Source: Trichodelitschia bisporula
Lineage: Eukaryota
DNA: 64,000 nucleotides
Assembly: GCA_010356995.1 (NCBI GenBank)
Contig: ML996694.1
Span: 1-64,000, forward strand
Direction: 5' to 3'
In this document: positions 1 to 64,000 of the stretch, piece after piece
How the letters are laid out: every line of letters begins with the position of its first letter
How positions within the stretch are numbered: position 1 is the first letter of the stretch
Translations under genes and position numbers: made by a program
The notes under the pieces: model-generated
What the model saw: only the letters and a program-made list of their open reading frames with translations
Database searches by the model: none
Told to the model about the DNA's origin: nothing

Positions 1-21
1 TCTGCTTTACGTCCAGCTTAC

Positions 22-2848
22 AGATATCATGGACTCCAAAGACACGATGGCATGAAACCCTTCGGAAACCTTCTGCATCCATCCAAGCGCCTCAAGCCAG
101 TGAAGGAGATGCTCCTTCAGGAACTGATGAACCTCACTGTCATCGTTGAGCTGAGATCCACCCTTATGAAGATGCTGTATCCAGTAGAGGCATGCATACT
201 GCTTCTCAGGATGAAGGGAGCCTTCAACCTCATGACTGTCGACCTCGATCTTGAGTACTCCAGGCCGACCTATCCCAAGCATGTCCTGCGTGAGGAAGTC
301 AGACATGACCTGTATGCATTTCATGGCAAGGGCTTGATGCGCTTGCTTTTCGTCGACCCAGAAACCTGTATCTCCGCTTCTCTTCGAGTCGAGAAGGAAG
401 TCACGGAATGAAGGGTGGTGTAAACGGAGTGGGTAACCTGGTTCCTTTGGAATATCTAAAATGGCGTAAAGAACACCCAGTATCTGACTCACATCATCCT
501 GTGAGATGTTGAGCAGCCTGCTCAAGGACTGGGTGGAAAGTGGAGAGAGCAGGGTTACAATGCTTCCAAGAAGACCTTTGAGCTCAGATCGGAGCTCATA
601 TTTCTCCTCGTCTAAATAGCCGGGAGAAATGCAGTGGTGAAGGACCGCTGCGTAAATTTCGTTGAGCTGCTTCACTGGGGCGTTGACAACAGTGCGACTT
701 TGGCCCAGGATCGTATCCAGTCTCTTTGTGGCAAATCGTTTACCTTCATGAATAAATCGGCATGCCGTTGCGGCCCAGATGAAGAGCCCACATGCATTCT
801 GGACAAGGCGATTGATGATCTGCTCGCCTGGCCAACCGGCCCTGAGAGAGAGCTTGTGGGCAGTATTGTCCAGCTGGTGCTGTAAGAAAAGGCGGATATC
901 GTGGTCAACTATTGATGGTGATATGCTGTGGAGTACAAAGTCCTGGTGCTCAGCTTCTGGCATATCGAGGAAGCCATGCCGGATAGGAACTTCAGGTCTG
1001 CTTGTCAAAAACACTCGGAGACGGGCCCGCTCCAACGACCGGAGTTCTGCGAAAAGCTGCAGAATGATCTGCATATCGCTCTCATCCTTGCACTCGTCGA
1101 GTGCGTCAACAACCAAGATAAATGCAGAAGGGAATTGGTTGAGCTCTGCCAACGGAGCTAGGATAAGATGGCGCCACTGGTCGCGCAGAGACAGACTTGC
1201 GATGTTGCTGCGCTCGGTGATAGCATCCCACATGGTGGGCTTCAGAGACGGTACGTTGTCTGCAAGTTGCACTGCGATACTTGTCACAAACTTGTCGGCA
1301 TGGCCAACATCTCCGCCGCCTCGAGAGAAGAAGAAACTGGCCCCAAGACATTTCTTCGCGGAAAATTTGGCCGCCACTGTTCGCGCTACAGTAGACTTGC
1401 CAGTGCCGGCCAAACCGCTCAGCCAGAATATACTCGGAGAGTTCTTTTCATCAGCCCAGTTGCCTATCTCCCCGAGAACTTTGACACGGGTGTCGGGGAG
1501 GCAGGTAGACTCATTTTGTCGCTGGCGTGAATTGAACGGCGCGCCCGCAGCCACGAAGTCCTCGAGCGTCTTGTTGAAATCTAGCAGCTTTAATTAGCCC
1601 TCTGCTTTTTGTGACAGCTACTGTGCAAAGGAGTCAGATACTGACCATGCTTCTCTTTCATAACCTTAAGCGCTGGTGATTCCATCTTGACTTCGGTTGG
1701 CGGCATCAACAGCAGGATTTCTTTCGCGCACGCAGCTGCCGTTCCTGCTGCAAATGGCTGCCAGCTCTTGTTCTTATGCGAGTCCGCATAGTCGCATATT
1801 CCCCGCACAACAAGGCACGGAAAACTGTTCATAAGCCCCGCCGCCTCCATCTCAAAACAAAGTACGCCTCCAAGCTCGGCACTGAGACTGTCTCTTGTCG
1901 TCGCACCTTGCATGACCTGGTTCCCGGAGGCTATGGTGCCGTAATGGACGACAACATCCTCGCTGCGCGGCTGCCGCTGTACCACGTACTCTTTCCGGCA
2001 CTTCTGGCAGTCGTCAGGTCCACCCTCATGGTCATAGGCAGCGTCGTACAAAACATCCGGTCCGGCTTTGTCCCGCGCAAATGAAGGTTGCTGGCCGACC
2101 CTCGAAAGGTGATGCAAGAACCCAGCTCTTCCTCGGATGTGATTGGCCTCTAGATTCGCTACTGCCTTCAACAGGACCGGTGGAGGAGGACTGAGAAATC
2201 CGGTCCGCTCGAACTTGCCTGGCTCCGTCTTGCCAAAGTCGTACTGCACTACTCCACCGTACCCCTTGGACGGCTGGCTCACGACGACATCCCCAAGCCG
2301 TATATCAGCCGCGCTCGGCACACCACCTCCGATGCCCACCATCAGGCCGAGCCGAACAGAGTTGAATGTCAACTGCATCTGGGTAGCAACTGAGGCTGCC
2401 GCATTGGTTCCCATTTGGCCTACGGGTAGGCACGCAATCACGACGTTGNNNNNNNNNNNNNNNNNNNNNNNNNNNNNNNNNNNNNNNNNNNNNNNNNNNN
2501 NNNNNNNNNNNNNNNNNNNNNNNNNNNNNNNNNNNNNNNNNNNNNNNNNNNNNNNNNNNNNNNNNNNNNNNNNNNNNNNNNNNNNNNNNNNNNNNNNNNN
2601 NNNNNNNNNNNNNNNNNNNNNNNNNNNNNNNNNNNNNNNNNNNNNNNNNNNNNNNNNNNNNNNNNNNNNNNNNNNNNNNNNNNNNNNNNNNNNNNNNNNN
2701 NNNNNNNNNNNNNNNNNNNNNNNNNNNNNNNNNNNNNNNNNNNNNNNNNNNNNNNNNNNNNNNNNNNNNNNNNNNNNNNNNNNNNNNNNNNNNNNNNNNN
2801 NNNNNNNNNNNNNNNNNNATCGTCCGGCCCGAGCCTCTTTGACGCCAT
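22..2848 (-). CDS. NLR-like STAND protein with an N-terminal PNP_UDP (nucleoside phosphorylase) effector domain plus NACHT NTPase. The 3' end (probably WD40 repeats) lies beyond the window start.
   Basis: ATG at 2848 gives MASKRLGPDD just before the N gap. After the gap come PNP motifs LMVGIGGGVP, DIRLGDVVVS, CFEMEAAGLM and RGICDYADSHKNK. Intron 1645-1581 (GTCAGT..CTAAT..TAG) joins in frame to NACHT with Walker A GLAGTGKST and Walker B VVDALDEC. The next donor GTAAGC is at 21. Confidence 0.9.
2449..2818. other. Assembly gap (370 N) inside the NLR gene
   Basis: Run of N characters. Confidence 1.
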
Positions 2849-3449
2849 CCGCAGGGCTGCACAACTTTTGACGGAGGCGGCAATGCCGTCTTGAGTAAGG
2901 CGGTGATGGTGGAGCAACGGCTTTTGAGAAAGCTGCTAGCGAGGAGGGCGTATGGCACTGGCTGCACGCTCCGCTGCAGACTGAGGCTGAGTGCGGGCGT
3001 TGTGGTTCTCCTGTTGTTGGTGAGGCGCTTTTGGCGCCATAAATGTGAATGAACAATTGTTTACTTTCTTCTCTCTCCCCCAACGGCCACCATCTTTCAG
3101 TGCTGCACAGCGGGCGGCCCTTTGAGGTGGGCTTTGCGCGACCAGGGTGTTCTCCTCCCCACCTTCACACCCCTCGACAAACCTCCACGCCCGCGCATCG
3201 ACACTTCTTAATTCTCTTTCCGCCTGCAACCCACCTTTTTTCCCAACACGTTTAATTTCCCCACACTGCCTTCTGCTTCTATAGAATAAAAGCGGCCGTG
3301 TCCGTTTTCTCCTTGACTCCCAAATCCATCAACCCCCTTCCCCCCCAACCGCGCTCCCTACCATCTGCAACAGAATGTGAGGGCCACCATCGCGTTATCC
3401 CATCTTCAAGAGCCCTCCCGCACGCATCGTCGCACGGCGCACCTCGTCT

Positions 3450-4235
3450 GCCTAACCATCCCACCCGTCCAAAGATTGTACATCTCCCTGCACCTAACGA
3501 ACCTCTCTAACCCTACTAGCGCCATCCACGTCCACCCCATCCGCACGGGCTACTGGAATGACATCAGCCGGCCCGAGTACTGGGGCTTCGGGAGTGCGTC
3601 TGCTCTCTAGTGCTCAGCCCAGGCTAACCAAACCCAGAGGGCCAAGTCACGTCCTTCATCCTCATCACGTCCGACGACGAGCGCATCTACGGATGGCACA
3701 TCCTGCCCCTGGACGTGTACGAGCGGTGCGCGGCACCACTGGCGGCGAACCCGGTGCGCGAACTGGGGAACTTCAACAAGATGCTAGCGTGTAAACTCAT
3801 GATTGAAGATGCGGAGTTCAAGGCTATTGTCAACTGTACGCTCTCCAGCCTATCCATAGTCTCCTCTAACCCCCGCACAGCCCACATTGTATGTCTCCCC
3901 GTCTCCTCAATGTCCAACTCCCTCGTCACTATTTCCCTTAATTCAAACTAACCTCCCCAGAACGCCAGCCACAACTCCCAAATGGGCTGCTCAGCGACTT
4001 ACAAACTGCTCACCTCCCTCCCAAACACCTATGTCCTAACCCTGGCTTACCGCGGCTTCGTCCACAGCACTGGCTCCCCTCGGAAAGTGGCCTAATCACA
4101 GACGCCATCTCCCTGCTGACCACGCTGCTCCTCCTTCCCCCGCACCATCCTTGTCCTCGGCCACTCGCTCGGCACGGCCGTCGCCGCTGCCGCTGCCGCC
4201 GCCGCCGCCGCCGCGCTGCACTTTGCCGATCCGCG
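3450..4235 (+). pseudogene. ABHD12-like alpha/beta hydrolase pseudogene
   Basis: Fragments GYWNDISRPEYWGF, QVTSFILITSDDERIYGWHILPLDVY, YRGFVHSTGSP/SESGLITD and nucleophile motif GHSLGTAV. The last three lie in different frames (two frameshifts, ~4075-4145), and no C-terminal half is visible. Confidence 0.7.
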
Positions 4236-4696
4236 CGCCGCGACAGGGTTGATGCCCAGGACTGCGGTGCGGGATCCGGGGGTGGTAGATTTGTATCTAG
4301 ATGCCCGCCTAGTGTTGGAATGCGGTGGCTGTGTTCAGCCTCACCCAGTTTCAGCCACAGGGCTCGAGTATAAGTAGACTCGGGGTCCCCACGTCTTTGA
4401 CAATCAAGCAACTTGTTCATGGGCAGACCTTCGGTCCAACTTGTGATGCATTGATGTTTCTTTGATCACACATCCCCTTTCAACAGAGGGTTAACCGTGC
4501 AGGGTACAATTGTATCATGGCCGACGTCCCCATCGCGCTGGCGGTGATGAAGGCCTTCGAGATAGCAGCTTCGGGTGGAGGTGACATCACGTCAATCTAG
4601 CAGCCCTACGGTACCAGAAACACAGCCCGAGATCAAAGTAAACGAGTGAGCCCTAACCCAGCCTGGATATCTAGCCCGCGCCAAGGCCTTGCTCAA

Positions 4697-5460
4697 TCAC
4701 ACCCCCCCTCTCATCCTGTAGATAAACCACGCTCCAAAGCAAAGAACCTCAATATCAACGCGCCTGTAGATCAAAACATGCTCCAAGCTGACCCAGTACT
4801 GCGCGATGAGGTCGTGCAAGATAAGGAAGAGCTGCGACATGATGAATGTCTCTGTCGCAGCGATCAGGCCCGCTCCATGAAATTTGAGATGAACCTCCCC
4901 CCTACATACCACCGATTCGCCATTTGCCCCGCACTCCGCACCACCCTTGCGCCTTGAAACAGCACCTACGCGCGCCGCACGGCGCCTGCGCTCCCAATAT
5001 CTAGCGCCATGAATATGTACTGCCCGTGTGGCACGTTGCGGTCGCCAGTCAACCTAACGCCCGGCAACTAGTCCTTGTGCATCCCGTCCATCCACCAGCG
5101 CGCCCGCCACGCCCACCTCGATGCCCCTCGCGAGCCACGTGGGCAGTCTGCACTCGGCCAGCGCGGCCTCCGGGGCGGAGAAGGGAGTTAAATGGGCGCA
5201 TCGGGCCGCAGGAGCCCGATGAACTCCTCGCCGCGGCCGTGGTAGTCGCCGGGCCCAGATGCCGCGGTACGGGCGGGATGGTGTGGAGGTCACGGCCTTT
5301 TCGGACAACGAGGCCCAGGTCGCGAACTCGAAGGTCAGGTTGCAGGGCAGCTTGGGGAGGAGGTCGAGGATTCGCAGCTTGTTACGCGGGATGCGGAAGG
5401 AGGCGGTGCTCATGTCGGGTTGGGCTTTGGGAGCGAGCATTAGCGCGGCGGGGCACTGGC
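4697..5460 (-). pseudogene. Pseudogene of the C-terminal part of a fungal FBXO31/DUF3506-like (cyclin-D1-binding-type) F-box protein
   Basis: Fragments RPYRGIWA../GDYHGRGEEF (frameshifted), VRLTGDRNVPHGQYIF...RRA*VLFQGARVVRSAGQMA (in-frame TAG at ~4966) and SQLFLILHDLIAQYWVSLEHVLIYRRVDI. Confidence 0.65.
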
Positions 5461-6392
5461 TCTCGGATTAAAGGTCGGGCCGATACCCACCGAGTGAGTG
5501 GATTCGGTGGCTTGATTCAATTGCGTGGCTACGTCGGAACGAGGCTGATCGTCACTGGCTGTACAGAGAGCGCGTCCATCATAGCCTTGCTTCCGTGTGG
5601 TAACAATCAAGGCAAAGTGATGATCGGTTGGCTGGAAGCTTTGGATCCGAATTGTGCGTCGATATAGATTTTTTTTTGCGTGCGTCAGATCACCGACAGC
5701 CTATCTCGAGGGACACGCTGTCCCCAAAACCCAGAAGGAGGACCAGTGGGAACTCGCCGGGCTGACGGATCGCGCCTGTGCCTGTGCTTGCGCGAGCCCC
5801 ACTTTCATCTGCCCCACTACTCCAGACTGGACACCACCAGCGATGAGCATTGTTAGACGACGTTGAGTCGATTTAAGCACCTACGAACCCGCCCGGTGCT
5901 TTCCTTCTTTGAGGCTAGCGGTGCATAGCTTGAATGCCTCGGCATTGGGAGGATCGTGCGCGATCCGCTGGAGTTCAGGACCAAATGTTGGTATCTGCAA
6001 CTGTGGATGGCAGCCAGAGTGGGCGAAAGCAAGATGGAGGGTAGGTGATGTAGGCAAGGCCTCGTCACAGGCAAAGTACAAGTCAGCTTTTGAAAAGGTT
6101 AGAAAAGGACAAAGAAGACAGCAGCGTCTCGGAGCCCTCAGCAGTGTGTAAACAGGAGTCGCATATCGCCTTCCACTGCCCTGTCAATAACTGACCTTAG
6201 GCCTAGTACTGACCGTCACTCCCTGCCCAACTCACACATGGGTCCCTTCCAGGATACAAGCGTACAAACGATGCCTTCCATACTCATGAGTGCCTTAACA
6301 GTACTTGCTTGGGGCCTTTGTGCCTTACGTCCCGTGTTCACATCAGCTAGTCTACCATAAATTAGTCACGATTCTAAAGCATATTGGGTTCT

Positions 6393-6533
6393 TGTTAAAA
6401 TGAAGTATGAACTTGACTGAGTTGCTTGACTGACTAGCAGTAGGAAGTGAGCTGACTATATACATCGCCGGGAGACGACCCCTGTCTCCTGGCTCCACTC
6501 CAGCCACCCCAGGTTGCCGCCACAAATTCAACA
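6393..6533 (-). repeat. 3' LTR of the copia element (141 bp)
   Basis: TGTTAAAATG...AATTCAACA; 6 mismatches against 9212-9352 by manual alignment. Confidence 0.93.
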
Positions 6534-7237
6534 GTACTCATCCTACCTATCCCCTCGTCCAAAGGTAGTCGAGGATTTCCTCCTGCTCCTTCAGCCGTTC
6601 AGCGCGAAGCTCGTCACTATCAACTGCTTTTGGGGTCGGGTGCGATTGGGTCAGGCACGCTTGCCTCTCTTTCGAGGACATGAGATATTTGATGATCGTG
6701 TCTAAGGCCACCATGGGCCACTTGGAGGCGAAATCAGACATGTCCTTTACCATTTTTTCGAGGTGTGATTATTCGAGTTGAGGTTAATGGATTGTGATGA
6801 ATGACTTTAAACTTTGACTGTGGCGTAGTATTTATATACCTGTGGTCGCAGGGACAGTTGGTTCAAGAGTCCCAAAGCGGACAGAGTGCACTCCAGAAGC
6901 CACATGCGTTGCGTTCGTCAGCATGGTGCGTAGTACTACAGTACCAGGCCGAATGTATGTTAGGGGTTCAAAGTCCACCCAGAAAAGTAATGATTCCTCT
7001 CCCGGTTCACTGGCCATGCCTCACAAAATGTCACAGTGCCAGCGAAGAGCGGTGCAAAAACCATAGATTGCTTCGAGACGATGATAAAGAGTTGGAGAAG
7101 TAATCTACAGGGATGGGTGTGCAAAAGCATAACCGCAGTGCGGGGGCTTGGCGCCAGTCACATGACTGCGCTCGTCCCCATACGTCACCTCGGTACTGTG
7201 CTGCCACCCAGGCCACATCATGGCCAGAACCATGACA

Positions 7238-7942
7238 GACAGCGCCTACGATCGAAGACGGAGAAACGGCCAAAGACTTCCGAGACCGCTTGACAACCTG
7301 GAAGGACAAGCAAGAGCAGGGCATTGCCATCGTTGAAAAGCGCTGTGGGCCAGATGCGGAGAAGCACATCGCATCTCTCTGTCAGTCCGACGACACCTTC
7401 CCCACGGTCGAAGACGTCTCCGCCACTCTTGAGCAGCACTACAAGCCCAGCGGGAGCGCCTACTTCAGGGACCTTGATCGCAAATATCAGGAACTGAGGC
7501 TGGCCGACTGCAAAGACGTCACCGATTTCGCGCAGCGGCTCGGTCACGCATACCACGAACTTGTTGCCCTTGACGCTTCTGTTGAACTGAGCGAACACTT
7601 CCTTGTCAACAAGTTCCTCAACGGCCTCGGCGAAGATTACGACAACTTCATCACAGCCTTCGAACAGAACCACTGCCTTCTCCCGCTGTGAAACGCGGGG
7701 AAAGTCATCACCACGGCAGCAGTGTCCTTCAGTACTGTCCGCAAGGCCGTTCAAGAAGAGGAGCACAAGAAGAAAGTGAGAAGGGAAGAGTCCACAGCAT
7801 TTCTGTATAGGGCGAAGCCTCCAAAATCATCCATTCGAAGAAAGGAGTGCACCGATTGTGGGCGTTCAGGCCACACGACGGAAGAATGCTGGGAGACACA
7901 CCCTGAGTTCAAGAAGGCGCATTACATCGAGAGGAAAAGGAA
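7238..7942 (+). pseudogene. Copia gag, inverted copy: 5'-truncated, premature stop, intact CCHC knuckle
   Basis: Reverse complement of 7943-8583. TGA at 7689-7691 where the other copy has CGA. CTDCGRSGHTTEECW fits C-x2-C-x4-H-x4-C. Confidence 0.82.
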
Positions 7943-8729
7943 CCTTCGTGTGGTATGGACGCCCAAAGTCGGTGCACTCCTTTCTTCGAATGGATGATTT
8001 TGGAGGCTTCGCTCTGGACAGAAATGCTGTGGAGTCTTCCCTTCTCACTTTCTCTTGTGCTCCTCTTCTTGGACGGCCTTGCGGACAGTACTGAAGGACA
8101 CTGCTGCCGTGGTGATGACTTTCTCCGCGTTTCGCAGCGGGAGAAGGCGGTGGTTCTGTTCGAAGGCTGTGATGAAGTTGTCGTAATCTTCGCCGAGGCC
8201 GTTGAGGAACTTGTTGACAAGGAAGTGTTCGCTCAGTCTAACGGAAGCGTCAAGGGCAACAAGTTCTTGGTATGCGTGACCGAGCCGCTGCGCGAAATCG
8301 GTGACGTCTTTGCAGTCGGCCAGCCTCAGTTCTTGATATTTGCGATCAAGGTCCCTGAAATAGGCGCTCCCGCTGGGCTTGTAGTGCTGCTCAAGAGTGG
8401 CGAAGACGTCTTCGACCGTGGGGAAGGTGTCGTCGGACTGACAGAGATGCAATGTGCTTCTCCGCATCCGGCCCACAGTGCTTTTCAATGATGGCAACGG
8501 CCTGCTCTTGCTTGTCTTTCCAGGTTGTCAAGCGGTCTCGGAAGTCTTTGGCCGTTTCTCCGTCTTCGATCGTAGGCGCTGTCCGGTTTCGGGAGAGGAG
8601 GTCGTTGTATCTAGCAGCTTTGAGCGTCTGCTTCATCTCCTTCTCCCACTGAATCCAGTTGTCCGGATGCTCGAGCAGCTTGATGTCATCAAAGCTGACA
8701 ATCATACTGCCGTGCGATCCCGTAGTCAT
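7943..8729 (-). pseudogene. Copia gag, sense copy: frameshifted and truncated at a mutated zinc knuckle
   Basis: MTTGSHG...LEHPDNWIQWEKEMKQTLKA...; a 2-nt deletion near 8445 relative to the + copy shifts the frame; it continues FLNGLGEDYDNF; the knuckle is degenerate (CTDFGRPYH). Confidence 0.8.
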
Positions 8730-8974
8730 GGTGACGGGTTTGAGGGTGCGGAGAGGCGGTGAGGCAAGTGTGAAGAAAGGTGAAGAGAATTGATGAAGGA
8801 GGAAGAAGCATTCGGCTTGGAGGAGTTACCTCCGGTGAGGGAATTGGAGTAGAGAGGCAAGGGACAAGTAGAGGTGAGGATCTGACATCGAGTCCTGTAT
8901 GACTCACACGGACAGATGAGAGATGGCGAACATCCACATCTAATTGTTTTGATGTGGTCCTGAAGCCTACGGAA

Positions 8975-9046
8975 AGAAAACTCCGCCAGCTGATGGTTGC
9001 GTGAGCAAAACTCCGCCAGCTGATGGTTGCCTGGGCAAAACTCCAT
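8975..9046. repeat. 30-bp tandem repeat (~2.3 units) in the copia 5' leader
   Basis: AAAACTCCGCCAGCTGATGGTTGC occurs twice at 30-nt spacing, followed by a partial third AAAACTCC. Confidence 0.85.
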
Positions 9047-9199
9047 CGCTTGAGACATTTTTGGATTGTTCTGCGTTGATCAAGGCGTGCAGTGGAAAGC
9101 TGTTAGGCCTGATTTGCCTTGAACCAATATTGTCAGAAGATCCGAGCATGTCAGTTTCATAGGATTTGCGTGGACACTTAGCTATTGCTGCGTAATTCC

Positions 9200-9211
9200 G
9201 GGCTCATAACC
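9200..9211 (-). promoter_or_regulatory. Primer-binding site of the copia element
   Basis: Reads GGTTATGAGCCC on the minus strand directly after the LTR-terminal CA. This is the typical copia-lineage initiator-Met half-tRNA PBS. Confidence 0.85.
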
Positions 9212-9352
9212 TGTTAAAATGAAGTGTGAACATGACTGAGTTGGTTGATTGACTAGCAGTGGGAAGTGAGCTGACTATATACATCGCCGGGAGACGACCC
9301 CTGTCTCCTGGCTCCACTCCAGCCACCTCAGGTTGCCGCCACAAATTCAACA
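9212..9352 (-). repeat. 5' LTR of the copia element (141 bp)
   Basis: Direct repeat of 6393-6533, adjacent to the PBS. Confidence 0.93.
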
Positions 9353-9791
9353 CTCACACACCAGGCCTACTTACCCGCAGTCCCTGACATCTTTGCTTCG
9401 TAGCTTTGCAATCCACGTCTTACTCACATCTTGATCGTGCATGCGTGACTGTTGACGGCGATAGGTGACGACCACGAGTGCCGGGTAACGACACTGACAA
9501 CCGGGTAGTAATTGTAGATGCTGGGCACCCGTAATACCCCCCCGCTAGGAGGGAGCCACCGAAAGAAAGTTGCTACTGTATGGAATGAGCCTTTGAAGTC
9601 AAAGATAACTCTTACCGCATTTCTCGGAATCATGTGCTCAGAGTGTTACAGCCAAGTTGAAGACTTTGGCCTTTGAGGAAGACTGAAGAGAGCTAAGGGA
9701 ATCCAAGTACTGAGACAAGGAAACCGAGTAAATAAAGCATTGGGGAACCATATCATGACTTCATTCTTCCAGCAGTGGCAGGCTGATTCGA

Positions 9792-11584
9792 TTAAACGCT
9801 CTCCTTCGACTCACGGTCCATCTTCGCTTTGACATCCTCAAAGTCCACCGCATCGACCACCTGGCCATCAATCACGCCCATGTTCCTGTACAAGTCCTCC
9901 ACGCACTCACCGTCCAAAAAGCCGTCCGTCTTAGCCAGCTCTTCGAACTTGCTGGCCGCGCGCACGTTGTTGTTGTCGCCGGCCAGCCCGGCATACCCAG
10001 CGGGTACAATCCGCGGTGGAAACACGAAGCGCCCAAACACAGAATAAAATACAAATGCGCAACCAAAAGTTAGGACCCAACCAGTGTTGTACATGTGAAT
10101 AGCGGCGATGGCGACAAGGTCCGGGCGGTAGGCGCCGATCAGGCCCGGGAGGCCAAATACCATGCCGCAAACCCAGCAGGCGGTCGGCACGATCTGCCAG
10201 CCCCTGATGCCATAATACAATCCGCCGGGGCGAGGGTCGTACATGGAGGGGACATGGTAGTTGCCGCGGCGGACGACGAAGTAGTCGCAGATGACAATCG
10301 CACACAGCGGAGCCATGAAGATACCATAGCTGCCGAGGAATGTGAGAAAGCCGGCGGCGTCCTTGAGGAGCTGCCACGGGACAACTGCAATGCCGAGAAT
10401 CGAGCAGATGACTTGGCCGCGTTTGATGGTCAAGAACTTTGGGAAGAGGCCGGTGACGTCGGAGCCAAACGGCATGCTGTTTGCACCAAAGTTGGTAGTG
10501 ACCACGGACAGCCCAAAGCCAAAGGCGGCGAAGAAGCAGCCGGCGCGCGCGGCCGGATTCCAGAAGCGATCAAGGATGGCGCTGAGCAAATCCCACTGGT
10601 TCCAGTACGACTCGCCAAACTTTGGCGTCACCGCGGCCGTTGCACCGCAGCCGAGGAAGAAGATGACCGTCTTGCTGATAAAAATGGACGCAACTTGTGG
10701 CCAGCCCGCATCGCGCGGCGAGCGAGTGTAACGGGTAAAGTCCGGCTGGTTGACGAGCAGCGGCGACAGCGTGCCCATCACCGAGTTGACGCCGTTGAGC
10801 ATGGCCCAGCCGAGCGCACCACCGGTGAGCGGCTTGCTGCCGAGTGTCTCCAGTGACAAGCCGCCGCCGTACGAGATGCACCAACCGAATGTCCCGAAGC
10901 AGGCAATGGGGACAATCACCGAGGCCGTTGTAAACAGGTGGCGGATGCGCGTAGGGTGCACGAACTGGAAGGGAAACTGGATGAACCAGAAGAGGAAAAA
11001 GGCGAGGATCTCGCGCGAGCTCGTGCCGGTGCTCGCTGGGAGGTGGTTTGGGATGTTTTGCCAGTGGTGGCCGAAGATGCAGCGCAGACACACGCTGAGG
11101 AGCTTGCCGCCGAAGAAGGTCTGCACGCCGTACCAGATGATGGCGACGATGGCGCGCAGCGCAACAAAGAAGTAGGCGCCGTACATGCCGAAGATGCCAC
11201 GCGCGAGGACGGGATATCCAATGTGGTATGTGGCGCCAGGGCGGCCCATGCCGAGTGCCACAAAGGATGCGATGACATTGGCGATGATGGCGGCGAGCAG
11301 CGCCTGCCACCACAGAAGGCCGACGGCGATCAGGGCAGCGCCGTTACCCCACTGGTTGCTGTTGAAGGCGTTGCTCCACCAGTACATAGACATGGATACC
11401 CTTTGCGGTCAGTCTTGCGTTTCTCTGCGCGGCAACAGACTTACCAAGTCCAGGTGCGGCGTTCCGGCGGACTCGGGGCCAGGTCGTGGTTGATCCATTG
11501 GGATGAGCCCGTCATCTCATTGTCCGTCGCCAGCGCTCGCTTGAGTGAAGCCTTGGTCGGCAGCTTCAACCGTGCGGAAACCAT
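9792..11584 (-). CDS. NCS1 family nucleobase/allantoin permease (Fur-like), copy 1
   Basis: N-terminal QWINHDLAPSPPERRTW, intron 11444-11401, then a 12-TM-type ORF with NCS1 motifs YHIGYPVLARGIFG, NQPDFTRY and ICDYFVVRRG. Confidence 0.93.
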
Positions 11585-13132
11585 GATGTCAGATAGTATG
11601 GGGAAACGTGGATGAACGGCGGACTCGGGACAGAGACTCTATTTGAAGGTGCACACTGCAGTGGGAACTATAGAAAAGAATGCACCGGCAGCTGTACCAA
11701 TGAGTTCCTCAACAACTGCAGCATTATCAGTTGACGCAGCAGCGAGATTGTCCTAGCGCACCGCGTTGGATAACGCATATATTCCCGGCCTAACGTCTTG
11801 GATAACATCAACGCCTCCGTGGTGCTGATAACCCAGTGCGCCCCGCCACTGGAGCAGCCATGATCGACGGCCAGACCACGGAGTGGACCCCGCTTCGCGG
11901 CATGTGCAAATAGACCAAGAGATAATGGAAAAGTGATTGTCGCTCCGCCCCTCCCGGCTCTGGCTGAGGGACGGGACATGACTTTTTTAATTAGCTCTTG
12001 AACCGACTGCTCGCAGCCACGATACCGCAGGTAAGCTTTTGCCAACGCAAGGCTAAGCTGGTGCATCGTACTCGGACAATGGGCCGGCCTAGGCGGAGCT
12101 CGCGTGGTGAGGCTCACCGAAGTACTTGCCGATTGGTGGTGATATTTCCAGCATGGGGGGTTTGCACAGTGGAGATGATGTGGTTGGGTGAAATCTGGGG
12201 CCGGGGAAGTCTTTATCGTTGATAAGGCTGGGGCCCCGCTGACGTCAGACCTTAGCGCCTGATTGGGGACGAAGCGAGAAGATAGTCGGAACCAGTAGCC
12301 GACAGGACGCGATAAGCGGATCTTGAGTCCGAACACCAAGAACGCACTTCCGACGGGAATAAGCAGTGCGATCATATACCAATGCGGTGTGTGGCTGCTA
12401 AAGAATGCGCTTTATCTTTTTCGAGGGCCGCTGCGAATTGATCACAAATCGCCGCTTACGTCAATTGACGTGAACGAGGCGGTATCACAGCCTTGCGACT
12501 TGCCTGTCCCAGCGCGGGCGGAACCCAGTCAGTTTCCCTGCTGCCGTTGACAGAAATTTGCAGACTAGCGAGTAGCTCTAGCTAGGACAATCTGCTCTGG
12601 CGGCGGAATCCCTTGCTGATATAGTGAAGCCAAGTTGCATGGGGCCCGCCGGTGCCATCGACTTCGAACACACAGTGTGGAGTGCCACCGGCGAACCCGG
12701 GTCCATATCAACTCACCGCGATTGTTTCTTCCTTGTGCAGTATGCTCCTGATCAGCTTAGGGTTAGGCTCAGGGTTCTTTGCGTACCGTAGCTGGCTTTT
12801 CTCATAATCTGACAAAAAGTGTATGCCCTGGCAGATGGCAGGCAGGTGCTAGTTGACATTGGTCCCTGTGGTCAATGCGGGGGAAGTGGGGCACGGTTGG
12901 GACTGAAAAGCATGCCGGTCAATGGTTTCTCACTAACAAATCTCAAGAATGTGAATAAATCAGACGCTTCATATTGACTTCTATCATCCTCAGCCGTATG
13001 AACCAGAAGGTTGGTCGAACATCCTTTCAGTTCCACATGAGGAGGAAGTCTGAGACCCGTTGTCGAGTCCACTTTTCCCGCCATCAGGCTTTGAAAGCGG
13101 AGATTCTTTCCTTCAAATTTTATCGGTTGTTT

Positions 13133-13513
13133 CTAGGCGTGGTCGCCGACGTCGGTGTGTGTCTGCCATGTGTACGCGTATGGAAGCGGTAGCCCGAACT
13201 GCGAGATGACAGCGCGAATTTCTCGAAACTCAGCGTCCTCCCGCTCGTGCTGCTCCTCGATACCCTCCTTCTTGATTTGCGGCTCCTCGGGACACTCTTG
13301 CTTGATTTGCGGCTCCTCAGAACTCTCCCGCTTGATTTGCTGTTTCTCAGAACTCTGCCGCTCGTATTGCTGTGAACGCTTCTTCTCAGCTTTCCTCTTC
13401 CTGTAGCGCCGCACCCGGGCTCTCTTCCGCTTACGCTGCTGCTCATTAGCTATGTCTTCAGCTCTCCGCTGCTTGTGCTGCTCCTCCAACTGCTCTCTCA
13501 GCCTCAACCTCAG
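13133..13513 (-). other. In-frame open extension downstream of the stop of the protease-like gene: charged coiled-coil, basic patches and 10-aa repeats
   Basis: Same frame as 14098-13514, directly after TGA. KRKRARVRRYRKRK, then SEKQQIKRES/SEEPQIKQEC/PEEPQIKKEG encoded by 30-bp repeats. Confidence 0.5.
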
Positions 13514-14374
13514 TCACTCTGCGCGGTTCTGCTCAGCGACCTCCCCCCAGCCTCGATTTGGTTGCTGGTACCCAGTGTCCTGCAGATTCAACGTGGACTG
13601 GGGGCCTCTGGTCCTGGAAGCTTCTCCCGGTGTCGGAAACCCAGTTTTATGTCGCATACGGAAGCTTGGTTGCTGCTGCTCACTGTTCTGCGGCCTCGGC
13701 CTGATCTCGTGTCCTCCGAGTTTGAGAATTTGTCCGGGTTCCGGCGGTCCAATTGGCGCCCACTTCTCGCGCTCGCTGTCGGGCCAGTCCACGCCGTATT
13801 CGTCTTCAAACGCGTGAACGAGCTCCTGAATACTGTGTGCCAACCTAGAGGTGCCCGCTGGCGCCTTCGCTAAGTTGAGCAAGTAAACCTCGTAACCTGG
13901 ACGAAAGCTGGACCATACATTCGTGCTCTGCATGTTGCAGGTAAAGCCACCGCTATCGAGACCCTGCGGAGTGACGACGTTATGGTAGACGAGAATGGGC
14001 TGGCCGATAATGTTGATCGGCAACTCGGGAATGTACAGGACGGAGGTCAAATACAGTGTCCCCTCCCTGAATGCTTCCGTCTGGACCTTTAACTCCACCG
14101 TACCGATACCCGCGACGTGGACAGTTCCCTTAGGGCATTGGGCGGTGGAGTCTATCGGCTTGAAGTCGACGAACCATTGCCTTTGCGTGGCAACACTGAA
14201 ACGTGTTAGAAAGTACTTTCATAAGAGGGACACATCGACGTACTGGACTTCGGAATCAGAGGCATACACCCAATCTGGATGGAGTCTCTTGTACAAGCAC
14301 AAGCTCTGTGTAATGTCGTGCCGATTGGGCATGACGATACCAGGATCCCGCGCGAAAAAATGTGAATGGCGCAT
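13514..14374 (-). CDS. Intron-containing gene with a Ty1/copia protease-like beta-barrel domain (probably catalytically dead). Alternative start at 14332.
   Basis: Removing intron 14243-14196 (GTACGT..CTAAC..CAG) gives HPDWVYASDSEVHVATQRQWFVDFKP...VAGIGTVELK...LYLTSVLYIPELPINIIG. This matches the copia PR pattern W..DSGA..H......F.......G.G.V......L..VL.VP.L..NL.S. Confidence 0.65.
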
Positions 14375-14989
14375 TGGGTGTGGGAATGTTGGATGACAAA
14401 CGCCAGTAGAGGGCAAAGCGAAGGGATGAGGCGGTAGACAACTAGAAAAAATATTATGGTGTGAATGTGGAAGGAAATCGGGGAGGATGGGGAGGAGGGG
14501 AAAGATATCCAAGCGGCAAGAGTGTAGAGGCTCCTGTTTGGGTGGCCCCAGCGCATGGAGCTTGCCCATAAATACGGCAGGAACGATCCAAGGTGAGCAG
14601 TTGAGACACGGCAGGTACATGTTGCCAAGCATCATGGACATTCCGGCAAAGATGTTTTGGGACGAGAGGTGTACGTCACGTGAGCACCTCAGCCTTGCAT
14701 ACCTTCGCAGACTGGAAGTGACACTGCAGAGCTGTGTCTGACAGAAGTGTTGGTCTTGACATAATTCAAAGTCAAGCTTGGGGGCAGACCCAGGAAAATA
14801 GGGCGAAACGGCGGGGCCGTCGATTCATATACTGATGCTAAGTAGAAACAGAAGACCGCCCAGAAACAGAACATCATGTATATCGTGCGACCGGGCTGGA
14901 AGTAAGCCATCACCTTGTTCTCGCGGCTTAGGGTCTCGACGGCCTTGGACCATTTGGCGAAATTGCTGGTCCACAAATGAATTGACCGC

Positions 14990-16213
14990 GCGGTCTTCAC
15001 GTTCTCGCATGTGTTGTCGAAACTGCGGATCCTGAACTTCGCGGATCGCACGATCGTACTGTTCCTGCATCGCTTGCCGGACCACCGGATCGATGACGCC
15101 AAAAGAAAGGATCCCAATTCAGTGACTCGCATGATTCTGCGGTTGACGGGTTGATAGGGTTTTTGTGTACGTCCAGGATCTGCATCTGGACAACAATCGT
15201 GTCCAACAGCACAAAAGCCTGTGCCCCCGGCGACCTGGAAGAATACCTGATGGGGGGGAAGGCCGCTCGGTCGAGGCCGAGGGTCTCTTCTTCGTGGTCC
15301 CAGATGGTGAGAGCGCTCGATCCGGAGTTATTCAGAAAGCCGACTCCGACTCTGTTCGAGCTCTCAGAGCCGCCGAATGAGGGGACAAGGCGGATTACAC
15401 CTTGGAGCTGCCGCAATGTTAGCAAGTCTGCACAGGATACAGCAGGTAATGTGTTCCAAGAGTCATACCACATCGGGGTCCCAGCTCGCAGTTGGGGCGA
15501 GCGGGAGCATTGTCCCAACCAGGTCCTGAGGCGTTCAGATTTGGCTGCGGAAGATGGCGTCGAGTGGACTAACCTCAACCCACAGGGGCTTTGAGATCCT
15601 TGCGGCGGACTCAAGGCTGGCCACCTTTCCGTCCAGGGCGCAAAGCACCCCGGACTCCCCCCCTTCTAGCCTTTCGACAATGCGAGCAAGGTGGCGTGCT
15701 GTGCCACCATGTCCGGACGACTCATGAGACCCCGAAGCTTCTCGATCTTTTCCGCCGACGTTTCAGGCGGTTTCGGGCGCCCAGCATCAACCCAAGGAGT
15801 ATCGGGGGGGATATCGGCGCCTGGGGGGATGCGGAACGAAACGATTTCCCCTGAAGGGGTGTAGACCGTGGACTACCCTCCTCCACCCATAGGGTCTTTC
15901 GCACCATTGCCGCTGACTCCGTTTTTGCGGCCTTGCCGTCCTGGGCGCATAGGACCCCGGACTCGCCCCTCTCCAGCATTTCTACGATGCACTGGAGATT
16001 CCGTCTTTGGGACTCCATGCCTGGAGCCCTGATCAGACCCCGAAGTCGGATGATTGTCTCGGCGGTCGTTTCCGGTGGTGGTGGGCTGCCAGCATCGGGC
16101 CAAGGAATCTCTGGGGGAGCAGCGGCGCCTGGCGAGATGCGGAGCGTAACGATTTCCCCCGAAGGGGTGTAGACCGGGGAAATGGAGTGGCGCTTGACTA
16201 TGGTGGCCTTCAA
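14990..16213 (-). pseudogene. Decayed gene with two tandem copies of an unknown ~100-aa domain followed by a possible retropepsin-like (clan AA) domain
   Basis: 308-bp tandem duplication (VYTPSGEIV...LWVE twice) with 1-nt frameshifts. Introns GTTAGT..CAG and GTATGA..GCTAAC..CAG. Then VGFLNNSGSSALTI..LGL and, after another frameshift, RWSG. Confidence 0.5.
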
Positions 16214-16639
16214 CGTTCAATAAAGAGGACCGTGGGGACTGGGGACTAAGGCACAAACTAAAGCGAGTCAGCGAGTCGTCAGTAAAATGTTGGGACAATG
16301 GGGTGAAGAACGTCACGAACCTCAGTATGGTGATCCGAAACTTAGGATTGCAAAGTTGAGAAGAGGAAGAGGGAGAGAGACGAAGGACCTAAGTACCCAG
16401 CTCCCTCAGAGATCCGGGAAGGAGCCCTGGGTGGCGACCCTGTGCCTTGCAGGAGCGCCCCCGAGTCTGGGAGAAAACATGACCAGACCCGTGACAAAGA
16501 ATGCAGGTATGGGATGCAGTGATGATGGACCTGTTCTCAATACTGTTTGTGTGCTATTTATGTCAGAACTGCGAGTGTGTGTTTACGACCCCCTTCGGCG
16601 CAACTCACCGTGAAGGTTCCCCTTTCAACGCTTGTACTC

Positions 16640-16997
16640 GCAGGTGTCGTCCCCAGGAGGTCACCTTCTTGATGAATATCGGCTTCAGAGCAGTAGCCAC
16701 CAGTGGGGTGAACCGCACCGCCCGGCAAGTCGCCCCCTCGCCCGCACTGCTGACGAGACCGCCCGCCGTTGGTCTGGGAAGGCAGCAACTGGCTCGATAG
16801 ATCGTTTCCTAGATGCTAGCAGGTGTCGTCCCCGGGAGGTCGCCTTCTTAATAAATATCGGCTTCAGAGTAGTAGCCACCAGTGTGGTAAACCGCACCGC
16901 CCGGCAAGTCGCCCCCTCGCCCGCCCTGCTGACGAGCCCGCCCGCCTTCGGTCTGGGAAGGCAGCAACTGGCTCGATACGTCGTTTCCCAGATGCTG
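16640..16997. repeat. 179-bp tandem duplication, 2 units, with RIP-type differences
   Basis: Units begin GCAGGTGTCGTCCCC at 16640 and 16819. Confidence 0.92.
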
Positions 16998-17202
16998 ACG
17001 TTACCTTCCGGATGCCGGGATTGACTACCACCGGGAGTAGGACCCCTTGGGCCCTTGTGAGGCCTTTCCCCGTGACATCTACCAAGCTATGTCAACGGAG
17101 GTAACCTACTACGGTAGTGTACCCAGTTGCTAAACGCGGCACTCCCAAAACTCGGACCCGGCATAGGTTCAATCCCGACGATGATGCAAGATGCCTGACT
17201 CA

Positions 17203-17246
17203 CTCCTCACTGTATACGCGTCTCCTCATTGTATACGCGTCTCCTC
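17203..17246. repeat. 19-bp tandem repeat containing two ACGCGT boxes, upstream of a TATATAAA
   Basis: CTCCTCA(C/T)TGTATACGCGT x2 plus CTCCTC; TATATAAA at 17261. Confidence 0.75.
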
Positions 17247-17338
17247 GGCCTGTATATGTGTATATAAAGCCCTGCTTGACTCCCCGTACATTTTTCCCAC
17301 TGCAAGTATTGCGCCAAAGCTCCGCGATGCTATTGAAA

Positions 17339-18200
17339 ATGGACTCCGGCTCTCACTCCCAACATCATTCCCAAGAGGATTCCACTATGATGGTTATACT
17401 GACAATTGCTGACTGCTTTAGCAGGCCGCACAAGTCATAGAAGATCCGGAAGGCCCTGTCGGCACTTGGGAAGTTCGGGCACCCAATGGCCAGTTAACCT
17501 CAATCCTGTGTCAGCCTGGTCAAATGCCTTCGGAAGCCCAATGGAAAAAACTGGCGGATGCCTGCCAACCGCAACTTATCGATCGGACTATGAGAATTGA
17601 GCACCTGACGTAACTTTTGGGAAATCCTGCGATGGGGCGCCAGTTCAAGAATATCTGCACTGTCATTCGGATACTTCAGGATGGTCGGCACGATGATAAG
17701 TTCGCCGTTCAGGATAGAGAACTGGTCCAAGACATCAACCAGGCGGTTCGTAGTGCGAAGCCACTTTGGACTGAGGTATGTTTCACTAGCACTCGGTTGC
17801 ATCAAGTCTCACGTCGTATGCTAGAGTATCTACCCGGGAGGATGTGAGGTAAAGTGGATCCATGCCGGCTTACCTTTCCGACACGGTGAAGAGAAGTAGG
17901 CATGCAAGAGGAAGGGGGTCTTCATACTCGATAATGTTGCCTTAAGCAATGCTGCCATTCGTAAGCTTGGCCAGTCTCTCATCTTCGAAGCAATGATGCG
18001 TCGCCTGCGATTTGCATGCCACGAGGTATCATTGTGCTGGAGCGGCTCTACGTTTACGAGCGAGCGGGGGTGAAGGTGGACGGTGATGGGGTTCAGGTTG
18101 CCAGCTCTAAGTGCAAGGCAGAGCTCTCGAATGGCGAGCTCTCTGATTCGGAGTAGAAGTACGCTCGTTGAAGTTCGGCAGCAGCGGCGCACGGTGTGAG
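17339..18200 (+). pseudogene. Divergently oriented, decayed paralog of the 15570-16213 domain (3' boundary uncertain)
   Basis: VRAPNGQLTSILCQPG...IEHLT*LLGNPAMGRQFKNICTVIRILQDG...AVQD...KPLWTE|gtatgt aligns with VYTPSGEIVTLRISPG...IIRLRGLIRAPGMESQRRNLQCIVEMLERG...AQD...KPLWVE|gttagt. In-frame stops are present. Confidence 0.55.
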
Positions 18201-18269
18201 CTTCGCGAGCTATCGCTAGTGTTCGTATTTGGTATACTAGTTTGAGTCACACAACGCTAGTTCTCATAT

Positions 18270-19990
18270 CTATGGCTTTTCTATCCGCCAGTCGAACTTG
18301 CTCTCCCACGCGTGACCTGCCCGGAGCACCTTGCTATCCTGCCACAGGCCGCCCACAATCTGCATACCCACCGGGAGATACACGTCCTTCTTCGTCTCCG
18401 ACGGCAGCCAGCCCACCGGAATCGTCATCGCCGGTTGCCCCGTTACGTCAAACATGGCCGTGTTCGATGTCAATCCGACGGTGGGCTGGATCGTCGCAAT
18501 CGGCGTCGTTAGCGGGCCGTGCTCGCGCGCGACAAATGACGTCGTGGGCAGGACCAGAACGTCGTACGTCTCCAGTGCATTCTCGTACGCATCACGCACA
18601 CGGCGTGTCAAGTTCTGCGCCTTGCAGTAGATGCCAGGGAAGTTGTCGATCAGGTAAAGGCCGTTGAGCATTGTGTTCTTCGTCGTCGGGAAGGCCTTGT
18701 CGAACTTCTCCTGCGTCCACTGGTGCAGCGCCTTGTCGAGCTCCGTCAGACCGTAGCCGCGACGGCCGAAGACCTTCCCGAGCAAGTTTGAGCTACCGGC
18801 GATGCGTTGCTGGATGGTCCACACAGCCGTGCCGAGCAGGTGGTCCGGGATCGACACGTCCTCAACAGTGGCGCCAAGCTCCTTGAACCGCATCGCCGCT
18901 GCCAGCACGGCCGCCTTCATGCCAGGGTCGACAATTGCCTGCGTGAACCCTTCTGTAAGAATGCCTACCTTGAAACCGGTGAGGTCCGTTGCCGACGACA
19001 GCTTCAGGTCTGCGGCAAAGGTGGTTGTGCCATGCTTCGGAGCGCCGAGGGACCGGTCGTCGATACCGTCGTAGCCGCTAATGGCGTCGAGGCAGAGTGC
19101 TGCATCCATGACCGTCTTCGTCAGCGGCCCAGCATGGTCGTCAACAGGGTCGTTGCTGGCAATGCCGGTGTACGGCACGAGGCCGTGGGTGGGTTTGAGT
19201 CCGACGCATCCGCACAGCGCGGCGGGGACACGAATGCTGCCGCCCTGGTCGGCGCCGATACAAATGTCTACAAATCCACCACCCACCAGCGCGGCGCCGC
19301 CAGATGTGCTGCCGCCGGCATTGAAGCCCTTGGCGTGCGGGTTCTCGATGGTGCCGTAGGCGCTGCTCATAGAGCTTGTCGACTGGCACATGTTCTCGCA
19401 GTTGGAGGTGCCCACGATCTCGGCGCCAGCCTCAAGCGCCCAGGTCACCACCGTCGCATCGCTGCTAGGCACCCACGGCTCGATGATGTCTGTCCCCAAA
19501 GTTTGAGGCACGCCGGCTACTGTGATGCAATCTTTGAGGCACACCGTCTTGCCCGTCAATGGGCCGTTGATAGACGCGTCTTTAATGGAGAAAGTATGTG
19601 CCCAAGCAGTACCAAGGACCTGATCTTCGGGCGGCACTCTCCGCACATTGTTACGCGGGAAGCGCTCGAGGTCTGTAGGCGGGTGGTAATCGGGCAATGC
19701 CTCGATCATGGCGGCGCAATCATGGCACTAGAAGGTTAGCGGAACAAGACGCGAGGCAAGACGGGAGGAGCAACTCACAGCAGCCAGTAGCTTGGTGTAG
19801 TCGGCCTCATCTTCGGGAGAGACCTTCACGCCCACCTTCGACGAGGCGATGCTGATATGGTCGGTGGTGACAGGATTGGATCTGTAAGACGTGAGCGGAG
19901 TCTCGTACGGAGGTGAAAAGGGCCGGCGGGACGCGCGGGGAGCGGAGTGCGGGGTGCTCACTCGGAGATGCTTGTGAAAAGGACCGACAT
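18270..19990 (-). CDS. Amidase-signature family enzyme
   Basis: ATG 19990 with two 5' introns (GTGAGC..CAG, GTGAGT..GCTAAC..TAG). Ser-cisSer-Lys motifs VCLKDCI, AGGSTSG and GADQGGSIRVPAALCGCVGLKPT. Confidence 0.93.
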
Positions 19991-20353
19991 TTTTGTGGAA
20001 CTTTCTCTTGACGACTTCAAACCGCGAACTTTGTTCAACAAGTAATGTGCACCGTCCCTCCCAGCATATATCACCATCGACTGACTCACCATGTGGGATG
20101 TCACTTATCTCGCCGCCTGCCGCCTTCCTCCCTCCCCGCTGCATTGCGGCAAGATAGGCTATCGCATGGCAATTATTCCCGTCAGCGCACCCGTCGGGAG
20201 TTCACCACATGTCCGATCATCGGAAGCTGAGCAGACGATGCATTTAAGCTGAGCTGGTAAGCGCCATAGCTCTCATCCCATAGCAGACTTCCTCTCGTCT
20301 TCACATCCATCTTCATCTCATCTCGTCGTCGCCCAACCACCTCATCCCCCACC

Positions 20354-21376
20354 ATGTCCACCCCCTACAACCTGGGCACCGACGCCCTCAAAGTGGCTCC
20401 CTTCAAGTGGGACGATCACTACGACTTCCCTCGCAACCTCGTCGGCTTCGGCGAAAAGTCGCTCAACCCGCAGTGGCCCAATGGCGCGAAAATCGCCGTC
20501 TCGTTCGTCATCAACTACGAGGAGGGCGCCGAGCACACCGTCCTCAACGGCGACGTCCACTCGGAGACACACCTCTGGGAGGCGCCCGGCGGCACTCCGC
20601 ACGTTCAGGAGCGCGCAGTCAACATCGAGTCCGAGTACGACTACGGCGCCCGCGCCGGCGTGTGGCGCCTCTTCCGCCTGTTCAACAAGCACAACTTCAA
20701 GTACACATTGTACGCCGTCGGTCAGGCGCTCGAGGGCAACCCCGCAGTGGCACGGCATTCGGTCGAGAACGGGCACGACATTGCGTCCCACGCGTACCGC
20801 TGGATCGACTATCACAACATGCCGGCGGAGCAAGAGAAGGAGTACATTCGCAAGGCCCTGACGTCGATCAAGGAGACGAGCGGCGTCTACCCCAAAGGCT
20901 GGTACTACGGCCGGCTCTCGCCTCGCTCGCACGCGCTGGTGTGGGACGTGTACAAGGAGATGGGCGTGCCTCTGCTGTGGGAGTCGGACTCGTACGCCGA
21001 CGACGTGCCATACTGGGTCGACGTGCCGGCTGAGAAGGACTCGCCAAACCCCGAGGGCATGCTCATGATCCCGTACTCGTACGACTGCAACGACTACAAG
21101 TTCAACGTGGCCACTGGCTTTGGCGCGCCGCACGATTTCTACGATCATGTCAAGGGCGCCTTTGACGTGCTGTACGAGGAGGGCTCTGAAGGCTCGCCAA
21201 AGATGATGACCATCGGCCTGCATTGCCGCTGCATCGGCAAGCCGGCGCGCTTTGCGGCGCTCAAGAAGTTTGTTGAGTACATTGCGGCCAAGGAGGGTGT
21301 GTGGGTGGCGACGCGCACGCAGATTGCGGAGCACTTCCGTGAGAAGTTCCCGTACAAGAAGGGCCAACTCGCGTAG
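20354..21376 (+). CDS. CE4 polysaccharide-deacetylase-fold amidohydrolase, PuuE allantoinase / S. pombe Cda1-like
   Basis: Intronless 340 aa. FPRNLVGFG, WPNGAKIAVSFVINYEEGAE, ESEYDYGARAGVWR, HDIASHAYRW, DSYADDVPYW and MMTIGLHCRCIGKPAR are PuuE-subfamily hallmarks. Confidence 0.93.
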   Translation: MSTPYNLGTDALKVAPFKWDDHYDFPRNLVGFGEKSLNPQWPNGAKIAVSFVINYEEGAEHTVLNGDVHSETHLWEAPGGTPHVQERAVNIESEYDYGARAGVWRLFRLFNKHNFKYTLYAVGQALEGNPAVARHSVENGHDIASHAYRWIDYHNMPAEQEKEYIRKALTSIKETSGVYPKGWYYGRLSPRSHALVWDVYKEMGVPLLWESDSYADDVPYWVDVPAEKDSPNPEGMLMIPYSYDCNDYKFNVATGFGAPHDFYDHVKGAFDVLYEEGSEGSPKMMTIGLHCRCIGKPARFAALKKFVEYIAAKEGVWVATRTQIAEHFREKFPYKKGQLA

Positions 21377-22247
21377 ATTCGTAGCCTCGTGATGAATTAT
21401 GATGTTTCTTGCCCATTGCTTATGGTGATGTGCGCCCTCGCCCCGTGTGGAATGTCTCCCAAAGCCCTGGCTGTTTCCCACAAATATCGGAGCATCAAAT
21501 GACGTCCATCGGCACCTCCTCCGAGCCGTCATCTCTCAACGCTTGCCATATCTTGCTCTCATCCGGCCTTCGACTTCCCGTTCCCCTCTTCACTTGCTGC
21601 GCCGGACCGACCAGAAGCCAGTCAAAATGGATTTCCCCTTTCGTGAGTGCTCGAGCACCGGCACCTGCCAGGTCGGAATCTGCGGCCAGCAATCGGACCG
21701 AGTTGCTGATTCGCAGACGCCAGACCCTGTTCATTTGCACCGAACCTTCGCTTGCCCGACCTCTATCGGGCCGCTGACACGTTCCCAGTTGCCCGATTCT
21801 AAGCCGACCACATGCCAACTGGCCACGACCCCGGCGAATCAAACAACTTTGGACATCGCATGGAGCCAGCTCTCAAATATGCAATGACAGGAATGTTTTT
21901 TTTGGAGTATGAAAGAGTCTGTTTAGGGCAGCGCATGCCAGTTCCAGAATCATGCAATTTTAGCAATTGTTTGGTTCCGCCAATGAGCGAATTGCAAAAC
22001 ATCGCATAGAAGGAGAGAGTGATCGCGGCTGCCCGCTCAAGAGGCATCGCACCCATCTCCTCTCATCTCCATTGAACAGGCTCCATTGCAAAAATGCTGT
22101 CCAAGTTTCAAAGTCATAACCCGCTGTAGCAGCCCACTGTCGCTTTCGCCTCCTTTCCAAACCCATTACCAAGCTCCATCGCTCAGTAGGTTCCGTGTGA
22201 AAGCCCATGAAGCGATGTGTGTCTAACAGCCGCATAGCACCTCCATC

Positions 22248-22504
22248 ATGTCCGGCAACAAGAATCATCAGAACGAGACCTCCAATACCCAAAATCCACC
22301 ACAAACGAACCGAAGTCCAACAAGGCCTTCGACTACAACTACGGCGTGCCAGACTTCACGACAGAGGAAATGAAGTGGCTGAAAGACAACTGGAAGGGTG
22401 AATTCAACTTTCTCATTGCGTATGGCCTGAAAATGCAAAATCACGAGGACCGCGCGGAGGGTCGGCGTATTTGCCGGATCATGATGGACCCGGACGACGA
22501 CTGA
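22248..22504 (+). other. Small conserved-looking fungal ORF; either frameshifted after ATG 22248 or a 44-aa ORF from ATG 22370
   Basis: FTTEEMKWLKDNWKGEFNFLIAYGLKMQNHEDRAEGRRICRIMM resembles a recurrent small fungal protein motif (WLK...G.EF.FL..YGL.....EDR.EGR.I.R). The upstream ATG is in a different frame. Confidence 0.5.
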
Positions 22505-23040
22505 TCTCGATACCATAGTCGGTCACCGAGACACCTGTGCACCTGTCGTGGGGTCCTTGGGACCTGCCGGTTGCGGGTGCACTGAATGACGTTTAATGAG
22601 AGCCATTTGCTTTTGGCGTTTGCTGCACATCTGAGCTGAGTTTCTACTGTATCTTAATGCAAGCAATGAAAATTCTAGACTGCTGAATACGAGGCAAATG
22701 ACTCTCTGTGATCCATGTTGCCTCATGACTGAATTTATTCCCTTCTAGTACATATTTCATCAAGTCTTCTGTTCTTGATACGGGAAGCCGACATTCGAGA
22801 GCCTCTGACCTTCATCATACGGTATGCTCAAGCAAGCCAGCAACGATGATGCCTCATCCTGAGCGTATCCCCATCTACAGTAACCTAGCTCCCGTGCAAA
22901 ATGCCGGAATCACAATCAACCGGAGCTCGGAAAAGTCAGATGAGGTACAGTAAATCATGAGGGCCGTTCAAATGAACAAGCCTCTGTATCATAGAGCAGT
23001 ACAGGTACCAATGACAGCAGGTATGCCATTCATACAATCA

Positions 23041-23937
23041 TTACTCATTCAATCCCAAAATGTCCCGCACCCGCGCCGTCTTCTTCAGCTCCCGAAAAGC
23101 CGGCGGCCGCGGTGTCTCCCACCCGTCAAAGCAGGCGCCGTATGTGATACCACCGCCACGCCAAACCGGACGCAGTTTCCGAATGTCAACCGTCTCCCGC
23201 GCCTCGTTCACAACATCCTCTCGCACGTGGAACATGACCGCCTCAACCAGCACCACCGTCGCCGTCCGCACCGTCGGGTCCGCCGCCGAGTATATGGGCG
23301 TGGTGCTGTGCACCTTACACTCGATACTAAAAGCCGACTCCGCAGCATACGGCGGCCGGATCTTAGTACTCGGCACCGGATGCAAGCCCGCCAGCGCCCA
23401 CTCTTCGACATGCGGCGGGGTGTTAACGGACGTAAAGTTGGCCGCCTCGAGGAACCAGTCACTGATGATACTGATGCACATCTCCCTCGTCTCAAGCACA
23501 TTCGTCAAGCTGTCGTTCGCGTCCTGACCGACAAAGCTCACACTGTACAGCGGCGGATCCGTGCTCACAGGCTGGAAGTACGAAAACGGCGCGACGTTGC
23601 CGATGCCAGTCGCAGACATGGTGCTCACGAGCGCGATGGGCCGCGGCACCACAGAGCTGATGATGAGCTTGTAGTTCTGATTCATCGTGCGGTCGGGCGC
23701 ATGCGGGTCGATGGCGAGGCGCTTGTGTGCCTCCCATTCGCGCGACGAGGCTCCGTCGCCAGGCTGCCACGTCGGGTTTGGTGTTTTGGTGACCTTCCAC
23801 TCGAGGCTGTGGTCGTAGGCCGGGCGCGCGGCTTCGACGGCGGGGAAGTCGACGTGTGGGTTGCGCTGGACGAGGGCTTCTTTGTCGAAGGCTTCTTCCG
23901 GGGCGTTGAGCGCTTCGGGCGCTGCGTGAGGGGCCAT
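23041..23937 (-). CDS. Flavin reductase-like protein (DIM6/NTAB family, FMN-binding split barrel)
   Basis: RNPHVDFPAVEAARP, NYKLIISSVVPRPIALVST, NVAPFSYFQ, FSIECK, LRPVWRGGGITY; intronless. Confidence 0.9.
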   Translation of the reverse strand: MAPHAAPEALNAPEEAFDKEALVQRNPHVDFPAVEAARPAYDHSLEWKVTKTPNPTWQPGDGASSREWEAHKRLAIDPHAPDRTMNQNYKLIISSVVPRPIALVSTMSATGIGNVAPFSYFQPVSTDPPLYSVSFVGQDANDSLTNVLETREMCISIISDWFLEAANFTSVNTPPHVEEWALAGLHPVPSTKIRPPYAAESAFSIECKVHSTTPIYSAADPTVRTATVVLVEAVMFHVREDVVNEARETVDIRKLRPVWRGGGITYGACFDGWETPRPPAFRELKKTARVRDILGLNE

Positions 23938-24417
23938 GGCGTGCGAGTGGGCCCGACCATCACACTGGGTTCTGGGCCCTGATATCGTGGGCGTAGAGGG
24001 GCCGAAAATGAGCCCGTGATAAAAAATAAGGCCGCGATAAGGCGCAAGGCCGGCGACGGATGTGCTTCCGATGGACGGCATCCGTGCCGCGTAGCGTGCC
24101 GACCGCCCCTGCCGATCTCCACTTCGGGCTGGGTCCGGTTCCGCTAGCGCCTAGCCTCGCATCGTAGGTTATCTCGCTATCATGGCTGATTATTGAGCGA
24201 TACAGATGATTGAGGCGATTGAGCAATGCAGGCGATTGCGACTGATGCTGCGGCGGCATTCGGAACCGTATCCTGTCGTGCTTATGGCTCTGGAAAAGTC
24301 AAACAGCATGAAGATGCATCTATATATCGGGGCCAGGGAGACCCAGAGTGACGGAACAGCAAGCGGCAGCGGCATCCATCTTCTCCACTCTATTGGCTTC
24401 TTAGCCTTCCCGCAACC

Positions 24418-26148
24418 ATGGTTTCATTCCCCAAGGTCACTGTTCCCCGCACCTTCACCGCGTGGCAGGTCAAGGAAGAGGGCCAGGATGAGAAGTCCTT
24501 CAACCGCTGGGCGAATCGCGATCTGATCCCCAGTCCGCCTGAGGAGCGCAACTACACTGTCCGGGGCTACTTTGGCTTCTGGTATGACCCCACTTCAAAG
24601 GTCTTTGTCGTTCAAACTAACAAGACAGGGTCGCCGCCGCTGTCAACATCTCCGGCTGGACGCTCGGCTCGAGCAACCTCGCCAATGGCCTCAGCGCCGG
24701 CGAGGCCATCGGGATGGTGTTCATCGGCTCTGTGCTCGCCGGTCTCATCTCCTTCGTGTCAGGCGAGCCAGGCGTCAAGTACCACGTCGGCTTCCCGATG
24801 ATGTCGCGCGTCGGCTTCGGCATGTACGGGTCGTACTTCGTCATCATGCTCAAGTGCTTCGTCAACTTCATCTACTTCGGCATCCAGGCGTACTGGGGTG
24901 GCCTCGCCGTCAAGGTCATCCTGAGCGCCATCTTCCCGTCCTTCCAGCACATGAAGAACACGCTGCCCGAGGGCGCGGACATCACGACCAACCAGCTTAT
25001 CGGCTTCATCATCTACATCCTCATCTTCACGCCGCTTATGCTGGTGCACCCGCGCAAGCTGCACAAGTACCTCTGGGGCGCCTTCGGTGCCGTCCTGGCG
25101 ACCATGGTGGGCCTCTTCATCTGGGCTGTCGCCTCGAACCACGGCGCCGCGGCGCCGGGCCCGAACCTGCTCATCCCCAAGGCGACGCGCCAGTTCCGCA
25201 TGCTCCAGTGCGTCAGCTCCGTTGCCGGCGCTTGGACAGGCAGCGCCATCAGACAATCGGACTGGACGCGGTACGCCAAAACGAAGCGTGCACCCGTGAT
25301 GAACCAGCTGTTCACCGTGCCCATCGCGCTCACTGTCGTTGCGACTCTCGGCGTCTTCGCCACCAGCGCCGTCAAGGACATGTATGGCAAAACCATCTGG
25401 CAGCCCATCACGCTCCTCGAGTTTCTGTTGGCCCACAACTACAACGCTGCCACCCGCGCGGGGTGCTTCTTCGCGGGCCTAGGTTTCTTCCTCAGCCAGA
25501 TCTCCGTCAACCTGGTGCAGAACTCCGTGGCGGCGGGCATGGATCTCGCGTCGCTGGCGCCCAAGTGGATCGACGTGACGCGGGGCAGTCTCATCATGTG
25601 CTTCGTCGGCTACCTGATCAATCCGTGGCGCTTCGTCAACGCGCCAGGCACGTTCATCACGGTGCTCAACTCCTTCGGCATGTTCATCTCGCCGCTCGCC
25701 GCCATCAACGCCGTCGACTTCTGGATCATCCGCAAGCGGAACTGGAAGGTACCGGATCTGTATGTCGGCAACAAGAACTCCATCTACTGGTATCATGCTG
25801 GCCTGAACTGGCGGGCCTTCCTCGCCTGGACCATGGGCATCTGGCCTTCTTTCCGTAAGTCCCTTCTCCACGCCCCGAACGTCGCTAACCTCATCAGCCG
25901 GCTTCTTTGTCGCAACTGGGGCCGCGAAGCTGCCCATCGTGTGGATCCGCATGTTCCAAGTCAGTTGGTTCATCGGCTTCCTGGGTGGTGGTGCCATCTA
26001 CCTGGCCGTATGCTTAATCTCGCCGCCGCCGGGCAAACCCTATGTCAGCGAGTTGTTCGGTAACGAGCATGTGGACGTAATTGATGGTCGGTCGGACGGC
26101 TCATCGGTGGTGGATGTGGTGGAGACGAGCGCGAAGCTGAAGGTGTAA
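24418..26148 (+). CDS. NCS1 family nucleobase/allantoin permease (Fur-like), copy 2
   Basis: RWANRDLIPSPPEERNY, YHVGFPMMSRVGFGMYG, RQSDWTRY, VDFWIIRKRNW, GLNWRA; introns ~24582-24628 and ~25855-25897. Confidence 0.93.
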
Positions 26149-26324
26149 TGGAGGAGATGGTTATGCATCGGATAGACTGTGTCATATGATTGTTTCAAGC
26201 GCGCGCTGCAGATAAGACGTTTAGTCCGGCTTTCCGAGGCGTCGGAAGCCATTCCGAGCGCTGGATAAAAGCTGCTTTGAATCCTGCTTTGAGCTTTAGT
26301 CAATTCAGTGCGCCCTCAGCCATC

Positions 26325-27173
26325 ATGTCCGTCACGATCAGGAAAGCGTACGTCGACACGCCTCATGGCCAGCTCCACTACCGATATGCCGCACCAGTCC
26401 TCGCCGCCGATGCGAAACCCAAAGAAACGCTGCTCTTCCTCCACAAGTCTGCCTCCTCCAGCGTAAGCTACGAACTCTTGATGGGCATGTACGCCGCCAA
26501 AGGGCACCCCTGCTACGCGCCCGACTACCCTGGCTTCGGACGCAGCTTCGACCCCGACGCCGAAGCCATCGCGTTGATCGAGAAAGACGGCACAGCCTGG
26601 TTCGCGAAGCTCGTCCTCAATGCAGTCCGCAGCCTCGGCGTTCAGACAGCGCACATCATTGGGCACCACTCCGGCACGGCCCTCGCTCTCGAGCTAGCAG
26701 CTACAGTCCCCGAGTTCACCAAAAGCATCGCGCTGGTCGGGCCAGCGGTCATGAGCGAGGAGGAGCGAGCGGCCATGAAGGAAGTATACTTCGCGCCGTT
26801 CAATGAGCCGCGTCCGGACGGTGGGCATCTGCTCAAGACGTGGGAATATCTTGCTCATATGGGAGTTGGGGAGGACATCGGGATGTGGCAGCGGGAGGCG
26901 CTAGACCATCTCCGCGCGTGGCGGGGCCGGACGCTGATTTACGGCGCGGTGTGGGCACAGGAGTGCGAGGCATTGTACATGAAGATTGAGTGCCCGATAC
27001 TGTTGATGTGTGCGAGGGACGATGTGCTGTGGAAATACTTTGGGCATGTCAAGTCGCTGCGGCCTGAGATTCCGGCAGTGGAGGTTGGGGGGGCAAACTT
27101 TGAGCTTGATCGGGATGCGGGGGGGATCGAGAAGGCGTGGACGTCATTTATGGAGACTTTATCTGGAGTATGA
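26325..27173 (+). CDS. Alpha/beta-fold hydrolase with non-canonical nucleophile elbow (G-H-H-S-G)
   Basis: KAYVDTPHGQLHYR, LLFLHKSASS, APDYPGFGRS, IIGHHSGTALALELA, CPILLMCARDD; intronless. Confidence 0.85.
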   Translation: MSVTIRKAYVDTPHGQLHYRYAAPVLAADAKPKETLLFLHKSASSSVSYELLMGMYAAKGHPCYAPDYPGFGRSFDPDAEAIALIEKDGTAWFAKLVLNAVRSLGVQTAHIIGHHSGTALALELAATVPEFTKSIALVGPAVMSEEERAAMKEVYFAPFNEPRPDGGHLLKTWEYLAHMGVGEDIGMWQREALDHLRAWRGRTLIYGAVWAQECEALYMKIECPILLMCARDDVLWKYFGHVKSLRPEIPAVEVGGANFELDRDAGGIEKAWTSFMETLSGV

Positions 27174-27420
27174 GAGCGGAAGGAGGACGAGATGTTAGCA
27201 ATTGAGGTGTTGAAGCTCTCGGCTTTCAAGTCTTTGTACTGGGCTTGGCATGTTGGTCGCCTTCCCCTCACAAAGAACCCCCCCCGTTCCTTGGCACCGA
27301 CCTCCACCAAATGCTACGCGGTCCATCCCCTCAGTCCATTTAACACTCTACCTACATCTCTACCCCAACATCTTTCACTATCTTTCCACTCTTTCTTGTT
27401 TACACGCTTCGCTCAGCACA

Positions 27421-28738
27421 ATGAACGGGTCGGTCCCCCAGATCCCCGGTGTCAAAGCGGAAGAGAGGCTCGCCCGAGATTTTCGCCGCGAGGTGGCCAA
27501 CTTGCTCAACCGGAACAACGTGGGCTTCCCCGGCGCGCAGCCCGTGAGCTTTGCGCGGCATCATCTCGACGAGCTCTGCCGGAGGGAGTAAGTTCACTCT
27601 ACTCTATTATATATGAACTATTTCATAGATGCACCCTCGTACTTGAGCTGACTGTCAGCTACTTCCTCTGCGAAAAGACCGACGGCATCCGTTGCCTGCT
27701 GTACTGCACGCAGGACCAGAGAAACCAGGAGATCCATTACCTCATTGACCGCAAGAACGATTATTATTTCCTGCAGGGCGCCTCTCCCCCCAAGTGTATG
27801 TCCTCTCTCCGTCAGCGACGCGCCGCTAACTTCTAGTTCTACACTTCCCGCACCATGAAGACCCGAGCTTCCAACGCTTCCACACGGAGACACTTCTCGA
27901 TGGCGAGCTCGTACTTGATTTCGTCAAGGGTGCGCCCAAGCCCGTGCTGCGCTACCTCGTCTTCGACTGCCTCCTCTTCGATGGGGAGATCCTGATGCAA
28001 AAGCCGCTGGATAAACGCCTTGCCCGCTTCCGCGAGTTCATCCACCGTCCGCTCAGGACAATGCTGCACAAGTTCCCCGAAGAGAGGCAGCATCAGCTCT
28101 TCGAGGTCGTGTTCAAGGAGATGGACAAGCCGTACGCACTTGAGAACATGTTTAACATTAAGCTGCCCAGTCTGCCGCATGGCAATGACGGTCTGGTCTT
28201 CACCTGCAAGGACACACCCTACGTCTTTGGCACCGACGAGCACATCCTCAAGTGGAAGCCGGCCCACGAAAACTCCATCGACTTCAAGCTCCGGCTCGGC
28301 ACATTCCCCATCCTCCAGGATGAAGAAGGCCCGTACGAGGACTTCGAGGCGATGCCGGACTTCACGCTCCTTGTCTACCACGGCGACAACCGATACGAAC
28401 CCTTTGCGCCCCTGTACATCACCGACGAGGACTGGCAAATCATGAAGCGACTTGGTCAAGTGCTAGATGGGCGCATCATTGAGTGCTATCGCGATGAAGA
28501 GGGCCGCTGGCAGTTTAAGAAAGAGCACGATGGCTCCCCGCGCTTCCGCGATGATAAGCTCGAGGCCAATCACATCTCGACCGTGAACAAGGTCCTGCAG
28601 AGCATCTCCGACGCTGTTTCGCAGGAGGACCTCATCGCTGCGGCGCCGGCCATCATGCGTGCGTGGAAGGCGCGTCATCCGGAGGAGGAAGAGGCGAAGC
28701 GGCGCCATGCGCAGGCGCGGCCGCCAAACGGGCACTAG
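27421..28738 (+). CDS. CEG1: mRNA capping enzyme alpha subunit (guanylyltransferase)
   Basis: FPGAQPVSF, motif I CEKTDGIR, LLDGELV, YLVFDCL, HGNDGLVFT, ILKWKP, RFRDDKLEANH; introns ~27588-27658 and ~27796-27836. Confidence 0.96.
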
Positions 28739-28904
28739 GCAATGGTTTTCGGGCGGCGTACGGGCAGATGGGGTACAGGCGCAACGGACAGGATACCCAA
28801 TATGGTGTGGTTATGTGTCATTACATTACTTGCTGGCGTAACCAGAACTAATACAAGGCTTACGGCTCACTCCTTTTGAGCAAAAATCAAACGCCAGTGA
28901 TCGG

Positions 28905-30422
28905 TTACCTTCTGAGTTCTGCGAATATGTACGGGAGGATGACGACGCATGCTGTGAAGAAGATGCGTAGGCCGTCGAAGATGAGGACGAAGGGCCATAG
29001 CAGCGGGTTGAAGGTGGTGACATGCAGCCAGATGCCGTACATGGCGACGGAGAAGAAGTGGTACACGAGGGTGAGTGGGCTCCGCGTGATGCCGGCAAGT
29101 AGGCCGACGGGTCCATCGATACAGCTACCGCCGAGCTGGAAGTAGCGGAAGCATCCACGCTGGAGAGCGCGCAGGCTTGCGTCTGGAAGGGTGGGAATTA
29201 GTTCGCTGCCTCCCTCACGGCCGGGACACTTACCATCAGCAGCAAACAAACTATACAGCGCCTGCGCCAAAATATTGATGACCGCAGTGATATCCTTCCG
29301 CTGCCAATGAAACCTAGCCATTTGCCTAATCACCCCCTTCGTATCGTCCAACTTCGGTACGTGCGCCGGGCTCAGCAACTCCGCCACAAGCACAACATCG
29401 TTGAACGCAACCGTCATGCCACCGCCGGTAAGAGGGTGGCGCATATTTAGCGCGTCACCGAGTATAATAACCCCTGGTGCCTTGTTCGTCGTCGGCGGGA
29501 GCCAGGAATTGGGCATAGAACGCAGCGGGCCCTCCAGCGCCGCCGCGAACGACGGGCGCACGCACTCGGGCAGGCTCGGGAGCACCACGTTGCGCAGATG
29601 GTTCTTGACACCGCCCGCCTTGACGGATGCGCTAGGTAGGTTTTCGGGTATGTCGATGAGGGCGCGCGTCTCGTGCGTGCCGATCTGGTAGAGCAGGACT
29701 GGGGGGCCGTCGGTGAGGAGTACGTGTCCGTGGTAGGGGCGCGGAAGTACGGCGTCGCGCAGCTCGATGCCGTAGAATTTGGATTTGACGATGGGGGTGA
29801 GGGTGATGTAGTCTTTGCGGAACTTGGAGGCGTAGCCGTCGGCGATGGCGGTGAGATGCCCGAAGTACTGGCCTGCTTAGCCGGATCGGTGAGAGCAGAG
29901 GGATGGACTCACATATTCCTTCTCGCCCTTGGTTTTGCACTCCACGCCTAGAACCTGGCCTGTTTCGTCATCCTTGATCAGGTCGACGGCCGTTGTCTCC
30001 ACCACCGTGACATTCTTTGCGCGCATGGCCGCTGCTCGGAGCTTCCCAATGAAGCGGCCATGATGGAACGAGCGGCCCTCAGGCCTCTTGCCATTAGGCC
30101 CGACAGGGTACGGAATCTCAACCGCCTCGCCGTGGTATATAACCTCGTAGCCGTGGACAGGAATCGCATCAATGTCGTCCAGACAGTCGCGCAACCCCAG
30201 ATTTTCAAGCGCCGTAACACCGCCCGGCTGCAGCAGCTCGCCAACAATGCGATCCGGCTCCTTGAGGCTCTTCTCGAGCAGAATGACGCTGCGGCCTTGG
30301 TTGGACAGCGCGACGGCCAGGGCGCAGCCCGCGATGCCAGCGCCGATGATCACGACTTCGGCATCGTGCTGGAGGCGGCGGCGCTCCTCGCGGTCGTCGA
30401 TGGGGGATGGGGCGAGAGGCAT
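28905..30422 (-). CDS. ERG1: Squalene epoxidase
   Basis: IIGAGIAG FAD motif, EPDRIVGELLQPGG, GRSFHHGRF, ADGYASKFR, GDALNMRHPLTGGGMTVA, INILAQALY; two introns (~29870-29912, ~29183-29233). Confidence 0.96.
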
Positions 30423-31184
30423 TGGAGGTTAGGGAGGAGGGGAAGGGCGCGTCAGAGACGGTGAGGAAGGGAGAGCTGTTGGGACATGTTGCTTTCTTGT
30501 TGACCGTGAATTTGTCCTTTGAACCCATCATTCGACATTATTCGCCGAAAGGGGCTTGGTGCGCAGGCACATGTCTGGCGTGGCTTGGGCCAGGGGAAAT
30601 TTCAGCCACGCGCGCAGGGGCGCAAGCCACGAGGGTGGGGTGACATTTGTGACCCCTCTCGATGGACGACATCACGATCGCAACTCCGGCTTCATTCTTC
30701 ATCTTCAGCCTCCGCTTTTGATTCCCGTACCCTTTGCTCTTACTAGTTTGCTTCTCTTCAGCCCAGACAAGCTGTGGTAACTTTGCCAATGGTCAGAGAT
30801 TAAGCTGCATCCTTGTCCTTCATCAAAATCCCCTCGCCGGGTTGAGATACCCAAATCGGGTTGATGCTTCATGGCTCCTTTGCTTCAGTAACATAACAGC
30901 GAGCATCGGCTGCCGCTTTGCCGCCTTCAACTGAGCATCCCCGGGTACTTCAAATAGCCCTACAGAAATCGATTGCAAGCATCTTTCTCACTCTTATAAT
31001 GCGTTCGAGCTCCAACATCAGTGCGTGGGGCTCGCACGGCCTCGGCATCTCCAACGTCCACGTCCATCGGATTGGTGATGTACGGTGATAGTACACAGAA
31101 ACCAGTGCTCTTCTAGCTTTTACAAAAGGCAGCCATGAATCTCTTCTACTACTGTCCAGGTGCCCTTGAACATCGATTTCAATC

Positions 31185-31940
31185 ATGCCGGCCTTCAACC
31201 TCCATCTCATCGCTCTCAAGCGAGAGCAGTCGGTCCCCGCGTTTTTGGCGCATATCCGCAGCGAGTCCATCAACCCTCTCGTCCAAGCTCGCCCCTTGAG
31301 GTGGATCATCCTACCGACGAAGCGGTCGCAGCATCTTCTCGCTCACAACATCCACTGGGATGTACTCCTCATCTTGCCGGACGGCGACGCCCTTTCATCG
31401 ACAACAAAGACCTACACCGACCATATCTGGAGCGCCAGTGTCAAGTTCCCCGCAGCCCTTTCTGACGGTTACGCCAAATTCAACAGCACTCTCCTCAATG
31501 CCCCAGCTCCCCAGATCCCGCCGCTCTCCGGAAAATACCCCGTGGCCAACGAGCTCGCGGACTTCCATTCAAAGCTCCCAGATCGCTACCGCTCTCACCC
31601 CGTCTCAATGCTAAACTTCCTGGCCTTCCACCCCAACAAGCGCGAGCAGTACAGCGCCTACGGCACGGCGTTCCGCGACAAGATCTCGCCCAAGTACGAG
31701 ACTCACACCAAGCTCATGGGCCACATCGCGGGCGACCAGGCGCGGGCGGAAGGCTGGGATGAGATGCTCCTGGTGCACCAGCCGAGCTTGCGCCATTTTG
31801 CGACGATGGCGGATGACGATGAGTACCATGAAATCAATCAAACGTACCGTTTGGGTGCGCTCAAGGACACGTTTATTCTGTGTGTGGTGGAGGTTGATGA
31901 TGACGGTGAGCCGGTGGCTCAGCGGGGTTCTAAGCTTTGA
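31185..31940 (+). CDS. Conserved fungal hypothetical protein with a C-terminal DUF1330-like (dimeric alpha-beta barrel) region
   Basis: Clean 251-aa ORF; RPLRWIILP, WDVLLIL, HPVSMLNFLAF, WDEMLLVHQPSLRHFATM, YHEINQTYRLGALKDTFILC. Confidence 0.75.
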   Translation: MPAFNLHLIALKREQSVPAFLAHIRSESINPLVQARPLRWIILPTKRSQHLLAHNIHWDVLLILPDGDALSSTTKTYTDHIWSASVKFPAALSDGYAKFNSTLLNAPAPQIPPLSGKYPVANELADFHSKLPDRYRSHPVSMLNFLAFHPNKREQYSAYGTAFRDKISPKYETHTKLMGHIAGDQARAEGWDEMLLVHQPSLRHFATMADDDEYHEINQTYRLGALKDTFILCVVEVDDDGEPVAQRGSKL

Positions 31941-33060
31941 GCTGAACGTGGTATCGCCGAGGGCTGGCGCGCTGGGCTTCGGTTGTCGTTCCATGTCTTT
32001 GTTGGCCGTCTGTGGACCGCCCCGTCATGTCGACTGCCTAGTAACTTCATTGGAGCTCTCCGTGAACACATTGCTGTATTCTGTACAATGAATTCTCCAA
32101 GTCCGACTGGATTTGAGAGCTGACAGCCTTCGTTCGTCATATCAAATGTTCCCGTGCAAGTATACTATCATCATGCACCCCTTCGAAACCGGACTGACAA
32201 ACGCCCGCTTACTCGAGTTCACAGCAACGCCATCGCACTTACCATGAAGTGGTCATCAGCTCCATCCCCATTTTACAAAGGCTCCTGACCAAAACATCAT
32301 GGAGCTTCCAGACTTGAAACTGCGGAAGCAAACCCTGAGCTTTCATTTAGGGAGGAACTCTCGGGCCCATTGGCAGGCATAAACACTGACCTCAACATCT
32401 ATTCTTCCCCCTCACCTCTCAACTTCACTCCGACATCACTCAAGTTCATCACTCAACTCCACCATCAGCCATTGTCAACACACCACTCAAATGACTGCTC
32501 GTCGTCGTGCTTGAGCACCCCCTTCCAGTCACACCGAACACAGCGTCCTACTTTTGACGAGGCACCTCAGACTCGACGGAGTCCCCCGGTACCTCGAATC
32601 GACGCTCGACTATGGCATACAGTACAAAGCCGGACATATCTAGGACAGCAGAGGCCTCACTGACAGTGACTGATCAGGAGACAGACAGACGAGATACGTC
32701 CTGCAACCGAAATTGAAACCCCTGAGGAGTCTAGTTCTAACGGAGGACTACCAGGTGGCAAATCATCGGCTAAGGGAAACAACCAGTGCGGGATACTGGC
32801 CCATCTTTTTCTCAACTTCGCGAACTACAACTCGATGGAATCACCCAGCTTCCAGACGAGCTCATCGACATGTTGGCTACAAAGCTTCCGCTTCTGGGAG
32901 AAGGTCTTGCCTCCGCACCACGACTTCCGAACTCAAGCGCGCAACATGGTTGCAGTCCACTCAGCTTCATGAACGACGTCTCCGTTCACTTTTCTCACGC
33001 GCGCAGGTTTGACATGATTTTCTCCGGAGTGGTTGAAAGACGGCAAAGTCTGTCAAGGGT

Positions 33061-33290
33061 CATCGCAACGGCCTGTTGCTTCGAACTTGCGTCGAGCAAG
33101 CGATGGATGGTCGTGCAATCGTCATTGTGCCCAACCTTCCCGATGACCCCAGCGAATAGCAAGTCATGCAATGGGAGGCGCAGCACCCAAAGAGTTACCG
33201 GTGGCGAGTTCTCGACGCAGCTGCTAAGTCGCTTAGAGCGTTTGATCCGGGCATCCATCCACAAGGGCAGCTCTGGCTGTGGGACCACTT
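33061..33290 (+). pseudogene. C-terminal half of a fungal HNH_2 nuclease-domain gene
   Basis: HRNGLLLRTCVEQAMDGRAIVIVPNLPDDPSE*QVMQWEAQHPKSYRWRVLD, with an in-frame TAG. Confidence 0.65.
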
Positions 33291-33718
33291 CAACTCTTTC
33301 CTCGGGACCGATCCACCGCCCAGGCCGTCCCATGAGCGCGAGCTCTCTATCCTTTGGAGGTTCATTCTCCTATCACTCGGTTCGTTCTCACTCTCGTGTC
33401 TTCTCTTATCTTCTTCTTAACACGTTGCTGCTTCATCATTCTCGGGGCCTGAATGTTACGTACCACCCAGCAATTGCTTGCGAGAACATAACAAGCCACC
33501 GGGTGCAACCGTCGTAACGATTCAGGACCTCGTCTTTCCTAGGCGGTGCCTTCCAGCCGCAGCTCTACGTGGCCACAGCGCCGGACCCGACTACGGTGTT
33601 TGCGGCAAGGACAAAATCAGCCCTTATGGGCATTCTGCCAGCAACACGACCGTAACTGTTAGAGATTTTTTCGAGTAACAGCCGTCAGTAATGTGACACG
33701 TCAGTTTGGGGGCGGCTT

Positions 33719-34063
33719 TTGGAATCCGAAGTCAGCGATGGACACCTCCTCGCCATCTCCACTGACCACTCCGCGGCAACTTTAACTGTACGGCAGACTG
33801 CACCCGCCCTTGGGGCCAGAAATTTTGGAAGGGGTAGACTTACGATAGGGGAGCAATCCAAGTTCAAGAAGGAACTTGTAACGTTCTATGGTGCTGCCTC
33901 GAAGCCCGTAGAAAAGAAGGCAAAGCCCCTTTTCCACGACGCCGCCACGGGCGAGTACCTGGATGGAGTCAATATCAGGGCCGCGCATCTAGTCCCATAA
34001 CGGACTGGCCCAGACATGTTGATCGCGCTGTTTGGAGAGAGCGCGAAGGACGAGATGATGTCG
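33719..34063 (+). pseudogene. N-terminal half of a fungal HNH_2 nuclease-domain gene
   Basis: EQSKFKKELVTFYGA...IRAAHLVP*RTGPDMLIALFGESAKDEMMS, with an in-frame TAA. Confidence 0.65.
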
Positions 34064-34194
34064 GTATTTATTTTTTTTCTCTTCTTTTTCTATTCCCCGG
34101 AGGTGGCGGAGCGTCTCGAGATATAAAAAGATATCCAGAAGAGATAATGGAGGCTAAAATTTACTATAGGCCCGAAACGGCCTTCTGGTTCGCA

Positions 34195-34565
34195 TCCCGA
34201 TGGCCACCCGGTATTGGGAAAACATCACAGTGGACTTTGTTATTGAGCTGCCAGCTTGCAAGCGCTATAGGGACCTACCGGAATATAATGGTGCTTGTAG
34301 ATCGGCTTTCAAAGCAGGTACGGTACTTTGACATGCCAAAGATCGATGTACAATCCACGGTGGAGGCGTTTTGAGATGCTTGTGGAAAGATGAAGGCTTC
34401 CCAAAGTCGATCATATCCGACCGTGGTTCTCAGTTCGTCAGTACGTTCTGGAAGAGACTTTACGACCGCTTAGGGACGGCACTAAAGCTCAGTACCGCGC
34501 ATCATCCGGAAACAGACGGGCAACCGGAGCGCGGCGATAGCGTCCTAAACTTCTATCTACGCATC
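34195..34565 (+). mobile_element. Ty3/gypsy integrase core (rve) fragment
   Basis: W...TVDFVIELP, IMVLVDRLSKQ, FPKSIISDRGSQFVSTFWK, LSTAHHPETDGQPER; frameshifted. Confidence 0.88.
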
Positions 34566-34574
34566 GCGACGACC

Positions 34575-34720
34575 AGACAAGACCCAAACCATGTGACTAC
34601 TTCGATCTAATCGGCGGCACCAGCACCGGCGGCATCATCGCCGTGCTCCTCGGACGACTCCAGCTAGACGTCCGGAAATGCATCAAAATCTACACAAAAC
34701 TAGCCGACCAATTTTCAAGC
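34575..34720 (+). pseudogene. Patatin-like phospholipase fragment
   Basis: PKPCDYFDLIGGTSTGGIIAVLLGRLQLDVRKCIKIYTKL carries the G-T-S-T-G motif; no flanking domain is present. Confidence 0.82.
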
Positions 34721-35017
34721 GCGACTGTTCTACAACTGGGCTCAGGACAATTGGCTAGACTGGCTACCACTGGTGGTGTCCCTGTGGGCGACTTCGGCGC
34801 AAGGCTTGGGCATGCGCCTGACGCGAACTTCCCACTTGAGAACGAGTTCAACGGATATTGTACGAACAAATTTGTCCAGATGTCTCAAACTCACTGCATT
34901 AGTGTGGTACAACAACCGTGGTCATCGATTTAGAAAAACAGGCAGGTCTGATGAGAAGTGACATTGAGATGTGGGAAAAGCTACTCGGTCAAGCCCCATC
35001 TCAGCACTCTTATTGCA

Positions 35018-36363
35018 TCAAGCACTAACACCCACCACCTCTTCCTCCTCCCACGCCGCATAGTCCGTATATCCCCTCTCCCTATCCGGGAACGGTCCAT
35101 AGAAGCGATCCCGCTCATACATCCGCAGCGGCAAGCCCTCCCGCAGCCGCCGCGGCAAGTCCGGATTGCTAATGAACCACCGTCCGAACACAAAGGCGTC
35201 ATACTTCCCCTCCTCCAACACACCCCAAACGTTCTTCTCGTTCCATCCTCCACCGCTGATGAATGGTATTGACTCGCCGAAGATGTTGCGGAAGTGCGAG
35301 AGGTCTACCGAGTCCAGGCCCCACGAGGCGAGGAACGAATCCTTCTCGGCAGTGCTGAAGACTTGCTCGTAACGCTGCGATATGGGTTAGGCTAAAGGAC
35401 CATGCGTGTCGGAATGGCACTCACAGGCTCAATGAAGGAGACGTAAGACAGGTGCGGCTGCCGCGCCTTAAGCTCCCGACACAAGTGCGTCCACGTCTCC
35501 ATCCGCTGTGCGCCTCTAGCCTGATTGAACAAACCAAACGGACTCAGTCTCAACGCCGTCTTCTCCGGCCCAACGGCCTTCGCCAGTTCATCCATCAGCT
35601 CGAGGACAAACTTGCACCGCTTCTCTGGGCTCCCTCCGTAGTCGTCCGTCCGCACATTGCAGTTCGAGCTGAGGAACTGCTCGGGGAGATATCTGCATCA
35701 TCAGTCCCCCTCCACATCCCGAGTTAGCCGCAAAACATACCCATTCCCGCCATGCACCTCCACCCCATCAAACCCACACTCCTCCACCGCCGCCCGCGCC
35801 GCATCACAGTACTCCTGAATCGTATCCCGTATATCCCCCACCGTCATCTCCTTCGGCGGATAATCCACCATCTTCAGCATCTCCGTACTCCCCGGCCGCG
35901 GGTACGAATACTCCTCCTCCGGATCCTCCCATACCACCGCACTGGGGCCTACGGCAGGCACCCCCGTGATCGGCTCCAGCGTCGTACGACCGGAGTGCCA
36001 GAGCTGCGCGTAGATGTACCCGCCTTTGGCATGCACCCGGTCCACAACCTTCTTCCATCCGCTTACATGCTCAGGCAGCCACAAACCAGTCGTGCCCGGC
36101 ATGCCGCCGCCGCGCAAACTCGGCGGAATGCCTTCGGTGATGATCAACCCGCCTGGCGTCGTCCGCTGCTCGTAGTATTCGGCGACGAGGTCGTCGGGAT
36201 ACCATTCGCGGTTCGGCGCATCAGAAGTTCCTTCGCTCACCGGAACCCCGCGATTGCGCGTTAGCGGCGCGAGGATCACGCGATGCTTCAGTTCGAGGGT
36301 TCCATTCCCGATTTTGAGCGGCGTGAAGAGGAGCGAGGACGTGCGGTCTGCGGGAGAAGCCAT
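35018..36363 (-). CDS. Old yellow enzyme family NADH:flavin oxidoreductase
   Basis: LFTPLKIG, HRVILAPLTRNRG, EYYEQR, QLWHSGR, GFDGVEVHGGNG|YLPEQFL, RTDDYGGS, LRLSPFG, FGRWFISNPDLP, GYTDY; two introns. Confidence 0.94.
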
Positions 36364-36861
36364 TGCGAGAGTGAAGACGGTGAAAAGGCGGGAGAGACGC
36401 GAAGGAGGGGCACGCTTAGGGTTTGTAAATACCCCTCCATCGCGGGGTTGCGCGAATACGCCCAAAAAGTTTCCTGCAGATGTCGTGGCGCCCTTTGTCC
36501 GCAGATGCGCCCTATCGGGGCGGCGGCGATTTCTTTTCGTGCCCCGCGGCCGATAAGTCCTCAGCCTCGTGCACGCGCCCGCTGCGTCGGGATGGCTTCC
36601 GTCGGATGGTGCTAGCGAGGCTGGGCGCTTTATCTAAGCGGTGATCGGCGCGGACTGCGCCCCGCGTAGCGAATGCCGATTGCGGGAGGCGGGCGCGGGG
36701 TTCGTGCCGGGTCAATTACGTAGGAGACAAGTAGAATTCACATGCCAATATGCGTGGCGCCGGCGCGCAGTGGGATGCGTCACTGCGATGTCTCTCGCCA
36801 GGACTTGCGGGAAGGGATGCGGCAAAGAAAGCGGTTTAGCAGAATCATGAATTGATTTCAG

Positions 36862-39151
36862 TTAGGCTATCATCGGCACATTCCACAAATCAAAATCCTG
36901 CATCCCATCCGCCGAGCCAAACGGCATCCCCTCATCGTAGGTCTGCACACCGAACTCTGCCTCCTCCATCCCCGTTAACCCGTCCCTCACGCCGCGCGGC
37001 ATCGTCGCCGCCATCAAACTCGCCGCCATCGTGGGGACCAGTACATCGCCATCATCCTCATCCAGCACGATGGGTTCACCTGCCATATCGGCGACCATGC
37101 GCGAGACCTCCTTGCCGCCCTCTTCTGACTGGTCAAGGGAGCCGATAAGCGCGGTGTCCATGCTCCGGATAGCCCGCCGCGGCTCATAGGCATGCGTCTC
37201 AATAGATTCAAACACGGATTGCTTAATCGCCTCGTACATATCCCTATACCGCTTAGCCCCAGGCCAGCGCTCAGTAATGATATATAGCACGATAGAGCAA
37301 GCATTCATATCGTTGCTCGTCGTAATGCTAAACACTTCCTGCGGCGCGGACCAGGTGCAGTACACCAGTGTTAAGCCAGCGAGGAACACAGAATGCAGCG
37401 CCATGAGCGAGAACCCGACGCTGATGCTCTGGTGCAGCTTCTTGTACGTCTGGCACACGCCGCCGCAGGCCTCGGCGCACTTTTTGATCAGGCGGTGGTG
37501 CGCTGTGGGGGCGGACAGGACGGGGTGTAGCAGGAAGCGGAGGCATTTGTAGTAGTAGACCATCTGTGCGGCGGTTAGTTTCTCGACACGATAGGGAAAT
37601 TGGCGGGCTTACGTAGTACCCGTATCCATCGATGACCCGCGTGTCGGTTGTGGCGGACGGCTTATCCGCACTGTGCTGCCGCGCATCGCTCGGAATCCGC
37701 TCCTTCCACTCCTCCAGCTGCCGCAGGAAGGGCTCGACTTCGGCTTCGACGTTGGATCCGAGGGGCGGGCGGTCGACGCGGTAGATGGACTGCTGGATCG
37801 CGGACTCGATGCGCCGCAGCCGGCAGATGTGGATGAAGCAGCTCAGGCTCGTGGAGGTGGCGGAGGGACCGTTGGTGGAGGATGTGGCGGCGGCCGTGGC
37901 GGCGGCTTCGAGAACGAGCGCGTCTTGCGTGGATTCGTCTACGTCCAGCGGGAGCTCGGCGTCGATGTCCCGGTCGGACACAGCGAAGGGTCGCCCGAGC
38001 ACGATGGAGACTTGCCGGTCGAGGCAGTAGCATGTCCAGAAGATGCGTTTGCGCATCTCGCTCTCGAGCAAGGAATACTTCTTGGGCGCGGCGCGGTGCA
38101 TGCCGAGATCGATGCACAACCTCATGGACAGGCCTATGTACGTGTACGCCCCTGGCCCCTTGGGCGAGCGGAGGGAGTAGATAGCGAGCAGAATGAGGAC
38201 TTGCACGGAGCGCACATCGTTGCAGGCTAAGATGCTGTCTAGATACTGCATCCCCGCGAGATGGTGCTGCTCAGAGTAGAACAACCCGGTCTCGCCCGTG
38301 GTTTCGAGGAAGCGCCCGCCGCAGGAGTAGACATGGTGCAGGACGCCCTTTTCGTAGGAATCGGACAGGGAGGAGCGGCGCGCGTGGAGCGAACGCAGGT
38401 ACGCGGAGTGGATGATCGGCCAGCGGGTCGATATGTGCTTCAGGTAGGACCGCAGCAGCGTGTCGGCGACGTCTTGCGGGATGGACGCCGTGTCGACGTA
38501 CACGTCCTCGTCGGCGTCGGAAAGCGATTTAGGGGTGAGATGTTCCTCGGGCCGCAGGCCGCGCCCGAAGGCTTCCTGGTCCTTGAGCAGGCTGCTCACC
38601 ATCCGGGACATGCTGATGCTGGACGACGCGCCGATGAACCCGCCGCTCGCCTCTAGGGACAAGTCGCGCAGTATGCCTTCAAGCGGGTTGGCCACCCGTG
38701 CATGTACATCGACACTCCTCGCAGGCCACCCCCCCTCAGTCCCGGGACTACTCACACTCTCCCCACTCCTCGCGCGTTTCGCCGGCCTCCTCCCCTCCCC
38801 ATTCTCACTCTCCTCACTAAGCGCCTGCTCATTCATCTGTCTCCATCTCTCATTCCCCTCCGTCACAATCCCCTCCTTCTCCAAAATGCTCTCCAACTCC
38901 GCGACCCTCTCCTCCGTAGCCTTGAGATACGGATCCGTGCGTGACATGCGCGCCGGCTTGATGTATTTGCATTCCGCGTCGAAGGATGTGCAGTTCGAGC
39001 AGCTGGGGCGCAGGCCGTCGCATTTTTGCTTGCGGGTTTTGCACCGCCGGCAGGCGAGGGCGACGCGGGCTCGCCGGGGCTTGTCGCCGGTAGTACTGGT
39101 GGTGGTGGTGGTGGTGGAGGCGGGGGGGGAGATGGGTTTAGCCATTGTCAT
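36862..39151 (-). CDS. Zn(II)2Cys6 transcription factor with fungal-specific TF middle domain, reminiscent of UaY/Ppr1-type regulators
   Basis: ACRRCKTRKQKCDGLRPSCSNCTSFDAEC; MRLCIDLGMHR, EMRKRIFWTCYCLDRQVSIVLGRPFAVSDRDID; intron 37612-37564 joins GYY|MVYYYK. Confidence 0.93.
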
Positions 39152-39568
39152 TGCGGTGATGGGGGGATGATGGAGGGGGAGGGGGGGAATGGGGCGGGGG
39201 AGTGTGTGTGAGGTTCATATCTGCTTGTATCCTAGCGGTATCGCCCATTTCTTTAGAGGCCTTACGAATTGGTGCAGTATGCAGGTCGCTTCGGCGAGTT
39301 GTGGTAAGTCGAGTCGAGGAGGCGAGAGATAAGGAGTGGAGTCGTCATCGGGAATTGATATCCGGGGATGCACGTGTTCTGGAGTAGAACGCCGCTGGTG
39401 AGATTTCGCCGCACTGCCGCAAAGCTGACACTCGTCCTTGACGTCTCGTTGACATCGCTCGCTTACTCGCCACACGATATCGTTCGCATCACTAGTCGTC
39501 GTGACAGCAATTGCATCATCTCATCCCATCTCTACTCGTTAACCGTGCCCGATAACCATCTACAGCAT

Positions 39569-41453
39569 CTACAACGTCCCCTTCTCCCAAAACGCCACCG
39601 GCACATCAACCTCCTTGCACCGCAAATACTCCGCAATAAACTTGCCCAGCACATCATACGTAGCATTCGCCGTAACCCCACGATCCAAATGGTCATGAAT
39701 GAGGAAATGTACCGCCCACAAATTGGGAAACTCCATCCGGTCGATCCTCTGCCCTCTGTACTCCTCCTCCATCAGCGCCTTGAACTTCTCCGTGCTCAAC
39801 AGGCTCTGTAGCCACGGCCATTCCTCCGCATCCCTCGCAATGAAGCCAACATTGCAATTCGATCCCTTATCGCCGGCCCGCGCATACACCACCCGCCCCA
39901 GCGGCGCCCGCAACGTGGGCCCGAAACTAGCCAAATCGGCGGGGTTGCTCGCCTCGTAGCTAGGCTGGGTCGCGGGGTGCACGATGGTGTCAGTGGGGGG
40001 CCGCACCGTGACATCCCCCATCTCCGGTTTCGAAAAATGGACCGTCTGTGTGGGTTGCGGGATCAAGGTGGGGAAGTACTCAGTAAACTGCAGGTCAGAC
40101 GTTAGCTCCACTTCCTTATCAAAACGCCACAAAACTTACCGGTTTAGGCACCGCTGTGCGCAGATCCGTGTGGAATGTCGCGGCGGGATAGGTGTGCATG
40201 TTCATGTCCAGCGCCGGGCGGACGAAGTTCGCGTCCGAGAGATCCTCCGCGTGCCTGGCTTGCGCAAACAACCGCACGTCCACCGTCGCGAGGTTCTGGT
40301 TCCGCGGGTTGGGCAGCACGCCGCCGTATGCCGTCACCGTGAAGAGGCTGAACTTGGCCAGGCGCTTCTCGCCCAGCGTGTGCCGCAGCTGCGCCTCCAG
40401 AAGCTTGACCTTGTCCTCGATGTCCAGCCCGACCATAGCCCAGTGGATCTCAGCCTGATACCCACCAAACGCCGTAAGACCCATCTTAGTCGTGCCCGGC
40501 GGCGGCCTGCCCGTAACGCCAGACAACCGCACTCGGTTCGGCGCCAGTTCGGTGAAGGTCGCCTTGTCGATAACGGCCGTGACGTCGCAGTTGAGATAGT
40601 ACATCCCCTGGATCTCATACAGCAACTGCTCCTTGCACGTGTTGACTGAAACCAGACCGCCGGTCCCCTCGGGCTTGGTAATGACGACGCCGCCGTCCTT
40701 TGAGATCTCGGCAATGGGGTAGCCGTAGTCGTTGATCTGGTCCCAGGGGATGGACTTCCACCCGGTGAAGTTGCCCCCCGTAACGTACACCGAGCACTCG
40801 ATCAGATGTCCCGCAATCAGGGACTGCGCCAGCTGGTCGTAATCCGTTCGCTGCCAGCCATGCCACCACGCCGCCGCGCCGATGATGGGCGACGCATCGG
40901 CGACGCGCCCGCAGATGACGATGTCGGCGCCCGCTCCGAGCGCCGCCGCAATACCCATCCCACCGAGGTAGCACTGCGCGAACACCGGCTCAAACGGCCA
41001 ATCCGCCAGGTTCTGCCCCGTGGAGATATGCACAAACTTCCCGGGATTAGCTTGCAACTCGCCCTTCACCTTCTCCAGCAGCGCATCGCCCTCAACCCAC
41101 GCAACCACCAGATCGAGTCCCTTCTCCTTCACCATATCCACCACCACATCGTACAGATCCTTCGTGGCCACCGCGCCGGCATTGACGGCCACCTTGATGC
41201 CTTTGCGCGCAATGTCGCCCAGCGCCGGCTCCAGCGCTTCGAGGAACGATTCTTCGTACCCGATGCTCGCGCCCTGGGAGGCGTTGTAGGCGCGGGTTGG
41301 CATGTTGAGCTCGCTCATCCAGTCGCCGACGAGCACGTCGACGGGCTCGGCCATGGCAGCCGCTGCGGCCATGGCGGTGCGTTTGTCGCAGGGTGAGCCA
41401 CTGATATTCATGATCCGCACTGGGCGGTCGCGGGAGGGGGTAGAGATGGCCAT
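39569..41453 (-). CDS. AtuA / DUF1446 family protein (acyclic terpene utilisation family)
   Basis: RPVRIMNISG, VGDWMSE, GADIVICGRVADAS, AGHLIECSVYVTGGNF, EQLLYEIQG, ARAGDKGSNCNVG; intron ~40139-40091. Confidence 0.92.
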
Positions 41454-41927
41454 GGTGGATGATTTGAGAGGGTGAGAGGGTGAAAACGCTTGCCAGAACC
41501 AAGCAGACGCAGTGGATCAAATATGAGCTCCATCTTTCGTTAACTGTGATTTTAGGACTGTGATTGCAGCCGCATCGATGTCCCGTCGAAGAATGCGATA
41601 CCGAAAATCCAATGCGATACCGATCCGTGCGCGGCTCGGCAGCCTTGCCACCTGCCGTCGGAAGGACTTCCGAAGACATCATTCCCACTTGGGCAAAGGT
41701 TCGCTCTGCAACCCGCCGGAATGAAGGCTCTTCGTTCTCGAATGCCTTGCGTCACCTAAGCTCCGACGAGGCTGCTCCCGCCCGTCGGGTTGCCTGCCAC
41801 CGGTTCGAGCGCACATCGAGATTCAGTATGTACATCGCTGCGATCCCGTTTTGCGTGTCAAACTCCCATATATCATCGATTAATTCTATCCATCTTCATC
41901 AAGTGCCAAAAGAGATCACTCACAATC

Positions 41928-43204
41928 ATGTCCACCATGTCGACTTATCCTCCTCGCCCGCAGCTGGACCGCAAAAGCGCAAAGAACCTCCGCATCCAAA
42001 TCCGGAAAGTCATCAGCCTTTTCCGCACAAAATCCCAGCGCCGCCTATCATCCCCAAAAGTGTGGCTTGGAGATGAGAAACTCCCCACAGTCGTCGAAAT
42101 CACATGCTCCACCCCAGACATCCCAACATCCCAAACCGCCCTCGTCGTCGCACGCAAAGGCGAGTACGAATTGCGCTCCAACCATGACATGCCCAAGCTC
42201 GAGTCCGACGACGAAGTCATCATCCGCACCCACGCCGTCGGCCTCAACCCCATAGACTGGAAATCTGTCTCTTACAACTTCTGCTTGCCCTCCTTCCCTC
42301 ATGTTCGTCCCTTCCCCCTCCAACCTCTCATTTGACCCCTAACCTTTCGCAGATAACCGGCCGCGAAATGGCTGGCGTCGTCGAACGTGTAGGCACCAAC
42401 GTCACACACCTCCAGCCCGGCGACCCCGTCTGGACAAGCACCTACTACCGCGATCCCCGCGCCGGCTGTTTCCAGGAGTACGTCACCGTGCCGCAACACA
42501 CCGTGCACCCAATCCCGCGCGGGCTATCTTTCGAAGAGGCCTCGTGCCTTGGCGTCGGCGCTCTGACCGCCGCTATGACGCTGTGGAAGTGGCTCGATGT
42601 ACCGGTGTCTGACGCCGCGGCTTCAGAGGTTAGGGGAGAGGGGGAGGGGGAGTGGATCTTCATCTGGGGCGGCAGTACCGTCACCGGCCAGTTCGCGACG
42701 CAAATCGCGAAGCTGGGTGGCTTGCGCGTGATCACCGTGTGTAGTGGTCGGACAGCCGAATTGTCCCGCGCGCTCGGGGCCGACCACGTCGTTGTGCGGG
42801 ACGGGCGGGCTGAGGCCGACATCCTCGCCGAAGTAGAGCGTGTGACAGCGGGGGGTGTAACGCGGATGCTCGATCTCGTCGGGCCGAAGACAGCGGCGGC
42901 GTGTGTTCGGCTTTGTATGAGCGAGAGTCAGAAGGGCAGGAGGGTGGTGTTTGCGCCGCTGGCGATGATCGGGAAGGAGGAGGTGCTGGAGTGGGTGGAG
43001 GTAGTTACGGTGGAGATGAAGCGGTTTGTGTTGAATGTTGAGTGCGGAGAGTATGGGCGGCGGTTGAATGACTTGTTTGAGGCGAGCGAGTTGAAGTTGC
43101 CTGAGCTGGAGGTTTTGCGGGGCGGGCTGAGTGTGGTAGAGCAAGGACTGGAGATGTTGAAACTGGGGAATATGGGAGGGAAGAAACTTGTGGTGGCCAT
43201 GTAA
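41928..43204 (+). CDS. Medium-chain dehydrogenase/reductase, zinc-independent enoyl/quinone-reductase-like
   Basis: AVGLNPIDWK, GREMAGVVERVG, IFIWGGSTVTGQFATQIAK, RALGADHV, GKKLVV; intron ~42303-42352. Confidence 0.9.
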
Positions 43205-44524
43205 TGTTCGACTCGGTTTTGGTGCATGGAGTTCGGGGTATAGACTGTTTTTGGATGTCAAAATGTAGATAGGAACACTGAAGCATCACGCCGCCGGTCA
43301 CATACCTGACACTTTGTGTACGGATGTAGACTCAGGCTAGCAGAATACGCCTTCGCCCAGCGAGTAACAGGAGGATGTGCTCAAGGTACGTGCAAAGGCA
43401 ACGAGTGTATCGTGAATGTATTGTGAATGACAAGAACAGATGAGAGAGGCGATCTTGTCCGCGTCTTCCAGGGTTCCTTCCATTATCTCCCCAGCCACTT
43501 CCCCGGTTCCGAATACTCCTTCCAAGAGTATGAGTGCTCCTTCACTGTGATTACATGCGGGACTTCAAGGGAAGACGGAGCAATGTGACCGTACCCCGCT
43601 CAGTACGAGGCTGGAGCGACGGGCAACGGGATCTTGCTCTCAGTATTTAAGCCACGTCCACAATGAAAACTTTCCAATCCATCCTGCTCATCATCAATCA
43701 ACTGAAATCGGCCACACCCCCCTTCATCCATCAATCATCAATCAATCAATCAGCCACTCAAGTATGGATCCTCTGCTGATGGAAGCTCTGGCTATCCGTT
43801 AGTTGTCCAACTAGTTCACGATCCATCAGCTGACACGTCGGCCTCTCAGCAGGTTCAAAGGCCCCGAGCGGCTCACGCAAGAGCAACTTCCCGTCAGCAA
43901 GGGCAAATCCGAGCCCCAGCACCATGGCAGCAACCGCGGCGGAACAGCGGTCCCAACAGACGACTCTGTAGGGCCGACCGCAACGACAATATGCACTCGA
44001 TCATCCACCTCGCGACCACATTCGCGACCAGTGTCAAGTATGCCTCTTCTCAGATCCTGCTGGCGAACTTCATCCTGCATATCGACGTGCATGCGGCTGA
44101 ATGCCTGAGGGGCCGAGATGCATCAAGCCTTTTCGCGGGCCTGGTATCATCGATGCACCACCATACGTGGACCCGAAACGTAGATAATGGAATCGGCAAC
44201 AGTCAAAGCTTTGACGGCACCCCTCACCTTTGTGGATCAGCAGTGTCCCAGTATCCTACTGGTTATCCAGCACGGGCTGGACATTTCTATCACGTTGGCA
44301 AGGTACGGCCGAAGTATGTTGAATCCATTCTTGACGGGGGGAGTCCCCATCTTTCTGGCAGGGCAATATCATCTGCTCGAAGAACTGGAGACAACACCAT
44401 CGACAAACAAAATTTATGCAACGCCATCGGACGACTCAGAGGAAAATAGACACAAGCTCACGACTGTGAGCCACCGCGGACAAGAGTCGTACGGGGTAGC
44501 GCCAATGTGATTCAGGGTAGCCAG

Positions 44525-44655
44525 GGTCGATCGGTCATGATATGTTGACTGCTTTCTTCGGTGAAAATGTTGCGGGCGAGCTTATGACGGCACGTGTCTT
44601 ATTCTTTTCTTTGTCTATACTCTCAGGCGGTGGGGGAGCGTCTCGAGATAAAAGG
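44525..44655 (+). pseudogene. Second HNH_2-like remnant
   Basis: GHDMLTAFFGENVAGELMT aligns with GPDMLIALFGESAKDEMMS at 34006-34063 and is followed by the same T-rich/GGAGCGTCTCGAGATA sequence. Confidence 0.5.
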
Positions 44656-44778
44656 CTCACAGGCCATCCGCGTTGACGACAACTATTCAGATTGGGGCGT
44701 ACAACGTGAAATCCCGGAATGCTGCACGACACCGATGGCAAGTTATGAAAATATCAATTCATCTGTCGGAGTATCATA

Positions 44779-46281
44779 CTATGTAGACCCATTCAGAACC
44801 GGCACCTCGACGCCGTTCTTCTTCCCCTCCTTCTCCGCCTGCTCCTTCTTCCACGCCTCAATCGTGTCACCCTCAAACCCGCTCCCATACACAAACTTGT
44901 GCCCGTAGTGATCATCCCGCAGCTTCGCCTGTCCCTTGACACCATACAAGTTCTCCCGCAGCGACCCACCCGGCACCTCATAATCATCGCTCACCAGCCC
45001 ACGCTTCAACAGCTCCGGCCGCAGCAAATACACCACATCCTCAAACGTCCCCGGGCTCGTCACATACGCAATATTGAACCCATCGACATCAGCCTCGTCG
45101 ATCCACTGCTCAAACACATCGGCCACCATCTCCGGCGTCCCGACGGGCGCAGGGTGGAATCCGCCCAAAGCCATGGTCTGCCCGAGCCGGCGCGGCGTCC
45201 AGGGTTCCTTGTTCCCAGTCGCCTTGTTGAAGTTCTCGAGGAAGGTGTGCGTTGCGTCATCGCCTGGCTTGTCCGTCAGGTGCAGGACTTCGTCGAGGGG
45301 GAAGCGGGAAAGGTCGATGCCTGTGAAGCCTGAGAACTGTGCCAAGCCGCCGATGGGGTCGGCGTTCTCGAGCGCCCGCTCGTACTTGGCCTGCGCCTCT
45401 TCCATCGTCGCGCCGAGGATGGGGGTGATGCCCACGAAGAACTTGATGGACTGTGAGTCGCGGCCTTGCGCAGCGGCGTCGGCGCGGATCTGCGCCACGG
45501 AGCCCGCGGTCTGAGAAGGGACGAGTCCGCCGATGTAAATGGCTTCCGCGTGCTTGGAGCCGAAGGCACGGCCGGCCTTGGAGGTCCCGGCCTGGAAAAT
45601 GACGGGGGTGCGCTGGGGCGAAGGATGGGTTTGGTGCGGCGAGCTGGCCTTGAGGTACTTCCCCTGATGATCGATCTTCTTAACCTTGCTCGGCTCGTAC
45701 GCAACGCGGCGCTCGCGATCAAACACCACGGCATCGTCCGCCCACGAACTCTCCCAGAACTTGTACACCAGGTCCATGTACTCGTGCGCCACGGCGTAGC
45801 GCTCGTCGTGCGGGACTACATCGTCGGCGCCCAGCGCTTTGGCGGCGGCTTTGCTCCAGCTGGTGACTACGTTCCAGGCAACGCGCCCGTTGGTCAGGTG
45901 GTCGAGGGAGGTGAAGGTGCGGGCCAGGATGTAGGGCGTGAGGTAGGAGGTGCTGCCTGTGACGCCGAAGCCAAGGGTTTTGGTCACGGCGGCCATGGCG
46001 GGGATTATGACCATGGGATCGAGGGAGGCGGAATGCGAGCCGGCGCGGAGGATGGCGTCGGTGTTTCCGCCGTAGACGTCGAAGAGGGAGTAGGAGTCGG
46101 CGAAGAATATGAAGTTAATTTTGCCTTTTTCGGCGAGCTTTGCGAGGTTGAGCCAGTACTCGAGGCGGTCTTTGCCGGTGGTTTTGTCGTCGGGGTCGCG
46201 CCATTGCCCTGGGGACATGTGGGAGCCTGTGCAGGCGTTTTCGAAGAAGTTGAGGGAGATTTTCTTCTTGGGGGTGACCAT
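44779..46281 (-). CDS. Luciferase-like FMNH2-dependent monooxygenase, NtaA/SnaA/DszA family
   Basis: LAKLAEKGKINFIFFAD, ARTFTSLDHLTNGRVAWNVVTS, HDERY, PSPQRTPVIFQAGTS, VGTPEMVAD, DVDGFN, SLRENL; intronless. Confidence 0.94.
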   Translation of the reverse strand: MVTPKKKISLNFFENACTGSHMSPGQWRDPDDKTTGKDRLEYWLNLAKLAEKGKINFIFFADSYSLFDVYGGNTDAILRAGSHSASLDPMVIIPAMAAVTKTLGFGVTGSTSYLTPYILARTFTSLDHLTNGRVAWNVVTSWSKAAAKALGADDVVPHDERYAVAHEYMDLVYKFWESSWADDAVVFDRERRVAYEPSKVKKIDHQGKYLKASSPHQTHPSPQRTPVIFQAGTSKAGRAFGSKHAEAIYIGGLVPSQTAGSVAQIRADAAAQGRDSQSIKFFVGITPILGATMEEAQAKYERALENADPIGGLAQFSGFTGIDLSRFPLDEVLHLTDKPGDDATHTFLENFNKATGNKEPWTPRRLGQTMALGGFHPAPVGTPEMVADVFEQWIDEADVDGFNIAYVTSPGTFEDVVYLLRPELLKRGLVSDDYEVPGGSLRENLYGVKGQAKLRDDHYGHKFVYGSGFEGDTIEAWKKEQAEKEGKKNGVEVPVLNGST

Positions 46282-46724
46282 GGTTGCGGTTTGAGGGGTT
46301 GAGGAACTGAGGGGGGGGTTTCTGGGGGTGATGATGCGGATGCTGGTGAAGTGCTCCAGAGGAAATGGTTTATGTACTCCATCCTCGCGACAGGATCCGC
46401 AATTCGGGTTGCGATTGTTGAACGTCGGGCGGATTGTTGAATGCGGCACGATACCATCGCGTGGTGTTGTGAAGCCGTCGCGTAGTCCCCAGCCGTCGGC
46501 ATCGGAAGTAGAAACCGAAGCGGGCCGTGCTCCCGACGAGGCTGCGACGGATGGGGCAATTGGGGCTTTATTCCCGGATCGGCGGGGCTAACGGCATCAA
46601 CTAACGGGACAGCCACCGACGCCAGCGACTAGCGTAATCGTGCGTGTGTTCAGCCTAGCAAAAGGTTCGCGACTCCCACCTCCAACCCGATGTCTACACT
46701 TTTGCGTCGGGTACACAGAAAATC

Positions 46725-48451
46725 ATGGCGAAGGAATTGAAGGACCAGCAGGATTTGTCCAACGCCTTTCGCTTCTCGCGATTGGTGATTATCCTCAGTG
46801 CCCTCGCCTTTACGCTGTTTGTTTCGTTTATCGACCAGACGAGTGTGTCGACGGCGTTGCCGGCGATTGCGAAGAGTTTGGATGCGTTTGAGACGATTTC
46901 GTGGGCGGGGACGAGTTTCCTGGTTGCGAATACTGCGTTCCAGCTCATCAATGGGCGGATGAGCGATATTTTTGGGCGGCGGAATTGCCTGCTGTGAGTT
47001 CTGCATTCTGATTTTTGGCATTCGTTAATGGATCAGTGTGTGTATGACGACTTTGGCCGTCGGCGACCTCCTCTGCGGCTTCGCCAAAACGCCCGCCCAG
47101 CTGTACGTCTTTCGCGGTATCGCCGGTATCGGAGCCGGCGGGATCAACAGCCTCGTCATGATCATCTTCACCGACATGACCACCCTCCAACAACGCGGCA
47201 AATACCAAGGTCTCCTCGAGACCAACATCGCCCTCGGCAACGGCGTCGGCCCGCTCATCGGCGGCGCCTTCTCACAGTCCGCCGCCACGTGGCGGTGGGC
47301 GTTTTGGTTAATCGTGCCGGTGACGGCGGTGGCGGGGGTTACTATTTTCTTGACGCTGCCGAAGACGAGGGTTGAGGGGAGTGTGGTTGAGAAGTTGGGC
47401 AGGGTGGATTATGGGGGGATGTTGTTGAGTCTTGCGGCGGTTATATTCCTTCTGGTAAGACATGACGTTGAAGGGGGGAGTTGGGCTAACTTGCAAGATC
47501 CCTATTTCCAGCGGCGGAAGCACATGGTCCTGGTCCTCGCCACTCATCATATCGTTTCTCGTCATCGGCAGCCTCCTCGGCATATCCTTCATCCTCTACG
47601 AATGGAAGTTCGCCCAGTACCCAGTCATGCCCCTGCGCGTCTTCGAGCGCCCCTCCGCCAAAATCATGTTCACGCACAACTTCCTCACCGGCATCGTCTA
47701 CTACTCGGATCTCTACTTCCTCCCCCTCTACTTCCAAGTCGTCCTGGGTCACTCCCCGCTCCTCTCCGGTATCCTCATCCTCCCCCTCATTCTCGGTTTC
47801 TCAGCGAGTAGCGCCCTGGGCGGCGTTATGCTGTCCAGGTTGAATCGCTGCAATCCGATTATTTGGGCGGGATATGTGATGTGGACAGCCGGCGCGGGGG
47901 CGCATATGGCGTTTGGGAAGGACTCGAGTGTGGGGTTGCTGGTTGGGTGTTTGCTTGTTGAGGGCATAGGCATGGGGTGGGCTTTTCAGCCCGTCATGAT
48001 CGCTTTGCTCGCCAACACGCGGAAGGAGGACCGAGCCGTCGTCACTGGATTGCGCAATTTCCTGCGGACGATTGGCGGCGCGGTGGGGCTGGCGGTGTGC
48101 ACGGCGACGATTAATAATGTGCTGAGGGCGAATTTGCCGGAGGGCGTGAGTGGGAAGAGTGCGATGCAGCTTATTCATACGCTGGATGGTGGGAAGGAGA
48201 GTGAGATGGTGAGGGTGGCGTATATGAAGGGTGTCAAGATTGTTTTCTATTTGGCGTGTCCTATTATCGCTGTTTGTCTCATCAGCAGCCTGGCGCTCAC
48301 GGATGTGACGCTTACGACGGCTTATGACAAGCCGGCGGAGGCGGGGGTTGTGCAGGATAAAGGGGAGACGTCTGTGGAAGCCGAGGAGAAGAAGTCGGTG
48401 GATGTGGAGGATGAGAAAGTTCCGGTGGATGTGGAGAAGGCGGGGAGGTAG
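46725..48451 (+). CDS. MFS transporter, DHA2-like (14 TM)
   Basis: IDQTSVSTALPAIA, WAGTSFLVANTAFQLINGRMSDIFGRR, FRGIAGIGAGG, GPLIGGAF, WRWAF; introns ~46994-47036 and ~47455-47498. Confidence 0.93.
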
Positions 48452-49222
48452 GAGGACATTGTACATTAGGAGATCGTTTGGGTATCAGAAGGCGGCATCG
48501 GCGGGTTTTGAATGTTTATAGATGGTTAGAGGCGCATCATTGCTTAGTTAGCTACGGAAAATAGAAGCTTCATTCTACGCATACAACACATGGTAAATCA
48601 TGCAATCGCAGACTCTCTCTCAGGATAGTCACCTTGGGAGGAAAGATCTCGCCCTAGACTTGAGAGGGCATTATGTACCGATGGTCAGTGTCAGCCATTG
48701 CTGTTCGGGCCGAAGGATGACGCGAAATACTTCAATCGCCGGCGTCCTGTGTCTCGGATGCCGGCAGCGGGAACTATCATCGGGCCCTTCCGCGGTGCCT
48801 TGAGTGCGGGGAGAAAGCTCGCAAACTGTCGACATCAAATGTCAATTTCAGGACATTTGTTCCCCCAGCAACGGATGTATTGTTTGAGTCAGGGCAAAGG
48901 AGGGGAGATGTACTTGAGTTCTGGACATTGTTCTGGTACACTAGATCAGATGAGAGGCTGCATGGTGAAGCTTCCGAGTCTGAGCAAGGTGGTGAAGATG
49001 AGGGAGATCAGAAGGGCAGATACGATGATGATGAGTGAGGGATCATTTTGATGTGGGAGTGTAAGTGAACAAGGAGAAGTTCACATCTATGCACCAAATT
49101 GTTGCCATTGGTACTGCTGACAATATGTCGAGTGCTCACGGTTCCCAGGCGTCGATTGACATGAAGTTGTTTTCAACTGACACCTCAGGCATCCATCCAT
49201 AAACGCCAAGGCGGCGAGAGCA

Positions 49223-49247
49223 ACGCGTCGTTCCCTCTTTTGCGCGT
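49223..49247. promoter_or_regulatory. MCB-like (MBF) G1/S elements upstream of PDS5
   Basis: ACGCGT at 49223-49228 and GCGCGT at 49242-49247, ~250 bp before the PDS5 start. Confidence 0.45.
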
Positions 49248-49475
49248 CAACTCCCATTTACAGGTTTAGGAACTGTAATCCGCTCTCCACCAAGCTCCCC
49301 ACCTTCAACACCACTCCTCACCAACTCGCCCATCAAACATCAGCGCTTCTTTACAGATCCTCAAGAAGAGTTCAACGCCCATCTGGTACACGCCGACGTT
49401 GCCTCCCCAAAACATTGGGGTTCTCACCACTTGCTCCCCGCCAAAGGCGCATTACCTGCGACATCAACCTCGCAT

Positions 49476-52400
49476 ATGCCTGCGGAAACGCGCACGCGCC
49501 AGAGCGGCGCCGTTGAGATGATGGAAGAGGAGGAGGAATCGGTTGCCACGCTCCAGTTCAGCGAGGCCATCGCCTGGCGGGCTGGACGTCCCATTGCCGT
49601 CGCGACTCTGCTGCAGCGCCTCGACAGCCTCACCCGCGAGCTGCAGAGCTACGAGCAGGACGGCGTCGACCGCGACTCTCTGCTAGGAGTGGCTAAGGAC
49701 CTCGCCAGCCCTAGCTTGCTCTCCCACAAGGATCGCGGTGTTCGCGCTTACGCGGCCTGCTGCTTGGTGGATATCTTCCGCCTTTGCGCGCCCGATGCGC
49801 CGTACACTGCTACTCAGCTCCGGGTTCGTGCGACGCTTGAATTGGTGGGCCTCACTGACTTTTGTAGGACATATTCACGCTCTTCGTATCCACTATATTC
49901 CCTGCCCTCTCTGACCCCTCGAACCCCTACAATGGCCAGCACCTGTTTGTCCTCCGGTCGCTTGCCGAGGTTAAGTCGATTGTGCTCCTGACGGACATCC
50001 CGTCGTCCGGCAATCTCATCGAGAACCTGTTCACTGCCTGCTTCGACGTCCTGTCAGGCCCATCCAAGGCGGACTCCGGGGAAGAGCTGAGCAAAAATGT
50101 TGAGCACCACATGACGGCCGTCCTCGCGACTCTCGTCGACGAGTCCCAGAGCCTCCCCGATGGGGTCATCTACACTATCCTGGCCCAGTTCTTGCGTGCC
50201 GATCCGTCGGTGTCATTGACGGCGCAAAAGGGCAAGAAGCCGCTGCCGCAGATAGACCCGACGCAAACGACGCTGCTCATCAAAGAAGCACCGCCGGCGT
50301 ACAACATGGCGAAGAACATTTGCAACTCGTGTCCCGACAAGATGTCGCGCTACGTCACGCGCTACTTCAGCTCGGTTATGCTCGATGCCGCGTCTTTTGT
50401 GGACGGCAGGCGCAAGGGCCGGCGCGGCGAAGACGACGAAGACGAGGAACCTGAAACGTCAGAGGATGATCTGCAGAAGAGCAGCAAGGCGCATGGCATG
50501 TTGCGCGAGCTGTGGCGGTCGACACCCTCCGTTCTCCAGGACATTGTGCCGCAGCTGGAAGCCGAGCTTTCTGCCGAGCACCTCAACATCCGCATTATGG
50601 CCGTCGAGACGGTTGGCGACATGATTGCCGGCATCGGTCATGCGGGCCCGCCGCACCCCACTCCCCTCAATCCCGCTGCGTATCCGTCACAGAGCCTCGG
50701 CGGGTCCGACAAACCCCAGGTCTACAATTTCTTGACCACGCCGAGCTCCCCCGTTTCGTTCATCTCCCGGTACCATCAGACCTACCAGGCCTTTGTCCAG
50801 CGCCGCAAAGACAAATCGCCCCTGGTTCGCGCCGCGTGGTGTACGGCGGTTGGACGTATTGTGCAGACATCGGCTGGCGGCGTCGGCCTCGATCCAGACG
50901 AGGAGCAGACCTTGCTCAAGTACTTCGCCGAGGCCTTGGTTGATGGCGATGAGAAGGTGCGGCTCAGCGCTGTCAAGGCTATCGAGCGGTTCGACTTCAA
51001 CGGCATCCTGCAGAAGCTCGGCAGCAACGGCGGCATCGGGGAGCCGCACTCTGTACTGTCGAATCTCGCAGACCGCGTCAAGGACCGCAAGCACCACGTC
51101 CGCACTGAGGCGATTCGTCTGCTCGGCAATGTGTGGGGTGTGGCTGCAGGTGCGATTGCCGAGGGCAGCGAGCGCGTGCGGACGCTGTTGGGCCAGATTC
51201 CCTCTAGGATCCTTGACACTTACTACATCAATGACGCCGAAATCAACGCGCTGGTGGACCACGTGCTGCACGAATCTTTGATCCCGCTCGGGTACCCGCC
51301 GATTAAGAAACCGGCGAACGGGGCGGCCAAAGGAGACGAGATCAATGCCGACAAAATCCGCACTGAGCGCATTCTTGTCATGGTACGCGATCTCGACCAG
51401 CGCGCGAGCGTCGTGCTCTTTGCTATGCAGGCTAAGCAGAATGCGAACGCCAACTACATGAACATCTTCCTCCAGAAGTGCGAGCTCTACAACGGCGGTG
51501 TCGTGGACAGCGGCGAAGAAGAGATCGTGGCACACCTCGGCAAACTCATTCATCACTTTACAAAGACGCTTCCGGAACCGTCGCGTGCGGCCGAGGACCT
51601 CTGGAAGTTTGCCAAAATGCACGATCGCCGCAGCTATCAGCTCATCCGCTTCTGTACAGCCGTCGACAGCGACTACCGCAAGGTTCAGAAGGCTATCAAG
51701 GAGCTGACTAGGCGCGTAGAAGAGACCGCTGGGGGGACAGCGACGTTTGTCCAGACGATTTTGATCTTGGTGTACCGCTGCAGCGTGCTGTTTTACAACC
51801 GTAGCCACATCCCGGCTATCATCGAGTACTCGCGCACCGATGAACAGGGCCTTGGCAAGACGGCGCACAGCGTGCTCAAGGAGATTTCAAAGTCCAAGTC
51901 TGAGGTCTTTAAGGCACACATCCAGGATCTGTGCAAGTCGTTGGCGGCCGAGGCCCCGAGCGCCAAAAAGCCCGCCACTCCAGGGGCGCTCTCCGATCTC
52001 AAGGCGTGCGCGTCATTTGCACAGCGCTTCCCTGCCGACACGCCCAAGGATCGCAAGTTCCTGCAGGCTATGCTTGCCTACATTGAGCATGGGTCGCCGC
52101 CCAAGGCTGCAAAGTACGCCGTGCGCATCGTCCTCACTGCAGCGGACCGCAAGGAAATGTACGCCAAGGATGTGTACTCCCTCTGCATGGACAACTTCGA
52201 GTACGGCGCTGGCAACTACCTGGCGCGGCTGGCGGCGCTCAGCCAATTGATGCTGCTGGCTTCGCCCCTTTTGAACCCGTCTGAGTGCGACAGCGTCATT
52301 GATGTTGCCATCGAAAAGGTGCTGACAAACCCTGATGCCTCGCCCGCCGCAGAGGATGCGGACCCCGAGTGGACGGACGAACCAGATGAGCACTGCGAAG

Positions 52401-54019
52401 CCAAAATGTGGGCGCTCAAGCTGTCAGCCAACCGCCTCCGCTCGTTCCAGGAGAAGGACCCCATCGACGAGGCCTCGCGCCCCGTATTCCGTTTCCTCAA
52501 CACCCTCGTCCAAAAGGGCGGCAACCTCCCGCGCCTGCCCGAGGCCCCCAAGGCGCACGGCTCTCGTCTCCGTCTGCTCGCCGCACAGCTCCTGCTCAAA
52601 ATCTGTCGCGAAGAGCGCTTCAACCACCGCCTCAGCCCCACCGCGTTCAATAACCTAGCCACCGTGACCATGGACACAAACGAGCACGTCCGCGCCGGTT
52701 TCGTCAACAAGCTGATGAAGTACCTGGGGCAGGGCAAGCTCGCAAAGCGCTTCTACACGCCGCTCTTCCTCCTCGCGCACGAGCCGCGCGCGTTCCTCCA
52801 GAGCAGCGCGTTGACGTGGCTCAAGAGCCGCTCTCTTGCGTTCGCTGCGGCGAAGGACACGACTATGGAGGCGCTGTTCCCGCGTTTGTTGAGCCTGCTC
52901 GCACATCATCCTGACTGGGATGTTATTGCTGAGAACCAGACGGATGAGGAGGAGCGCACGGCGGAGCTGATTGCGACGATGCGCGAGTTTGTGCAGTATA
53001 TTGTGTTTTACCTTAAGTGTGTGGCCAGCGCGAATAACCTCAGCCTTGTCTTCCATGTCGCGCAGAAGGTCAAATCTGTGCAGGACGCTATCAATCCCGC
53101 GCTCAGCGACAGGTTGTATTTGCTCTCGGAGCTGGCGCAGGAGGTCATTCGGAGGTACGAGGAGATTCTCGGGTGGAGCATGCAGGCCTGGCCCGGGAAG
53201 GTGTCCATGCCTGGCGGGATTTTCCAGGCGCTGCGCGACCACGACAGGGCGCAGGAGGTCGCGACGCGCCAGTATGTGCCGAGCGAGTTGGTGGACCAGC
53301 TGGATGAGTTGGTCAGGGCTACGCTGAGGCCTAAGAAGGTTCGTTACTGGCCCTTTCTCGTATCTGCGGCCTTTGAACTAACGGAGGAAAAGCGCAAGCT
53401 TGACGCTTCAGATCGGTCTGCGAAGAAGCGCAAGACGACGACTACGCCGGCGCGGGTTAAGGCACAGCCGTCGGCGAGGAAGCCGAAGAGGGTGCGCACG
53501 CCGAAGCCGAAGAAGCGCAGGGAGGGGGATGAGCCGTCGAGTGAGCCAAGGAGGAGTGTGAGGGCGAAGGGGAGGAAGAGTTATGTTGAGATTAGTGATG
53601 AGGAGTCTGTGACTGCTGAGGGCGAAGACGAGAGCGACGAGAGCGAGGCGCAGTCGGATGCTGAGTCCGGGGCCGCTAACTCCGACGGGGACGAGGAGAT
53701 ATCCGAGGCCGAAGAGCCGGAGGAGCCAGCCGAGCCTGTGGTCGAGAAAAAGACCAAGCCGATACCCAAGTCAACCAAGAAACCCGCCCCGCCGCCCGCA
53801 GCCGACGACTCGGATACATCGGACCTGTCCGAGCCGGTCGACTCGGATGAGGAGAGTCCCGAGCCTGTGTCCAGCCCTATCCAGAAGCGTGGTGCGGCTA
53901 AGGCGCGGAGTGGCTCAGCGGCGAAGGGGAAGAATGGGATAAAGACGGTGCCGGTGCTCTCTAGTTCGCCGGTTGCGACGACGCCGGCGAGGGCAACGAG
54001 GCGGTCGGCACGCGGGTGA
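49476..54019 (+). CDS. PDS5: Sister-chromatid cohesion protein Pds5 (Spo76/BimD)
   Basis: LLSHKDRGVRAYAACCLVDIFRLCAPDAPYT, HEAT-repeat body, RLLSLLAHHPD and acidic/basic tail; intron 49824-49867 and a probable in-frame intron near 53339-53392. Confidence 0.95.
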
Positions 54020-54478
54020 GGGTGGTGATGAGGGTGACGGTGGTGATGAGGGTGACGGGAGGTTCTGTGAGCAGCGTTTGCTTGGGATACCCTTGCTGTG
54101 CTTTCGGGGGGGTTGCGGGAGTTTAGTTTTCGGGCGGGTGTGTGATGGATAGTGGTCATGGTCGGAAGCATGTCATGGGTTATGGCTTCATGTATGCTAC
54201 TGGAAAGGAAAATGGGATGCAGGACTGTATGTAAGCTTTTTACGTATGGAGTTATCTTCAACCTTAATAGGGGTGTGCATTTTGCCAACCAGGGGGAATA
54301 CCTAGTAGTTGTATTCCTCCGACCGTTCCCTCAGGTCGCTTGCTAGCAACAGGGATATCATCCTCGGCCTTTCGCCAACCATACCATACGGTACAATGAT
54401 CCCTAACCCACGGCATGCATCCCATCCGACCCCACCTCACCCCACGTTCTCCCCATCACCACCTCCACCACCATCGCA

Positions 54479-55749
54479 ATGTCCACCCCCCGAAAGCGTC
54501 ACGTCCTAATCATAGGGTACTCCATCCGCCCCCCCCCCCCCCCCCCCCCCCCCCCCCCACCCCCCCCCCCCCCCCCCCCCACCTACCACACGCTCTAACC
54601 TCCCAAGCGCCGGCGTAACAGGCCTGCAAACCGCCCTCGCCCTCCTCGACGCCGGCTACACCGTGCACATCATGGCAGACCACTTCCATTATGACAAAAA
54701 CAAGCCTGCAGACTACGCTTCTCCACGGTACGTCCCTTGAATCGCTAGTTAAACCACGCCCCACCCGCCCGCTAATCCCCGCAGCGCCGGCGCCCACTGG
54801 CGCTCCCACGCCGCCCCCACCGACACCGAGCAGCAAGCCTGGGACAAAGCGACCTACGCGCGCTGGCTAGCCATGTTGGAGGACGACGGGCCAGCGTCCG
54901 GCCTCGGGGTACGTGCCCCGCCTCCCCTACTAACCCCTACTAACCCCGCTCACGCCCCAGCTCGTCTCATCGCACTTCTACACGCCCTCCCCCTCCCCCC
55001 CCTGGTACGCCCCGCACGTGCAGTCCTTCCATCTCCTCCCGCCACGCACCACGCCCGACGGCCAGACCCTGCACGGGCACGCTTACACATCTGTGATCCT
55101 CAACGTACCCGTCTATCTCAAGGCGTTGGATGACCGTGTCACTGCCCGCGGCGCGCGCTTCATGCGCGGTGGGACGCCTGGCTTGGGCACCGTGCGGGCC
55201 CACTTCGCGGCGCTGTATGGACCAAATGCGCCGGTGCTGGCGGCGGTGGTTAATGCGACGGGGATAGGGGCGCGGGGGTTTGTGCCTGATCACGCGGTGT
55301 ATCCGCTAAGGGGGCAGACGGTGATTGTGCGGGGGAGTGCGGAGCGGATTACGACGGTGGATACGCCGGGCGTGCTTACGGATTTGTTGTATATACTACC
55401 GCGGCCGGGGGCGGGGGTTACGGTGTTGGGGGGGACGAAGGGGAGGGATTGGGATGGGAGCGTGGATGGGGAGACGACGAGGGAGATTTTGGAGCGGGCG
55501 GCGGAGTGGGCGCCGGAGTTGGGGGGGGTGGAGGGGATGGAGGTTTTGGAGGTGCAGGTTGGACTCAGGCCGGCGAGGGAGGGGGGGGCGAGGGTGGAGG
55601 TGGAGTGGTTGAGGGAGGACTTGGTTATTCATGCGTATGGGCATGCGGGGGCAGGGTATCAGAACTCGGTTGGGTCGGCGGACAAGGTGGTTAGGTTGTT
55701 GGGGGAGGCACTTGAGAAGATGGAGCGGGATAGAGAACTGGATGACTAG
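54479..55749 (+). CDS. D-amino-acid oxidase family FAD oxidoreductase
   Basis: VLIIG|AGVTGLQTA (GxGxxG split by intron 1), YASP|.AGAHWR, VVNATGIGA, RGQTVIV, VGLRPAREGGAR, HAYGHAGAGYQNS; three short introns. Confidence 0.9.
54529..54580. repeat. Poly-C tract (~50 nt, one A interruption) in DAO intron 1
   Basis: Direct reading. Confidence 0.9.
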
Positions 55750-55767
55750 GTTTAAAGCGAGGGCTGG

Positions 55768-56657
55768 CTACCACCCTTGGTCGTCGTCGTCGTATTCCAT
55801 TCCTCTCTCCTCCAGTCTTTTTGCCTGCTCTGCCATGGCTTGCTCTGCGCCGAAGGTTTGGTCTGAAGGCTGGTTTGCTGGGTGGGAGGGGTCCATTGTT
55901 GTTTCGATTTTGCGGAGGAGGCGCGCGGGGTTGCCGGCTGCGACCCAGAAGTCGGGCACGTCCTGATAGTATGAGCTTCATCGGCTTTCAAGCCCATCTT
56001 CGCGCGTGATACGAGACGCCGTACCTTAGTAACCACACTCCCCGCCCCAACAACGCACCCACGGCCCAGCTTCACGCCCGGTAATATAGTCACATTCCCC
56101 CCAATCCAAGAATCCTCCCCAACATGAATCTCCTTCCCCAGTTCCGGCCCCTGCGTCCCGTTCCGCAAAACGGGGTCCAGCGGATGCGTCGCGGCGAAGA
56201 AACTGACGTTTGGACCGAGTAGTGTACGTGCTCCGATGGTGACGAGACAGGTGTCCAAGACCGTGCAATTGAAGTTTATGAATACCCCGGTCCCGACACG
56301 GAGGTTTGTTCCGTGGTCGATGTGTACGGGGGCGTGGATCCAGGGGTCGGATTCGAATAGGGCTTCGTCGAGTTCGGGGGTGGGCGCGGGCGGTGGGAGC
56401 GGTGTCGTGTCATTGACGATGCTAGGCGTGTTAACGGCGAATGGCGTGTGATGTGTGATTCGGGATGCGATATGTGGAATGGCTTACTCCCGCCAGAGCG
56501 CGACGCGCTCCCGACGCGTTACGTCCCCCGCGCTGTTGAAGCGCTCGCAGGCGAGTTCGCAGCGCCGTCGGGCGGCGACGAGTTCGGGGGTGAAGGCGTG
56601 GTAGAGGTCGCCGCGGAGCATGCGGGCTTTGTTTTCGGAGATGAAGGGGGTGGCCAT
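55768..56657 (-). CDS. Maltose/galactoside O-acetyltransferase (trimeric LpxA-like hexapeptide repeat)
   Basis: ENKARMLRGDLYHAFTPEL, IDHGTNLRVG, FINFNCTVLDTCLVTIG, ATHPLDP, WIGGNVTILPGV, VVGAGSVVTK|DVP, AGNPAR; two introns. Confidence 0.92.
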
Positions 56658-56872
56658 AGTGATGAGAAATGGGGGGATTGAGTAGTGCGGAGAAGTGCGG
56701 AGGTGGGGAAGTGGGGTTGGTGTCGTGATGGCGGCGTGCGGCGGCAGATGGAGCGCGACTGTTTGGAGCTAGCGGTTTATGGACTGGGGCCTGTCGATGA
56801 CCATGGCCTTTGATATTCCACTTTCGGACTTCATATGCCATGATACGACAGCGTCAACCCCCGCCGTCCGCT

Positions 56873-59800
56873 ATGGAAGCTAGAAATCGGGCTTTTCAGT
56901 TCGTATGTTTTGCTCCGCGGCGTCAATTCTGCTAGCTAACACTCCGCAGCTCAAGCCGCCCTGCGTGCAACTCAGCCAGGCTGCGCTGCGCTTAATGGGC
57001 GGCACAGGATCAACCTCAGCCGTCACCAACGCTCTCCAACACGTCTCCACGGCCCTCAGCACCGTCGGTACGGACCCGAACATCCTCGACGCCAAACTCG
57101 CGGACTACGTCTTCTTCCCGCTCTCCCACGTCCTCAAGCAACTCGAAAAACTCCCGGTTCGCGCAAAGGAACTAACGCTGGAATGCATCCTCGCCCTCCT
57201 CCAGACGGCATGGAAGGCCGACATGCCCCCCGAACTAGGCTGCCAGCTCCTGATTCTGCTCTCGTTCCTCGCGGACCCGGGACCGGGGAAACCGCTGACT
57301 TCGTCTGAGGAACTCCAAGCGTTGACGTTCACGTGTATGGACGCCGTCTTCACCGCCCTATCCAGCAGCCCGAAATCCCGCGCCGCGCTCACCGCATCAC
57401 CCAACCTCCCCCACCTAGGCAAATCCGTCTCGGTCCTCCTCGACGGCGCCGTCGATGGCGTCTCGCCCGCAATCCAACTCGCCGCCCTCTCCGCGCTGCA
57501 CTCCTTCGCCACCGCCGTCCTCGACCCCGAAGCCCTCGCCCTCTCCTTCCTCCCGGGTATCATGTCCGCCCTAACCAAGATCCTAACCCAAGCCGCCAAC
57601 GCGCGGCGCTCGATCCGCGTCCTCGCGTCCGCGCTCGACGTACTCACGGTCCTACTCCCGACCGTGCTCTCGGAAGCAGCGACCGCCAATCTCCCCGAAA
57701 AAGCAACAGCCACACGCCTCGACCGCGCCTGGCTCCGGGCTACATCCGCACAAGTCAACCTCGCGCTCGGCAACGTCGTCAAGCTCCGTCAGCACGACCG
57801 GGACACCGTACGATCCGCCCTATCCCGGCTCTGCCTCACCATAATCCAACAATGCCGCGCCTCACTCTCCGCCTCCATCCCCATGGTGCTCGAAACGCTA
57901 GTCACGCTCGCAGCCACCGACACAGATACGCAGCGCGCGCTAAGTGATTTACTAGGAGCTGACTACACGCTGGCGGAAATCCTCCGCGAGTTGCTGCGCG
58001 GGTGGATCGTGGCCCTGCCCCGCGTTATGCAGTCTACGGACGACGCGTCAAGGCATAGACGGATCCACCAACTCGAGCTCGCGCACCGGCTGCTCAGCGC
58101 GCAGGCCGTCGATCTTACCCCTGTCGACGGCGTCCTGGCTGCGAATCTGAGGGACAGTGTGGTTAACGCCATACACCTCGGCAAAGGGGCCGGCGGTGTG
58201 GTTGAGTACCCCGACACCGGGCCGGGGATAATGGACGTCAGCACATCTGACGCCGTGACCTTTGCGCCCGTCCTCGCGCCACGGCCCGCGCAAGTCGCCA
58301 CGCTGGACGAACTATCGCACTTCCTAACGCATCTCAGCGCGGCAGATACGGGGCTGGCGGTGACGCGGGAGCTCATCCCCTCCCTCCCCATCAGCGCGGG
58401 TGAGGCGCAACTCGCATCCTTCTGGCTCAGCCTCACCATCTTACGCAAGTCATGCGAGTCCGCGCTCGCGGTGACGGACATGCTCGCGCTAGACGCGGGG
58501 TCTGACGATAGGGCTGATCTGCTGGAGCAGATGTACTCGTTCTCGCTGGGCGTGCTTACGGCCCCGTCGGATGAGCTCGAGGGGCTGGATTGGCGCCTGC
58601 AGGCGCTATCCCTCGAAACACTCGCGCTCCAAGCCAGTCAACAGGGGCAGGCGTTCCGCGCGGAGCTGATCGACGCGCTGTACCCCGTCCTGCACATCAT
58701 GGGCGCGCCGCACCCGGCCCTGCGTGCGCACGCCGTGTCCACGCTCAACATTCTCGCTCGGTCCTGCGGGTACGCCAGCGCCGCGGAGCTGGTGATTGGG
58801 AATGTGGATTATTTGGTTAATGCGGTGGGGCTGCGGTTGAATATGTTCGATCTCACGCCTCAAGCGCCTAGGGTGTTGCTTATGATGGTTAGATTAGCGG
58901 GGCCGGGCGTGGTGAGGTACCTTGGGGATGTCGTGGAGAGTGTGTTTGCGGCTTTGGAGGCGTTTCATGGGTATAAGGGACTGGTGGAGGGGTTGTTTGG
59001 GGCGCTGAGGGGGATTGTGGAGGTTGGGGTGAGGGAGCCGGCGCTTGCTATCACCGAAGGGGGAGAGGGAGCCCAGGACCAAGAGGGGGGATCAAAGCAA
59101 GAAGGTGGGCCGGCGAGCATGGCGGTTGTTGCGGAGCGGTTTTGGGCTATAAGGCAAAGGAGGGAGGAGAGGGAGGCAAGGGTTGAGAACGTGGGACCAT
59201 TTCCACAGCGCCCGTGGAAGGAGGAAAAGGAGCAGGATGCCATGGATACCGACGACCGCGACCTCAACGACATCAACAACGACGACGACGAAGCCACCTC
59301 CCCTCCCCCCCCTACCCCGGACGACGTCGAAACCCCCCCACCAGCCCCCCTCACCTTCGACATCCTCCTCCGCATCGCATCCCTAACCCAGCACTACCTC
59401 CCCTCCTCCTCCGCTCCCCTGCGCACCTCCCTCCTCTCACTCCTCACCACCGCCCTCCCCGCCCTCGCGAAACACGAAAACACGCTCCTCCCCGCGATTC
59501 ACACCCTCTGGCCCGTTGTCCTGGCGCGCCTGGACGACGGGGAGGCGTATGTGGTTGCGGGGGCCATGGATGTTGTTGGCTTGATGTGCGTCCACGCTGG
59601 GGACTTCATGAGAAGCCGCATCGAAGAAAGCTGGGGGTTTATGAAGTCCTGCGTCCTGAAGCGGACGCGAATAGGCGTGCCGGGAGCTGGAGCCAGCACC
59701 ACAGTCACGACATCAAGCGGATACACGTCAACACCTACCGCCCTCCTCACGGCATCCTTCACCACGCTCCTCACGCGGATAGCACGCTACGTCCCCGTCT

Positions 59801-60066
59801 CCGACATGCTCTTCGACGACATCGTGGACCTCCTCGCTCCTACGCTTTCGCACAACCCCGACGCACGTGCCGCACTGGAAGCACGCAACGCGGACGCGGT
59901 CTGGCTGGCCGAACGCCAGTTCGCCATTTACAGGGAGAAGGAGAAGGCTCTTCTCGGTTCCCGTCTGGAAAGCGGAGCGGGAAGTGGTGGGGCGGTAGTG
60001 TCAAGCGGGTATCCGCAGCGGAAAGCTCTTGGCAAACAGGGGCTGCGGTTTGTGGGTGTGGTTTGA
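56873..60066 (+). CDS. TTI1: TEL2-interacting protein 1 (TTT complex, HEAT repeats)
   Basis: MEARNRAFQF|LKPPCVQL (intron 56903-56949), LADYVFFPL, SFLPGIMSAL, LIDALYP, GNVDYLVN, LLPAIHTLWP, GDFMRSRI. Confidence 0.88.
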
Positions 60067-60696
60067 TGCGGGGCTGCCAGTCGCTTTGCGGCGGGGGAAA
60101 TGTGTGAGGCGAGGCGTGGGTTTGGGTGTTGGTTTGGGTGCGGGCGGGACGAGGCGACGGTTTGAACGGGCGGAATGTGGTTTGAGGCGGCTCGTATGCG
60201 CGTTTGTCGTCATCTCCCCGACTTTACCGCCTCATATTGTCTGAGTGTCGTTTGGCAGACGGAGTGAGACAGCAAACAGGCGCTTCCTTACCCTTGTGGG
60301 CGCCTTGGATTGCGACGGGGTCTGAGATGGGGTTTAAAGCGGTGCGGGAGGGATGGGGGACGGAGAGGGCGGTATTGATACAGTCGCTATCTCTCTCCCT
60401 CGCGCGGTTGCGGTGTTTCTCCTCGGGTGTTAATCTGTCCGCTCACGGAAGCATTGCATTTGCGGGGGCGCTGAAAACGGGTCTGCTTTGTCTAGTTCGT
60501 TCTTGGAGTCCTTTGTTGCGAGTCCTTCGCTCGGGAGCGCATATCGACGACACTCTTCCTCCTACCACACGACACCTGATTTCTTATACCTCACCAGCCG
60601 AAAGACTTTATACGCTCCGACGGCCAACCAGCACCCCTCACCAACCACCCAGAACACCTCATACCTTCACAACCCCTCGTCTCACCACTCCGCAAA

Positions 60697-60912
60697 ATGT
60701 GCTACCACCTCTACACCCACTTCCTCGCCTGCCCGCACACACCCGCCTGCGTCGCGCTGCACACACATCAGTGCCTGAAAGTCGAGAACCCGATGCTTGT
60801 CCTTTTCTGTCCGCACTACGTCACACAACGAGTCACGAAGAGGGAACCTTGTCCGGGGGCGGAGGGGACAGCCAGTGGAGGAATCGAGGGGGATATGTGG
60901 GGGAGTGGGTAG
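60697..60912 (+). CDS. Small Cys/His-rich hypothetical protein
   Basis: Good Kozak context (CAAAATG); MC......F..C.H.......HQC......FC........EPCP pattern common to small fungal proteins. Confidence 0.4.
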   Translation: MCYHLYTHFLACPHTPACVALHTHQCLKVENPMLVLFCPHYVTQRVTKREPCPGAEGTASGGIEGDMWGSG

Positions 60913-61095
60913 GAAGCTGAAGGGGAAGGGAGAGAGGATGGGGGCAGGTGGACGGAGTTATGGAACATGGAAGCGGTGGTGGAGCATGGAGGTCGTGTCG
61001 GGTGTAGTTGTTGATGACATGCTTGCCTAGATTTACAAGAACCCTCATCGGGCATTATTCAGCCTCCCCCCTTCCCATCACCGTGACCCCCCAGG

Positions 61096-61899
61096 CTACC
61101 GTATAAACGGAATCCCTACCCTCGTCCCCGCCCTATACCCCTCATACTCCTCAAAAAACTGCCCAAGCGCCCTCTCCTCCCCCTTAATCCTGCTATTAAA
61201 AAACCGCCACAGCACCACGGTGTACAACACCAGACACCCCGCATTCCCACACACAACCTGCGTGCCCAGCGCCCACCAAAAGAACCCGAAGTAGGACGGG
61301 TGCCGCAGGATGCTGTACACGCCGTGCGTGACGAGCGCGTGGCCTTCGCGCCGCCGTGTTTGGACGCGGTGGTTGAAGTTTGGGCCTGCGGTTGCTATTG
61401 CTGCTGTGCGTAGGGTCTGGCCCAGCAGCACGAGGCCGAAGCCGAGTGTGATGACGGGGGCGGGCCAGCGCTGCCAGCTGGGATAGAAGATGCCGGTGAG
61501 GATGCACTCGATCATGGCGGCTGTGTGGGCGGCGGCGTAGGCGAGCCCGTTGGATGTCAGGAGGAAGGCGTCGATTTTGGCCATTTTCGGGCTCCAGCGG
61601 GCGTGGGCGTGGTATTCGAGGAAGTGGAATATGCAGAGGCAGGAGAGGAAGAAGGGGGGGCGCCAGAGGGGGGAGGTTGTAAGGGTTGCGGTTAGGAGGG
61701 CGGTGAGAGCGGAGGTTCCGAGGAGAGTGCCGAGGGCGAAGGAAAGAACGGAGGCCTTTGAGAGAGAATGGGAGCCATCGGGGAGGATGATTCGGAGGGG
61801 ATTTGGTTGTTCGGGACGCCAGTGTTCGTGGTGTGACTGGGAGGGGGAGGTGGGCGGTGAGGGTGAGGGAGAGGCGGATGTTGATGGTGAGGTTGACAT
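61096..61899 (-). CDS. STE14: Protein-S-isoprenylcysteine O-methyltransferase (true start may be slightly upstream)
   Basis: IFHFLEY, DAFLL, NGLAY, LGQTLR, AGPNFNHRVQ, HALVTHGVYSILRHPSYFGFFWWALGTQ, WRFFNSRIKGEERAL, GIPFIR. Confidence 0.94.
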   Translation of the reverse strand: MSTSPSTSASPSPSPPTSPSQSHHEHWRPEQPNPLRIILPDGSHSLSKASVLSFALGTLLGTSALTALLTATLTTSPLWRPPFFLSCLCIFHFLEYHAHARWSPKMAKIDAFLLTSNGLAYAAAHTAAMIECILTGIFYPSWQRWPAPVITLGFGLVLLGQTLRTAAIATAGPNFNHRVQTRRREGHALVTHGVYSILRHPSYFGFFWWALGTQVVCGNAGCLVLYTVVLWRFFNSRIKGEERALGQFFEEYEGYRAGTRVGIPFIR

Positions 61900-62649
61900 C
61901 GCAGCGTGCGTCTGCGTGGTTCAATGGCGGGGAAGGGATGCTGAAGCGGTGTGCATGACAGCGTGGTATGTGTTCGTGATGGCGATCGGTCGCGATGTTC
62001 TTTGACGTGGAGTTGCGGATGCAAGAGGCAGGTCGGTGGGGCAGAGCCGCAAACGGCGACGCGACGCGCATGAGTCTTGGCGCCGGGTGCTCCCGATCGG
62101 GGGTGCGGTCGGGCCGAGTGGAACGAGGGCCGGCAGTTTGGCAGTGCCGGGTAGATGCAAGACAAGGGAGGTTGTGTGTCCGAGGAAGAGCAGCGGAACA
62201 TCGCACGGCAGCTACAGAGTGGATTCGGTACAGAGGCACACAAAGGACCTCGGTTTGACCTGCGAGGCGAACGCGGGAGGTCTAGCGGACCAGTGAAGCT
62301 GGAGCCATATCCTAGGCCAAAATCATACTACAGGACCACCAAGACATCGATTCTCGAAGCTGATAACGCTCGGGACGATGACTTGAGATGATGGAGAAGG
62401 GGGGTGGAGAGGAGTCGGAGCCGTTGTGAAATCGTCAGGCTAGTTGGGACTGACTGCTGTGCACGAGAGGACATGGAGGAATCGCAACAATATTCAGCAT
62501 CTCGTTGAAACACGCAACAGCGCAAAAATTACACGATACCTTGCGCCAGTCGCAAGACCAATTCCAACCCTTTGATTCCTTCTATTGGTATAACCATGAC
62601 CTGAAACCAGAGCACCTCGCCAGCTATGCAAACATCCCATTAACACCTC

Positions 62650-63720
62650 TCACCATCCATATCTTGCCCCAGCCTCGCGCTGATTCCTCTTCCCCTGTGC
62701 AAAATGCTCCTCCAAAGCCTCCTTCTGCGCCGTGGCCTGGTTGAGTAGCTGTTTGAGGCTGTGTTTGCCCGGGGCGATGGTGCGGACGGGGTTGTGCACG
62801 GCAGTCTCGCCCCGCGCCCGCAGCTCCTCGTTCGCCTCGTACTCGGCATCTGTGTTGAATTTGCCGATGTTGACCCCGGACAGATCGAGACCGCCGGCTT
62901 TGCCTGCCTTCCGCCCAAATATGCGCTTCATTTCGGCTTGGGAGAGGTTGAGATCGCTGACTTCGAGCCCCGAGGGTGCAGCTTTTTGTGCGGGCTGCTC
63001 CGGCCACGACGTTTCTTCCTGGTACTCATTTGCATTATCCTCCTCCGGTTCCAGCAGGACGGGCTTGTATGCTTCGGTTGGCGCCGCCTTCGTCTCCACT
63101 ATCTCCTCTGTTGTTATCGAAAAGAGAGACACCTTTGGTTTGGTGGGTTTGGCCGGCAGTGCTTGCGAAGGCGCGGTCGATGCCGATGCATTTGATGCCT
63201 TTGACGCCTCGGCAGCAGCGGCGCTGCTTGGATGTGGTCGCTTCTTCTGAGCTCTCCTCGCGACCGAAAGTGGCTTGAAGACGGTGGCCTTGCCGACGAT
63301 CTTGACGCTGTCTCCTGGATTCATTGGCTCCACCTTTGCTGTCGCTGCTCCGGTAGCTGTTGTACTAGCCTCTTCTGCAGTGTGATCACTCGCGGGTGCC
63401 TCTCTGCTAAACGCAGGAGCAGCACCTGTCTTAAGATTCACACCCGTGCCCATCCCCTTCAGTGCCCGCTTTGGCGCAGGCAAAAAGGCATTGATGTTGA
63501 GCGCGCCACCTGTGCGCGGCTTCTTCGCCGGAGGCGCATCTTTGTCTATGTCGTCCGTGGAGCTCGCGAGCGAGGATAGGTTGACGCGAACTTTGTGGGT
63601 TGAAGGATCGATGAGCTTGCGGGCGGCGGGCTTTGCGGGTTCGGGAGGCGCGGGCTTTTGGACGGGAGTTTCGTTGTCAGAGTCCTCTGAGTCGGAGTAG
63701 GCTACCAGAAGGCTATTCAT
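62650..63720 (-). CDS. PRCC-like protein (mitotic checkpoint regulator, MAD2B-interacting)
   Basis: N-terminal LVAYSDSE; C-terminal NPVRTIAPGKHSLKQLL...LEEHFAQGKRNQREAGARYGW. Confidence 0.88.
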   Translation of the reverse strand: MNSLLVAYSDSEDSDNETPVQKPAPPEPAKPAARKLIDPSTHKVRVNLSSLASSTDDIDKDAPPAKKPRTGGALNINAFLPAPKRALKGMGTGVNLKTGAAPAFSREAPASDHTAEEASTTATGAATAKVEPMNPGDSVKIVGKATVFKPLSVARRAQKKRPHPSSAAAAEASKASNASASTAPSQALPAKPTKPKVSLFSITTEEIVETKAAPTEAYKPVLLEPEEDNANEYQEETSWPEQPAQKAAPSGLEVSDLNLSQAEMKRIFGRKAGKAGGLDLSGVNIGKFNTDAEYEANEELRARGETAVHNPVRTIAPGKHSLKQLLNQATAQKEALEEHFAQGKRNQREAGARYGW

Positions 63721-64000
63721 GGTGAAATGAGGGAGACGCGTAAGTTGGATGGTGGTTTTGGAGGAGTTGGATAAATGATGCTCTGGAAGTGGCAAGCCGC
63801 GTCGCAGAATCCAGGCCCAGTGACCCGCTCCCCGCACCCGCGACTTTCGGCCAACAACCCTCAGCGGCTGCTCGCTGAGACGTAAGGCCCGACATCACCA
63901 CCTCTCGAAATGCCTCAACTGCACCATTAACCTAGGTTAGCCTGCAGCATAACTCCGTTCTTTATCCCAGCAGCGGGCCTGTTACTTCCTGCGGTTACCT

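Follow-up and report, generated by a model that had tools for sequence, protein, structure and literature searches.

Twelve genes lie between positions 9792 and 48451 of a 64-kb window (the whole stretch of Trichodelitschia bisporula DNA that was analyzed), and they raise the question of whether they serve one pathway. The initial annotation had sorted them into module A (two NCS1 carriers, amidase, PuuE-like amidohydrolase, flavin reductase, 'atypical' alpha/beta hydrolase) and module B (OYE, Zn2Cys6 factor, AtuA/DUF1446, MDR, NtaA-type monooxygenase, MFS) and had joined both into a single nitrogen-releasing route. Families were called by Pfam on stop-to-stop open reading frames (ORFs), NCBIfam profiles were used in addition, and exon models were built for all twelve genes. 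Every gene was recovered in its place and with its named family, and 12/12 models have an intact frame from ATG to stop and GT..AG introns.

We put the probability at roughly 60% that the locus is a split version of a catabolic cluster with a seven-gene core, conserved in Pezizomycotina with a patchy distribution. The core comprises one NCS1 carrier (NCS1b), an NtaA/DmoA-type luciferase-like monooxygenase (LLM), an NtaB-like flavin reductase, an AtuA/CmlA-like protein, a Ser-less alpha/beta-fold protein, an MDR oxidoreductase and a Zn2Cys6 transcription factor (TF). Its role is probably the import and breakdown of an N-ring compound. The analysis establishes the genes, their families, their conserved co-localization and a common promoter palindrome.

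Two blocks of core genes and the gap between them

The first core block of T. bisporula holds the flavin reductase, NCS1b and the alpha/beta-fold protein. The flavin reductase (23041..23937, minus strand, 298 aa, one exon) carries Flavin_Reduct (84 bits; Pfam, ORF 23044-24150, minus), and its best solved relative is 3bpk, component B of NTA monooxygenase (99 bits). NCS1b, transcribed divergently from it (24418..26148, plus strand, 546 aa; exons 24418-24581, 24629-25854 and 25898-26148), scores 243 bits in Pfam (ORF 24621-26060, plus). Assembled RNA contigs of one sample back four introns of cluster genes: the first of NCS1b (joint 24580>24628), both of the OYE gene and that of the TF. A small spliced transcript (22013..22693, plus strand; intron 22186-22237, GT..AG joint in both runs) lies between the PuuE-like gene and the flavin reductase.

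The third gene of this block (26325..27173, plus strand) encodes an alpha/beta-hydrolase-fold protein with a non-canonical triad (alpha/beta hydrolase family, 53 bits; Pfam, ORF 26190-27170, plus), and its 282-aa model equals a database protein of the same 1,267,761-bp contig. The description as 'atypical' is borne out by 42 orthologues, among which G113, H114, H115 and G117 of the G-H-H-S-G elbow are invariant, S116 is kept in at least 90%, and D232/D233 and N258 show conservation. In the alignment with haloalkane dehalogenases, His115 falls on the nucleophile Asp. The nucleophile Ser is replaced by His, and Asn258, within a conserved GGAN, appears, judged from the alignment, to stand where the catalytic His is expected. 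The AF2 model (pLDDT 91.7) matches many hydrolases at Z ~27 and RutD at Z 25.5. The family is rare, with just 171 database proteins at E<=1e-20.

The second block holds the TF, AtuA, MDR and LLM genes. The TF (36862..39151, minus strand, 746 aa; exons 39151..37613 and 37563..36862) carries Zn_clus and Fungal_trans domains (Pfam, 36865-39214, minus). The AtuA/DUF1446 protein with C-terminal AtuA_ferredoxin (39569..41453, minus strand, 610 aa; exons 41453..40140 and 40087..39569; 526 and 65 bits, Pfam, ORF 39572-41516, minus) is a 100% match to a 610-aa database protein of T. bisporula. The MDR oxidoreductase, of the zinc-type ADH/quinone reductase superfamily (41928..43204, plus strand, 408 aa; exons 41928-42302 and 42353-43204), has ADH_N and ADH_zinc_N domains (Pfam, 42188-43201, plus). 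The LLM (44779..46281, minus strand, 500 aa, one exon), an FMNH2-dependent enzyme of the NtaA/DmoA family, has a Bac_luciferase domain (148 bits; Pfam, ORF 44782-46587, minus) and passes the NtaA/DmoA profile TIGR03860 (460.6 bits; cut-off 279.7). A spliced RNA runs antisense to AtuA (40094..41903, plus strand; GT..AG introns 40094-40147, 40599-40655 and 41826-41903, both runs) and may form a long leader to the MDR gene; the AtuA region shows antisense splicing only, the sense intron being absent among the RNA contig joints.

About 8 kb separate the two blocks. The housekeeping genes CEG1 (27174-28738, plus strand; mRNA_cap_enzyme and mRNA_cap_C, Pfam, ORF 27174-28735) and ERG1 (28905-30428, minus strand; SE, 306 bits, Pfam, ORF 28908-30428) interrupt the cluster at 27174..30428, a region with spliced RNA contigs. 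The rest of the gap (30678..34930, plus strand) contains an expressed ORF without a Pfam family (31170-31937; RNA contig 30678-32107) and a patatin relic (34541-34930; Patatin 25.9 bits, under the cut-off of 27.7).

The same genes in other fungi and a common promoter palindrome

Among the 82 loci fetched for comparison, fungal metagenome contigs carry one unbroken cluster in which the AtuA orthologue is accompanied by LLM, TF and MDR genes of module B and by the flavin reductase, NCS1 and Ser-less alpha/beta-fold genes of module A. These unbroken clusters show three gene orders, and CEG1 and ERG1 homologues are absent from them as from all 82 loci. Locus L010 (= L009) has LLM (68% identity), AtuA (62%), TF, alpha/beta-fold (51%), NCS1 (69%), flavin reductase (61%) and MDR (50%); L011 has the same seven genes in a different order; L026 (= L025, L027) has TF, LLM (70%), AtuA (63%), flavin reductase (54%), NCS1 (61%) and alpha/beta-fold (45%). 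All three full-length clusters belong to a single series of sample records. They have flanks of 5-10 kb and are distinct sequences with 70-79% nucleotide likeness and unrelated flanking genes. A gene with an FGE-sulfatase domain adjoins the L011 cluster.

Across L010, L011 and L026 the flavin reductase orthologues share 54-61% and those of NCS1b 61-69% identity, and the NCS1 carrier is kept in every core cluster. MDR orthologues (50-52%) occur in L006/7, L009/10 and L011, LLM orthologues (68-79%) adjoin AtuA in L004, L008, L010, L011, L013 and L026, and TF orthologues adjoin it in L005-L011 and L025-L027 (38-60% identity in the N-terminal and 52-61% in the C-terminal part). The pairing of LLM and flavin reductase, proposed across the gap, is seen directly in all three full-length cluster types, where the two genes adjoin each other.

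Partner genes go with the close AtuA relatives. With an AtuA match of at least 60% there are 15 loci, 11 of which hold at least one partner gene; of the other four, three are shorter than 4.8 kb and L061 looks like a paralogue. The 65 loci with a weaker match have no alpha/beta-fold, NCS1, reductase or MDR gene, and an LLM gene is present in just one of them (L013, whose nucleotides are 76-80% identical to L010 and L011). In each of the 18 named species checked, locus tags or accession numbers place the AtuA orthologue 1-5 from the alpha/beta-fold orthologue, a spacing that gauges gene order only indirectly. These species span the Dothideo-, Eurotio-, Leotio- and Sordariomycetes.

Four promoters, two in each module, carry a 20-bp CGG palindrome. 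With up to three mismatches, the pattern CGTCGGAAGNNCTTCCGACG has four matches in 64 kb versus 0.07 expected, an expectation to be read with the discovery of the palindrome by inspection of these same promoters in mind; the next best match in the window carries five mismatches, and an unbiased palindrome scan gave a p of only ~0.03 (9/300 shuffles). The copies lie in the divergent promoter of flavin reductase and NCS1b (CGACGGATGTGCTTCCGATG, 24054..24073), 66 bp upstream of the alpha/beta-fold ATG (CGTCGGAAGCCATTCCGAGC, 26240..26259), 222 bp upstream of the OYE ATG (CGTCGGGATGGCTTCCGTCG, 36585..36604) and in the divergent promoter of AtuA and MDR (CGTCGGAAGGACTTCCGAAG, one mismatch, 41656..41675). 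At this threshold the LLM/MFS, amidase/PuuE and TF promoters have none, and the palindrome was not seen in clusters L010, L011 and L026; in L012 a similar site lies ~350 bp upstream of the AtuA orthologue.

It is highly improbable that modules A and B are unrelated sets of metabolic genes standing 8 kb apart by chance. Housekeeping genes do stand between them, and in two-component systems a flavin reductase can serve an oxygenase encoded elsewhere. However, such a chance neighborhood is contradicted by the three independent contiguous clusters, in which genes of both modules are mixed, and by the spacing of at most five gene numbers between AtuA (B) and the alpha/beta-fold gene (A) in every species checked, and the motif is common to both modules. 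The arrangement is not chance, because the same genes adjoin each other in many other fungi. The clusters with both modules, the species spacing and the palindrome therefore point to a conserved seven-gene cluster that is split in this genome.

Genes at the cluster edges

The check that the initial annotation had suggested for all twelve genes, co-clustering elsewhere without CEG1 and ERG1, supports the seven; the other five fare differently, and the claim of a single set is overstated. PuuE-like, OYE and MFS homologues are absent from the 82 loci, which also give no comparative support for membership of the left-hand NCS1 carrier, NCS1a (9792..11584, minus strand, 582 aa; exons 11584..11445 and 11400..9792, one GT..AG intron; Transp_cyt_pur, 302 bits, Pfam, ORF 9795-11408, minus), which shares only 28-30% identity with the NCS1 linked to the cluster in other fungi. 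About 6.7 kb with a Pol_BBD relic and tandem repeats separate it from the amidase-signature gene (18270..19990, minus strand, 529 aa; exons 19990..19962, 19881..19779 and 19727..18270, the introns read from the DNA and a homologue alignment). The amidase (281 bits, Pfam, ORF 18273-19727, minus; 441 bits against NCBIfam PRK07235, under the cut-off of 545) is divergent from the PuuE-like polysaccharide-deacetylase-fold amidohydrolase (20354..21376, plus strand, 340 aa, one exon; Polysacc_deac_1, 58 bits, Pfam, ORF 20270-21373, plus). The latter scores 357.6 bits against the PuuE profile TIGR03212, under the cut-off of 424.6, and ~300 bits against the solved PuuE-type structures 3s6o, 1z7a and 3cl6 versus only 45 bits against 3qbu.

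On the other side, the OYE-family ene-reductase (35018..36363, minus strand, 415 aa; exons 36363..35741, 35692..35425 and 35374..35018; Oxidored_FMN, 140 bits, Pfam, ORF 35704-36633, minus) is a local addition, although it carries the common promoter motif. The DHA2-type MFS transporter (46725..48451, plus strand, 546 aa; exons 46725-46993, 47037-47454 and 47498-48451; MFS_1, Pfam, ORF 46659-48448, plus; 91 bits against the EmrB-type efflux subfamily TIGR00711, under the cut-off) is likewise a local addition. The OYE, MFS and amidase/PuuE-like genes at the cluster edges are lineage-specific additions or neighbors.

It is possible, if somewhat doubtful, that the seven-gene cluster is real and all else is independent: the amidase/PuuE-like pair would be a separate small ureide or imide-hydrolysis unit, OYE, MFS and NCS1a would stand apart as well, and, the edge genes being outside the pathway, nitrogen release would not be the purpose of the cluster. 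The 82 loci hold no homologues of these five genes save the distant NCS1a match, and the amidase/PuuE promoter is without the full motif. The amidase family is broad (6091 matches at E<=1e-40; Aspergillus, Penicillium and Colletotrichum members 57-63% identical), whereas the AtuA and alpha/beta-fold sets are patchy, and in V. inaequalis, Thozetella and Coleophoma cylindrospora the amidase and AtuA genes are on different contigs. Divergent amidase and ring-hydrolase pairs occur alone in other ascomycetes, according to PMC8478523. Against this, a ~73% identical amidase is four accession numbers from the alpha/beta-fold orthologue in C. carrionii, Rhinocladiella similis and Eremomyces bilateralis (and nine from AtuA in the first two), so the linkage recurs in two classes, and the OYE promoter has the common motif. 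The amidase is an accessory gene or a neighbor, linked to the cluster in some species only.

Proposed working of the cluster

For the split catabolic cluster, we infer a six-step order with an N-heterocycle or cyclic amide as substrate and nitrogen release. The NCS1 carrier would import the compound; the reductase would give FMNH2 to the LLM, which would oxygenate or open it; and the alpha/beta-fold protein and MDR would process the reactive product. AtuA, by its likeness to citramalate lyase, might then break a C-C bond of a hydroxy-acid intermediate, yielding central metabolites, ammonia would be freed by the PuuE-like hydrolase and amidase where these occur, and the in-cluster Zn2Cys6 factor would turn the genes on via the CGG palindrome. 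The one-pathway claim keeps its co-localized core and its palindrome in both modules, while nitrogen release and the substrate stay conjectural.

The analogy with the bacterial Rut pathway survives as a likeness of logic only: equivalence to RutA, RutD and RutB failed in each case, and profile and solved-structure comparisons found no Rut orthologues among the twelve genes. For the LLM, the RutA profile gave 61 bits against a cut-off of 498.

The late C-C cleavage step is suggested by the fold of a predicted model. AtuA model m7e18c8399d01 matches 9evf_A, named by its depositors 'AtuA family protein | citramalate lyase subunit A' (CmlA), with a Foldseek E of 1.4e-13 and a VIA Z of 21.5 over 366 residues. 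It is the sole significant fold match (next row Z 10.1); the AtuA profile reaches it at an E of only 0.003, and the likeness is structural, at 14% identity, a common fold that does not fix the reaction. An AtuA protein of a fungus has already been studied in Verticillium. With that study and the CmlA deposition, the claim of a first functional context for fungal DUF1446 is partly overtaken. For several orphan enzyme families the cluster offers a role that can be tested.

The same cluster might instead scavenge sulfur or carbon from an organosulfur or alkane-like compound or a vitamin, which we consider unlikely. Among solved structures, the LLM scores best with DmoA (382 bits), LadA (352), RcaE (302) and DszA (254), whose substrates are dimethyl sulfide, alkanes, riboflavin and dibenzothiophene sulfone, and therefore the oxygenase does not imply an N-heterocycle; moreover, the core has no amide hydrolase, and the FGE-sulfatase-domain gene stands beside L011. 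Yet sulfur genes are absent from the regions flanking the other clusters, the amidase lies beside the cluster in four species, T. bisporula included, and every core cluster has an NCS1 carrier, a family that Pfam describes as permeases for cytosine/purines, uracil, thiamine and allantoin.

Very little speaks for a biosynthetic cluster whose secondary metabolite is exported by the MFS. The transporter is of the DHA2 efflux type, and patchy distribution with an in-cluster Zn2Cys6 factor is also typical of biosynthetic clusters. However, no PKS, NRPS, terpene cyclase or other scaffold-forming enzyme is present in the window region or in L010, L011 and L026, and it is not the MFS but the importer-type NCS1 that is conserved with the cluster.

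A conserved seven-gene unit

We ran Pfam on all stop-to-stop ORFs of at least 110 amino acids between 4 and 50 kb of the window (147 ORFs), and every family named in the initial annotation was recovered where it had been reported. At the left end lies the carrier gene NCS1a (minus strand), with copia-type gag/pol relics at 7.2-8.5 kb and 13.5-14.2 kb. Module A comprises a divergent pair of an amidase (minus) and a PuuE-like Polysacc_deac_1 protein (plus), a second divergent pair of a flavin reductase (minus) and the carrier NCS1b (plus), and an alpha/beta-fold protein (plus). It is followed by CEG1 (plus), ERG1 (minus) and approximately 4.5 kb with no clear family. Module B consists of an old yellow enzyme (OYE, minus), a Zn2Cys6 transcription factor (TF, minus), an AtuA protein with a C-terminal AtuA_ferredoxin domain (minus), an MDR gene (plus), a luciferase-like monooxygenase (LLM, minus) and an MFS transporter (plus), with PDS5 (plus) at the right end. 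Each of the 12 exon models is an open frame between start and stop codon, and all introns are canonical. Exon 1 of AtuA is 100% identical over its full length to a 610-residue T. bisporula NCBI protein, and the spliced model is likewise 610 residues long.

Between 27 and 37 kb we found no repeats that could explain the split into two modules. Elsewhere, in the stretches 6393-9352 and 15700-16994, 141-nt direct repeats (96%) flank an inverted duplication (arms 7238-7770 and 8053-8583; 95-97%) that lies just left of NCS1a and contains copia-type gag fragments; tandem 179-nt repeats occupy 16637-16994, and an assembly gap of 370 N at 2449-2818 falls outside the finding. A patatin-like phospholipase fragment at 34541-34930 (plus) with a GTSTG motif, scoring 25.9 bits and thus below the cut-off, is probably what remains of a gene between the two modules. 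No Pfam family matches the 256-amino-acid ORF at 31170-31937 (plus), even at E 0.05; it lacks homologues in the fetched loci, and an unspliced RNA contig (30678-32107) spans it.

We aligned 28 close AtuA orthologues, used the alignment to retrieve 80 metagenome loci and scanned these with all window proteins by tblastn, and four of them also by Pfam. The two modules had been proposed to form a single 12-gene regulon, and clustering in these loci supported their linkage for a part of the genes: six loci, amounting to three distinct sequences, place core genes of both modules side by side, each carrying six or seven of the genes for NCS1b, LLM, flavin reductase, AtuA, alpha/beta-fold protein, MDR and TF, while the full set of 12 was not seen together. 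The two-module arrangement of a single genome can thus be resolved through comparison. In L010 and L009 the order is LLM (minus), AtuA (plus), TF (minus), alpha/beta-fold (minus), NCS1 (minus), reductase (plus) and MDR (minus); in L011 it is AtuA, TF, alpha/beta-fold, NCS1, reductase, MDR and LLM; and in L026, L025 and L027 it is TF (minus), LLM (minus), AtuA (plus), reductase (minus), NCS1 (plus) and alpha/beta-fold (plus). The sub-block formed by the divergent reductase and NCS1 genes and the alpha/beta-fold gene has the same internal order and orientation in the window. All three full clusters stem from one series of sample records. Their flanks are unlike (eIF5A and cutinase; SBP_bac_5, MFS and FGE-sulfatase; Gag1-like clamp and PLP decarboxylase), which sets the limits of the cluster. 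The clusters are free of CEG1 and ERG1, a point that the initial annotation had proposed to check, and homologues of these two were found in no locus by tblastn.

Partial clusters were found in shorter loci, with MDR-AtuA-TF in L006 and L007, LLM-AtuA in L004, L008 and L013, and AtuA-TF in L005. Where the AtuA match was at least 60% (15 of the 80 loci), a partner gene was present in 11; of the four partnerless loci, three are short contigs and one is probably a paralogue. Alpha/beta-fold, NCS1, reductase and MDR genes were detected by tblastn in 0 of the other 65. At some loci whose AtuA homologues are more distant (40-45%; among L020, L024, L029, L030 and L039), a Zn2Cys6 gene of weak similarity (24-33%) lies 1-3 kb downstream and the other partners are all absent. 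Bacterial contigs searched for LLM context yielded only two distant loci (31-35%), with no partner genes.

The same linkage appeared in named fungal genomes. A search with the alpha/beta-fold protein returned only 171 proteins at E<=1e-20, and the species that carry it are largely those with a close AtuA orthologue; in 17 species the two proteins lie on contigs of equal size. In all 18 comparable species, from four classes, the two are 1 to 5 apart in locus tag or accession number, which makes them close neighbours on the assumption that consecutive record numbers denote neighbouring genes, the intervening genes themselves not being seen. The gap is 1 in Meristemomyces frigidus; 2 in Pestalotiopsis fici, Verruconis gallopava, Saxophila tyrrhenica and two Coleophoma species; 3 in Mollisia, Halenospora, Tricladium, Lophium, Stachybotrys elegans and Periconia; 4 in Amniculicola and Xylariaceae FL0016; and 5 in Cladophialophora carrionii, Rhinocladiella similis, Thozetella and Xylariaceae FL0804. 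A paper on Cladophialophora immunda noted only an expansion of the AtuA family, and a literature search by locus tags found no expression study of the Pestalotiopsis fici cluster.

The genes thus form a conserved unit of seven: one encodes an importer, two the components of an oxygenase, three other enzymes and the last a regulator. The adjacency of the same non-homologous genes in distantly related fungi, and the presence of NCS1 and Zn_clus/Fungal_trans genes within L010, L011, L026 and the window, mark the unit as a conserved metabolic gene cluster with its own transporter and Zn2Cys6 regulator.

The remaining five genes behaved differently from the core. In none of the loci did PuuE-like, OYE, MFS (of the DHA2 efflux type) or NCS1a have a counterpart. 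Amidases of this kind form a broad family (6091 matches, with Aspergillus, Penicillium and Colletotrichum proteins 57-63% identical). In C. carrionii, R. similis and Eremomyces bilateralis the closest amidase orthologue has a number that differs by 4 from that of the alpha/beta-fold gene, and the orthologue lies on a separate contig in Venturia inaequalis, Thozetella and Coleophoma cylindrospora. We therefore treated the amidase as an addition found in some lineages, and its PuuE-like partner likewise, on a smaller basis. The amidase gene of the window (18270-19990, minus) is intact and encodes 529 amino acids. Its 485-residue exon had no 100% match among the best 120 protein matches (best 75%), whereas the AtuA and alpha/beta-fold searches did recover their own T. 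bisporula proteins; the amidase gene may be absent from the public protein set or modelled otherwise there.

Predicted activities and control of the core genes

The LLM passes the NCBIfam NtaA/DmoA model TIGR03860 with 460.6 bits against a cut-off of 279.7. Its best solved relatives, all with moderate bit scores, are DmoA (382 bits), LadA, RcaE, HcbA1 and DszA. The flavin reductase matches Flavin_Reduct (PF01613) with 84 bits, and its best solved relative is component B of nitrilotriacetate monooxygenase, NtaB (3bpk, 99 bits). The two genes are adjacent in orthologous clusters. Together, the family model and the co-encoded reductase point to a putative two-component monooxygenase of the NtaA/DmoA family, resembling NtaA/NtaB in the LLM model, the NtaB-like reductase and the neighbouring genes. 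In contrast to NtaA/NtaB, DmoA, LadA, RcaE and DszA, the fungal system is clustered with NCS1, AtuA and a Zn2Cys6 factor.

In the alpha/beta-fold protein, the nucleophile elbow reads G-H-H-S-G, and the second histidine (His115) aligns with the nucleophile aspartate of haloalkane dehalogenases. All of 42 orthologues share G113, H114, H115, G117, D232 and D233, and at least 90% of them keep S116 and N258. By our own reading of the alignment, Asn258, in a conserved GGAN stretch, would occupy the expected place of the catalytic histidine. A canonical Ser-Asp/Glu-His triad is therefore not present, with His115 at the nucleophile position and Asn258 at that of the presumed catalytic histidine. The structure model is confident (pLDDT 91.7), and among the best 50 rows of a fold search (Z 24.6-27.4) dozens of hydrolases matched alike, giving no specific assignment; RutD (3v48) was at rank 31 with Z 25.5, tied with dozens of others.

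The AtuA protein matches PF07287 with 526 bits. An AF2 model of its AtuA domain (pLDDT 75.5) gave one significant Foldseek match in the PDB, 9evf_A (E 1.4e-13), from an entry titled 'citramalate lyase - ADP - pyruvate complex'; VIA-align returned Z 21.5 over 366 residues for this chain, at 14% identity, with the next row at 10.1. By sequence, neither the single protein nor a narrow fungal profile (A1) retrieved any solved structure, and a broader AtuA profile (A3) reached the same chain at E 0.003. The chain was deposited under the name 'Acyclic terpene utilization AtuA family protein | Citramalate lyase, subunit A (cmlA)'; the only family member that has been characterised is thus a C-C lyase with a 2-hydroxy acid as its substrate. 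The PF07287 domain and the modelled fold, which agrees with that of the solved member, place the protein in the AtuA/CmlA family and tie the fungal AtuA clade to a newly solved citramalate lyase.

According to a preprint, citramalate lyase has two subunits, cmlAB. CmlAB (9evf/9erq) resembles the window protein in the fold of chain A, to which the fungal protein adds a ferredoxin-like domain; we infer that this second domain corresponds to the second CmlAB subunit. The bacterial and fungal settings differ: a 2015 paper, in its available part, placed a DUF1446 gene in an enterobacterial glutamate-fermentation cluster, the fate of citramalate then being unknown, and not with an LLM system (PMC4682846). 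Verticillium dahliae VdAtuA3 is likewise a fungal PF07287 protein with one intron, and the accessible portion of its description presents it as an unclustered, mitochondrial partner of the complex I subunit VdNuo1 (PMC13399572). The window AtuA belongs to the clustered clade, distinct from a widespread group of homologues approximately 55% identical, into which a second T. bisporula homologue (P0088, 56%) falls.

Zn2Cys6 factors usually bind CGG-N-CCG palindromes. The motif CGTCGGAAGNNCTTCCGACG, discovered through inspection of these same promoters, has four matches with at most three mismatches in the 64-kb window against 0.07 expected; 0 of 100 shuffles reached four, and the next best site has five mismatches. 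In module A the sites lie in the reductase/NCS1b divergent promoter and 66 bp upstream of the alpha/beta-fold ATG, and in module B 222 bp upstream of the OYE ATG and in the AtuA/MDR divergent promoter. An unbiased palindrome scan of eight promoters found the outer half-sites CGTCGG-N8-CCGACG in five regions, a result matched by 9 of 300 shuffles, while the hexamer-level palindrome statistic is common by chance (at least four regions in 203 of 300 shuffles). Simple CGG-N8-CCG counts and shared k-mers were suggestive only. The motif is absent from the LLM/MFS, amidase/PuuE and TF promoters of the window and was not found in the distant clusters L010, L011 and L026; outside the window, a clear copy was seen in L012 alone, where it lies upstream of AtuA.

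A proposed pathway compared with Rut and hxn

We give a probability of roughly three in ten to a pathway widespread in filamentous ascomycetes in which an N-heterocycle imported by NCS1 would be opened by an NtaA/NtaB-type system, handled by the His/Asn alpha/beta-fold protein and subjected to C-C lysis by AtuA/CmlA, under Zn2Cys6 control via CGG-N8-CCG. In the most likely scheme for the unit as such, the NCS1 carrier would import a nucleobase-, hydantoin-, lactam- or vitamin-like compound, and the reductase would supply FMNH2 to the LLM, by which the compound would be hydroxylated or its ring opened. The alpha/beta-fold protein, presumed unable to act as a serine hydrolase, and MDR would handle the product, and AtuA would cleave a hydroxy-acid intermediate. 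In T. bisporula and some other fungi, the PuuE-like ring hydrolase and the amidase may add nitrogen release, and OYE may contribute an ene-reduction. The N-heterocycle is in doubt because the nearest solved relatives of the LLM use sulfur compounds, alkanes and riboflavin, and because the core has no amide hydrolase.

The initial annotation had described the genes as analogous to the bacterial Rut pathway (rutABCDEFG, rutR). The outline logic is indeed alike: both combine a luciferase-like FMNH2 oxygenase and a separate PF01613 flavin reductase with an alpha/beta-fold helper, a reductase, a nearby amide hydrolase, a base permease and a dedicated regulator. Orthology does not extend to the parts, and the equivalence with RutA, RutD and RutB fails. 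Against the RutA model (TIGR03612) the LLM scores 61.2 bits with a cut-off of 498.3, and solved RutA chains reach 46 bits versus 382 for DmoA; against the RutD model (TIGR03611) the alpha/beta-fold protein scores 31.6 bits with a cut-off of 238.5. The RutF-type feature of the flavin reductase (PF01613) is present at the family level, its closest solved relative being NtaB and not RutF. RutB is an isochorismatase-type amidase, and no member of that family is among the Pfam matches between 4 and 50 kb, the amide hydrolases being PF01425 and PF01522. The Rut carrier RutG is of the NCS2 type and the Rut regulator is a TetR protein; here the carrier is NCS1, the regulator Zn2Cys6 and the amidase an amidase-signature enzyme. 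To our knowledge, Rut has no AtuA-type protein. If the proposed pathway is true, it would be a convergent, non-orthologous counterpart of Rut, and the clustered clade of fungal DUF1446 proteins would gain a reaction.

Among catabolic clusters of fungi, the pairing of a carrier with a Zn2Cys6 factor is already familiar from DAL, hxn and quinate. In the available parts of its descriptions, the hxn nicotinate regulon of Aspergillus nidulans occupies several clusters, with the genes in one cluster in other species, and includes a divergent HxnM (cyclic imidase)/HxnN (amidase) pair, the OYE-type reductase HxnT and MFS carriers (PMC8478523, PMC9304392). To the extent of those parts, the window resembles hxn as a fungal N-heterocycle regulon type with a divergent ring-hydrolase/amidase pair, OYE, MFS, rearrangement and patchy distribution, and the seven core families (LLM, reductase, AtuA, His/Asn alpha/beta-fold, NCS1, MDR and Zn2Cys6) are absent among the hxn genes described there. 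No xanthine-dehydrogenase-type hydroxylase was found by Pfam between 4 and 50 kb of the window. The closest solved homologue of HxnM is reportedly 3qbu (PMC9304392, in part). Compared through 3qbu, the PuuE-like protein does not fall in the HxnM branch: it scores 45 bits to 3qbu and 301-308 bits to three PuuE-type structures (approximately 300 to 3cl6). These scores place it clearly in the PuuE branch. On TIGR03212 it reaches 357.6 bits, below the equivalog cut-off of 424.6, and an atlas look-up matched NodB-like and PuuE clusters alike, with no discrimination.

We found no published description of this enzyme combination in the open-access literature searched. The cluster brings four poorly understood families (the clustered AtuA/DUF1446 clade, NtaA-type LLMs, NtaB-like reductases and a rare group of Ser-less alpha/beta-fold proteins) into one defined conserved unit, and since it includes its own regulator along with a candidate binding site, the unit could be switched on and its substrate found.

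RNA contigs between 22 and 42 kb

Two RNA runs, being contigs of one sample that cannot rank expression, were compared over 22-42 kb, the amidase, PuuE-like, LLM and MFS genes lying outside this range. At 14 places introns with canonical ends are spliced out of the contigs, which are thus derived from RNA. They cover every bin of 22-42 kb and confirm introns of NCS1b (the first), OYE (both), TF, CEG1 and ERG1.

Over the AtuA gene (39569-41453, minus), both runs have three plus-strand GT..AG introns (40094-40147, 40599-40655 and 41826-41903), which indicates that a spliced antisense RNA covers AtuA; the sense AtuA intron is not among the contig joints. The antisense RNA might start at the divergent promoter of the TF and may run on into MDR as a long leader. 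A hint of antisense transcription in module A too comes from a contig joint at 26283-26350, whose CT..AC ends denote a minus-strand intron and which extends across the alpha/beta-fold start codon at 26325.

A small spliced transcript missed by the ORF scan lies at 22013-22693 (plus; intron 22186-22237), between the PuuE-like and flavin reductase genes, and contains a short ORF ending ...GLKMQNHEDRAEGRRICRIMMDPDDD. Were this transcript annotated in other genomes, the gene-number spacing there would change by one.
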